This document shows positions 1 to 64,000 of a stretch of DNA of 64,000 nt, piece by piece. The stretch comes from Bigelowiella natans CCMP2755. Lineage: Eukaryota; Protista; Cercozoa. A program made the translations under genes and the position numbers. How positions within the stretch are numbered: the first letter of the stretch is position 1; every line of letters starts with the position of its first letter. Location: contig ADNK01000029.1 in the NCBI GenBank assembly GCA_000320545.1, forward strand, positions 141,057-205,056, read 5' to 3'. A model generated the notes under the pieces. The model was not told the DNA's origin. It searched no databases and saw nothing but the letters and a program-made list of their open reading frames with translations.

Positions 1-25
1 CAGCTCCTTCGTAAAGTAAAAATAA

Positions 26-486
26 TCAGGAAATCAAAGTTGCGATCGGTTGTGCAAGTGTGACCACCTTTCGTCGTTTCTCCAGGAAAACTTGAAGAAA
101 AGCAAGGTAGTTGTTGAATCCGAGTGCTCGCATGGAATCGATGATATCGTTCCCTGTGATGGTTTTTCTATCATCCTTCGCTAACCGATCGCTGGCCTCG
201 CTTGTGATAAATCCTATGAATTCAGTTACGCATTCTTGGATGCAGTCCTTTGCTTCTTTCGCAACCTTCGCGTTCGAAGGAAGGGCTTGTTTCATGATTC
301 GACTGCAAAATTAAAAAATACAAATACAGTTTTTTAGCGGGGATTGCCATTTTACTAGAGAGTTATTGACCTTATATTCGCAATAGGGAGAAGTCGATCT
401 GGATTCGTCTGCGTTATTTGGGGGGCATTATTCGAAGAGGATGGCGCACGAGCGCCATGCTGCTGGTAGCGAAGGGGGGCTGCCAT
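26..486 (-). CDS. NFYB: Nuclear transcription factor Y subunit B (NF-YB/HAP3, histone fold); 3' end may continue off the window
   Basis: Exon 486-371 (MAAPLRY...[11 protein letters not shown]) joins via GT-AG intron 370-303 to [39 protein letters not shown]...[18 protein letters not shown], the canonical NF-YB core. Confidence 0.93.
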
Positions 487-718
487 GTCGCTTCTTCTTC
501 CGCTAGAAGATGGTTCAATTTAGGTGAGCAAGCTACTCGTTATGGTGCATGTATATACAAGAAGGTCTCCGTGCGTGAGATGAGGCGTCCACCGACACGC
601 AGGCAGGCCAAAGCAGGGAAGTAGGGTATGCCACGCGTGGAGGGGGACTGGTGGTGGGTATGAGGTTGTCTGGTGCTGTTCCCGGCTGGATTTGCCTTCT
701 ATTTTCACGAATTAAGGG

Positions 719-773
719 TTGTCGCAGGGAATAAATCGCAAATGAAATGGATCATAATTACCACCTGCGACAA
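719..773. promoter_or_regulatory. Perfect 10-bp inverted repeat TTGTCGCAGG...CCTGCGACAA in the NF-YB/TPR divergent promoter
   Basis: 719-728 and 764-773, 35-bp spacer; the motif recurs in other divergent promoters. Regulatory role is inferred. Confidence 0.45.
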
Positions 774-871
774 AGAAGAACGAACAACGGAAAGCAGCAT
801 TTTCGCCCCTCCTCCCTCCCCCTCCCTTCCTCTCTGCTTCCCTCCCTCTCCAGTGCCGTTGGAACGGAGCC

Positions 872-2618
872 ATGGAGAAGAAGGGCGTCCAAGAATTTAT
901 TAGCACTGGTGCCATACCACGAACGATGGCGACGGCTATGCCTTTGGCCTCACCAGTAAGTCCTGGCGCATCAGTTGGAGCTGACAACAACAACCCGGTT
1001 GCGAGGACAGTCGCGCTGAACAAGGTAACTGCTGCTGCTCACGGGTCTCCGCACATTGTGAAGTACGCACTCCTTTCTTGTGTGTGTAGGCAACAATGAG
1101 GAGCTTGTTCAATATCTCCAACAGAATGGCGAAGAAGGTGCGATATGATACTCCTCAAACTTGAAAAACAACCATCATGACAAACACAATATACTGTATC
1201 TACGTTTCAGACGCAGTTCCATTATCTTCTGGGGATACAATATTTACGCTTCGGACACAGCGTGTTGGTATGTGGCTCTTTCTGCAAATGTGAAAGTTGC
1301 TGGGCGTCCTCATCAAATGCATCTAACAATGATATATTCAGGCTAAGGATCATCTAAAAACGGCTTTGGATGGGTACAGCCCTGCGGCGGATATCTGCCC
1401 ACAGCAGTTTCAAAATATCACCGAGACCAAGGTGCCTGCACTCACTCTCCGGAGGGAGAGGGTGGTGCTATTAATTTTGATTTTAATTTTGATTGATATT
1501 GATTGACAGCTCTAACGATAAATGATTACACAGATGAACTTGGCGTATGCACAGTCGCTGTACGACTTTGCGGCATCCAGCCGTGTCACTGCTCCTGGTA
1601 CAGGCAGGTCGAGAATAGAGGCAGCAGGAGGATACATGGGAGGAAGCAAAGGAACAGCCCCCACAGGCTCCCCAGGCGAAAATAAACACAGGCCGCAGCA
1701 ACTTCGACCTGTAGTGAAAGTGGAAGGGAAGAGTGGAGGAATGCAGCAAACTGGGACACAGGAAGATGTGTATGAGTCAGGAGTATTTGTAGATCGGCCG
1801 GGTGCTCCTGTACCTGAGGAAGTCATCAAGAAAGCCATTGACGATGCAAAATCAGTTCTAATGGAGTTAGTCTCGGTAGCATAAACAGCTGCAGTCTTGA
1901 ACGCAATTTTCCAAAGAGTGACGAACACACCACCAATGATATGTTGCTGTCGTTGTTGCTGCTACTGCTGCTGTTTCGCACAGAATAATAGCACAAGGGC
2001 AGAATGCTGGAACCATCTCGGTCGGCTGCTATTCAATGAAAACGAACCTGCTGTGGCTAGAATGGTCCTTTGTCAATTGCCATCTTTCCCCCTCCCCACT
2101 ATGCAACTTTCACAGTGCACGAGTAACGTATACGCGAAAACCAGAGCGAGAAAGGAAGGGGGAGCGGGGGAAGGGGGAGGAAGGAAGACAAATATCGAAA
2201 AATGTATATAGACGTTCATTCTCGTACTCAGGCCTTCGAGCACATTATAAACTCTTTTCCCGGAAATGACGACCTGGACAACAATCTCGGCTTTCTTCGG
2301 ATACTCACCAATTCCCTCACAAAGGTAGGTTCGTTCATCCATTGGGCGATTTTTAAGCAAACCGGTGTTATAATTCTGATTGATACGTTCGCCATCCATG
2401 CGAAAAGAGAAGGGCACATGAGAGTTAACAATTTGTGTTGTCGTATGTCCTCTCGTGAATGAATCTGCGTAACGCTGCTGCACAGGCTAAGAAGAACTTT
2501 GAGTACATTTTGGAGAGAAATCCTACGCATATGGATGCTCTCAACAACTATGCCGCAATTCTTCTGCAGGATAACAGTAATGATGTTTCAAAGTTCCATT
2601 TCCTCTTGCTCGTCTTTT

Positions 2619-2659
<41 letters not shown>

Positions 2660-3238
2660 ACACACATTTATTTATGTGTGAATGTAAAATATAAATATGT
2701 AATATGTATACCATGCATTCTTGATGCAGTATATGTGTCTGAATGAGCGGTTTGCATATATGGTTGATCATCCAGAATTCCACGAGGCACGGATACTCCT
2801 TGGGCTCGGTTTGAAGCAGAATCAAGTGAGAAACTTTTGTTCAAAATAATCGTTGACCACTAGCAATTTTCCATCATCATCATCATCATCATCATCATCT
2901 TAACCATCATCACATCGTCGTCATTATCGTCATCGTCATCATCTTATTATTGTCAGTCTGAGCCACATATGTGGAATTCCCTGGCGATCTCGTACCTGAT
3001 GCAGCATCAACACACACAAGCAAGGAGTTGCATAGACGAAGTAAGTACCGAGCTCACTCTCGATATATGTATATATATATATATATATATATTGTGAACG
3101 ACTATTGATTCTCAGCTTTTTGCTGATGTGGTTCATAGGCGCGCAAGACCGCGAAGTTTCATACAGGGGCACAGTGGAGCATTCGGTAATAGTAATGATG
3201 ATATCATCCTTTGTGCTACTACTCTGTCCTCGATCAGT

Positions 3239-3271
<33 letters not shown>

Positions 3272-4610
3272 CATCTCTCTGCCGTAGATACGACGTTGCT
3301 GCTGTACCGTGTTAGAGGAAGAGAGAGGGAGGAGTGTGGAAAAGGAAGAACCACGAGTGATCTTATCGAAAGTGAGAAAGTAATGCGACATTGCTGTCCA
3401 ATCTGAATCAGATTCACCACTGCGAATTACCTCCTAAACGTGCTGCGATCCCGCGAAAAGTCAATAGACAGGCATGACTGCATCAAGGGAGCTCAGAATC
3501 TTCTGGAGTCGGTGTTGCAGTATGAAGAGACCTCGGACGTGCACGTTGCTCTGTCGAAGCTGTACCAAGCGAGGCGCCAGGAGCTGATGAGAGACGTCTT
3601 CATGAAGAGGAGACGGTTGCAGCAAAGGCCGAGCAGTATGTGCTCTAGTAGCTCCGATGATGAATTCAAGGAGGACAGGGCCAAAGCAGAGGCTTGGGGT
3701 CAGAAAAGGGAAGATCATCTCGTGAAGGCGGTGCAGATGGATCGCTTGAATAGACATGCGTGGAACGAGTTGGGCCTGTTGTTCTTGGAGAGGGGGGTTC
3801 TTGATAAGGCAATTACGTACTTTAAAGAGGCCGTGTACCTTGATCGGAATCAATGTGCCGTGTGGATAAATCTGGGAGTCGCTTACCATCTTGCCGGACA
3901 CCTTGAAGAGACAAAAAGGTACATCATCGTGCGTGCGTGCGTGCGCGCATATTTTAATGTCTCTTCCCATTCCTATATTATTCAGCAGCATATTAATGCG
4001 GGTATTTTCACAGTTTTATTGTTCATTTTCTTCCCCATCTTTCATAAATAAATAAATGTGGCTACATACGTACAGGGTATTAGAGAGAGCTCTGCAACTG
4101 GATCCAACATCCGTGGAGGCTCGGAACAACCTCGCAAACCTCTACAAGAAGCAAGGAGAGGTAATAATTTCCATTTATATCCCCATCCCCCAACCTTACA
4201 TGTCACTGTTCAGTTGCAAAAAGCCAAGAACGAGTACATCAAGTGCCTCAGTGATCTCAGCGCTAGCCTCAGAGTTCATAATCAAGGACTCGAACGCACT
4301 ACTCAAGCCGCTGGAATACCAATACGTCCAAAGGAGGAGCTGGAATATCAAATAGCGCAGACTCACAACAACCTTGCCCTGGTTCGACAAGTTGCTTGTA
4401 TGTATTTTTGTTGTTGTAACGACCGAAATTGTGTGCCAAATACCTCAGGTTTTCATACGAGAGGGGAACTTCAAAAGTGCTATGCAAAATCTACAAATGG
4501 CTGAGCGACATGCACCTTTGACTTGTGTCAAGAAAAACAGGGAGAAACTGAATAAGCTGATACAAGGCGAATCTGGTGGGGGAGTAGGAACAGAGAACAA
4601 AAATGGTTAA
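872..4610 (+). CDS. Multi-exon tetratricopeptide-repeat (TPR) protein
   Basis: TPR-like exons: AECWNHLGRLL, HMDALNNYAAIL, HAWNELGLLFLERGVLDKAITYFKEAVYLD, AVWINLGVAYHLAG, LERALQLDPTSVEARNNLANLYKKQG, AQTHNNLAL. Stop at 4608-4610. Exon boundaries approximate. Confidence 0.8.
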
Positions 4611-5311
4611 GCTTGAACAACACATTCATTGTGCACGTATCTAGCCAGTTCATAAGTAATGCAGACTATAAGACAATGTTGAGTAGATAGTTCCCACGAA
4701 GCGTCATGCATGTTGACAGATCGCGTCATGATGACTCAATGATGCACACACATGCATGATTCAATGCTACATGGTGCACAACATCTTGAGCATGATTTTG
4801 TTACGGTTCCTAAGAGCATAGCTAGATAGGCACGTGCTAGGTAAGAAGTCAGAGTAGCATGCTAGCATGGTCGCGCACGCTAGCACGCCTGCATCGCACA
4901 CACAGTGAAACTCTAGCTGGAATTCAGATCGAAAGAGAAATCATCTACGCGATTGAGCATAGATTCTCCTGCGCAACCAATCAGAAGCGACGCGCCAGAG
5001 ATAGTGCCAGTAGTAGTTTCTTGTTGCATGCTAGCATGCGCTGCCTAGCTGGGATCCGTCATGTTTGTAGTCCAGACAGGCTCTATAGATAGGTGGGTAC
5101 ATAGCAGCTTTCTACTAGCACGCATCTAGTATCTGTAATGTATCGCAGCGTCAGGCATGCACATAAATGGTATTAGAGCTTGCTTTGAGGTATAATGAAC
5201 AGCGAAATATTACACTACTTGTAACTCTAACTGGAAGCTACGATAGGCAAATAATTTTTGCGCAGTTTGTAAATTATTGTGAGTCGATCCTCAAAAGCCC
5301 TTTTGAATTAT

Positions 5312-5929
5312 TCACGCCTTTGAATTTCCAGCCTTGAAGGCGACACGCCATGAACGTAGATCTTCAGCGAGCTCTGATAAAATACTGAACTCAGTGCTTG
5401 TTCTAGGGTTTGATCAGTAATATTCATGGTTTCATACCAGGAGAGAGAGGTGCGTTGTGCTTCTCAAAGATGCCAATCAGCGCTTTACGAGCTTCAGTGA
5501 CAGCCTTCGGGTTCTGAAAGTAGAAAGTGGTTGAAGAGAGAGAATGAAATTTACATGTTTTATTGTATCACCGTGATCGATTCCTGCTGAGCTTGAACCT
5601 TTTTCAACATTCTGAAAAGAATTGGCTGTGAGCTAATCTATAAACATTCCCATACCTGCAGTAACTAATATTCATCCTCTTTATATATATTGCAGGAATT
5701 CTTTCTAACTATTTGTAGATTTTTTTCCCGTATCATAATCTCGGAACAAAGCCCACATAGAGTACCGACACCTTTGCATCATTTCCGCCTCATGCTGGGT
5801 GAACCATAGCTCCTCAGCAGCATGACCACGATCCTTGAAGCTATCTCCTGAAAACCTTCGCATAGCTACTGCAGGGCGGAAGGATGCGCGTTGGATTCGT
5901 GGGAGAGCGCGTAGGGCTGATCGTAACAT
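5312..5929 (-). CDS. ATPIF1: Mitochondrial F1Fo-ATPase inhibitor IF1-like small protein (4 exons)
   Basis: Arg/Ala-rich presequence MLRSALRALPRIQRASFRPAVAMRRFS, then IF1-like GDSFKDRGHAAEELWFTQHEAEMMQR. Spliced to MLKKVQAQQESIT / NPKAVTEARKALIGIFEKHNAPLSP / ELAEDLRSWRVAFKAGNSKA*. Confidence 0.7.
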
Positions 5930-6603
5930 CGTGATACTTTGAGTAGTGGGTAGTGGGTATGTGTGAAATCTTCACCTGGGGACCAATGATACGAAAAAGG
6001 GGTCTATTTTATCAGAACGACAACGAAAAATAAGGTAGTCGTCGTATTAGCTCCAAGTTTAGACCTGCTCGAGAGGACATTTGACATGCAAGGAATGTCC
6101 CAAAAATCAGTGGAGATTCACGGCTCCTTCGTATCAGACTTCGAAAATTGCAGTGTCCTTCGATCATTTTTTTCTCAAAGTTAGACTTAATCTGCTTTAG
6201 CCGGGTAAAATTTTCAAAATTTGTGGAACCGGATCGAAATTTTTTGGGATATTTCCTCATCAGGATTTCTGGATTTCCATTGATCTATGGATTTCCTGAT
6301 TTCATCGGCATTTTTGCTGCACATGCATTTCGGGGCATTTGTTACCAAATTCACGGATGTTTGATGTCTGTCGCAGGAAAGGAATCAATGGGATTCAAGC
6401 CATACGCCAACATAAACTCGAATAATAATGCAGTCCAGCCGCACATCAGACAGTCCAAACTTCCTTGTATTTCAACACGATGGCTCGAAATTTCTAGGAA
6501 ATGTCTTCCTAGATGATTGTCGCAGGGTATGAAACGCATTGCAAAGTTGTCTACGTGATACATCACCCGATCGTCATTTGAACGAGCCCCCCCGAAAAGG
6601 CCA

Positions 6604-8405
6604 ATGGTGGGTGAGGAGAAGAATTCTGCGGAGGTGACCGCGAAGGAGCCTGCTAAACAAAGGTCAGAAGAGGCGAAAAGCGATACCAGAAAGCCCACTT
6701 CTGGATTCTGCGCAAAGCAGGGATGTGGCAAAGTAGCGACGCTTCAGTGCCCAAAGGTATCATCGCAAGTGCAGCTATGAGGCTCATGAGGTTTAAGTGT
6801 TTACCAATTTATAACCAGTGTTTGAAACTTGGGTTGCCGAGCACATATTTCTGCGACAAAACTTGTTTCAAGGATGCTTGGAATGCGCACAAAGCTGTCC
6901 ACAAAGGTAGAAACAAGCCCGCAACATGTAAGCATGTAGGTAAACTTACACCGGCAATCTTTGTTTGCTACCAACCGTCGTCCGTAGAAGCAGCACTCCG
7001 GCTTGCATTCAAACCCCCTCCGTTCAACTATACTGGAAAGCTTAGACCTCACTATGTAACGCCGATGCGGAAAGTGCCCGCACACATTAAGAAACCCGAT
7101 TATGCAGATACCGGTAAACCACCAAATTTCTTTTCCTGTATACGGCAGGCAGATATCGCTGTGAGAGGAATGATCCGGTTTCAATAAATACTTTGCGTAC
7201 GCATTGCATATTGTACGTAAATTCAATTATGCATTGTGTTCTCACTTACTAGGTAAGCCCGTATCAGAAAACACTCCAGCCAGAGATAAGATCGTCATTC
7301 ACACAAAGGAGCAAATCAAGGTGGGTAGGCCATTGTAGGAACAGATGCTGTGGTGATTTATCAGTTGGGAAGGAGACCGTGTCATCTGCTTTTTTAATAT
7401 TTCTAACGGGAATACCATGAGTTAAAACATAAAATGAACCAAAAAAAACTAATGGTGGCCATACTATGATCTTCGACGCAAATCAGCGTATCCGTCATAT
7501 ATGCAAAATCGGAAGAGAGGTTCTCGATTTAGCCGGCCAAATGGTGAAACCTGGAGTCACTACCGAAGCAATAGATGCGAAGGTGTGGTAGTGATTTTCC
7601 AATTATATGTGAGCGGTCTTTGATGACGATGTAAGGCATGATCTCAAAATACGCGCGCGCGTGTGTGTGTGTGTGTTGATGATGAAGAAGGCGATGCTGA
7701 GTGATAATTATTGCGAAAATCGTTCATTTATATACTCACCTCTGGTTGATCCGATATCTGGAAATACGACTATTCTCATCGCCGCCATTGTTCAGGTTCA
7801 TGAATGGAGTATCGAGCGTGGCGCATATCCATCTCCACTCAACTATCATTTCTTTCCTAAATCTTGTTGCACTTCTCCCAACGAGGTTTGCTAGCGTGTT
7901 AATGTAGAGCGATAAGTAAACCATTAACAGTCCTCCAACCGCTTTCTCAGCAGTGTTACTACTACGATCATTGTCGCATACAGTGAGACGACTGCACCTT
8001 TACATTCATAAAATCGAAGCACCGAAAAACGATGCGTGAATTTCCATTAGGTGATCTGCCACGGGATCCCAGATGCCAGGCCGCTCGAAGATGGCGATAT
8101 CGTTAACATAGACATCAGTGTTTACAAAAGTCAGTTCAACCTGGATGCTCTCGAAACCCTGCTATTTGTAACATATCTCCCATGACGCATATTCTTCTTC
8201 GGTCTTTGATGCGGTGCTGTGTAGACGGATTTCACGGCGACTTGAACGAAACCTTTTTGGTTGGTAATGTGGACGACGAGTCAAAGCACTTAGTGAAGAC
8301 TACCTACGACAGTCTCATGTTGGCCATCAAGGTAATGTGTGTGTGGATCGCATCGCGCGCATGATTTCAAGAAGACCAGTGTGCTTGTGTGTTTGTGTGA
8401 GAGAG

Positions 8406-8452
<47 letters not shown>

Positions 8453-9527
8453 CGGGGTGGTTAAGAGAAAATTAACAATTTTATCTAAATAATAAGGCAT
8501 GCAAGCCTGGCATGTTCGTCCGTGATTTTGGAAAGATAATAAGCAAACACTGCAATAAGCGCAGACTTTCTGTCGTGCGAAGGTAACTAAGATTGTCCGC
8601 ACCCATCTTCCATCGCGCTAGGAATATAGCACGCTCCTTCGTATTATCGTTAGTTTGTGATATTTTCCCCCCATCCTCTCGGGTCTCTGTGTTATATTTC
8701 ATTGAAGCATTTTTCCTTGCACACGCGCACACCTGCTGGACTAAATTCTGAGCCTTCGCTCGTCATCCATAAAAAGAATTTCCAACGACGTTTAGTGGAA
8801 GCGTGAAAATGCACGTTGTGGCAAGGAAGATGATGTTGCGCCTATTTACTGTAAACATGGGAGAGATTCTTCTGTCTCGTTATCATCCTATGGGCGGTCG
8901 GTCCCTCGCATCTTTGTTGATGATGTGTGACCTTGTGGCTTATGATCAGTTACTGCGGACATGGCATTGGGGAGATGTTCCATTGCGCACCAAACGTGCC
9001 GCACTATTCCAAGAACAAGGCCATTGGCATCTGCAAGCCGGGGATGGTGTTCACGATAGAGCCGATGATCAACATCAGTCAGTATCCAATGTCGTTAGTA
9101 GGAATTATTTACTTGTTGAAAAAGAAGAATATATGAAATTCAGAAAGATGGATGCGCTACGTGATACGAGATGATATCCTTTCGAAAGAAACGACTTTTA
9201 GATTCAGCACGTGTTCCCTGGTTATGCCCGCTGCTGCACCTAATTCGCTTTAACATTATTTATCTTCATTTTTCGATCCATAGGATCTTTTCGGGACAAA
9301 ACGTGGCCTGACGGGTGGACCTCTGTCACTGCTGATGGATTGAGATCTGCGCAATTCGAGCACACATTGCTTGTTACCGAGACTGGATGCGAGGTTGATT
9401 ACTGCATGGATGTCGTTGAGATATTATTTCCTGACTAAATGACCCATGCATCTAGGTTCTTACAGCGAGGACGAAAAATTCTGTCCCTTTTCACTGGGAA
9501 AAGGAAGAACAGAAAGCAAAGTCATAA
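6604..9527 (+). CDS. METAP1: Methionine aminopeptidase 1 with N-terminal C6H2 zinc finger
   Basis: [40 protein letters not shown] zinc finger; [81 protein letters not shown]. Stop TAA 9525-9527. Confidence 0.96.
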
Positions 9528-10457
9528 TAATTTGCTGGAGAAAAGCATTCTGTTCACTGTTGTCGCGTAATTTCATTTAGAAGCTAGGAATTTAGTTGTA
9601 TTCCATTTTTTTGTGAAATATGTTAATGAAATAACATCTGCTAGTCTGGATGGACGAGACCGCAGTGCATGTTTAGCAGATAGAATGCAATAATTAGTAT
9701 GGTTAAATGGTACCAACATCTGCTTATGACGATTCAGCTAGTCAGCTATATGCGTTTGTCGCATGCAATCGAGCTATATTTTGACTAGTCTACTAGACGC
9801 ACCGCGGCACTCTAGCACTGCTAGACTGTACAAATCATGCACATGTGCGCTATGTGCTATGTATCCGTGACGCCTAGCTAGCTAGTGGACCTTCGAAGCC
9901 GCACACGAAAACACGAAAAGGACTATATTTTTTCTGCATGATGGGCATGTTGTCTAAGGTGTAGCAAAATCGCCGCTGGCACCCGGTTTATTTGTGAGAA
10001 GCTACGGCAAAGCCTAAGGCTAAAAGCGCGCGCACTACTAGTTTAAACTGTGAAGCTGGCTGATGAATGGTACCATTGTGCATTTAGACATGGCGACGGG
10101 CGTATGGCTCGCTAGCCCTCTACATCTAGATATATGCAGCTGGCACGCTTGCTAGCTTGTACCGAATTATTTACTGCAGGCCTCCGGGACAGCCGCCGCC
10201 TACTACTACCACTCTTGCCCATTCTCCTGATACCCTTTAATGCACCAAATTGGTGCGCACGCATGTTTTCGTTGGCTAGTCATTACTTCCTTTTTCAGGC
10301 TCTTTTATTGAAGAAGGTTCTATGAACACACACTTCCTTTTAATCTGAAGATCCGAATGATTCAGTATTGCTTGCTGTATTGACGCCTTAACGCTAGATA
10401 CGGGGGAATACCAACCAAACAGTTAACAATCTTGCAGACTATTCAACTATCAAAAAG

Positions 10458-10493
<36 letters not shown>

Positions 10494-10585
10494 TTTTTCT
10501 ATCAGACAGGTAAAATACACATATGATCGAAATGCAATTAGATTACACTACATCACTTATGCCAACGGGTTACGCGTAGCTGCAA

Positions 10586-11894
10586 CTATACCTGTTTCTC
10601 CTCACTGATTGCTACGTATTCTGCATACAGACTAGCGATACGAATCTTCGCCTCCTCAAGAACGGCTTCCAAGTTAACTTTCTCAGGATTATAGCCGTTG
10701 AGAAGTCTGCTCTCTACCCACCACTCAGAAAATCCTTTTCCAAAGGCAAACCACTCTTCCCAGAGCTACATTTTTGAACAAAGGAAAGACAGCAATCAGA
10801 TAATATGTGAAACAGGAGACTTTGGGGAATATTATTTATCGCCCACCTCGCTACAGCCTGGGACGTGAGTCAACTTTCTGCATCCTTTGTAGATCCGATC
10901 CTGAATGTTGTCAATAATCAGTTTGGGGGGGGGGGGGCAGTGCATCTACTGATCTTAGCCTCCTCCTTCCTCTTCTTCTACAACAACTACGAGAAATACT
11001 ACCCTAGTTACTCCTAGCACATGATTGAGCGACTTGGAACCAATGGCTGCTTTCTTTTGATTCTTTTTTTTGGATCCAGACTTGGCTAGTAGCTTTTCTT
11101 TCGAAGGGGGAAATTCCTTGATCTCCCCTCTACGCAGAGGACCAAACAGACCTCCTTTCAAGTTTTCCCGTAAACGCCTGATGGTTAAATTCGTAATATC
11201 AGTTGAGAATTGTTCTTTCTGCAGTAGAGAGCCCCCCCTGCCAGCCCTTCAGTGCTCTCCTTCCTCTGGCGATGTAATTACCTACGGATGACGTACTCTG
11301 AAGACTTCACTTTGACTAAGCCAATAACCTGCAGGACATATAGAAGCGTTTGCATCATCATCATCATCATCATCATCATCTCCATCCCTGTTGCTCTTTT
11401 GCCTATCACCCAACTAGATTCGGATATGAACAGTCGTTATGTACGATGTCGCAAGGTAACAGATACCGCATCTGATTTCGCATCTGTGAGGTATAGAACA
11501 GCGCCTTCAGTATTGGGCATATCACGAATCTCGTTGACAACTCCCTCGAGCTCTGATTCCATATAAGTAAAATAAGTAAAACGCAAAAAGCACTAATTTT
11601 CGGCCACTTTAGGGAGGTGGTAGCAGCTAACCATATCAATACATAAATAAATAAATAAATATATATATATATATATATATACAGACTACACTCACGGATT
11701 CACATCAAACGAAGGGGAGAACGAGGAGAACGCAACCTTGAATCGTATGCTGCTTGAAATATACATGACCGATGTACTTCTTGCCGTCCAGTTTATACCC
11801 CCCCGAAGCTGCGATTGATACGGATTGGGAAAAAGTCATTTCGACGCTGCACATCCATGTCTTCACACAAATACTCGTTGGGTTTGCAACAGTC

Positions 11895-11942
<48 letters not shown>

Positions 11943-14483
11943 TGGTTCTTTGCTTCCCCTCCCGAAGAAGGCAAGGCTCGGCGGGCACACCTCTTATTCT
12001 GTTTTTATGCGATTCCTTGTTGAGCACGTCTTCCAGCTCCCCGGGACTATATACATACATACATACATACATACATACACATACCGAGGAGGAGAAGAGA
12101 GGGGTAGTACACAAACAAAACAAATCACATTCCGAATGTTGCGTTGTTGTAGCTCACGTTTTCCAGGTGGTGATTGTTTCTATTTTCAGTTACGGTCAAT
12201 ATCGTAGTGGTAGACTTGGAGGGGACAGCTTGACCCCTATGCCCACCTTATAGGCTTCTTTCGCTTTGGTGGCACTGGTGCAGACATCGTAGGATGGATT
12301 TGATCGATTCCAAACGACTATATGAAGGCACGTGATTCAGCATCGTCGTCATCATGATGATAATGGGTCATCATCATCATCATCATGATCATCATCATTA
12401 TCATCATATATCCATCTCAATCTAAACTCGCCTATCACTCTCCCCGTTGTCTTTCAAACACCATTGAGTACCTTGAAGAACGTAAATGCGTCTTTCGGGT
12501 GTACCTTTCAAGAGAAATTAACAAAAAAGGAAAAAAGCAAAATGAGCTGCAAAAAGAAAAGGGTGATATTGAAGGCTGCTTTGCTCAATTACTGGTCTTC
12601 CCCGCAGATCCAATACCGAATAGCACTCCATATAAAGAGAATTAATCGGAACGATGTGCTCGTACCATGGCGTGTTGATTTCAGCCATTATTGTTCCATA
12701 CCTGGTTGTACCATGTTATAGATCACTTGAACGTGAGTGTTGTGCTTGTGTAGTTGTGTATGCATGTAGCATAGACAAAATTTTCGCTTATATCTTTGCC
12801 AGTCATTCCTACTAGCCAAAGGTCTTACTTCTGGCTCATCTCAGAGACGAACAGGGAACGTTGTTCCTGCATTAAAGATTGGGAAGTTTCATGACAATGA
12901 AGACAAAAAGTTCTTTAAACAATATATAAATATTATATTAATTATATATTTACAATATACATATTTTACGTATGACTGAATCATCCAAATTTAGTGGTTA
13001 CCTTTGAGAGCCCTAAGAACCAGTTTGAATATCTTGCATTCATGGAAAACAACCAATACAGCAACAGCGCAATTCCATCAGTTCGGTAGCGTTCTTAAGC
13101 AGCGTGAAAAAAACAGACTCACAAGAGGCAGATGAACTGAGCTGGGACACTAGGATTGTCAGCAGGTACACTGAGGCAATTCATATTTAGCATTCAGCAC
13201 TCGGCAAGGGAGGGAGGGAGGGAGGGAGGGAGGGAGGCCTCACTCGTTACAATCTTCTATTTTGTTCTTCAAGTTTGGTAGAGAATAAGAAATATGCACG
13301 TACTATTTTTCGACTGGCTGCTCCGCGGGCCAGACCATGCAGGTATTCTTAGATCCCCTGCACAGCAATCAGCATTTACTAAATACATCTATATTTCAAA
13401 AATAATATAGGTGCTACATATTAAGCCATCAGCAACTTACGCGACTAGGTATGGGATTTCATCTGCGACAAGGCATCCCAGCTTCGCGTTCTCTCCTAAT
13501 TGTTATGATTTCAAATCTATTACTCGAAAATTGAAAATGTTGCTCAATTCAAGTGAACGCCGTACCATTCGATTTCGCTGTGGTGTAGAAACCTCCAGCA
13601 TCGTTTATTGTTTTTCCTGGGTAGACAATGAGATCCGAGACGACACAAAGTAGGCATGTAAATAGCATCACTGAGCTGTTGCTATGAAATGGCTCAATGG
13701 ATAGGGAAAAACAAACCATCATAGAAGAAAATTGCAGCGGAAGCATTTGACTCTTCGTCTTCATCGCTTGCAACCAGGCCACTAAATTTGGGTATTCCCT
13801 AAGAGGAGGATTGATCCTTACTTAATCGAGAATGATACATCCTTTGGTTTATAGAGGAACAATTTTCAGCAATAATTACCTTAAAGATACGAGTAATCCG
13901 TTTTGTGCCTCCTCCTCCTCCTCCTCCACCTTTGCCGCCGCCTTTGGATGTGACAATGATCCTATGCAATCCACGTGGCATGAGCTCCCGTAGCATCGGA
14001 GACACAGTGTAGCTGATGATAATTCATTTTTAAGCAACAGATCATCTACAGTAATCTCATATATACTGGTCTTACAGGCCATCGTCGCTCATGCCCCCAG
14101 CCACGGATTTATACGGTCTTCCCCTCTTGCTGTTCAGCCATTTCCTAAACTTAAAAATCTCCAGGCGGAACCCCGTAATTTCAATAGAGTGCTTTTCATA
14201 GTCAAGCACTTGTGGTGTCTTTTTCTGCACAAATGGATGAGCGTTGAGGAAAGCAACCAGAGCCTAAGAGGAATTCATTACTATTATTTTCGCATTTTCA
14301 TATAGTTCCTTCACTGTACGATTTCGCAAAGCAAACACATCACGATGACAGGAAATGCGTTCGAACTTTATAGATTACCTTATCCCTCTGATCAGGAGTA
14401 GTAGCTTTCTTGAAATCGCTGTACGCGCCGCAAACGTTCTCACATTCGATGTCACTTGGGAGGGACCGTGCCTTGGACGCCAT
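10586..14483 (-). CDS. Stand-alone ATP-dependent RNA ligase (Rnl1/Trl1-type adenylyltransferase fold), split over many short exons
   Basis: Hand-spliced: LMPRGL...GIPKFSGLVASDED...YTTAKSN|GENAK (motif I KxNG, Lys codon 13575-13573), LVA|GSKNT (Ia), GTIMAEINTPWYEHIV (III), NTEGAVLYL (IV, Glu 11508-11506), VIGLVKVKSSEYVIRR|RLRE (V, 11313-11302). Exons 12310-11730 and the stop are less certain. Confidence 0.82.
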
Positions 14484-15322
14484 TTTCGACCTTTCACGGA
14501 ACCTTCCCCTTCTTCAACTTTCTGGTGCCCGATTCCCGGTTTACATACTAAAACGCACTTAATTTCGGAAGGGCGACAACAAATATTCAAGTCGTACTAC
14601 AAAACAAAGGCCGATATTATAGTTTGACACCTCAGAAGTACCAAATCCTTGAATTCCGCCTTCTATTGGCGATAAGCTGTCCCCGCGATAAAATAAACTA
14701 AAAAAATCTTATTTTTGGGGTGCGGTCAAAACAAGCGCTGTGATGATGCGCTAGTCTTTTCGCAGTATTCAAGGGCGTTTCCCTTAGTCCCCGGTATGAT
14801 GCCGATTTTCGCTTATTGAGAAAGCTAAATCCCGGAATCCCCGACACCACAGAAACGTCTAGAAGTGTAACCACTAATTTTGGCCCCCAGAGCGAATCCT
14901 GAGGGGTCGGACGGAGGAAGTCTTTGGCCAGCGATTCATAGAGCATAGCAAGTCTCAGGGCTAGGACCAGCAACATTGGTAAGGATTGCTATTGTAATGA
15001 CGAATACGTAGAAAATTTGTTGAAAATTCCAGGAACTGCATTTCAGAGAATAACCCCTTCTCCATTGTTAGGGGACAGGATAGCGTGTGGCAACACAAAC
15101 TAGATTAACGATCGCACAATGTCCAAGAAGAGGAGAGACTACTAAATCAACATCTAGAGGATAAGGTGATAAATACATTACCAGAAGCTCAGAGGGCGAG
15201 GGCGAAATACTTTTTCCCTATTTCGTTATGATATTTCTATGATTGAGGATCTGCAGAATGTTAAGAGTAATATGATTATAAAGTTGGTCAGGACAATAGC
15301 CAACGAAATTTATTCGATCAAG

Positions 15323-18300
15323 ATGTCAGTGGATAATGAAGAAGATAGGCCCCCGGTATACGAGGGCAAATCGTTGTACATATTTGAAGTGGACAATTGT
15401 TTGCGGAAAGCTTGCATAAATACGATCGATTCTACCATATTTGGAGGTAATAGATGTACATTGATCATAGGATTCGAGATATATATAATCAATCCTTGTC
15501 GGTATTATTATGTTTTAGGCTTTATCCTTCTTACGATTCTCGTCAATTGCATTTTCTTGACTCTTGACGATGGCGATCCGAACTCGAGGATAAGCAAGAT
15601 ATCTGTTGTAGCAGATCACACCTTCACAGCGATCTTCACTGCAGAAGCCGTTGTACGAATAATAGGACAAGGATTCTATTGGTGTGGAAAGGATTCATAC
15701 CTTCGCGACAGTTACAACTGCTTAGATTTCCTCGTCGTTGTACTCTCGTAAGTTCCAAAGCTTTGATTCAATCTACGAAGGTTTCAAAAAATGTACTCAT
15801 GCTTCTTCAGGTTCGTTTCATTTGCTGGATCGGGAGCGAATCTCTCTTTCTTTAGGGCACTTAGAATTTTAAAGCCCCTCAGAGCCATTAAGGCAATCAA
15901 AGGTCTACAAGACAAACTCTAAATGAAGAAAATCTCTGACTAACATCTTACCATAAATCAGGATTGCGGACTTTAACTTCAGCCTTGTTCGAGTCATTAG
16001 AAGGACTTGGCAACGTTCTGTTGTTCTTCTCATTTTGTTTATTTGTCTTCGGCATCATTGGCATGCAAGCCTTTGGAGGCCGCCTGAAGAACAGATGTCT
16101 GGAAGGAGGCACCACTACAGGTTTCATGAGTGGATTTTGTCAGTTTCACTTGATGATTGAATAGCATAGCTCAGAATATATTTGTCATTAGGCTGGTTAG
16201 ATAGAACTTGCTGGCCAAATTCACTTTTGGATGCATACTCCTGCCGAAGCGACGAATCTTGTGCGGATTACGGCAGAAACCCTAGTGAAGGTGTAGTGTC
16301 ATTCGACAACATACTGGTTTCTTGGCTCACAATTCTGCAAGTTACGAGTCTAGAGGGATGGGTAGACGTGATGTACTACTGCGGCGATGCTGTCAGTAAG
16401 TCCATCTCTGCCTTCTACTTCATCTTATGCGTTATGATTCTCTCCCTTTTTGTGAGAAACCTCATCTTGGCAGTCCTTTTCATTAAATTCAATGCGGAAA
16501 AGCATACTTACCAAGAACAAGAAATACCAGAAACAGATTTCATACCTTTCCTCGGCGATTCAGTGCAATTAAAACCAGTAAATGACCCCACATCTAGCGC
16601 AGAAAGGAAGTTATTCTCAAAGCGAGATTCTAAAGAGCTCAGCAATAAGGTACCAGATGCATTTCTTAGTTGGCGTACTGACTGTCCTGAATTCCCAACT
16701 CAAAATTTGTCGTTGATATCAGATACATGCTGCGGAGGACGAAAAGAAACAACTTGTCCTCTCACCAAACAAAGTTGGAAACGATGAGTCGAAACACAAG
16801 GCCAAAGAGATAGTTCTAGACGATGGAAAATCTTTATCAGGATTACCGACAACTGAGAATAAAAACTCAGAACAAAATATCCCCAGCGAAAGCAGGAGTC
16901 CAGAAGCAGCTCCTCTTTTGAACAACTCAGAACAGCCACTAGTGGCGCGTTCCCAAGGTAATGGCGAAGCAGAAATAAAAAGTAAATCAAATGGTGAGCA
17001 GCCACAGGCAATGGAAGCGGACGGCTCGCATGATTCAAAACTGCAGCCACCCCGTACATTAGGCTTGGACAAAGGGGTTTCTCCGCAACCAGCTTTTATT
17101 CTTCCACCCCGAAGGGGGCGTCGTGGAAGGGGGGGAGGAAATCGTGGAAATGGTAAGAGGAGGGGAGGTGGGAGACAGCCGGCGGGTAGAGGGAGGCAAG
17201 CGAAGCTTCCCACCGTAATAGAGAAGGAGAAGCGCTCTGGCATGGACGTAACAGCACAGGATGAGGCTAAACTCCAATCTAAGATGTCAGCTGCATCGCC
17301 CACCCCTTCGGCCGAAGAAGAGCCAAAGGGAACCATAGAATTGCAGCAATCAGGTGAAAATAAGAGCAAAGAGGCGCCAGACGATGTAAAACCAAATCAA
17401 AGTCAAAACGTCATGGTAGGAAAAGAAGGGACGAAGCGGAAACCCAAAAGTGCAGGATCAACAGCAAAGCTGCGAGAAGACGTGGAGCTGGACATAATTG
17501 AAAGAAAGGACAAATCTGCGAGAAAGCAGGGGCAAGATGGTCGCTTGGAAGACTTGGAGATGAAGCCCCTGATAAGCTTATCACCTGATGATACAGAGCA
17601 GCAACCAAACGTTAGAATCACCAACGATGTGCTTCAGCAGTACACAGATAGTAATGCTACAAATGCAGCCGATAAATCACAAAATCAAGTCCCGTCATTG
17701 CAATTAGTTCCCGGAATCCATACTTTTGAAGAGAAGGGAGCATCTAGTAATGAACGGAAGAGGGGTGATTCGCGAACTGAGCTTGACTTTATCAAGGAAA
17801 TGGAGTGCTACAATCGAGACTGGTGCTGCTTTGATTGCCCGACTTGGTGGGATGAACGCATCCAATCGAAACTTCACGATTTCGTCGTCACGCCAGCATT
17901 TCAAGGATGGATCTCCATCGCGATTTTTGTCAACACGATTCTGCTGTGTATTGAACACTACGATATGAGTGAGGAGCTCGCCAATTTCCTGGATGGAATG
18001 AACATCTTCCTGACGATCGTCTTCGCGCTGGAGATGGTTCTTAAGATCGTAGGATTGGGGTGGCAGGAGTACTGCGACGACAACATGAACATATTCGATG
18101 CCTTAGTGGTAATCATCTCGTTCATAGAACTCTCCTTGGGATCATCCAGTGGGCTCACCGCTCTCAGATGCTTCCGACTACTGCGGCTACTAAAATTATT
18201 CCGAAACTGGCCTGACTTGCGCTCGAAAGTGGACGCGCTGTTCAACTCGATGGAGGAAATTCTGTACTTCGTGGGCTTGGTGTTTTTGTTCATGTTCATT

Positions 18301-21300
18301 TATGCAATTCTTGGGGTACAGTTGTTCCGAGGGAAGTTCGTGATTGACGGAGAGACTCAACGCCCAAACTTTGACACATTCCTATGGAGCATGTTGACAG
18401 TTTTCCAAATTATTACGGGTGAGAACTGGAATGAGATATTGGCAGTCGGGGTTCGTGTCGCCGGATGGGGTTCTTCAATGTACTTTGTGACTCTGTACCT
18501 TTTCGGTAGTGTCCTACTCGACCTGTTCTTGGCAATCTTGCTCACTCATCTTATGGACGCTGAGAAGGAAGAGCACCAATTTGGTGGTGTATCCTTCTCC
18601 GACCTCATGATATCTGCAGTGTTGTGCCGTTTTAGAGAGCCAACACCCGAAGAAAATCCAAATACGTCGTCGTCACGTTCGAAGGTCGTCGATAATTATC
18701 CTCCTATTCTCTCCGCTCGTGAGGTTAGGACCGATTCGACAGAGCAACCGCCTCTTATCTTGCCGTCTCCTTCCACTAAAGTGGAGGGACAAGAAAACAA
18801 ACCGACGAAGCCGAAATTGGTACTCGCCAAAAGTTTTTCCTCCAACTTCTTATCATCGCCCTTACCAACAGTTGACGAGACTTCTCCTGTTGACTGTTCT
18901 GAACAAGACGTGAAATCCCTATCAATCGGTACCAAGAGCGGTGGTAGGCCACCTCGCAAAAGCAGAGCGAAGCGACAGAAGACGTTAATCAGAACACGTT
19001 CCTTTACGGCATCTGAGCGAAAGGGGGAGAAGGAAACTTCCAGCCCAGCTGACGCTATTTTCATTCAAGCGAAAAACGAAGTTCTTGAAAACCCAACTCT
19101 GCCTGCAGCGGCGTATTCTAAGCGCGCGAAGGAAAAAGTCATCATTGTCGAAGGAAAATCATTTTTGTTGTTCTCCCCTGATAATTCTTTCCGTATGATG
19201 GTGCTGAACATCGTGGAGAGTGAGAAGTTCACGGCTTTCATCATGTTCCTGATCTTCTTCAGTTGCGTGCTCTTAACCCTCGACCAACCACGATTGGACC
19301 CGGGTAGTACCCTCGGCAAGTTTCTGTTTATCAGCGACATAGTGCTCACAGCGATATTCACTCTCGAGATGCTGCTCAAGTGCATCGCATTCGGGTGTTG
19401 GGGCTCAAATAAGGTGCACCCGGAGGATTTTGATGAAATGGACACATCAGATCAAAAGGAAGGAGACAAGGCACTTAGCCCAAGCTCGCTTGCATTACAA
19501 GGAGAGTTAACGCACAGGGGATTTGCTTTGAATCATATGGTAGCCGATGAAGTGGAAGAGTCAAGCGACGAAATACAGGGTCCATATTTCACTGACGGCT
19601 GGAACGTTCTGGATGCAGTCGTAGTTTTCATATCTCTGGTCAACATTTTTGCAGGCTCTCTTGCCTTCTTTAAAGCATTCCGAGCCTTGCGTTCGCTGAG
19701 AGCTTTGCGTGCAGTGTCTCGTTCTGAGGAAACCAAGGTTGTGATGAAGACCATCATAAAGACGTTCTTCAAGCTGCACAACATCTTGCTCATTGCACTC
19801 ATGATCTTCATAATATTCGCGGTGATTGGGGTCCAGTTTTTCCAAGGGCGGCTGCGTATGTGTATTGGTGACGATGGAACTCGGTACCCAGATCTAAACA
19901 TCGATACATGCGAATCCTTGGGACATACCTGGAAAAATCCAGAATTGCGCAACTTCGATAATACCGGAAGTGCCATGATCCTCCTTTTTGAGGTCGCTTC
20001 TATGGAGATGTGGCCAGACATTATGTTCAGCGTGATCGATGCAACGCCACCTGGAGAGCCCCCGAAAGAGAACTACAACCCCCCGGCGTCTTTGTACTTC
20101 GTGACATTCTTGGTTCTCGGATCGTTCCTGATCGTGTCGATGTTTGTGGGAGCTGTAGTAGGCGTGTACGAGGAGGAATCTGACAAGCTCATGGAACGAG
20201 CAGACGGAGAGGATCAGGATCTCGCCGACCTCAAGAAACTTTGGCTTGAGGTGTACAAGATTATGGTGGAAAACAAACCATCGTACGTGATGATGGAGCC
20301 TGAGGAGGAATGGCGGAAAAAATTCTTCTTCGTCGCCGAACATGATACGTTTGAAATTTTCATCATGTCGGTGATCTGTATCAACGTGTTATTGATGGCG
20401 ATGTCATACCATGGCGCATCTGAAGAATACCTTTTCGGCCTGGAGATCCTGAATACAATCTGCAGCTGCATATTTATGTTGGAGATGGTTATTAAAATGA
20501 TAGGTTTAGGACTCAAGCAATATTTTGGGAACGGCTGGAATCAATTCGATTTCTTTCTTGTGATGGTTTCCATATTAACGATGGCTCTGCAGAGTGTCGT
20601 CACACTGGCGGTGGATCCAACTATCTTCAGAATATTTAGGATTTTGCGAATTTTCAGACTTCTTCCTAAGGCGGAGGGACTTAAAAAAATGATTCGAACG
20701 TTAAAGTTTTCCCTCCCAGCGCTATACAATATCCTCTTCTTGCTGGGGCTCTTCATCTTCGTCTTTGCCGTGATGGGAATGTCCCTGTTTGGTAAAGTGA
20801 AGCATGGGGATTTCCTGGACGATCACGCCAACTTTGAACTCTTCCCAACCGCAGTAGTAACGCTCTTCAGGATCACAACCGGGGAGAGTTGGAATGGAAT
20901 CATGCACGACTGCATGATTCAGCCACCAGAGTGCACGAAAGGAGAGGACTGTGGCAGCGTTCCCTGGGCGTTAATCTTCTTTCCGCTCTATATCCTAGTA
21001 TCATTTTACGCTATGCTCAATCTATTCGTCGCTGTTGTCCTCAAAAACTTTGAGGCCGAAGAAGGAAAATCGGGAGACGGCAACAAAGAATTCTGGGGAA
21101 AATCCCCCGTTCTGCAGGGTGATATTGAGAAGTATTGCGAGATGTGGTCCGAAGTCTTCCCAAATAAACGATACATTCATTTGGATCAGTTGATCAAGTG
21201 GGGTGTACACCTCCAGCTTGTCAACTCAGAGGAAAAAGTTGATAAGAAGGATGGGACGACGATAAAGAAGACGCGGCATTTCCCTCTAAAGGTTACTCGT

Positions 21301-21762
21301 AGGGAAATGAAAGCCCTGAATATCCCATTGTGGAACGACAAGGTGCACTACCTGAGCCTGCTTCAGAAGATATGCCTAAAAAAATTCGTGCAGCGTTTCG
21401 AAATGCTGCACCAAATGAAAACAGAGAAAGCTCTGAAAAATGGGGAAAAGCCTCCTAAACCCATAACTGGTAGCGTAGAAGCTACCTTCCTCAAAGGTAT
21501 AAATAGAGACAACCAGATGCTTCAATGCATCAACGCGTCTGCCCAGGGAGAGTACCCGGAATTATCTAAATTAAAAAATTTCGTTTTCTTGAGCAACCAG
21601 TACTTTGCAGCTGGTCTTCTTAAGAATTGGTGGTTTGCTAGGAAAGCAGCGAGGGGCGAGAAAGTAAGGACCAGAGAGGCAGTGGTCGAGGAGGAGGAAG
21701 ATGTCGGAATTTGTCAACAAGTGTTAGACAAACTAAAAGAAATATTTTGCTGCAGAGAATAA
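15323..21762 (+). CDS. Four-domain voltage-gated Ca2+ channel alpha-1 subunit (Cav/Nav superfamily, EEEE filter)
   Basis: Four S4 helices (FRALRILKPLRAIK, LRCFRLLRLLKLFR, FKAFRALRSLRALR, FRIFRILRIFRLL); pore loops SLEGW, TGENW, SMEMW, TGESW. Domain I lies on short exons; a ~5 kb terminal exon (~16723-21762) holds domains II-IV. Confidence 0.95.
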
Positions 21763-21875
21763 GTACAGTCCTCGTATTAATTAATAGGATAGATATTGTC
21801 ACATGGAAGGATGCCAGCCACCAAGCCGCACATTCATGTTCGAGTTGATAAACATTCTCAAGCAGATACAATTTG

Positions 21876-21960
21876 AGCGCTGTAGCCGCTGCTTTGCATA
21901 GCTACATTAGGATGACCATTGAAAAAATTTAAAACATTTCATTACATCCGTCTCATATTA
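21876..21960 (+). repeat. Dispersed GGATG...CATCC repeat family, copy A (most complete)
   Basis: AGCGCTGTAGCCGCTGCTTTGCATAGCTACATTAGGATGACCATTGAAAAAATTTAAAACATTTCATTACATCCGTCTCATATTA; homologous to the copies listed below. Confidence 0.85.
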
Positions 21961-22244
21961 GCACCCGCTCCTGCTGTTGCAGGCTAGCAGGTAACATCAC
22001 ATGCTCGCTACGATAGCATATTGCATACACATGTCCAGGCTGCTGATCGATCTATTGCTGCATGCAATGCGCATTATAGTATTATTGCATACCATAGCTA
22101 CACTAGTACAGTGCTGTCACATACAGATCGAATGTGTATAACTGTGTAATAACATGCAATATGCATATTTTTACGGTGCTGATATGAGATTCGTGTAAGC
22201 TAGCTGAACTGATCAATAGATTTTTATGATTATTCATATCGACG

Positions 22245-22318
22245 CATAATATGGGCTACATCAGGATGACCATTGAAAAAATTTAATTCTTCATTACATC
22301 CGTCTCATAATATGGGCT
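22245..22318 (+). repeat. Repeat family copy B, bounded by 13-bp direct repeat CATAATATGGGCT
   Basis: GCTACATCAGGATGACCATTGAAAAAATTTAATTCTTCATTACATCCGTCTCATAATA; CATAATATGGGCT at 22245-22257 and 22306-22318. Confidence 0.85.
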
Positions 22319-22776
22319 CGCTAGTAGCGCGGCAAGCAGCACATACATACAGAGACTGTTTTTACTTATAATTGGCATCGTTAGGTTGCATTAATAATTG
22401 TCTAGACTATGGATCGCACATATGCCATCATGCTCACCGGTATACTTTATCGCAATTCATGCTAGGTACAAATAACGATGCTTTGCAGCCATCTACGTCG
22501 TTGCATCGAACCCTGAATTGGCCATTGCATGATGCATTATATGCTACTGTCAGCTGATGCGATGCGGCTTGTCGACTCTGTAGCAGCATCGCCTTCATTT
22601 ATGCGTGTATGTGAAGAATTAAAGTCTGGGCTGCACCCTATGCTACACACACACATGCTAGGACGCTCTAGCGCTGCCGGAAGCGACTGGAATAAAGTGT
22701 AGGCTACGCTACTACTATGCGTTGGTGTTTGTTATTTGCACAACGCATGCAATAATGCAAGCACACGGAATCTACA

Positions 22777-24891
22777 TCATTTGGCACTGTTAACCCTCAT
22801 TAGTCTTCGATTAAAACTTCGCGAAGCTTTCTGATGAAACGCCTTGCGTAAAAATCGCGATAATAAGCAGGCAGCCGACTTAACAAGCGAATAGCCTTTG
22901 ATACACCTGTATGATGTCAGCGGAACGTTCGGAATTCTTAAGATATAGTATATTATGATACTTCTATAAGTCAAAAAAACCTTCATCCGCTCTTCTTGCA
23001 AAAACTAAATCGCGATTTCCAAACATATCCTGAGAGAAATAAGTGATTATCAAGGGAAGTGATGCGAAGTGGAACTGAGGACCTTTTTATCATAATTGTC
23101 GGTCGGCAAGCGCCTCCAAAATATGTTCACAGAAACTGAAAACTCCAGGCTTTTCACACTAAATACGTGCACAAATTTGCTATATTTGATATGCAGCATA
23201 TATATATATGTATAATATGTAACACTTTGTCGGCTTGTGTCCAAACGGATTATGTCAAAGGCTATATTTGACGCTTGGAAATACTTGCAACCTGTGCAGC
23301 CAGAAAGCGGGTATGAAAAGCAAGTCTCCAGGGTTTAGATGGCATTCCCAACGCTTAGCTTCTCCAGCAAGAGGATATCTGCAGAGGAATCACAACAGAA
23401 ACGTCTCTAAAATATACAATATGATATCAGCCCGAATGTATGTAACAATTTGACAGAGAACTAGGCTTAGTCTTCTTCCACTTCTACTTATCTGGATTTA
23501 AATTGCCACCTTCTAGCATCATAGCACCGAGGGTCACAGAGAAGGTCATTGCTTTTTTTCGGAACCCCGAAGTACGTTTGTTGTAGTTTATCAATTTCCT
23601 TCGGTGGAAACAAGATGACCTCTTTCCTCCCGCATATCTGCAGAAGAACCTGACCATGTTGCGTAGAAATGAATTTCGTTTCCGCAAATTCAAATAACTA
23701 TAGTTCGCGTACGTTGTCCATAACATCATAGTGCATGAATAGAACTGTTCCAGCGCTACTGATCCGAAGAACGCTTGAGAAAACCTTCTCACTGTACGTA
23801 AACATATAATTTGAAGATATTCGCAGTGTAGCAATAATCTTTGAGATAGTGCACCTTGGAATAAAATCCGGTTTGTGCACATCGTTCGCAATGCCTTTTT
23901 GATGGCGAGGGTTACGCAAACAAATAAATTAGCATTTCAATTTGGATGACTTTTCAGCACTTGCCTGGCCATTGCTTCCAAAAGTCGGGCAGAGTACCTA
24001 GGTCAACAGCACGTCGGGAGAGAATTGTTAAACAAACGCGTCTAATGCGGGGGCTTTCTATTGGTTGACGAAATATATAGGCACTACTTCGGTTTCTAGG
24101 CGTCGCTCTGAAGTATGAGAAATCGCGGGTGACATTCCGTGTGCAATTGTGGCCACTTAATTTTGAGCCCTCAACCAGACTTTCCAGAGACTTTTTTCTA
24201 ATCGGCAGCAACCCACGCTTGGTAGTTAGATCAGTAGCAACGTTGTGTTTGTGATTATAGTCTGTTATTCACTGAGCTTGCTCAAGAATGGCACCACAGA
24301 GGACGACGACGACTTCAAATGGTACTTACTGGAAATTCTTTTGCTTGAAATCGATCAGTGGAACCGCGCTCGTCTGTTTGTATGGTGTGTACATCTTTTT
24401 CTGCCTCACACTAGGTTGTAGGGATTATGCATACTAACCTGCATGCTAACAGCATCTTTACCGAGACCCTAAAGCGTACACCAACTCATAATTTTCATCC
24501 AAGCATGAATGTCCTCGATTTTCGACCTGGATTAGATACGACGAGTTCCTCCATTTGTCAACACAGCAACCCATATCCATTCCGGAGATTATGCATGGAA
24601 GTTCCTTTGGAAATATTGATGCATCAAAGGGAAAATGTTGGTCGTAGTCTGTGCAGGTCAGTAGCATCGACAAGGTATCATCATCCATCATAGGGAAAAT
24701 GTGAAGGGCGTCTTTGTGACATTTATCTTAGGGACATTCTCGTAGAGCTGTTCATAGAGGCGGCTGCCATTGCCACTGAAGTTGTTGATATCGAAACGAA
24801 GTACCTCTAATTATCCGAAGGACATTCATCAGCGATTAGTGTAAGATGCTCACATGGTAATGTTCGATCTCTCTCTCTCTCTCTCTCCCAT
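22777..24891 (-). CDS. TYW5: tRNA wybutosine-synthesizing protein 5 (JmjC hydroxylase)
   Basis: PCIISGMDMGCCVDKW, LIDFKQKNF, FSSVLRISSAGTVLFMHYDVMDN (HxD) and SVSVNIFWRRLPTDNYDKK match TYW5 hallmarks as I recall them ([33 protein letters not shown]). Start codon uncertain. Confidence 0.88.
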
Positions 24892-25664
24892 TTGGTCAAT
24901 AGCCCGTCATATCAAACAAATACGATATCATGTTTGGTTCGTTTATGAAGGATTCTGGGTCTCTCCGCTCCTGCCTCGATCTTTGTCTTCACAGGGCGGC
25001 GGCGTGCAAAGCAGCCCAGCAGTGCTCGTGGTTTTCATCCGTTGGCTCCGGACGTGAGATATCAGTGATATGAATATGATGGGATTGATTTGCAATGGGG
25101 TCGATGTATTTTTATTCTACGACAAGGAACTGGATCGTTGTCGTACTGTAGAAAATAAATCTTGCACAAAATTGTGTCAATAATACCGTTAGGTTTCGTT
25201 GTCTGGTGAAAAACTCTCCAGATTTTTTTTAAGAGAACGCGCTGTTCATCTCATTTTTTTCGAGTACGCAGCAGGCCAAAGAAGAGAAGAAGAGCACATG
25301 TCGCATTTTTTACCTGCGATTCCGCCTTAACCCATCCTCCAGATGCAACCCAACAGTGTCTACGTAGACTGCGTTTTTGGTACCACAGGATACCACAGGA
25401 ACTACTTCATCTATCATACTGACCAAACGACGAGGTGAAATCGATGTCGTACCTTGATTTCGTAGCTTGAATTTGATGCCAAATTTGAAATTGGAAACGT
25501 TTGCTTACGAGATAACACGTAGACTCCAAAATGGCAAAAATAAAAAGCTTCTCAAATGGAGATCGTTTTTAGTCGAAAACCCGCTATTTTGGCATGACGT
25601 AGAGGTGAAAAGGGCTTCACCTGGGATTGTTTCCCTCACAAGCAAGAGAGGAGACACAGCCACG

Positions 25665-26684
25665 ATGAAGATGATGGAATGCTGCTTCCACACCACAGCC
25701 TCTGTCCCCACCCTAGTTCACACCATTCTCCGAGTCTTCACGTTTTTATTATTAATTGGTGGAGCGAGAGCCACGTTGGCTTCTTCTCAGGTGAAGATTT
25801 TTTAGATCGAACTAAAATATAGCTATTGAAAATTTCCGTGTGGTAGAAGTGTCACAGATCTTGTATTCCCTGGTGCTGCTTTGATTTCGGTTTAAGCTGG
25901 GTCAGGGTGTTCGTGACAATTGTGTATGTATTTCTATGATATTCATTTTCTCAAGAGATTGCAAAACATTTGGACTGAAGAAATTGCGTATGATACGATA
26001 CAACAGAGCCCAGTTGTTCAGGAGTTGCTTTCATCAAACCAGACTGCTGTTCTGGTGATTGACATGCAAAATGACTTCTGCCATCCCGAGGGCGTGAACA
26101 GGCGAATCATGAAATGGCCGGATGTGTGCTCCCCAACAGTGCCTCACATTCATGGCGTTGTTAACGCTGCGAGGCGGAACGATCTCCCGGTAATTTGGAT
26201 CAACGCGGACTACTCCCCGAACGTGGTTTCAGCAGCTTTCGATGCCAAGCTTCGAGAGCGTGGTGAGGAGGGACGGCCTTGTGTTTCAGAGTGGGGCCAA
26301 GACATCATCGAGGAGCTCAAGCCATCGAAATCGCTAATGGAGAGTAGGGGAAACAAGGAATTCATTATGATGAAACCAACATTTAATGCCTTCACAGATA
26401 CCTCACTCGAGGAGGAACTTAGGCTGCGCGGCATTGAAACAGTCGTGGTAACAGGAGTTGCTACTTCTATTTGCGTCGAATCGACGGTGCGCTCAGCAAT
26501 GTTCCAGGGTTTCCATACCGTTGTAGTACGAGAGGGAGTTGGTGACCTTCCTGATCGGAATAGAGATTCTCTTGACCGAGTCGATCTCTTGTTCGGATAC
26601 GTTGCTTCTTCCTTGGACATTATAGCCTCTTGGCTCGTGGACAAAAACCTTTTCGTAGATAAACATTCCATGTCCAGTATGTGA
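25665..26684 (+). CDS. Isochorismatase/cysteine-hydrolase family amidohydrolase with hydrophobic N-terminal leader; may have extra 3' exons
   Basis: TAVLVIDMQNDF (Asp), KPTFNAFTDT (Lys), VTGVATSICVEST (Cys) triad. Exon 1 MKMMECC...RVFTFLLLIGGARATLASSQ|gt. An open frame bounded by splice-like sites at ~26773-26886 suggests continuation. Confidence 0.88.
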
Positions 26685-27830
26685 AGGAAAGATTGAACTC
26701 TTCTAATCAACAATCATGATGAGTCGCCAATTAGACTAGACCATTTTCCAGAGAATAAGACATTTTGCCTAGATTTATTCTCCAAGCGAAGCTCTAGATG
26801 GGTGGCTAACGACATTCTACGTATTTGATCCAGCCGGATCGGAAATTAATGATACAGTGAAGAACTCTCCGTCGTTGGTCTCTCACGTCAGAGTATGAAT
26901 GCCCCGTTTGGTCCGTAATCCGGCGAAACTTATCTTATGCCAAAGACGAAATCTAATCACAAACATTGTAAATAAAGTCAGAGCTGATCTCAATCTAAAT
27001 CTCCTCGAAGTCAAACAATTCTAAGCCATTTTTTCCTAAAAAATCCGATAAAATCTCAACTGTAACTTAGAAAATCTCAAAATTTTACCCCTGTATAGAA
27101 AGAAACGTGTATATTTTTAATGACGATACATAAACTTCGATGGTGTATAGTTAAAAATTTTAGACCTAAACTGTCTGGAAGATAACAAAGGATATTCTCC
27201 ACAGTTTCAGTCATTTTGGTGTTCTTTGAAACCCAACAAGCTATAAGCGTACTGTAAATCAATTTTGACGGAAGGAGACGTAAAGATACAGAAAAGCAGT
27301 GAAACTCCTTGATCCCGACTTAATAAAAGGGAATGAAAAGTATATGCAGTGTCTGATCCATGCATGCATTTATCTATGAAATATTCAGTGAACACCATAT
27401 CTCGAGAGTGACATATAGGTCATAATTTTGGTTGCACAGAGCAAAAGACCCGCAAGATTAAGAAAAGTGTAGAGAAATTTGACATGATTTGTGTACATGT
27501 TCACGTTAAGAAGTAAGATTATTATGAAATAAAAAAATCAAGCTAATATCCTATCCTGGCATCACCTCTGATGGTCATTGGAGCGCAGCTGCGTTCAGCA
27601 ATTTGCTTACATTTCTTTATTATACCATTATGTGCCATCCAGTATGCTAGATTCGAAAGATGCTGTGATTACACGTACGTTACATGGATTGTGGTGTGAC
27701 GACTGATGGCTGGATGTACTCTGATAGATGCACTTATGCGTACGTATGCGTGAATGGCATGTATTGCCTGTACGTTCACATCGTACTCTATGCGATAGCT
27801 AGATAGCTTAGACACATATGATTATACATC

Positions 27831-28003
27831 AGTGCTGTAGCTGCTGCATTGCACAGCTACATGAGGATGTGTATTTAACAATTTTAATTGAGAATTATTA
27901 CATCCGTCTTCTATGTTACTTGAGTATCAGACGGATGTGAATGAATGATTAAATTTTTTAATTGTCATTTTCTAATGTAGCTATTTAAAGCGGCGGCTGC
28001 AGC
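27831..28003. repeat. Two repeat-family copies in inverted orientation (~170 bp imperfect palindrome)
   Basis: ACATCCGTCT (27900-27909) pairs with AGACGGATGT (27929-27938) across a 19-nt spacer; outer arms GCTGTAGCTGCTGC...AGCTACAT and ATGTAGCT...GCGGCGGCTGCAGC. Confidence 0.8.
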
Positions 28004-28112
28004 TAGACACATAGCATATATATGTAATGCTTTCTAGATTCATAATTGTTTACATGTTTGGCTGTGCACATAGCTAGATAGTCTAGATAGTGCACAGACA
28101 CATACAATGTGC

Positions 28113-28209
28113 GAGATGGGTGCAATGAAATGATTACATTTTTTCAATAGCTAGATTGTCATGTCCTGACTAATGTATCTCTGCATATAGCTGCGGCAAT
28201 TGCAGCACT
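28113..28209 (-). repeat. Degenerate repeat-family copy (variant containing TAGCTAGAT)
   Basis: GAGATGGGTGCAATGAAATGATTACATTTTTTCAATAGCTAGATTGTCATGTCCTGACTAATGTATCT; close to 56563-56610. Confidence 0.65.
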
Positions 28210-28545
28210 TAAATGCTGTTTGTTGGGCGTCTGCAATTAGCACATCGTGTCGCATGATGCGCACACTAGCACACATCACACACTACGCGCAAGCATGCAC
28301 AGCACATGCTATGCAGCTCTAGCAGAGTGGCTAGCCGCCTATTGATCACATAGCATCCACACAATTGTAAGCTGGCACAATAATTAATGAACGTGCTGCT
28401 CAATAGATGCCTAACTAATGGCATTTGAATATTGTAGTAGGGTGGCCGATCAATGCAAGAATACATGCATGAAGGCTGAACTGTAAAAACTGTGCGATTT
28501 ACTGTGCAATATGATTGTGAGTCGTTATTGGAGCCCTTCCGAATG

Positions 28546-31500
28546 TCACCGCAAACGGCGACGCGAGCGCCTACGCTCAGCATTGACGCGTTCAATCTCT
28601 CTGCGAAGCGTTTCCATCGGTTCCTCCTCATCATCCCTCTCTGCGTAGCCATCATCTTCGCTCAATAGATTGACAGATTCCTCATTCATCGGCTCGTTCA
28701 TCGGCTTGCTCTCAGCGCCACTCGATGGCGTTATCTTAAACAAGGGAACCTCGAACAAACTTCGTACCTGAATCAAGCAACCCGAAACAAGTAACATCAA
28801 TTCTCATCTGCTTGCACATCGAAAACACAAACACAACGCACTGGCGCGAAGCGATGTAAATTAACTGACCTTGGCAACGGTAGCGTTCCTCCTTGACCTT
28901 GGTTTGAAGTCATGGCTGTAACTACTTTCATAGCCCCCCCCTCGGAATCTTGGAGGAAAATCATCCTCTACCTCGTAACGCGGATCCTGCATCACCCAAT
29001 CTGGAGGCGTCACGCTGCTACGGGAGCTGCTATATGGTTGTTGGAGAGGTGAAGATCCAACTTGACTAATGCGGGCCTCATCAGCCTCCTCATTGTTACT
29101 ACTACCCTTGACAGCTTCAGCACCGTGAAACACGTATGGTGACTTGAACGAATTCTGCTGATGATCTCCAGGCGCATCCATCATAGGCTTGTTATGTTCA
29201 CTCCGGTTGTTACGAGGACAATGCTGATGAGAGGCAAGGTGGACGGGGAGGGGCACTATCGATGCCGGCTGCATATGCTGCGGGGGAGGAGGTGTGACTT
29301 GTACCGGCGTGCTATGCGGCGCAGGGATTTTGAGCACCGCGGCACCGACAGTGGGGGGGCTTAGTCGCAGAACTTCGGGCAGAGTCTCATTTTGAGAGCA
29401 GTCTGTGATGACACTTGTCGGAGGGGAGGGGGTAAGGATATACTGCTGCTGCTGAGGTATTGGTGTGGTGTGAGGCGAGTGGATTTGGGGGAACGAATAC
29501 GGTCTTGGGGTCATCATCATGTTATTTGTAGTTGTAGGAGTGGTGGAAGAAGCATTGATACGAATCCTATCATGCTGCTGCTGTAGTACACCACCCACAT
29601 CGAGCAGCGGCACTGGTTGCAATCCCAGCGCAGCAGCAGCAAGCTCTGGATTTGATGTTTGAAGTCGCCTACCATCATCCTCCTGCCTTTGGTACTGCTG
29701 ATGATGCAGATGGACCAGCTCGATTACCTTTGCACGGAGAACGCGCGTCATTAAGACCTGAGTAGAGACAAATAATCATAATGAACGTCTGATGGGAGAT
29801 GATAGCACGAGGGGATTGGTCAATATTCCAGACGCGAAATTTAAGTTGCACTCGCGCAGCATCATCTGTTATCAGATCGTATCCAAATGAACCACCTTTC
29901 GCTGGTTGAGGAGTCGCAATCTGTGTCTTAATGTGTTGATTGTGTCGTTGAAGCGTGGGTCCCAAGTGATGGCCATCAATTTGGTGCTTGGAGAAAGAAG
30001 AGGAGGATCACCGTGACCGTTCTTGCTTGCATGGGCGACGGAGTAATCGCTTTTATAGCCCGTCGAAGAATTGGAATGGTGGATTGCAACGTGGATCTAA
30101 TTTTTGACAGGAAAGGATGATGAGCAATAGGAGGAAGACAGGGGGGGGGGCACATAATAGCCAGCGGACATCGTTGTCAATCTATGCTATCATCCATCTA
30201 TCTTTCAGCTCTTACACCACGCTCATATATGAATATGAAATAAATAAGTGATACCTTGGAGAGCTGTTGAATCAAGCGGTCCCGCTCGGATTGCGCGATG
30301 ATCTTTCTGCGTTCGTCGCTACTACCTTCGATGATGTTCTCCCTGGTAGCAGCTGCTGCGGCGCGGGTTGAAAGCAAGCGTGAATTTATGAGCTGAGCCA
30401 CGTGCCTCCTCACAGCCAGACGTCGCCGTTCCTCGATCTCCTTTGCTCCCGTTGCTTCGAGAGTCCTCATACGCTTGCGGATGGTCTGGTTGAAGAAGTC
30501 AGTCAGTTGTTGGGAGAATAAGCAGATGAGAAGAGAGTTACTACTTGCTGCCAATGATGAACAAATGATGATGTGTGGGCCTACTACTACTTCTTCTTCT
30601 TCTTCTACTACTACTACTACTACTACTACTATATAGTTGGCTGAAATAATCATAGGAATCTCTTTCTCTCCCAACCCCCCCACCCCCCCCTTTCTCTCTT
30701 TCTTTCCCGCGAGTTACTGTTATTCCGCTGTGCAGACGGTTGTGCGAAACAAAAGAGAAAATGAACGTGAAGGAGAGAAATAGAGAAAAGCAACAGGCAA
30801 ACAACCGTTGCCTCTTCGACGCAATGCTTGAGGCTCGAAGCAAGTCTCAAAAGCGTCTTCTTCTCCCGGAGGAGCCACATGGTTTTGTTGATCTTATGAA
30901 CGGGGAATGATGAATCGGACGAGTTGAAGTCAGCAGATGGACGTGATGATGGTTTCCTTCCAGAATCTGCGGGAAGCTCTTGAAGTGTTGGTAACTTTTG
31001 CTTGATTGGCTCCTTTGTGGTTGTGGGAGATATCGATTTATTGCTCTCAGCATCATAGTTGAGATGTTCCTCCGACTGCCCCTGTGCCTTTTCTCTAGTT
31101 ATGTTCTCCCACCGCTCGAACGCCTCCTTTTGCTTCAACGACTGAACAAAAAACGATAAAGACGAAAACGGATTTGAAAACACATACTTCATCGCAATTG
31201 CACTTATGGAGAAATTCGTGAGAAAAATGCTTGAAGAAACGACGTGCATTATGATGCCTTTATCGCCTTTATCACAACGTTAAAATGTTGAAGACTTTTA
31301 AAAGGAATAGGAAGTTGTTTGAAACAAATCATTTTGTGCATATATCCTTGTTGATAATCAGAATCGTGAGATTGTGCATTCACAACAACAACCAACTACT
31401 ACTACATTCTCTTCTTTGGCTACCTTGGCCACTCGCTCAGCAGCAACAGTCGCTACCTTTTTCAACCTACACACACACAGACATATATATATATATATAT

Positions 31501-33888
31501 ATATATATAGACCCCCCCCCACACACACACACACACATAGATTATTCATTTACACGTCTTTGTACTTTCTGTACTTGGCCTGATATCCCCATCCCCCCCC
31601 CCCCCCCCCTCTTCTCTTTATTAGGCATCGCTTCTTCCCCGCGCACCTGTGCTCAAGTTCCCTCTCCAGATTCTTCAACGCCGATGTGGCCTTTGCTATG
31701 GCCTGACACCACCACCACCACCACCGAGTAGAAGAGTAAATGAAGGCAAAAAGAGGGAGAGGAAACATGGAATGGGGCATGGAGACGCATTGGCCAACCA
31801 TCAGCTTCAAACAGAATGGTGTGTGTTTATTGACGTTAATGGCCGGTGGCTCATTATCATGTACCAATTGGGCGCTCAGCCTCTCCGTCTGGGTCCTCCG
31901 CTGATTCTGCGCTTTGGCCGTCGCGAGCTCTCGCCCGACCAACATCGCAACGTTTTTCCTGACTCCCTCGGTCATGTTCATCCGCTCTAAGGAGGACATC
32001 ACGGAGTGGAAGTCGCTGCTGTGGCTCTTTCTGGGCTGCTCTAGTGCCTCTACAACACGCGGCGACTGTTCCTTCTTTGCTGCGGAATAGTCCATAGCAG
32101 CGACCGAGGATGATAAATGGGGATAACGTGTCGTAGAAGTAGTAGTAGTAGTGGTAGTAGTAGTAGCAAAGCTTGCCGCCTCCATACTCGTGACTGAACT
32201 GCCAGCCTTGCCCATTGCTGCTGATAGTGATGATACCCGTGACGCTAACAAAGGCAGTGGCGGCGAAGCTGCTGCACCGAAGGGTTGGATACTCGCCGAC
32301 GGTGGCTGCGAGGGTAAAGTCGTTGTACTTCCTTCGGCGATATACAGCTGCGGCACACCTTCGTACGTCATCTTCCCCTCAACCAATTGCGGTGGTTGTG
32401 GTTGTGGTTGTGGTTGTGGTTGTGGTTGTGGTAGTGGTGGTGGTGGTGGCGATTTTTGGTGAAATCGTTCCTCACGCTGTGTCTCTCTCTGCTGCCTTTC
32501 GAACAGGAAAACGTGAGCGGATACCGCAGGTCCAGCACATAAGACACAAGGAATTATCTGGAACATCATACGATCGTGAGTACAAATGAAAATTGCAAAG
32601 ATGTCTGTAATGGGAACGAATAATTACCGCTTTAGATTGCTTATGCCAAGACACGGAACCGCATTCCATGCATTTGTATTCAAGCAGTGCGTTGTCTCTT
32701 TCCTCTTCATTGGAGATAGGCATCCACTGTTTCTGTGGCTGCTTTACATCAATTACGTCAACATTTGTAGGAATGGCGAGATGATGCCCTTCCTCATCCC
32801 GCTGCTGCTGACGTGAATAATCATCGGCGATGCCAACAAGGGCTTCAGCTATGGACTCAGCCAGTTTGCCGTTCGGGGCCTCTACCTTCTGCAAATCTTG
32901 CCTTTCGTCAACGGGTGCATGCTTTCCCCCCCGACCTGATTCAGCTGGAAAGTACGGCGGGCCTTGTGCTTCTTCTTGTGCTTGTACTGTAGGGTAGTTG
33001 TATGCGTAGACAACACGGTCTTCTGTAGTCAGACGCTCGTCTATATTTACTTCCACAGCGCGGTCCGTGTCTTTGAACAAGTTGGGTGAGGAGGGCGCCA
33101 TCGTGGGTGTCATCTGCCGGAAGGGTTCCGCCCTAACTACTATGGGCGGTGCTGATGGACCCTGTGGCGGGGATGGCTGTGGTGGCGATGATGGTGGCGG
33201 TGACCGTGCCTCCTGTGGCGATCTTACCTTCTTTGGCGACCCCTCTTTCTGTGGAGATCTCTGTCTTTTCACCTCTTCCCTTTTAGTCTCAGTATATCTT
33301 GCCACATCATCGGTTGCAGAGGTTGTCGTCTCTTCATCCTCATCGATCGGAGTCTCCACCGTTGGTTTCTGGGTGGGCTCAGGAGTTGGTCTTCTTGTAG
33401 GCTTTCGGGTGGGAGGGGGTGTAGTCACTTTCTTTTGCTTCCTGGCATTCCCCTTCGTCTTTTCAACTGAGACACATGAAAACATTTTTGGTTAATAGTA
33501 TCACGGGGTTTTTGAGAAATGGATTTCTCAAACCTCCAGGATCTTCTGTCACGGTTGTTTGCCAGTCAGAAGGATTTGTAACCTAATTTTTCAGAAAAAG
33601 ATTAAACGGCTTATAGCGGGCCACTACTTTGAAGATGATTGACAGCTTTCCTACTGAGAACGCACCTCAAAATCGGAGGAGTGCATTTCAAATTTGTTTC
33701 TTTTCTTAGTTTTCCTTCCCCTGTTCTTCATACTACGTTGATTTGTCGAAATTTTTGATGCTTTCTTCTTTGCTTTTGGTTTTGTGGATGTCTTCACGTT
33801 TGAAGAACGCCTACTTTCTTCCTTGTGCCTCCGTCGTCGGGTTTGAGCACCTTCGTACTCATCAGTCTTCTCTTCAGACATCTGAAAG

Positions 33889-33984
<96 letters not shown>

Positions 33985-34226
33985 GTATACCCAATCATTC
34001 AAACATCTACAGGCTATGTACCAGAGTAATATCATCTGACACAATTTTGTTCAGAGGGTCTTCATCCGTGTCCCCGGCCATCCACCTGGGTGTATGATAT
34101 ACCACCAAACATGTTATAATAGTAGCCTTTTGCTGAAATACCAACACGTACGTTTCAGCAAATACTAAAACTACATTACCATGGACGAGGCTTCGTTCGC
34201 TTACGGAGCTGGTATGGCAGAGCCAT
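28546..34226 (-). CDS. Large multi-exon, low-complexity (Pro/Gln/Thr-rich) and coiled-coil protein of unknown function
   Basis: Minus-strand ORF pieces 33651-33917, 32472-33485, 31550-32569, 30650-31249, 30198-30683, 28861-29751 and 28546-28800 are bounded by GT/AG sites; the 5' junctions I traced join in frame. No recognisable domain. Confidence 0.6.
33890..33980. repeat. Compound intronic microsatellite (CA)n(TA)n
   Basis: Directly visible. Similar intronic tracts at ~2622-2666, 3071-3092, 3239-3270 (AGT), 8409-8449 (GA), 11901-11940, 48108-48198, 49880-49937. Confidence 0.95.
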
Positions 34227-35071
34227 CCTCAATTTTTTTGCTGGCTCCGGTACTCGAATTTTACGATGTCCCCAGTAAATTCTGAGCATTCTCATGTCAT
34301 TGAAAGTAGTGGATGAATTGCGAATAAGTATGCACATTAGTAATAATTCGCTAACACCTGCAGAGAAGTAGTATTCCAAACAGTAGGGCGGAGGTTCTGA
34401 GGCAAAAAAGAACTTTGTGTAGCATCATTGAGTGACGACGTCGAAGCATTATTCCTTGGAGTAAAGCCACAGTCCACGCGGAACATTCGAGATTCGGACC
34501 TTCAGTCCTATTTACACTTTCCTTTGCCTAATGTTCCACCCCTGAACCGGGGGGACTTATTGGGCCTTTTCATCTTTTCGTTCGGTTTTCGGGGGGGGAG
34601 GTGAACGGAAAGGGCTCCCCGCCTTTTCGGGTATGCAGGGAATGGCAGCCCTTTTCGCCTTGAGTCAAATCGCATATGTTGTCGTAGATAAAATACGACA
34701 TAATACTGGAGAGACCGGACGATCCTCACGCACGACAAGTGACATCGTGGACTTTTAGACATTTTCTCCCCCTTCGCCACTGTGGCATGTGGTAATTCTT
34801 GATGCCCAACTCGCACGCGATGTGGAAAAAGTGCAGTGGAGATAGTGCTGCTCGAAGGCAGCAAGCGAAGATCTTTGCATCTGCTTCTATCGTAAGCAGA
34901 AACAAATTAAAGTAGTCAGTTTTAGTAGCCGGACTTACCATCAATATCTACATTGCGACCGAGGGCATTAGTTTCCTTTATTGGAAAACGCGACCCGCCA
35001 GGATATTCTCTCTAGCATTCAATCGCTGAAAATCTATTTGGCACGCGCCGCACTAGCCATTATACTTGAAA

Positions 35072-36879
35072 ATGTCAGAGGGTAAAAAGGTACCAACAAA
35101 TCTTTTGGAATAGCTGGCCTTGGAATAGCTTAAATATTGAAAATCTATTGCAGAAAGCATTTCTTGACGATGTTTCGAAAGGAGATACCAACCTGAAAAG
35201 TGTAACTCCAAAAGTTAGTGATAATCTCACAAGAACAAAGGTAGGTAACTTAGCTTAAATGTTTGAAGATTATTCTTACTAAATTCCTCCAAGGTTTTGG
35301 GGAATATCAAGAAGGGGGCAGAGTTGAACAAGGTAAGATTCTCTCAAAGGGCAGTCGGCCACTTTTAAAACGATGGCTGAAGAATTCCACAACTTCATCA
35401 GGTTACCAAACCGTCGGAAGAACTTACTCGAGCTCAAAAGTACCAGTTCCGCAAAGAGCGTAAGAATTTATTCTTATTTACGGAATGATCTTCGAACCAT
35501 CTTGACAATGACATAGGCGCGGAAGCGAAGGGGGAGTCTTTCGTCGAAAAACTGGATGAGGAAGGCCTTAAATTTTTCAACGAAATTGCATCTGCACCCT
35601 TTTCAGAGCAAGCAGTAGCATTTCTTAACGCATATTGGGGGGAAGTTGGAGCGCAAGCTGAATTCATCTACAGGTATGTGGTTACCATGTACTGGTGGTT
35701 GAGATCTTCGTTGTTTGATAGTGAGTTATAATTTGTGATCTATAGTGTTGCGTGGGATAAATTCAAGTACGCTGATATGCATGCTCGAGGGATCAATTAT
35801 GTGCATAAGTATAAAGAAGGAAACATGTTGGAGTTCGACATCGGTTTATACTTCTACGAGCAGCTCTGCAAATTTCTTGAAGACGAGAAGAATTCTGATT
35901 GGAAGGATGAGAAGTTCGCTCCGTCCCAACCGAAACTCGTGACTGCTATCGTCCGTAAAAAGGAGGTAGGTGCTAGGTCACTTCATTATGTCTTTGATGC
36001 TCAATCTCAACGATGCTCAAACTGAACAATGTGTGCAGCTTCGGGATAAAGTTGATGTGAACTTCGACGGGCACGTGAGTATGCTAGAGTATCTTCTTTA
36101 TCAATATCGCTCCGTTGCAAATCCTGCTGACTTCGTCACTCGCTCAATGGTACGGTTGTAATCCAAAGAACCACATAACACACCACATAATTCTTGTGCG
36201 CGTAGTAACGTGGAAATAATAAATCAACTGTCCCGATGATACACATCAGAATCACGACGAACATCCTGAGATTCGTAAGGCCCGCCTTGCCCTAGAGGAG
36301 GTGAACAAGCGCATCCAAGAGTATGAGGTTTGCAAAATATTCTGGTCGCATGTAGTGTGATATCCCATGACGAGCCTTCAACCACCTAATTCTTTTGATT
36401 GATTTAATGATATGAACCTAAGTGTTCCTTCTGCCTGTAGGCTGAAAAACAGCGTCTTACCAACGACTCGAAGAAGTCTGGGGTGAAGGGTTTAAGGGCA
36501 AAGAACATGCTTGCTCAACTAAATGCTGGCCCACTCTGGGAAAAATTGCAAACGGTACGGTACTCGTGATGTGGAAGATGTATAATCAACGCCACCGTCT
36601 TGCCGTAACCATAGATCATTACTGTCCTTGTTACTCGACATTCACAGTCCTTTAAACTTAAATGACATTGAAAAATTTCGTGGCTAACATTAACATGTGC
36701 AGGCTCTTATCACTGCAGAGGCTGCTGTACGAATTGCGACCAAAAAGTATGGAGGAAAGTCTTACAAGAAGTCTAGTGGGGGTGGTGGGCGCGCAATGGG
36801 CAGCTCGGAGGGGTCCATTTGGTGGTTGAACCGAGATCTAAGGGAAAAGAAGGAGAAATATGGAAAGACTAAGAAATGA
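35072..36879 (+). CDS. Calcium-regulated actin-bundling protein family (Dictyostelium 34 kDa ABP-like) with EF-hand and N-terminal WH2-like motifs
   Basis: PFSEQAVAFLNAYW, EF-hand RDKVDVNFDGHVSMLEYLLYQY, KARLALEEV...GVKGLRAKNMLAQL, ALITAEAAVR, C-terminal GSIWWLNRDLREKK. Confidence 0.8.
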
Positions 36880-37460
36880 GTTTGCACCGCACAGCATTGT
36901 CGAGCTTACTAACACATGACAGTGTGGAGCCTATACACTACCCCAATCTCGCAGACGCGCAGTATACTAGTATATCTTGGACATCAACATGCAATTTCAG
37001 CAGCCGCAAGATGTGCGTACATACGCACGTAGTGTTCGCAACACATCTCTAGATCTATAATGATCTAGACACGGCGGACGAGATACACGCGCATTTCTGG
37101 ATTTAGATATCTAAACAAAACATGTCTAGGTGTACAAACGTGTGCAACCTAAAGCGCTATATATAGCTACTATGTAAGGCTTTCTTGCTTTACGGCATAC
37201 ATACATATATACATGCGATGTAACCGGCAAACAAAAGCTAGATGCGATGCGCATATGTTGCATCGCTGTGTGTGGAAGTATCTAGATCTAGAGCCAGCAT
37301 AGATCCACAGCCTTCTTTAAGCGGCATTTGCAATCTAGTGAGGCTCTTTTGTGCTCACTAGCTCACCGATGTTGGAAACCATGAATGATGAATTTTTATA
37401 ACAGAAATGTATTTTCCACATTAGACGTGTCAGCGCAAAGACAAACGAGAACGGTTAAAA

Positions 37461-40400
37461 TTACTGGTCTAACTTTCGAGTGGTAGGATTCGGGCTTGAC
37501 GTTGTTGTCATTGATTTTGGAGCGTCCTCTGTGAGATACTTAATTTTGAACAGACTTCGTCGACGACGAGTAGGAGTTCGTGCCCGACCTGATTCGTATA
37601 AGGTAATTAACATTTTGTTAGTTTGTATTCGTGCCATAACAAAGCAGATGCAGTGGTGATGCAAGTTTGCAGCAGCTAACAGTGAATGTATCAGACAAAG
37701 TGAATAACAATTTTCATATAATGATGGATACCAAGCACGTGATCGTGGTCTGTCTTGCTCGTCATCGACTGTAGTGACATATGGCTCATAGTAGTCGATT
37801 CGCTTCTAGCCCGTAAGTGAGAATTAGACTTATCGTACCTACGTAAAGTGGTTTTTTAAATCACAGTCAGAACTGCTCGACTATATGCGCCATTTCAAGT
37901 ATTCAGGCATAATTTTCTTTAAGCTGATGACTTACTTTTTCACTTTCAACGAGCTGATACCGTCTACTGGTTTCGAATTAAATATGGCTTTAAAGTCGAC
38001 CCTGTTGGTCGCAGCAGACAGCAGGAGCTTTTTAGTTAGAGAGTATTCACAATTTGATTCAAGTTTGTCGCAACTACCTTTGTTGTTCTGGAAGAGACTT
38101 GTTGCTCTTTTCATCAACTGACGGGCTCTGTTGATGATGATTCGGGAACAAATAATCATTATAAAGGAGGAGGTGTCAAAATGTTACAACATGGATAAAA
38201 CTTCCAGCAAAAATTGGAAATGATTTAGTGGATGTTTCTGGTTAGCTACCTTAGGGATTGTGGAGCGGCGTTTGTTTTGTTTGTTTTTTAGCACAATTGA
38301 GCCGAACATCAATGCCGCACGCTGGATGCACTCAAACTAGCAACACAGAAATACCGTTAAGTAAAAATAAATTTGGAAGAATGACAATAATACACTACCT
38401 TGGTGCGATCTATCAACATTCCTGCGACGCCTGTTTTAGCAGAAGTAAATTTTAGCCGTAGAGTGGATATTAGCGTAATTTGCTAAAATCTCACCTATGT
38501 TTTGGAGTTTCTCAAAAGCAAGATCATGGGCTGTAATTTCGTCCTTCCTGAGAAAGAAAGTCATGAGTCTTTTTGTTTTAGCACTGAATGATGACGATCC
38601 TGTGAAATAATCCGTATTATTATGGTGGTAATTTACCGGCTAAAGTCAGGGGAAAGGTAACTTTTGAAGATATGGCGTATCACCATTGAATGGCACACCT
38701 GAGAGGAGACGACACATACATCAAATGTTGTGTTCTCTTTACACTCAATTCCGAGATGAATCATCATTTGTTCTCCTAAATATCGCTAGCCACACCGTAT
38801 GCTGCTACATTTGGCAGTAGTACGTACGTATGTGCGGACAGTCGTTATTACCACTATCACGCTGTCGGAATCATCGTACATGATGTTCTTCATCATTTGG
38901 TCTATTCTCTCGGCGAAAGCTGATCTAGATTCCCCTGAAGATAATGGTTATGATGATATCAATGGAAACAAAGCAAAGCATGCTTGGAGAGCCACCTTTT
39001 GAATTCCACCAGCGATGGACAGAGTCATTGGGCTTTATGTCAACGTTCTTCACGTCATCACCCATCTCTTCGCCAAAGAGATCCTTAAATTCAGAGTGGA
39101 TGTGGGGTATTATGTCCTTCCCACGAAACTGGCCAGTGCAATCCATGCCCTAGTGGTGATGATGGTGTATATACATCAACAACGCCAAATTCAAAACTGA
39201 CTTTGATGCTGCCTCTACAAAGAACGCGCACACACGCACACAACCACACACACACACATACAGAGAGTGAGAGAGAGAGGGGGGGGGGGGGGGGGGGAAG
39301 ATTTACCATAAGACTTCGTTTTTCCCTGGCGTCGGCTAGTAAATGGATTCCATCATTCTTCACTTGGGGATGATCACGTAATGCCAACACTGCGGACTCC
39401 ACAGCTCTATAGTAGTAGTAGTAATAGTAGTAGTAGTGTGATAATGATGATGATGGCGATGATGATGTAAAAGAGACGTTTAGAAAGTCTCTGGTGAGAC
39501 AATCTACAACACTTAAAAACAACACTTAAAAGCTCTTGTTTCACAACCTTGTAAGAGGTGAACTGTACACTTTGTTCGCGTTGTAGAATCCTGTAACATT
39601 CATACCACTCAGAAGCGAAAATTATGGCAACCAATCTTGAAAGGGACGCTTACTACCCGTATACATTGGATTATCGGTCCTAGCAAACTGAGGTTCTTTC
39701 AATTTTTGGCGCAATTCTTCTGCTTGCTGAGCGCCTAACTTCGTGAGTCCATGGTCGATAATGCCGAAAGCTGTGAGCAAATCGAACTCCCGTTTTGCCG
39801 CGTTCCACTTAGACTGACCGTGGCGAATGAGGTACAACCACTTCTCCTACATCGAAAGACAAATAGCGAAAATGCTGCTTAAGCGTGAAGCATATACATA
39901 TATGGACTACGGATGATGATCGGAGAGCACACAATTCAACCTTGGGAGGCGCAGGAACCATCTGAAGGACAACCTTACACATTCCATTCGGATTTGGGGT
40001 TACTTTCTTGTGAAGCGGTATTGAGATTGCCGCTTTTTGGTTGAGGTCCAAACGGGATGTCTCCATAACAATCTTTGCGATCTTCAAGTCAGGCTGCGGA
40101 AACGAACACGTTCTCAGAACTGATATTGAGGAATATGATACGTAATTGAAGTTACCTGGCCCCCAAAGTTATCATGCCACACCTCAACTGTTAGATGCTT
40201 ACCATTTGCTACAAGAGGCCTATCGATTAAAGATAATGCATTCAATTCATTTTTCTATGTGACTTTCTTTCGCGAAAAGATAGGGGGATTGATGACATAA
40301 TATATATATTTGCTGAAGTACCTGGTAGCATTCCAGACTGGGGCACTTGAATCTGACTTTGTAATCCACTCTTCAACGTCATCGTTTGAATTTATATCAT

Positions 40401-42096
40401 CATTTATTTTCATTCTCACATATGTATGACGTGGGCGCTCTTTTCCCTGATCATCGAGGATGATAGGCAGGTTCTCTAATCTCAACAATCGGATGTAGGT
40501 TTTCTTCCTCAGTGACCTCTTGTACATCTCTTGACTGACGAAAGGAAGCTCAAGAAAAGAAGCGACCTTCTGCAACGTGCTGTCATCAACCAGGTGTAAC
40601 ACACGTGAGAACCGTCTCCAGAACGTTGCTAATTCCTCCTTTCTCTGCTGTATGAATTTGCGCTCTCGGGATCCAATAATCTTTCCCTTTGGGAATTCAA
40701 TCCCGGGAAAGTCAATAGACTTTTTGATCGAGTTCCAGAAGTTTTTCATTATCGTGAAATTTTTGGCAATCCACCATCTGGATTTGGGACCATTTACCTC
40801 CATGAGATAGCGGTATGAGTGGATGTCGGCATCATAAAAGCAACTGCTCAGTGTAATGGAGTAACCAAAACGTATTCCATTCTCATTCTGGACGGGGCGG
40901 AATAACTTTGGACAATACTTGCTGGCAATTTTTATTTTTTTGACGTTAAGGCTACCATCAATGTACTCTGTTCCCACCCATTCGACATTTTCGTCGTCGA
41001 CCTTCGAGAAGCTAACCACGCCTTTGAAAAAGTCACCACCGTCCTTCACTTCAACCTCACGCCCTCGCGTCCACTGAATTTTCTGAAGCAAATTCCTGTT
41101 CAATATATTGACAGTTTTCGCTTCATTATTCGTTGGAAGGTACAATTTGACCCATAGCTGGCACTCCTCGACCAAAAACTTGTTCACCAACCCAAGCTTC
41201 CACCTACAGTGCCGCCGCGAATACACCTCTGCATATGAGCCACGAGGAAAATGCACCAGGCGGTCGGCGATTTCGACAAACTCGGACCAGCTCTCTAAAA
41301 AGAGCTTGATAAAGCTTGCCTTACTTAGCTTTGTTTTCAAATCGACCCGCCCCTCGATATATTCGAATAGAGAACTAAATACCTTCTTGATTTCAGCATC
41401 TGTACTGGAGCATCGAACTGATTCTAAAAGATGCTTTTTCATCTCTTCCAATAAAAGAGTGGGGGGTAAGACCTTTTCGACTTTTCCTTTTGCGACCTTG
41501 TGAAAGATTTCCTCGAGCTCCATTTTACGAGTGATCTCTATTCCATTTTCGATACTTGTCTTCTCTTTGATTTCATGCATCATCGAGTCTGCTTGAGCAG
41601 CTTGCAAGGTCTTCAGCACAATGCCGAAGAAATTCACAGAGAATTGCTCCCAAGTCACCATGTTTCTTCCTTCACTATCTATTGAAGTGAAGGTCTTATT
41701 TATGCTTTCAATAAGCTTCCTGCGTATATGCTCATAATTTCGTACAAAATGCTCTATGATTTCCATCTTTTTTTGCTCGGGCATGTTTTTGGCCACTATG
41801 TAAGAAGGAAACCACTCTTCTGACAACATGCAAATATGACGCATCATCTCCGAAAATTTTTGTTTCGTGAGAGCTCTGTGAGAATTAGCTTTGCAGTTGT
41901 GCATGAAGATTTCTTTCAGGCCCTTAAAGGGACCTTCTCCAGATTTTGCAAGAGATTTGATACACTCGTCATAATCAACAGCACTCATATCAGCTTTATC
42001 ATCAGCTTGGGCGTACTTGGCAAATACATTGCACAGGAGAGAAGAAAACTTGTCCCCCCCAAAAAAGAAGTGTTTCCCCCCAGGAGAGTTGCCCAT
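37461..42096 (-). CDS. Multidomain protein: EF-hand-like N-terminus, PX domain, C2 domain, histidine phosphatase (PGM family)
   Basis: PX-like RWWIAKNFTIMKNFW...FPKGKIIGSRERKFIQQRKEEL; C2-like IRLLRLENLP...TYVRMK...SAPVWN...LTVEVWHD; phosphatase LYLIRHGQSKWN...DHGLTKLGAQQA, RAVESA, DAREK, VIV|VCHS. Confidence 0.8.
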
Positions 42097-42707
42097 TTCC
42101 TGATTATTACGAATGTGAGGAGGAGAAGAAGTGGGCGATATTCAGCTGGACCCAGCTGTCATCAATATCCTTGGAGATATATTCGCTACACTACTTAGGG
42201 TCGATTCCTTGTAATAAAATTCAGATAATGATTGTCTACTACTATTACCTGTTGTAGTAATTCTCTTTTGCTTATCTGTTTTCTGCGTGTAAACTTTTGA
42301 ACATTGCCTAGATCTACCATTTCAAGTGGTAGTGGAAGATGGGGTGGAGAAAAAGAGAATACATTCAGTGCCTTCACACTTCCGTTAGGTGGCTCTACAC
42401 CTTTAGCTCTACCTCGATTTTCCTCTCTTCTTCTTCCTGCCTTGTCGTCATAATTCGTGATTAGCAGGTCTTTTAGATTGCAGCCACTGCCTCATCACTT
42501 GTTGGTATGTGTGTGTGTGTGTGTTTGGATGTGTGTTTAGCGCAGGTCTAGCCCCAACCAAGCCCGTTAGCCTCTCACTCCCCCAATCTCTTTGGAGTAG
42601 TTATGGAGAGCTCCTCCTTCACTTGTGTCGAAAAAATCTTATTGTCGCAAGCAGCGTTTTCCCACGAAATACGCATTCCCTTTTGACTCTGCGCCAAGCA
42701 TATTCTG

Positions 42708-45353
42708 ATGTCGCACTATGGTAATTCCTCACACACGAGGTAGTCGTCGGAACGAGAGCCCCCGGCGATGTGATTGATCCCATCGAGCGAGCCCCTTTCA
42801 TCAGTGTATCGGCATTGTATGTGAAGATAAGTGGTTAGGAAATAACCGTGGATTCTCAGCAGCATGGAGTGGCATCGCCAATTGGCGCTAGTATTCCTTG
42901 CTCTCGTCGTTGTCCTTCACCCTAGGTTGAGATCTGGCATTGTTGATACTACTAGATTTACTTCGGTCAACTGCTGGAAATAATCCTCAGGGTTCGTCGG
43001 GCACCCCTCTTATCTGAATCTGTCAGTAGCGAGGTGAATCCGTGGAAAGTTTCAGGAGGTTCTACGATCGACTACGACAGGATCATACGTCAATTTGGGT
43101 GCAAAGAGCTGAACCCCCCTCTGCTCAAGCGCATGGAAGAAGTCACGAAATTGAAATTACCACCTTTTTTAAGGTGAATAAGTTATATTTGATGCGAATC
43201 ATCCAGACGTAGCTGACGAATCGTTCTAATTACATGAAAATACTAGACGCGGCTTTGGTGTCTCTCATAGAGATCTCGATAAGGTGACAGCTGGCTTGTA
43301 TTCTCGAGCGACACATTCGGCGTAAACCTTCTATTTATATATATTATATATGTGCTATCCCGCAGCTACTTAACCAATATGAGAAGGGAAGCAATTTCTA
43401 CGTCTATACGGGAAGGGGCGCATCGTCTCAAAGTATGCATTTGGGGCATCTCCTCCCCTTTCTCCTGACGAAATGGTTACAAGAAGCTTTCAACGGTACT
43501 ACCACATAATGTAGTAGTAGAAAATTTGCCAAGCCCAATAACGAATTTGATTCACTTTATACATCTACATTTAGCCTTCGTTGTAATCCAACTCACTGAC
43601 GACGAGAAGTATCTGTGGAAGGATCTCTCTCTGCCTCAAGTCCATTATTTTTAACACGCGAAAAAAAATTCAACGTGTAAAACAATTTTCCCGCAGGCAC
43701 AAACATTGGCTTGGGAGAACATTAAAGATATCATCGCTCTGGGTTTTGATCCTGAAAGAACAGTGGTAATGTCTTCGGTGACAGAATGAACATCCTCAGA
43801 AAATGATTATTCATGTTTGAACTACCAGATATTCCGCAATACAGACCAGATCGCTACGCTGTATCCCAACGCGCTCCGAATCCAAAAGCATATAACTTTG
43901 AAGTAACCTCGCACTTTTTCCATTCAGTTTTTAGTGTTTTGAATAGAAAAACTGCAACAACTTTCAGTCAGGTTTCCGCGACTTTAGGACTAAATGGCAG
44001 TGATAGCATCGGAAAATTCGCATTTCCAGCTTTGCAAGTTGTTATATTGTATAAATATATTCAGTTCTGTATTTCTCATGGGATTTGTCATTCCTTCTTA
44101 CTGTATCATTAATACACCCATTCACACTTAGGTAGCCCCGGCTTTTGCATCCACGTATCCAGCATCGATACAGAAGAAAATATCATGTAATCCGAGATAG
44201 AGTTATTGATTGGAAGGTCGCATAGCACTAAGCATGAACCTTGCAATTGGTTTCTGTAGCAATGGGATCTTCGAAAGAGGCACCTCCACCGTTGAGTAAT
44301 AAAGCGGATCCCCTACCGTTGTGTCTCGTTCCGGTAATAATTTGGTAATGTGTTTGATACGCTCAGTAATTCATAGAGATTGTGCTGCATCTATGCGTTT
44401 TGTAATATCGCTTCAGTGCGCTGTGGACCAAGACCCATTCTTCAGATTAGCAAGAGATATCGCACACGTACTCGATGCTCCAAAACCGGTGTTATTGCAC
44501 ACAAGGTAATGAACTATAGGCATATGAACCAACATCTCCACATGACTGCTGTGACACAAAAAATTAAAGGTAATCTAGTATGTACATCACGATTATAAAT
44601 GTGATTCAGATTTTTGCCTTCGCTGCGAGGAATCGGGAGCAAGGTAGCCTCGTAATTCTCTCTGAACTTGGCTGTTAAGAGCTTTTACTCGGTGAAATGT
44701 GGAACAACCGATTTTTTTTAAATTCTAGGCGTCATCAAGCGAAAACAATTCCTGCATCTTCCTCTCCGATTCTCCGGAAACCCTGAAAAGCAAAATGAAT
44801 AGGTAAAAAACAACGATGCAACTGTGCGGTGATAACCTGACTCGATTTGAGCTCAGGTATGCATTCAGCGGAGGACAGGCTACCGCAAAGTTACAAAGGG
44901 AACTTGGAGCGGTTGGCTCTTGAGAAATACACCGATAATAATGATATCTTGGTTGTTGTCGCTCCTTCTGATTTTAAGATACTTTGTTCAGGATACGTCT
45001 GTGGACATTGCCTACCAGTATCTTCGCTACTTTCACCCAAACGATACTCAGTAAGAAGAAAAAGTCAATTTGTAAACTTGCGTTATGTGAGTGTTGTGCC
45101 ATTTGCACAATGATAGAGTGAAGCTTCTCGGTGAACAGTACAAGAATGGAGAAATTCTTTCTGGCCAGATTAAACAGGAAGCCATCCGTGTGTTGAGTGG
45201 CATCCTAAGTGAATTCCAGCGCAAACGTGCAAGGGTAAGTGCACACAATTAATATTTCAGCAAAACGATCTGTAGAATACTACATTTCACTTTTATTACT
45301 ACGTATCGCAGGTCTCCGATCAGGATGTTCTCAAATTTATGCGTTTTGAATAA
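42708..45353 (+). CDS. WARS: Tryptophanyl-tRNA synthetase, eukaryotic cytosolic type, with signal-peptide-like N-terminal extension
   Basis: VNPWKV...[61 protein letters not shown]|[23 protein letters not shown]. Stop 45351-45353. Start is ATG 42708 or in-frame ATG 42864. Confidence 0.95.
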
Positions 45354-45825
45354 GGCGATATTCCACCAACATAGTTGATACTATCACGGTTGTACATGAC
45401 ATCATGATGGACTCAGGCACCGGGCATGCGCATAGGTTTTGCGCTGTAGATTATCTTGTCAATATCACCAAAAATATCCAGCAGCAACTCATCCAATAAA
45501 CTAATGATTTCCGCTTGGAGTGCAAACCGATGAAGCTTTTGCGAACGGCATGCAAATATAGCACGCGCTGTGTGTAACGTCGATTGAATACAACAACATA
45601 CGGCAATGATTTTATGCGCATGCATCAATATTCCAACGCAACAATAATTCAGCAAAATCAGCATCCCTGGAGTAACACTGAATATTTTTGCAGCTCGTTT
45701 GTCTACATGATCAACCGCAATGATATTATGCATGATAAGGCCTGTGTAAATTAACAATGCAATATACACACACTAATATCTCACTGGCATGGAGCGCATG
45801 TCGCTGCATGTAGCATGTTATAATG

Positions 45826-45910
45826 TATGAGATGAATGTAATTTGCAAAATAAATAAAATGAAAATTTTCAATCGTCATCCTAATGTAGCCACACAAAGC
45901 GGCAGACTAT
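45826..45910 (-). repeat. Repeat-family copy
   Basis: TGAGATGAATGTAAT...AATTTTCAATCGTCATCCTAATGTAGCCACACAAAGCGGCAG is a diverged reverse complement of copy A. Confidence 0.8.
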
Positions 45911-46468
45911 GAAGTTAGTTTCTACGATTACTGTCTATTCATACAGCATGTATATCTCAATATCCATATCTAGACCTGCTTAATGCAGTCATAGATCGAA
46001 AGATGGAAATGATGGATGAATCCCTGTCTTGACATTTTATCACGTTGCAAGTTCGGACGAGGCAAGTGTCCGCTAACAATGAGCTGAGCCATGCGCCGTT
46101 GGGCATGTGGTTCATGACATAGTACATGAAATAGGATATATATTGTTCTCAGTTGTACCACTGTACATGCGTGGTTGTGGCTGCGTGAACAAGAGTGGGG
46201 TCGTACCTAGCAATGCTTCATAGCTGCTACATACTAGCAATTGTACAGCAATGATTGATGCGTACGTAGCTTGGTATTTTTTCAACATGGGTGAATGATC
46301 AAACATTCATTGACATTTATTTGCCTACCATGTATGAATGTTGCTATGATGCTGTTCGATCAAACGTCGGAAGAAGATCGATGTGACTTTCATCAAACAA
46401 GTCTACACAATACTACATTTGCATTGTAAATTTGCCTCAATCCAGTTACCGGCAAAACGTTCAGTATT

Positions 46469-48106
46469 TTATAGTACTCCTGACACTAACCGAAGATAAA
46501 GGAAAATACTGCTGGCTGCCAAACATGCAATTAGTCTTCTAGTCGTTTGCTGGGCACGTCTCCAGACCTCGCTATAACGCAGACGCGAATCCTGCAGCAT
46601 AATAACTGCTGCCGGGTTGAACAAAAATGGCAGTATTTTATTTAAGATAAAGGTGCGTAAAACAAAGTTTATCATCCAAAACTTCTCTCGGAATCTGTCT
46701 TGGCCGTATTGATACGGCCATCCAACTTGCATGATTTGTACTAGACTCTTGGCTTCTGGAGCTCGTATCTCTTCGTACCGAGTTGCTGCATTCTTGATGA
46801 TATCCGGTGAATCCCCAGCAGCACCACCACTTTCGATCGAGAAAGCGTCCTCCAGATCGCAGATATCCTCCAGCGCTGCATTGACACCTTGTCCAAGATC
46901 CGGCGGGAAAGCGTGTAAAGAATCTCCCACTAACACGCAAGTACCTCGGACTCCATCCCCACAAGACACCTGACATCGAGGCGAATATTGCGGAGCTGGG
47001 AATCGGCCTTCTCGCTCCTTCGCGAATGCATCGGCCTGAAGTAGAACACAAACGGTCAGATACAGCCCGGACCAAGAAGGCTAGAATCATCTGCCTCTTC
47101 CTCCGACACGATGTCACGAACGGGAATATGCGGGAAGTTCTCTTCGAGCCACTCGAGGACTTCCCCTCCATCGTTGAGCTTCCAGACCATGTGATCATCC
47201 TTTTGGATGACATTTGCTGTTCGCGGGGCATCTTCTTGGGCAACGGCTGAGAAGGTGATAGTCGCATTTCCAGAAGCAATGAATATGATGATAGCCCTTC
47301 TGATACGTGCTAAATGGTCGTCTTACGAAGTAGCCCCAGTTTTCCTCTCCTCTTGCTATCCTTCACATTGCTGTATATTGCGTAAGCTTGCGTTCCCTCA
47401 GAATACTTAACCTGAAGAGAAGACGACGCGAACAATAAGATGATGATGAAGGATAAAAAACTTGATCATTTGGCTAACGACTACCTTCTCTCCTCTTCCC
47501 AGTGGGAACTTTGGAGGGAGTTTGATCATTTTATATCTATTTTCATTTCATTTCAAAGTCAAACAACTTTAAGGAAGAAAATCAATGCGAAAGAATTTAC
47601 TGTAATCCTGTGGATGGGCTTGCCATTTGGACTGGATCGAAGGAAGTCGGATCGCTGCTCCATTGGCTACAAACCTTTCGTACTTCTGAATTCAATCCAT
47701 CCGCACCAACTATCAAGTCGGGGTAGAATTCACGCGCCTTTTCGAATTTTCCTGCTCTTACCCGGACCTAACCACGCGTACGACGGGTGTAATGGGAAAG
47801 TAAAACTATGTATTTGTGGAGATTCATGGAACCTTATCTCCAACTCGATCGATAGATCGCAGTTCGCTCCCATATATCATTTCGATATTCGCGTACGACT
47901 CTGCTTTCTCTGAAAACAGCTTCAACAATTCCTAAAACGCAATATCCGATTCAGCACGACATCGCAAGAAAGTGGTGACAGCGAGTCCTTCATACTGAAC
48001 AACGTCAATACACGCTCACTCAAAAAAAGTAGAGAGCCCAAAATTCAAATCTTTTATACAAACTTTTATCCGACGCTAGATTTACATGCACATTGCGGAG
48101 GCTCGG

Positions 48107-48200
<94 letters not shown>

Positions 48201-49174
48201 GTGCGTGTGGCGATGTAGTACGTGTCGAGGGATCCAGTACGAGGCTTTCCTGTCCGGGGATAGGGACGGAGGAACACTCTCCACCTTCAATACGGTAGAT
48301 ATTTACTGTAATTGCATTGTTATACTTACAATCTCAATACCATTCCACGTTTGTCGGGGAAAACACGCGCAATGGTGTAATTCAGGCTATTCACCCCACG
48401 CAACATCAGCCCTAATTTAAGTAAAGTGATCAGAAGTTTAAGACGGAGTCATTGATTTTGTATGCACAAGATCATCGCTGACCTTCTGTCAAACCGTACT
48501 TGTTCGTAAACTTTTGTCCACGAGCATCAATCAAATACAGATATGCCTGAGAAGAATCGCTCCTTATATGTCAACGATGGTTGAGGGAACAAAGCATTCA
48601 TCTCAGACACCTTCGAGATCTCAAAAGACACATTTTCCTTCTGCTCCAAAAGCTTAACGTCCCATCCACGATTTGCAAGCATTATGGCAGTCGCCAATCC
48701 TGCTGGCCCGCCTAAAGATACAGTGGGTTCTAAGATACAGGAATTTGACTTTGAAGGTTAATTCATCATTATGAGAAAACATGCAGTCGGTTGGGGCTTG
48801 CCTAGAAAAGTTTCCAACCTCCCACCACCACAGCCGCTGGGTTCACCGGCAAAGTTTCATCCGTGACAGCTCGGAACAATGCAGTCTTTCTTGGAGCCTA
48901 GCATCGAGTACAAATTGTTGTCCATAAACAAAAGGAGTCGGCAGCAAAAAGTGAATGTACGCACTACAATACCGATGTGGATAACGTTAAATCTGCAAAA
49001 TATCACCTGGGGATTTGTGCTGATGCGACTCCTCACAGAAAACGCGTTTGGTGTCTTCGCATAGCCGGAGAATAATGTGGACTTAGCCAGAGGCTTTAAT
49101 TTCGGAACAACCGCTCTTCCAATCGAAGGTTTCACCAACCACATAGAAACGCAAAGAACTGCGATGAGGATCAT
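46469..49174 (-). CDS. FAD-dependent monooxygenase (kynurenine 3-monooxygenase-like) with signal + transit-peptide-like leader
   Basis: VVVG|GGPAGLATAIMLANRGWDVKLLEQ Rossmann motif, AYLYLIDARGQ, VLVGDSLHAFPPDLGQGVNAALED. Leader MILIAVLCVSMWLVKPSIGRAVVPKLKPLAKSTLFSGYAKTPNAFSVRSR. Confidence 0.88.
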
Positions 49175-49486
49175 CTAATGGGAAAAGCAGCAAATTTTAA
49201 TGTCAAATCACATAATATCAAGGGGAGGGAGAGGGGGGGGGGAAGGACGTTGGGAGCGTGTAGGTTACGTGACCTCCACAGCCGATCAGCACAGGCGTCA
49301 GTGCTTCCGGAATTCCACCCCGAGACTTTCAGAGACCCTTCGAGATGTTACGAGAGTTTGATTCTCAATCGAGCCCCGGGATTGGTGAGAAAGCCCACGT
49401 GCCGACCTCCTCCTCTCCTCCGTTCCGTGAGTGAATATACAGGGTTGGAGCACTGCCACTGTTAACGTCGGGCTAACTCTACCAAA

Positions 49487-49490
49487 ACAC

Positions 49491-49572
<82 letters not shown>

Positions 49573-49592
49573 ACACACATAGACACATACAC
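49487..49592. repeat. Long (CA)n microsatellite immediately upstream of the RRM gene start, inside a divergent promoter
   Basis: About 100 bp of near-pure CA dinucleotides ending 17 bp before ATG 49609. Confidence 0.95.
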
Positions 49593-49608
49593 AGCGGAGG
49601 ATTGGGCA

Positions 49609-49875
49609 ATGGGAGACCCTCTCAGAAAGAAGAAACGCAAGAGACAATCAGGTGGGGAACTGTCCAAGGCGCAGGGGAGAGACTCAACGAGCAACAAGAA
49701 GAAAAAGAAGGCACGATGGCGGGATCGCCACCAGGCGTACGTTAATCAGGTCGCTCAGAATTTGGTCTCAAACCCAGTGCAATGATAGGAATATTCTTCA
49801 CAATAGTTTCGAAAAAGACTATGCCCCTCCTCACCACCACACACACAAGCAGACAGATACATACCAGCAGGCATT

Positions 49876-49942
<67 letters not shown>

Positions 49943-51306
49943 CCCGTGTTCGACAGTTGCCATACCATGCAAGTGAGCCTGAAATACGTGCTTTCCTTAA
50001 TCAAGTCTGCAAGGTAGTAGCAAACTTCATGCGCAATATGCAATTAATTTATTAGAAGAAGTAAGTGTTCAAAGAAGTATTTTTGACCTCGCCTGTGCTG
50101 TTATATCCAAACTAACCTAGGAGAATTTTACGATCAAGCGTGTCATGCAGAAGGGTGGTAGAACCCAAAATCATGCCGTGAAAGTACGGAAAGGAGGGAA
50201 GAAAACGGATCTTGTCTTCTCTGGGCAAGCATTTATCACATTTAAGACTCGGCAGGATTTGGATCGAGCTTTGACACTAGATAAAAGCTATTTCTATGAT
50301 AGACAGGGGGGAAAGACGAGCGGTGGTGGGGAACCTGCGAGCATCAGCGAAGGGGCAGGTGAAAATGACGATGAAGAGAAAGGGAAGAAGAAGAAAAAAC
50401 TTTCTAATACTATGAGAAAAGCCTCGCGCTACCCCGTTAACGTCGTTGAAGTCATCCCTAAGAAGGTGAATTAAATACATTTTGCTCCGAGATGGTATGT
50501 CGTTGATGATTTCTTGCCTTAGGAGCTTCGAGAGAAAAAACAGCAATCAAATCAGGACGAGAAGAAGATCTTGCGGCCAAAAGAGGAGGTACAAAGCAAA
50601 TATTCCAGTTACATTATTTGTTTTGTGAAACCATCTTCAAATACAGGTCTTAGACAATGTTGGGGATATCATGAAACTCGAGGAGAGGGGACTTGGGTTA
50701 GCAATGACCGACATTGATGACGGGGTTGTTGAAGCGTTGAGAAGAGTCTCAGAGGAGGTGACTTGATAAACTTGGTTGTTCGAAGGTGTTTCGAGGTTTA
50801 TCGTGCTGAGACATTGTCACAGGTAGCAAGGAATGCTCTCCTTGAGTTCGACGTTCTTGGTCCATTGGGGAAAAACAAACTGCAAGCTGTGAAGAACAGA
50901 CCTGCTTATCTCTCTGGTTGTGTTTCTATGTTCTCATCAAGTACCGATATCACTCATTGAACTCGATTCGCACTCAGGAATTGTCAAGAAGTGGCAAAAT
51001 GGAGAAGGAAACATTGAAGACACAAAGGCCCACGTGAAGAGGCGATCAGGAGCATCAAAGGGATTTGATGAAAGTGAATCAAGAAACTCGAGGGGTCGAG
51101 GCAGAGGATCCACTCGTGGCGCACGAGGTCGCTCGCGGGGGTTTCGTGGCCGCAGGGGTCGTGGTGGTAGTCGTGGTGGTGGTCGTGGTGGTAGTCGTGG
51201 TGGTGGTCGTCGTGGTGGTCGTGGTGGTCGAGGTCGAGGTCGAGGTCGAGGTCGAGGTATACGAGGTCGTGGCCGGTTTGGGCGTGGCCACCGTGGAAAA
51301 CGATGA
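49609..51306 (+). CDS. RNA-binding protein: RRM + hnRNP Q acidic-domain-like + C-terminal RGG/GAR tail
   Basis: NLS-like KKKRKR; RNP2 AYVNQ|LPY; RNP1 SGQAFITF; IDDGVVEALRRVSEE|VARNALLEF...AVKNRPAYLS|GIVKKW; GGSRGGGRGG repeats at 51090-51303. Confidence 0.8.
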
Positions 51307-52118
51307 AGTTTCTGATTCCATGCTGTGAAATGACCAGCAGCAGAGCCAGCTAGCCAGAGAGCTAGAGAGGGTCACTCCATGTGGTGATCAATTGCTGAGT
51401 GTGTCACGTTTGCTCTCGACAATCATCACGGAACTGGTCCGATCTAGCAATGATGACAAAGCCCGGCCCATACCGTTCACTCGCAGCCGCATGCGCTGTG
51501 CATGAAACAAGTGCATGTCTCTCCACGTCTAGCGCATCGCAGCTGCTAGGTGTGTGAGTCTGCTGCATCAAATGACTGCGTGCTCAAGCCAGCTAGCCAG
51601 TGCCGTTCGCACCTAACCCCTAGACCCACTCATGTGCACACACACACATGCACGCACGTGACACGACTGCCTTGTCACACGCGCATCGATGCACACTGCT
51701 AGACTAGCAGCACACACTTGTGTCACGTCAGACGTGCCTGGCGGATGTCACGTGCGTAGCGTTTCTGGCTGGCTAGCTGGCGGACGGTGCAATTGAGCTG
51801 CGCAGCAGGTGTCAGGTTTCAAGGGCCAACGGTCGCTGCGTGCATTGGGGTGTGCTTCTAGATGTGCATGCACACACGCACCAGAACACACACTTGCATT
51901 GATGCAATCTGCAACAATCTGCATGCGGTGAAGGTCCAGAGGTCACAAAGATCACGCTTTACCGCAATTGAGTCATCGCACATGTGATGACCTGACAATG
52001 ATGACATACAGCATCAAGCGCACAGTGCATGTGCGATGAAGAATCATGTTTCAGAATGAAAACACAACAACAAAATTGTGATCCAATTCAAGCACGAAGA
52101 TTGAAACTTTGCATTTTG

Positions 52119-53711
52119 TTAAGGCAATTTGGAACGGATTTTTTTTGGTTCAAGAGTCTTCGTTATTTCCCTGTCAATCGGTGAAAAACTTCCCCCATTC
52201 ACGATTTCTCCATTCTGGGATACTGCTTTCGTCTATGATAAAATGTTCTTCGTTGGCGTCATCACTGAGCGAAGTATACGAATAGAAACACATGCTGAGA
52301 TGATTTATTACTTTTTGTGATGAGATAGAAGTTTATATTTACACTTCTCCCGGGCGAGGTGGCTTTAATATGTCAAAGCCCGCCTTGGCTGGAAAATAAA
52401 TACAAAAGAATCAATGTTTCCACTTCAAATTTTGATCAATTTAATGACACTCATCTCCAGGCCAGGTCCGAAACCAGTCATCATCGTCATCCTCTTCATC
52501 TGGTTTTGGCAGACATACATTTTAGTTCTTCATATTGTAAAAACTGATAATGGTCGACAACTTTCAAACTCTTCTTCACTATCTGAAAGCTCCGTTTTCA
52601 ATTCGGCAATCTGATTAGAGGAGTAAATAGAAGACAATGAGTGCAGTTTTGATTATAGTGAAGCAGGGTACATACCTCCTTAGTTATATCTGCCAAGGCT
52701 TGGTCCAACTCCATCGAGGTTTTGGCTTCTTTTGCAGCTTCTTCTGAGGCAGTCTACATAAAATTGCGATGAGCATAGGATAAATAAGCTTGTGAGAAAA
52801 TATTACCTGAGCATTAGCCGCTGCCACGTAGGAATCAGTTTTTGGATCTACGAGTCAAGAATGGCACACATCAGTTTGCGCGAAAACACAAGCATTGAAA
52901 TATTTGAAAACCGTTGATTGACTGAATGGATTCGATGTTGCTTTCCTAGGAAAATTATAGTTTAGACAAACATTTCACTTAAAGATCAAGTTTGAAGAAG
53001 ATGGTACCTCATCCACGACGAAGGAAGATGTGAGCGTCTTATACCACTCTTCGTCATCTTGATCTTAAATGCAGAATAATATGTGACACAATGGTCAAAC
53101 GGTTGAAATTTTACAACCTTTGCTAGTATCATCATCTTCGATTTCATCTTCATTCCCCGGGACAGCATCTGTGATTATATCCTCATCTGGCTCTGGTTCA
53201 TTTGGCTCCTCGATATCAAGCGATGCATCAATGTCGAGGGGCTCATCTTCCATATCTCCATCGTCCACGTCCGAGCGCACAATAAATCTAGAATTTCTCT
53301 TCCCACGTATTCCGACATTGTTTAGCATACCGTGATCCTGGATTACTATTTTATGACTCGCTACGGGATTGCTGATAGGTCACAAGATGATGTTAGAAGT
53401 AGCTCATCAGTTAAAATAATGAATAGATGTACATACCATACGCTATGAATGGTGTTCCCACAATGCCTCCCGCTCGTAAAAATTCCCTTTTCGTTCCTCA
53501 GTGAAACAAGGGGCGTTCTATGATGGCTCCGGATCACTGAACTGCGATGGGATCTTGCCACCCGCCAGTTCTCCGGTCTGTCGTGCTGGATGGAAATCAT
53601 GATCACCAGAATCACGGCCATTGGCCAGTGGCTTCGGAGATTACAGCGATGGCGCGTGCCTCTGGTACATTGCTGAACCTCCTGGATGGAGCTCGACACA
53701 ACGGATTCCAT
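52119..53711 (-). CDS. Unknown acidic protein with hydrophobic segment and Arg/His-rich transit-like region
   Basis: MESVV...HWPMAVILVIMISIQ, then HDRPENWRVARSHRSSVIRSHHR..., then D/E-rich exons (DVDDGDMEDEPLDID..., DEEDDDDW), ending ...KKIRSKLP* at 52119. Start could lie upstream (54114). Confidence 0.55.
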
Positions 53712-54859
53712 TGATATGTCTATGTGTACCCCCCTCCAGATTTCGGCGACCCGCTTTGTGTGTGAGTCGGATATGGCACCACAGGGCGTTGTCGCACGCA
53801 AAAAAGAGCAAGCAATTCACTCTCAGCGATTGCCCTTGTGAACGACTCCAATCGAAAAGCGGAAATTTCGATCCTTTTCCGTCCTTCTCCTCCTTCTCTC
53901 GATGAAAACATGCTGCGTCTTTCTCGTCCGTTAACCTCTTCCAACGAAAATGGGGAAAATCGGTCCCAATTAATTGTCGTAGGCCCAGGATGACCTCGAA
54001 CATCGTGCATTGCTGGTTTGGGTGATCAATCTTGGTCACATCATAACAAAACCCGGTCCCGCCACGGATACGCCCCTCCAGCCTCTCCGCCACCGGCCAA
54101 CATTTCGAGACCATCTCAGGCCCTTGTATGTTTTTTTATGTTTTAGTGGAGAGTGTCGTAGTTGTTGAGTGAAGAAGGGGATCATGGGATGATAGATTGG
54201 CGCAGGGAGATAAAATGCAAGGCGAGACTAGCTCGAGTGTTGGCAAGTGAATTTCGCAAACGGTCACCGAAAGCGCGTTCTGAGGGCAAGTAGAATGAAC
54301 ACAGTCTCTATCGATCTAATGTAACCTTGTACGCCAGGGAAAGCTAAGTTAGGCCGATTGGCTTTGCACAAGTAAGCCGACGGTGAGTGGATATTCATGA
54401 AGATAAGATCAACTACCTCATTCTTTCTTCTTCATCAACTTCGAAATATTCCACCAAGACAAAGTATTTTTCCGAGTATGACAGAATTATAGTAATGTCA
54501 GATGCATTAAAATTTTACAATCAGAAGGGGTTGGTATAAAACTTACAAATCCCACTGAGGGTGAGAAGAATCTACACTGCGTATGATAAGATTCTGTTCA
54601 TTCCGCAGATCACTTAAGGCGAAATACGGAATTAAGTAAGGAAACGGAGTGCCAGCTACTAGCTTTGGAGAAAGCAGCTTCAATGCTTCAAAACGAAAGG
54701 AATCAAGGGGAAGGCAAACAGTTCGAACATGATGGATCACGAAAAGTAGTATTCGTTGTAGAGCCGTCTTCTTCCTTTCACTATTAGATATTAACAACAC
54801 AAATATTCGCATAACTTATATCCACCACACCTAGATTCTTGACCAACTCGTACATTGTA

Positions 54860-56321
54860 GGGAAACGACGGAGGAAGCAGGGTGGAAGAATCTTCGCTTG
54901 AAAGTGAAGGCAAAATCGTGTTTGCAACCGCAGAGAATTACGTAGACTGCGGTGTTTACCTTGGACAAACGCTTTCGATGCACGGATTTGTGCACGAGTT
55001 CGAGACTGATTTTAAATCTGTGAAAGACAAGGTTGCAGCGTGCAACTGTCTCTACGATCTCATTCGCGACCGACAAAGGCTGCAGCAGTTGCGTGAGGAT
55101 CTAACTGTGGAAGTGACGCGAAGCCAAGGGCGGAATCGCGATATATCTCGAATTCTTGAACAGACTAAGGCTGAGCTCATAAAGGCACGCAGGCAGCATT
55201 GGATAGTTGAGGAACGTCTTAGCCTTTTGCAAAAGGAGTCACGAGCGGCAGAAAAGAAATTGAAACTTCAAATGAACAAGCTTTCAAAAGAGAACGTAAT
55301 GATCCGCAACAGGGACAAAGGCTATCAGGCCAAGATTAGGAAGATCGAACATGAGGCGGTAAGACTCAAAGACAAGCTGGATCGAGCTCAGCGCGCAAGA
55401 AAGGGATTACCAAAGGACGCCAAAATTGAGATTGTGAGTGCGGTTAAGCGTGGTAAGAAAACTTCAGGATCCAGCAACGGCGATGAACAGCTGATGAAGG
55501 AGACTCTTTCTGCGTATGAACGTAAAAATAGTGAGCTTGCCGAGGAGAATGCTCGTTTGCGAGCCGACTTTCACAGCTATCAGCAGAAGTTAGATGGGAT
55601 TCTGGACCGAAAAGTGGTGCAGATAGAATTGTCTAAATCTATGGAAGACGCACTCGCCGAGTTTAATCCCTGCATGTTCGACATGCCTTACGACATAGTT
55701 GAGAAGTATATATCCAATGGGCTGGACGCAAGGCTCCTCCAGGTACGACGACAGATGGAACTCATAGATACCAGGTCCGCGGAGATCGAAGTTGCCAATG
55801 CTGAGCAACTGGCAGAAGTCGTCAACGAGCAAAGAGCCATTTTAAAGGAAACAGACTACATCATGAGGTCGCATCTGCTATCTGGTCAGGAGAAAGGGGA
55901 ACTCCACAAGCAGCATGGAAGAAACAAGCCTAGCATGGCAGATTTAAAGTCCGTTGAATTAGAGAGAGCTGCGCTTGAGGAGCTGAAAGTGAAATATGTA
56001 AAGCATTTAGTGGAGGTGGACGAAATGAAGCTCAGTCTGAAGAAGGAACTTGCTGATCAAAATGAGATGGAAGAAGAGGAGCGCAAGAGAAAATCTGAAG
56101 ATGAAAAGTCAAAAACTTCAGAGTCGGGCGGGCTCCTCGCTTACATCAAAGACGAGGCAGAAGATGGCCAGCAAAGTGATGTACCTGACCAAGGAGTTGC
56201 AGCTGTCGAGGAGATAGCGACATTGGGTACAAGCACATTAGATCAACACGTTATGGACGAAATAGAGCGTATCCTGCAAACGGACGATTCTGACTTATTC
56301 AGCGAAATGGTCTTAAGCTAG
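54860..56321 (+). CDS. Afadin/alpha-actinin-binding (SSX2IP/Msd1/ADIP) family coiled-coil centrosomal protein; true start upstream, unresolved
   Basis: FATAENYVDCGVYLGQTLSMHGF...CNCLYDLIRDRQR...RE.L resembles the ADIP N-terminus and is followed by a long coiled coil on one long exon. Confidence 0.75.
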
Positions 56322-56547
56322 ATCAAGAAATTTATTGCTGGCATCCTATCCAGCCTCGTTAGACAGGTACTTGGAAATTTGTTAATCTGCTCTCAGTACG
56401 GTTTTGGGGAACCCTTTCGCGGCAGTTGCACATCGCAATTCTGCCACTTGCATGTACCTAGCTAGCTAGTAGCGCTGGCTGTCGACTGAATTGACATGCG
56501 TGCATGCTGTGGCCTATTAGTTGTGATGCGATGCACCTATGACTAGA

Positions 56548-56768
56548 TGAGGAGGATGTTATGAAATAATTACATTTTTTGGGCATAGCTAGATAGTCAG
56601 TCATCCTACTGTGAGACGGATGTAATGAATAAATTAAGTTTGTTCAATATTGTCACCATGATATGTAGCTGTGCAAAGCAGCGGCTACAGCGCTTATGTT
56701 GAATCTATTTGTCTTTGTTATTATGTGCTTCATGCATTCTAATGTAGCTGTGCAAAAAAGCGGCAGTG
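56548..56768 (-). repeat. Tandem cluster of two complete and one partial repeat-family copies
   Basis: GAGGATGTTATGAAATAATTACATTTTTT...GTCATCCTA, then TGAGACGGATGTAATGAA...ATGTAGCTGTGCAAAGCAGCGGCTACAGCGC, then TTCTAATGTAGCTGTGCAAAAAAGCGGCAG. Confidence 0.82.
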
Positions 56769-57460
56769 TGTCGTACGCGTCACTAATGCATGGCTACGCA
56801 GTAGAATTAATGCCATCATTGATGAGCGCTTTGCTCCTCTAGTGCTACGCTGGTATTTAGTATATGGTGCGCAGCTAGATAGCTAGCTAGCTAGACAGCT
56901 CTGCTAGAGCTTGCTGTACATATATTCGAGCATTGCTAGATTATTGTTTGACTACATGCATGCGCACTAACAGACCTACACAGCTCTAGAGCTTGTATAC
57001 CTGATACTTGCGACAGCTACCACAGCTAGATAGCTCTCGATAGCCACACATCTTAGGCACCAACAGCGCTAGAGCGCGCAGTCGCCGCAGCGTCGTGGTT
57101 TTGCATTGTTAATTGTTAATTATAATTACATGACTCTGATCGTCTATGTATTGGCACAACGTACGCACATTATTGTGTCACAATTGGCATGCATATACGC
57201 TAGTACGCGCTTAGCTAGTTAGCCTGATTGGATACGCTGCGACAAATGCAGCTCGCTATCCGCTTACTAATGGCATTCTACATGCCGCTGCATGTTCTTG
57301 TCCTTAACGCAGGAAGTTGCAGGCTACAAACTCGGCGTGGCCTATGAGAACTCACAAAACAATCGCTCGCGCACAGGATCAGCACCCTACCACCATGACC
57401 ATGAGCAGCAAGATTGAAAGCGATACTTCTAAAAGTTTATTTTCCCATAGTCTTATCTAT

Positions 57461-59798
57461 CTAGTTATTATTGACAACTTCCTTGCAACCTGGATCACCC
57501 ATAGGTCGAAGATTTGAGCACTTGTATAAGCCTAAAGAACAAATTTCAATTCGTCAGCGATGTAGAGTATTGCGCAGATATGTGCGTTACTGGAAATTGG
57601 AAATATATTAGAGCATCAATTGAATAAGAATGACGCATTCTACTCGCGTACACGTGGATTCTACGTCAGAGTAATAAACAACATGTATCGCTAAGCTAAC
57701 ATGGGAGTCACAATTTGCAAAATTTAAAATATGCTACGATTTTCTATCGCGATCTCCTGAAAAGTGCGCCCGTCACGAAAACTTAACTTTGGATCAATGT
57801 GCGGTATGTGTGTAAACCTGCAGCAATATATTTCACAAAATCTTGTTATCAACCGATCCCATACTTTTAAAAGAAAGACTCCATCGACCATATCGCCATT
57901 GAATGCCGGTGTCCACGACCGAAAATCGGTCTAACTGCATGCAGATTTCTCTCGTTTCCTCTATATAGGATTAAATTTCCACCTGAAAAAACCAATCGCC
58001 TTTGTTCAGTGGGGGAATAATAGTGTGACCTGCCTTCGGCGCAGAAAGAGAATATTACATTTCGGTCTGAGCTTTACCCTACCGAAGAACAGGTCCGAGA
58101 AAGTTGCGAAAATTTTGTCAGCCCATCTATGGAAGGAATCACATCATAGCACATTTATCAATAAATAGACCTAACCAAAAGTAATGGATCAAACCCATGG
58201 TTTGAGGAGACAGCATCGTCGATGAACATGATTTCTGCTCCAGAGAATTTATTCAACATTTCCTCCGTGTCGAGGTACAGCAGTGCACTATGTGTTCTTT
58301 CTGCAGAATAAATAAGATAACTAATTATGAAATAAAACTTAAAGAAAACGCACCGAAGTAAGAATGGCTTTGAGGAGAAGATCTCTCAGCAAAATAGTCC
58401 TTCAACTTATAAACGTGCGAATCGGCATGTAGATTTAGACCTGAGGGAACATGAGAAATGAGGATCATAGATATGCTTAATTGAAAGATGTGCAACCTCC
58501 GCTAAATAGGGAGTCAAACTGGAATAGCATTGGAAACCACCAGTGGCATAGTCCGAAAGCCTCAACGATCTGATTCCAAGTTCATATGAGATCATTTACT
58601 GAGGAAATGAGTTGCTGGCCATACTGATGGACATGAGAACGCATCCAAGTACTTTGAAATGTCCTCCCCATCTTTCACCTGAATATTGACAAAAGAATTC
58701 ACATTTAATTTGTGTTCAAATGTTTAAAAGAACGTGTGTGTGTGTGAGAAGGGCTAACCTTTTCTGTAAGATTTTGGTACAATCGATTCGAAAAACGAGC
58801 GACTAGAGAAGCACTATGCATTGACACGTTGGGCAACTTCAGGCGATCTTCAAGAAAGTCGTGAATTTTGTTTTGAAGGCTAAGAGAACGTAGAGAATTA
58901 CGATGAGAGATGTGAATAGTATGTTTAAAAGATTATTCAAACCCGAAGATCATATCGGCTATGCGCGTATCGTTTAGTTTTGGAGGACTGAGATCCGTGA
59001 ATGAAAAAACAGACCTATGTTTTGCTTGTAGGAGCTGATTTGAATGTAAACACGAGGTTGTTCAGATATAACAATTTTACTCTATATCTATATCATTCTC
59101 ATTCAAGCATGAAAAACCGGAGAATGAGGTCCGATTTCTCCATCGAGTGCCATTCGAACTCTTTCGTTCATATCCACTTCGGTATCCTCCTCTACGAGTC
59201 TGGATTTCATTTACATTTTAGAGTGAAGAAAATACTAGCAGACCATAAATTCATACTCGACTAGTCTTTCGCATGTTTCATCGTCGACGAAGTTCTCCAC
59301 AAGGACCCTTAAAATGTTACGTAAGCCACAGTTGGAAACACTCAAAAGTAGGAGGAGGTAACCTTTCTGCTGTGTTGTGGATGCTTGGATCGTACCAGTG
59401 AATCCAAAAGTTCTGGTTATAACCAGAACTTTTTCAGATATAAAAGTTAAGGATTCGTTGGATGAGAGACCTTCAGAAAAATGTCCAAAATTGCTTCAAA
59501 ATGGCAAAGCCAGTATGGAAGGCCTACACTCTCTGCCACAGGCCGTAACCATAAATCTTCATAGGAAACGGCGATATGATAGACTCTGTACATTGCATTT
59601 GAACAGGGTTTCGCCCAATCCTGATGAAGGCAAAATTTTTACTCTCTTTGTACGAATACGCTCAGCATGAAGAACCTGCAATTGGTGTTGGAGATAACGA
59701 GAATACACACTTCTATTGCCGTGGGGAGGCATTGTGCACCAGTGAAGAAACACTGCCACAATGATGACACGCACAGTCGTTGAGGACAGAATCATCAT
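57461..59798 (-). CDS. 2-oxoglutarate/Fe(II) dioxygenase (prolyl 3-hydroxylase/OGFOD3-like) with signal-peptide-like leader
   Basis: Hand-spliced exons give VLVENFVDDETCERL, LNLHADSH (HxD), RTHSALLYLD...FSGAEIMFID, GNLILYRGNERNLHAVRPIFGRGHRHSMAIW|FT (distal His, 2OG-binding Arg). Leader MMILSSTTVRVIIVAVFLHWC. Confidence 0.78.
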
Positions 59799-60109
59799 GG
59801 TGGTTCCAGAAAGCAACCGCAAGCTTCTTTTCCCATAGATCTAGAGACAGGGCTGATTACCCCATTTGAGCATCTGGATAATGAGTCGCACAGAGCGAAA
59901 TAATAATGATAAGAATTCAATAAAAATAAGCGAAATAATAATTCGTCGGCGTTGTCGCATGATCTCGGGGATATCTCGAGGAGATCAATCTGGTGGCTCC
60001 AGAGTTGGTGCGGGGAAGGGACTGAGGAACTCTTCACGCGGGTGGTTCTCTTCTTCTCTCTTCACACAAGTAACAATCCTGGAAAGGAAGGAAAGGAAGG
60101 AAAGCAAGA

Positions 60110-61511
60110 ATGGGCCGCGACGGACTCAACACAACAGTTTCAGATGCTGAGAGCATCCGTGGAACCAACCCACAGTTCCTCATCGAGAAGATTACACGGA
60201 TGAAGGTAAATAAACTTTCAGTGTTACCCGTTGCATGTCTCACCGCAAGCCTGACGAGAAAGAATGTTATTATATCCTTGTAAAGATATACGACGATATG
60301 TACTGGAAAGAGCACTGCTTTGCGCTCAATGCGGAAGGAATAGTGGACAAGGCCGTCGAACTGAAGTGAGCCTAGATCAGATTGCGCATTCATGAATTAC
60401 GACAAATGATAATTAACTGCGATACACAGGTATGTTGCAGGGGTCTATGGAGGAAATCGGAGACCGTCTGAGTTCATGTGCTTACTGCTCAAAATGCTTC
60501 AAATCCAGCCCGAAAGAAGTATAGTACTGGAGTTAATTGCAAACAATGACTACAAGTAAGTTCGACTACAAAGCATGCATGGGCCACAGTTTTGGCACGG
60601 GTTACTGCCTAAACACCGATTTTGTTGATTAGGTACGTTAGAGTTTTAGGAGCAACCTACCTTCGACTAACAGGAAATGCACAAGAAATCTACCAGGTAA
60701 TAATCTGCACTCGGTTGAGCTTATGTGAGATTTACACTCACTCGTCTTTCTTTCATCAGTTTCTAGAGCCTCTTCTCGTGGACTATAGGAAAATCCGATA
60801 TAGGAATGTGGAGGTGAGCGATAACTGCACGCCACTTTGATAAATTCTGCAGTGCTAGTTGCTCATAATGTGGTTATTAGGCAAAGTACGAGATGAAGCA
60901 CGTCGATGAGATCGTCGACCAGCTTCTTGTAGGAGGGTCAGCTTTTGATATTGCACTTCCACGGATACCTGTTCGATGGCACTTGGAAAAAGTTGGAAAG
61001 CTTCCTCCTCGGAAAAGCAAATTAGAGGAGATGGATTTTTTTAGTGATGACGAAGAGGGAAGCGTAGACAACGAGAAAAACGAGAAAAAAGCCTTTTTGG
61101 AGCTGGAAAAGGAGAAAACAAAGCCTGAGGCGATTGCATGGAAAAGAGAAAAGGATGATAAATCTAATGGGAAGAAAGGTAAATCGGATAGCAGGAATCG
61201 TGATAATGTCAAGAAGCGCGCCGATGATACTGGGAAACGCAGTGACGATGAAGACTCCGATGATAGCCACGACGATGATAGACGAGAGAGAAGGCGAAGG
61301 CGACGGGACCACAGTCGAGATTCATCGAGGGGCCGGAGAAGGGATCGGAGCCGTGATCGTGATAGGCGTCGAAGAAATAGATCGTCTGATTCACGCCGGC
61401 GTCGCGACAGATCTCGAAGGTATCTACTACCACCTCGTTATGAATAATTGATCCTGTGTCTCAAAAGTTCTTTTTATCAGCCGTAGTCGCGAAAGAAGAC
61501 GAAGAAGATAG
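60110..61511 (+). CDS. PRPF38A: Pre-mRNA splicing factor PRP38(A) with RS/RD-rich tail
   Basis: IRGTNPQFLIEKITRMK|IYDDMYWKEHCFALNAE, GGNRRPSEFMCLLLKMLQIQP, YKYVRVLGATYLRLTG, FLEPLLVDYRKIR, HVDEIVDQLL...DIALPRI. Stop 61509-61511. Confidence 0.96.
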
Positions 61512-61518
61512 AGACGTA

Positions 61519-61570
<52 letters not shown>

Positions 61571-62550
61571 ACGGAGAGTACTGGTTTGTCGGAGGCATAA
61601 ATGTATTGCAGAACGATCTCTAAATCTATATCCTTTGTACGTGAATTATGATCGGATCAGACACTACGTTTTGACTGTAGTGAAGCCGTAGCTTGCCCAC
61701 ACCTAGAGATATTAGATGCTCTCGCATCGAATTGTACGATGCGCAAAAAAATGAAAAAAATAATGTCTAACCACAGTATTGTCTATGCTGTCGAAGTTTG
61801 TATGCTCATAAATACTTTGCGCATCGGGTTTCCACGTGTGACATCACATGTAAGCAATGGCTATATCTTCAGATATAATGTGGACTTTGCACATGCAATG
61901 TTAGTTATCCCATGCGTGTGTAGCAGGCACATATGTATGTGTCATCATCTAACTACACACCATAGCATCCAATATCGATCGATACGGTCGCTCGCGTCTA
62001 TCAACAGCGCGCACGTAGCATCGCGTCTATACTATGACACGATGGCGGTATGCAAGCAATGTACAAATGTGCAGCGCTGCAGCAGTGTTTTGAGTGCGCG
62101 CAAGCTCACACGAAAAATCCCAGCTGCGTGCGAACATGTCTCACTTTCTCACTACGCGCTGAAGCTTTGTTCGATCAAATCGCTTTCAAAAGCTCGGCTC
62201 GCGCTTGCTCAAACACAAAATTTGTTGCAGGTTTGACCGAGCTGTGATGGCACGCAGATGGGCATTCATCATGGTCGGTATGATCGTAGCACAACATGAT
62301 CACAGGCCAGCATCGTGTGTCATGAAATCAGACGGATGCAGCGTGCACCGAATAATTGTCCGGCCTGCTAAAAGATGATACCTACTAAAACTATTATCAT
62401 TGTTTTACTAACATGCATGTGCAATCTCCCGGTCCTCCACTAGACTAATTATGAGACAGCACTTAAATAAAGCATCGCACTGCACATAATTATGTGTTAA
62501 ACAACTGTGTGCACACTTCCATCCGGAAAACGAACCTATTTGTTGTGTAT

Positions 62551-63773
62551 TTAAGCGTGGAAAAGTGAATCCTGGTTTAATTTAGCTGAAACTAAACTGA
62601 AAGCACTTTTGTTTAAAGACAAAATATTGCTGAAACCTTTAAGCTTGTGTACTTTGAACTTCGAGTTATCTAATACAGAGGACAGATATCGATGAGATGT
62701 TGCAAAGTATATTTTGTCAAGATAACTGGCGTTCGATAACTCTACATACCCTTCTTAGAACGGAATGCTCCAGACCTACAATAAGGATCAATTATAAGTA
62801 TATTTTCGTCAGAAAATCCTACGGTTAGCTGCGTACCATTGTTCAAGACGCGAGCATCTACTATACCGCGACCACGTGGACCTTAGGGATCATTGAAAGG
62901 TAAGAAATTTTCGCGATGATCGAAGTTATAAATTTAGCTCCTGACCTTCCACGTAAAATGTTGTTCTGGCAATAGCTCGGTTGTATCGGTCTCGGTACTC
63001 TTCTATTGCTACCTGCTGTCGAGCACGACGGCATTCACAGCCCTGCAGACCATCAAAAAGTATGTAAGTAATCCATCTCATTTGTGCATTCTGGTGAGAA
63101 TATGCGATTGAGAGCGCGTTTGCTGTTTAGTGTATTGCATCAAGCTACCATTTGCTGACAGTTTACGACGATAACGATGATGATGACGACGACACATACC
63201 TGTCCAAATGCATGCAGTGGAGTGCCTAGTTTTCGAGCGACAACTGGCTCGAGTTTTACTTTCCGAAACGCACTATTCGCGATATAAGATTTTTAGTTAC
63301 AGGTCCAAGTGGTACTTCTTCTTCTTCTCCTTCTTCTTCTTCTTCTTCATGTTAGGACCTATCCATCAATGCTTGTGGGCCTGCAAGCAGGTAAGATCCC
63401 AGAGATAATACAGATCCTCCCGCAAGAACAACCCACGCGCCCCAGAATACACGTGTCTTCGCTTTCTCAATCTTTAGATAAATAGGATGCAATATCAACT
63501 CTGTTTGTATAGCAGAAATAGTTTTGATCACCCTTTTGTCAAACTTCACGACTCCGGCCGGCTTTTGATGCACAGGTATCATAGAACGCGGCAACGGCCT
63601 TCAATTGATGATGATACAAGGTAAGTCCCGTAAATGAATGGGGGAAAAGCATGGTTGGGGGGTGACAATTTTTCAATATGGCCTTTGGCATTAGTTGGTC
63701 ATTACCTTTTTCTCCTCGATCCTGTTGTGAAGGTCCTTAAATTAGGGCCCTTTCGCACGAACCGAGCAGCCAT
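62551..63773 (-). CDS. TIM21: Mitochondrial inner-membrane translocase subunit Tim21-like
   Basis: Presequence MAARFVRKGPNLRTFTTGSRRKR; one TM (VFWGAWVVLAGGSVLSLGSYLL); then AFRKVKLEPVVARKLGTPLHAFGQ and RTTFYVE|GPRGRGIV. 3' end approximate. Confidence 0.75.
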
Positions 63774-64000
63774 TATCTGTCAACAAATCGCCTCCTTCCT
63801 TGTTCATGAGGCATTATTAGATATTCAGTTCGTTAGTTTAATATTCACATCCTTGACATCTCTCCGTACTTTGTATCGGCCCGAAAATACTTATTCAGTG
63901 TTATCGTAACTAACATCATTATTATTCCAACGTAATATTAAAGTTTCTGTACCAATGGGAATAGGAAAGCATGAAGGTAGATTGACATACACGTACTTCT

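Follow-up and report, generated by a model that had tools for sequence, protein, structure and literature searches.

Strict strand alternation of 19 genes in a 64-kb window of the Bigelowiella natans genome: head-to-head pairs separated by tail-to-tail zones

In brown algae (Ectocarpus, FDI clade), the share of neighboring genes on opposite strands "can be greater than 60%", and divergent gaps are shorter than others (bioRxiv 10.1101/2024.02.19.579948). In Nannochloropsis gaditana, neighboring genes share start loci, from which they diverge, and terminate convergently; bidirectional promoters have been proposed there and one was experimentally demonstrated, and the longest alternating run comprises 15 genes (two instances) next to same-direction runs of up to 9 (PMC3566019). 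Bidirectional promoters of animals, plants and yeast likewise serve opposite-strand genes whose transcription starts lie within 1 kb of each other; they involve about 10% of the genes, often with related or co-expressed partners. Another similar case is a compact protist contig from an ENA metagenome (L009/L012), which encodes a calcium channel 50% identical to the one described below and alternates at 7/8 junctions among nine genes called by others. Two scans of metagenomes yielded nothing.

Here, a stretch of 64,000 nucleotides of the B. natans genome (contig ADNK01000029.1; referred to as the window) was analyzed. It was found to contain 19 genes in the order - + - + ... -, with alternation at 18/18 junctions. 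The window shares with brown algae the excess of opposite-strand neighbors and the shorter divergent gaps, but all 18 junctions alternate, 13 of these on good evidence, each tail-to-tail junction is marked by a zone of distinct composition, and the lineage (Rhizaria) is unrelated. Compared with N. gaditana, whose divergent and convergent arrangement it resembles, 19 alternating genes lie within one 64-kb window, and B. natans is intron-rich whereas N. gaditana is intron-poor. In contrast to the animal, plant and yeast promoters, essentially all genes of the window are paired and the partners are unrelated. The metagenomic contig differs in being intronless, its gaps measure 130-640 bp, and it includes a single tandem pair. 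The window alternates far more regularly than any alga whose bias is described in the literature searched.

Order and strand of the genes

A preliminary description, made without tools, had stated that all 19 genes alternate in strand. The same 19 genes were recovered (Table 1), and for 16 of them the strand is independently backed by Pfam families, solved structures, homologues, a JGI model or spliced transcript contigs. Within the window, the excess of opposite-strand neighbors over 50% thus extends to 18/18 adjacent pairs. The longest well-supported stretch reaches from G1 to G14 with 13 consecutive alternations, for which coin flips would give a probability of 1.2e-4. Strand evidence is weak for G15, G17 and G19; contradicting evidence was not seen. 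The value of 2^-18 calculated earlier for the whole order is not a valid probability, as it presumes a 50% baseline, independent junctions and right gene models. It tells that orientation is non-random and nothing more, and the coin-flip model is inappropriate, since this genome seems to follow alternation as a rule.

Table 1. Features of the window. Coordinates are CDS limits except where stated otherwise
Feature	Positions	Strand	Evidence
G1, NF-YB/Dr1-like histone-fold gene	26..486	-	PF00808 E 3.5e-19 on 29-310
G2, TPR protein	872..4607	+	TPR_1 E 7.4e-8 on 3407-4048; 3.7-kb model
Tail-to-tail zone 1	4601..5301		4-mer model
G3, small IF1-like protein, presequence-like N-terminus	5315..5929	-	jgi/Bigna1/125699 (P0122), 4 exons, 100%
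G4, methionine aminopeptidase 1 (MetAP1)	6604..~9400 (3′ limit approximate)	+	zf-C6H2 E 5.5e-11; weak Peptidase_M24 E 0.005
Tail-to-tail zone 2	9501..10301		4-mer model; right part contains G5 transcript end
G5, RNA-ligase-like gene	10007..14483 (CDS 10589-14483)	-	Homologue P0126; transcript fragment L011
G6, four-repeat voltage-gated cation (calcium) channel	15323..21762	+	Ion_trans E 8e-168
Tail-to-tail zone 3	21701..22901		4-mer model (training zone); 83-bp repeat x2
G7, JmjC/Cupin_8 protein	~22900..24891 (3′ limit approximate)	-	Two collinear Cupin_8 exons
G8, isochorismatase-family protein	25665..26684 (3′ extension possible)	+	PF00857 E 1.1e-34
Tail-to-tail zone 4	27501..28601		4-mer model
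G9, large protein	28546..34226	-	Overlapping ORFs of 304, 339, 339 codons
G10, calcium-regulated actin-bundling protein homologue	35072..36879	+	PDB 4x3n E 3.1e-25 on 35732-36022
Tail-to-tail zone 5	36901..37501		4-mer model; G11 transcript end 37375 at right edge
G11, 971-aa protein, C-terminal His_Phos_1	37375..42614 (transcript; CDS 37935-42096)	-	P0121 100%; contig L010
Head-to-head gap G11/G12	42097..42864		G11 5′-UTR with two introns occupies 42097-42614
G12, tryptophanyl-tRNA synthetase (TrpRS)	42708..45252 (ATG 42708 or 42865)	+	PDB TrpRS matches
Tail-to-tail zone 6	45401..46501		4-mer model
G13, FAD-dependent monooxygenase	46469..49174	-	FAD_binding_3 C-terminal part E 1e-5; Rossmann N-terminal part E 2e-4
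G14, RRM/RGG RNA-binding protein (moderate support)	49609..51328	+	RRM_1 E 0.034; RGG-rich ORF by eye
Tail-to-tail zone 7, TpA-erased	51301..52001		4-mer model; rho(TpA) 0.45
G15, weakly supported protein	52100..54114	-	164-codon ORF (ATG 54114) and acidic 94-codon ORF
G16, ADIP/SSX2IP-like coiled-coil protein	54590..56321	+	PF11559 E 1.3e-11
Tail-to-tail zone 8	56201..57401		4-mer model (training zone); 83-bp repeat x1
G17, probable 2OG-Fe(II) oxygenase (weakly supported)	57400..59798	-	PF03171 E 0.008 on 57870-58073
G18, PRP38 splicing factor	60110..61447	+	PF03371 E 5e-7 and 3e-4
Tail-to-tail zone 9	61601..62501		4-mer model
G19, putative small gene	62551..63773	-	Amino-acid composition of ORF 63355-63600; right of tail-to-tail zone

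For G5, the homologue P0126 (546 aa) is collinear over 14263-10616 and the transcript fragment aligns in 5 blocks at 100%. The stop codon as read in the window lies at ~10589; the transcript splices just upstream of it and extends to at least 10007. A 2204-aa homologue matches G6 along its residues 14-2190, and the Cupin_8 exons of G7 (23282-23380, 31.4 bits, and 23551-23778) are collinear on the minus strand. The identity of G12 was derived from solved TrpRS structures (N-terminal exon E 4.8e-6, C-terminal exon E 4.4e-4); in a whole-genome scan with Pfam tRNA-synt_1b, the window was not among the listed matches. A Pfam search of G9 gave no match, nor did family, solved-structure and paralogue searches of G15. 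Prolyl-hydroxylase-like exons were read by eye in G17, and further searches added no support for a 2OG oxygenase. An assignment of G19 as TIM21 (E 0.097) was dropped, as a genome scan gave no support. The donor motif AGGTA has a sense-strand bias of 66:29 over the verified genes, which is too noisy per gene for G15, G17 and G19. Also, a small unrecognised gene may be present within 26.7-27.5 kb.

Head-to-head gaps and tail-to-tail zones

The window contains nine head-to-head pairs. Their gaps are free of protein-like ORFs and measure 312 to ~850 bp from ATG to ATG, while stop-to-stop distances across tail-to-tail junctions are ~0.7-1.9 kb; divergent gaps are thus the shorter ones, in a comparison of ATG-to-ATG with stop-to-stop distances with UTRs known for G11 and partly for G5. 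The previously reported gap positions were found as described, apart from the start of G15, which is at 54114 and not at ~53711. Between G11 and G12, the gap consists mostly of 5′-UTR. The G11 transcript contig starts at 42614 (the true start being there or at a higher coordinate), which is 94 bp (ATG 42708) or 251 bp (ATG 42865) from the G12 start codon. According to this transcript, roughly 100-250 bp are left as promoter DNA, with space for only a single promoter region, and the transcription starts of the two genes lie within 1,000 bp of each other. Start sites of the other pairs should be nearer still to each other, because their ATG-to-ATG distances are below 850 bp.

For the tail-to-tail junctions, a 4-mer composition model, with zones 3 and 8 as its training set, returned exactly nine zones, one per predicted junction, with enrichment of CTAG, GCTA, CATG and TGCA. 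When checked automatically, the closest confident ORF was on the plus strand left of the zone in 8/8 cases and on the minus strand right of it in 4/4. An interpretation of the zones as mere 3′-UTRs was found to be wrong, as the G11 transcript stops at the edge of its zone. Zone 7 shows TpA erasure, the signature of a described mutator, and 10/15 of its TA dinucleotides fall within CTAG. Because most zones are without this signature, it explains zone composition only partly. The 83-bp repeat is of high copy number, with at least 1,598 candidates from a first look at the genome, and no target-site duplication could be read from the three copies. With repeat copies and TpA erasure, the zones look as much like tolerated junk as like functional DNA; they are distinct in composition and tolerate insertions.

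These observations bear on the unit proposed earlier, i.e., one bidirectional promoter plus two genes bounded by dedicated convergent spacers. The proposal is supported only in part. Head-to-head geometry, short common gaps and a distinct tail-to-tail zone agree with it; given the repeat copies and TpA erasure, dedicated spacers are no more plausible than tolerated junk. A functional explanation would be that the need for co-expression keeps pairs on one bidirectional promoter, with the zones as dedicated insulators or terminators. The short gaps, the start of the G11 transcript at most 94-251 bp from the G12 ATG and the distinct zone at every tail-to-tail junction are consistent with such units, as is the hexamer GCGACA, which is approximately threefold enriched in head-to-head gaps and occurs once 31-38 nt upstream of the G11 5′ end. 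However, the enrichment of GCGACA(A) as a promoter motif in head-to-head gaps was not significant after multiple testing. The zones carry mobile-element copies and mutational scars, as tolerated junk would. Furthermore, the claim that paired genes are functionally unrelated could be confirmed (histone-fold/TPR, MetAP1/IF1-like, RNA-ligase-like/calcium channel, JmjC/isochorismatase, His-phosphatase/TrpRS, FAD monooxygenase/RRM, ADIP/unknown, PRP38/2OG). Functional pair units are considered unlikely, although less so than the two explanations treated below.

Other parts of the genome and integrity of the gene models

Neighboring protein-coding genes of B. natans probably switch strand nearly without exception. 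Seven unrelated genome pieces of 7.5-10 kb (66 kb, poorly annotated) served as an independent sample. Right of a zone, the minus strand was found in 7/7 cases (6 independent); left of a zone, the plus strand was found in 2/4, or in 3/4 after one manual correction. In four pieces (L004, L005, L007, L008), a zone is followed by a minus gene, a plus gene and another zone. The junction at 4.8-5.5 kb of L008 alternates only if a putative 84-codon ORF is a gene. As the sample is small and poorly annotated, one might suppose a genome with only moderate bias (~60%, as in brown algae or Nannochloropsis) and a lucky run in the window. Such a local accident is very improbable: at 60-65% alternation, 18/18 has a probability of ~1e-4 to 4e-4, the genome-wide maximum run in Nannochloropsis is just 15 (PMC3566019), and the four unrelated pieces show an identical order.

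The gene models were also examined for the possibility that same-strand exons had been lumped together. The model 37461-42096, which had been doubted, is one gene, as a 3,598-nt transcript contig (L010) aligns to G11 in 17 blocks at ~100% identity. Each of G5, G6, G12 and G13 runs collinear with a single protein or a single order of domains, and ORF-free gaps in G9 never exceed ~300 bp. For B. natans, 21,708 genes averaging 2,834 bp were published for a genome of 94.7 Mb (PMC12730881). To obtain 19 strand runs in 64 kb, approximately 37 genes of 1.7 kb in random orientation would be required; because the published mean gene is 2.8 kb, merging of randomly oriented genes cannot yield this number. 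Ab initio gene finding (codon-usage, 3-periodic Markov, Viterbi exon and splice-aware models, either self-trained with 130 kb or given 12 real introns as training set) was not used as evidence: the cross-validated coding signal was just ~0.06 nat per codon, and splice-aware models fused genes into giants. An artefact of reconstruction, with alternation by construction and many real tandem pairs hidden in single "genes", could be suspected from the tool-free first reading, our freely fusing ab initio models and the long models G2 and G9 without full-length homologue, yet it is hardly credible given the single spliced transcript of G11, the end-to-end matches of G5, G6, G12 and G13, the compactness of G9, the presence of only nine 3′-type zones for 19 genes, and a run density of 3.4 kb per run in the window versus 4.4 kb per gene genome-wide.

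Possible origin and significance of the arrangement

We lean slightly towards the view that the arrangement extends over the whole 95-Mb nuclear B. natans genome, and perhaps to chlorarachniophytes generally, with more than 90% of the junctions belonging to head-to-head pairs and tail-to-tail junk zones, tandem junctions being nearly forbidden, every promoter region serving two genes, and a parity-like conservation of the layout. In such a genome, promoters would fire both ways out of a single nucleosome-free region, with genes using both directions. Tandem junctions, where the end of a gene runs into the next promoter, would be selected against in a compact and intron-rich genome. Once established, the layout may be self-maintaining. 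An inversion or translocation with both breakpoints in tail-to-tail zones would preserve alternation exactly, and a break inside a head-to-head gap would part a gene from its promoter; tail-to-tail zones would be the only dispensable DNA. Under the genome-wide reading, the parity-like conservation would arise because only rearrangements breaking in these zones survive.

The tail-to-tail zones are sites bearing traces of mobile elements and of the described TpA mutator, and the head-to-head gaps may offer compact two-way promoters for transformation work. For the annotation of chlorarachniophyte genomes, the rule would provide a strong prior, by which a same-strand neighbor flags a gene that was missed, split or merged. 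Should alternation extend to the whole genome, B. natans would represent the extreme of a bias weakly seen in some other algae, and would be a natural system to study why tandem junctions are avoided, be it because of read-through into the next promoter, inherent promoter bidirectionality or constraints on rearrangement.

Gene evidence and strand order

The source assembly of Bigelowiella natans comprises 91.4 Mb in 3,736 contigs, of which the window covers positions 141057–205056 of one contig. Its G+C content is 44%, short introns are abundant, and neither tRNA nor Rfam matches were found in the 64 kb. Ab initio gene models were useless, as the cross-validated coding signal was ~0.06 nat per codon and splice-aware models fused genes. 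Therefore, gene assignment relied on homology, tested ORF translations, and transcript contigs, and exons were searched individually against databases. The resulting order of genes (G1–G19, left to right) matches the strict strand alternation claimed in a preliminary description, with no contrary evidence; support is weak for G15, G17, and G19, three genes out of 19, to which further searches added nothing. For the calcium channel G6, the nearest named relative is from Amorphochlora amoebiformis.

Genes, tail-to-tail zones (4-mer model), and repeat copies in the window
Feature	Strand	Position	Evidence or identity
G1	-		NF-YB histone fold
G2	+		TPR
G3	-		JGI model jgi/Bigna1/125699, 100% over 4 exons
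G4	+		MetAP1
G5	-		collinear with 546-aa homologue; spliced transcript fragment L011 at 100%
G6	+		calcium channel; end-to-end coverage by 2204-aa homologue
G7	-		Cupin_8, two collinear exons
G8	+		isochorismatase
G9	-		ORFs ≤339 codons
G10	+		actin-bundling protein; PDB 4x3n, E 3e-25
G11	-	37375–42614 (transcript)	JGI protein; transcript contig L010
G12	+		TrpRS; N- and C-terminal exons matched
G13	-		FAD monooxygenase; N- and C-terminal parts matched
G14	+		RRM/RGG, moderate support
G15	-		weak
G16	+		ADIP
G17	-		weak
G18	+		PRP38
G19	-		weak
Zone 1		4.6–5.3 kb	
Zone 2		9.5–10.3 kb	
Zone 3		21.7–22.9 kb	
Zone 4		27.5–28.6 kb	
Zone 5		36.9–37.5 kb	
Zone 6		45.4–46.5 kb	
Zone 7		51.3–52.0 kb	
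Zone 8		56.2–57.4 kb	
Zone 9		61.6–62.5 kb	
~83-bp repeat, copy 1		21876–21965	
~83-bp repeat, copy 2		22240–22320	
~83-bp repeat, copy 3	reverse	56600–56690	

Single genes or merged models

Since lumping of same-strand exons creates alternation by construction, merging was the key test. The preliminary description had named the model 37461–42096 (G11) as one that might split into tandem genes, and a 613-codon ORF in it ends 400 bp ahead of the start of a His_Phos_1 domain. The stop codon of this ORF is intronic. Both parts are present in a 971-aa JGI protein, whose 3,598-nt transcript contig L010 maps onto the window as 17 blocks of ~100% identity spanning 42614 to 37375; G11 is thus one gene. 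Its transcript has two introns in the 5′UTR and one in the 3′UTR, with the shortest exons being 32–34 nt. Four of the 16 junctions were not resolved as GT-AG by the script, which may be due to small indels, strain differences, or non-canonical sites.

G5, G6, G12, and G13 are each collinear with a single protein or a single domain order, and the ORF-free gaps in G9 are all at most ~300 bp. In the transcript fragment of G5 (region 10396–10591), the final intron is removed just ahead of the genomic stop codon, so that the transcript-derived protein ends with ...EEKQR, in contrast to ...EEKQV read from the window; the 3′UTR is a separate exon (10007–10395). Random orientation combined with merging would require ~37 genes of 1.7 kb each to yield 19 strand runs in 64 kb, which is not possible given the published mean gene length of 2,834 bp (21,708 genes, 94.7 Mb; PMC12730881).

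Gaps between gene ends and between gene starts

Tail-to-tail gaps have a peculiar base composition. With two such gaps as its training set, a 4-mer model detected exactly nine zones in the window, one per tail-to-tail junction of the alternating scheme, and only four much weaker hits elsewhere (scores 12–31), two of which coincide with microsatellites. An automated check of the confident ORFs closest to the zones placed them on the plus strand to the left (8/8) and on the minus strand to the right (4/4). Seven unrelated genome pieces of 7.5–10 kb, picked regardless of content, served as a small but unbiased comparison sample. Here, the right side was minus in 7/7 cases (6 independent) and the left side plus in 2/4, or 3/4 after manual correction of a low-complexity SR-protein ORF. 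In the remaining case (in L008), alternation holds only if a candidate 84-codon ORF is a gene; if real, it restores alternation at the sole apparent exception of this sample. The ORF (5258–5512, plus strand) has two hydrophobic stretches and is flanked on one side by a minus-strand gene, whose product starts with MGSKSSK at 4754, and on the other by a tail-to-tail zone.

Stop-to-stop distances at tail-to-tail junctions are about 0.7–1.9 kb. The 3′ end of the G11 transcript falls on the right edge of the adjoining zone, and that of the G5 contig within the right-hand portion of its own. The zone core either lies between the 3′ ends or is part of the 3′UTR of the plus-strand partner. Zones hold 84 of the 177 CTAG copies of the window in 11.6% of its bases, and CpA+TpG is elevated (rho 1.44). 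The zone 51351–52001 is TpA-erased (rho(TpA) 0.45, rho(CpA+TpG) 1.83, 55% G+C), matching the signature of the TpA-directed hypermutation known for B. natans (bioRxiv 10.64898/2026.01.13.699255); 10 of its 15 surviving TA lie within CTAG, a sparing absent from that preprint (0 occurrences of CTAG). The ~83-bp repeat, with three copies in two zones, has CATTACATCCGTCTCA as its core and contains an imperfect internal palindrome. With at least 1,598 first-look candidates genome-wide and 93–98% identity among the copies listed, it resembles a young MITE-like family. In view of these copies and the erasure scar, the zones look like DNA tolerating insertions and mutational scars, and a dedicated function is putative.

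At head-to-head gaps, start codons are 312 to about 850 bp apart. The G11 transcript starts 94 bp from the first ATG of G12 and 251 bp from the second, so promoter DNA cannot exceed a few hundred bp and is necessarily shared. The motif GCGACA(A) is ~threefold enriched in these gaps (10/34 copies in 9% of bases), which is not significant after multiple testing. One copy (42642–42652) is located 31–38 nt upstream of the G11 transcript 5′ end, and the presumed head-to-head gaps of four other genome pieces (L004, L005, L007, L008) contain one each (4/4). At the second of the two candidate TrpRS starts (42865–42925), the encoded leader is signal-peptide-like by eye. Plastid-targeting leaders of chlorarachniophytes are bipartite with a signal peptide, and judged from sequence this TrpRS may be organelle-targeted.

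Possible maintenance and comparison of the alternating layout

The geometry of head-to-head pairs drawn earlier fits the observed gaps, and the gene identities bear out that paired genes are functionally unrelated; co-regulation within pairs and a single open region per gap are putative. In the favoured explanation, promoters would be used in both directions, and selection would act against tandem junctions, since there the end of one gene would run into the promoter of the following one. Such a layout could be self-maintaining: if both breaks of a rearrangement fell in tail-to-tail zones, the alternation would be kept exactly, while one breakpoint per gap class would give rise to tandem junctions and a breakpoint in a head-to-head gap would cut a gene off from its promoter.

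A very compact protist metagenome contig (ENA ERZ23491473 scaffold_2438), whose calcium channel shares 50% identity with G6, likewise alternates; it differs in being intronless and in one same-strand junction. Its nine called genes have the order - + + - + - + - +, so that 7/8 junctions alternate, with gaps of 130–640 bp. Gene orientation is unmentioned in the literature searched on Bigelowiella, Amorphochlora, and rhizarian genome architecture; the 2012 genome paper and its supplement may hold a remark. The whole genome of Nannochloropsis gaditana has no alternating run longer than 15 genes (PMC3566019), compared to 19 in this window alone. The alternation in the window can be classed as an extreme variant of a known orientation bias.
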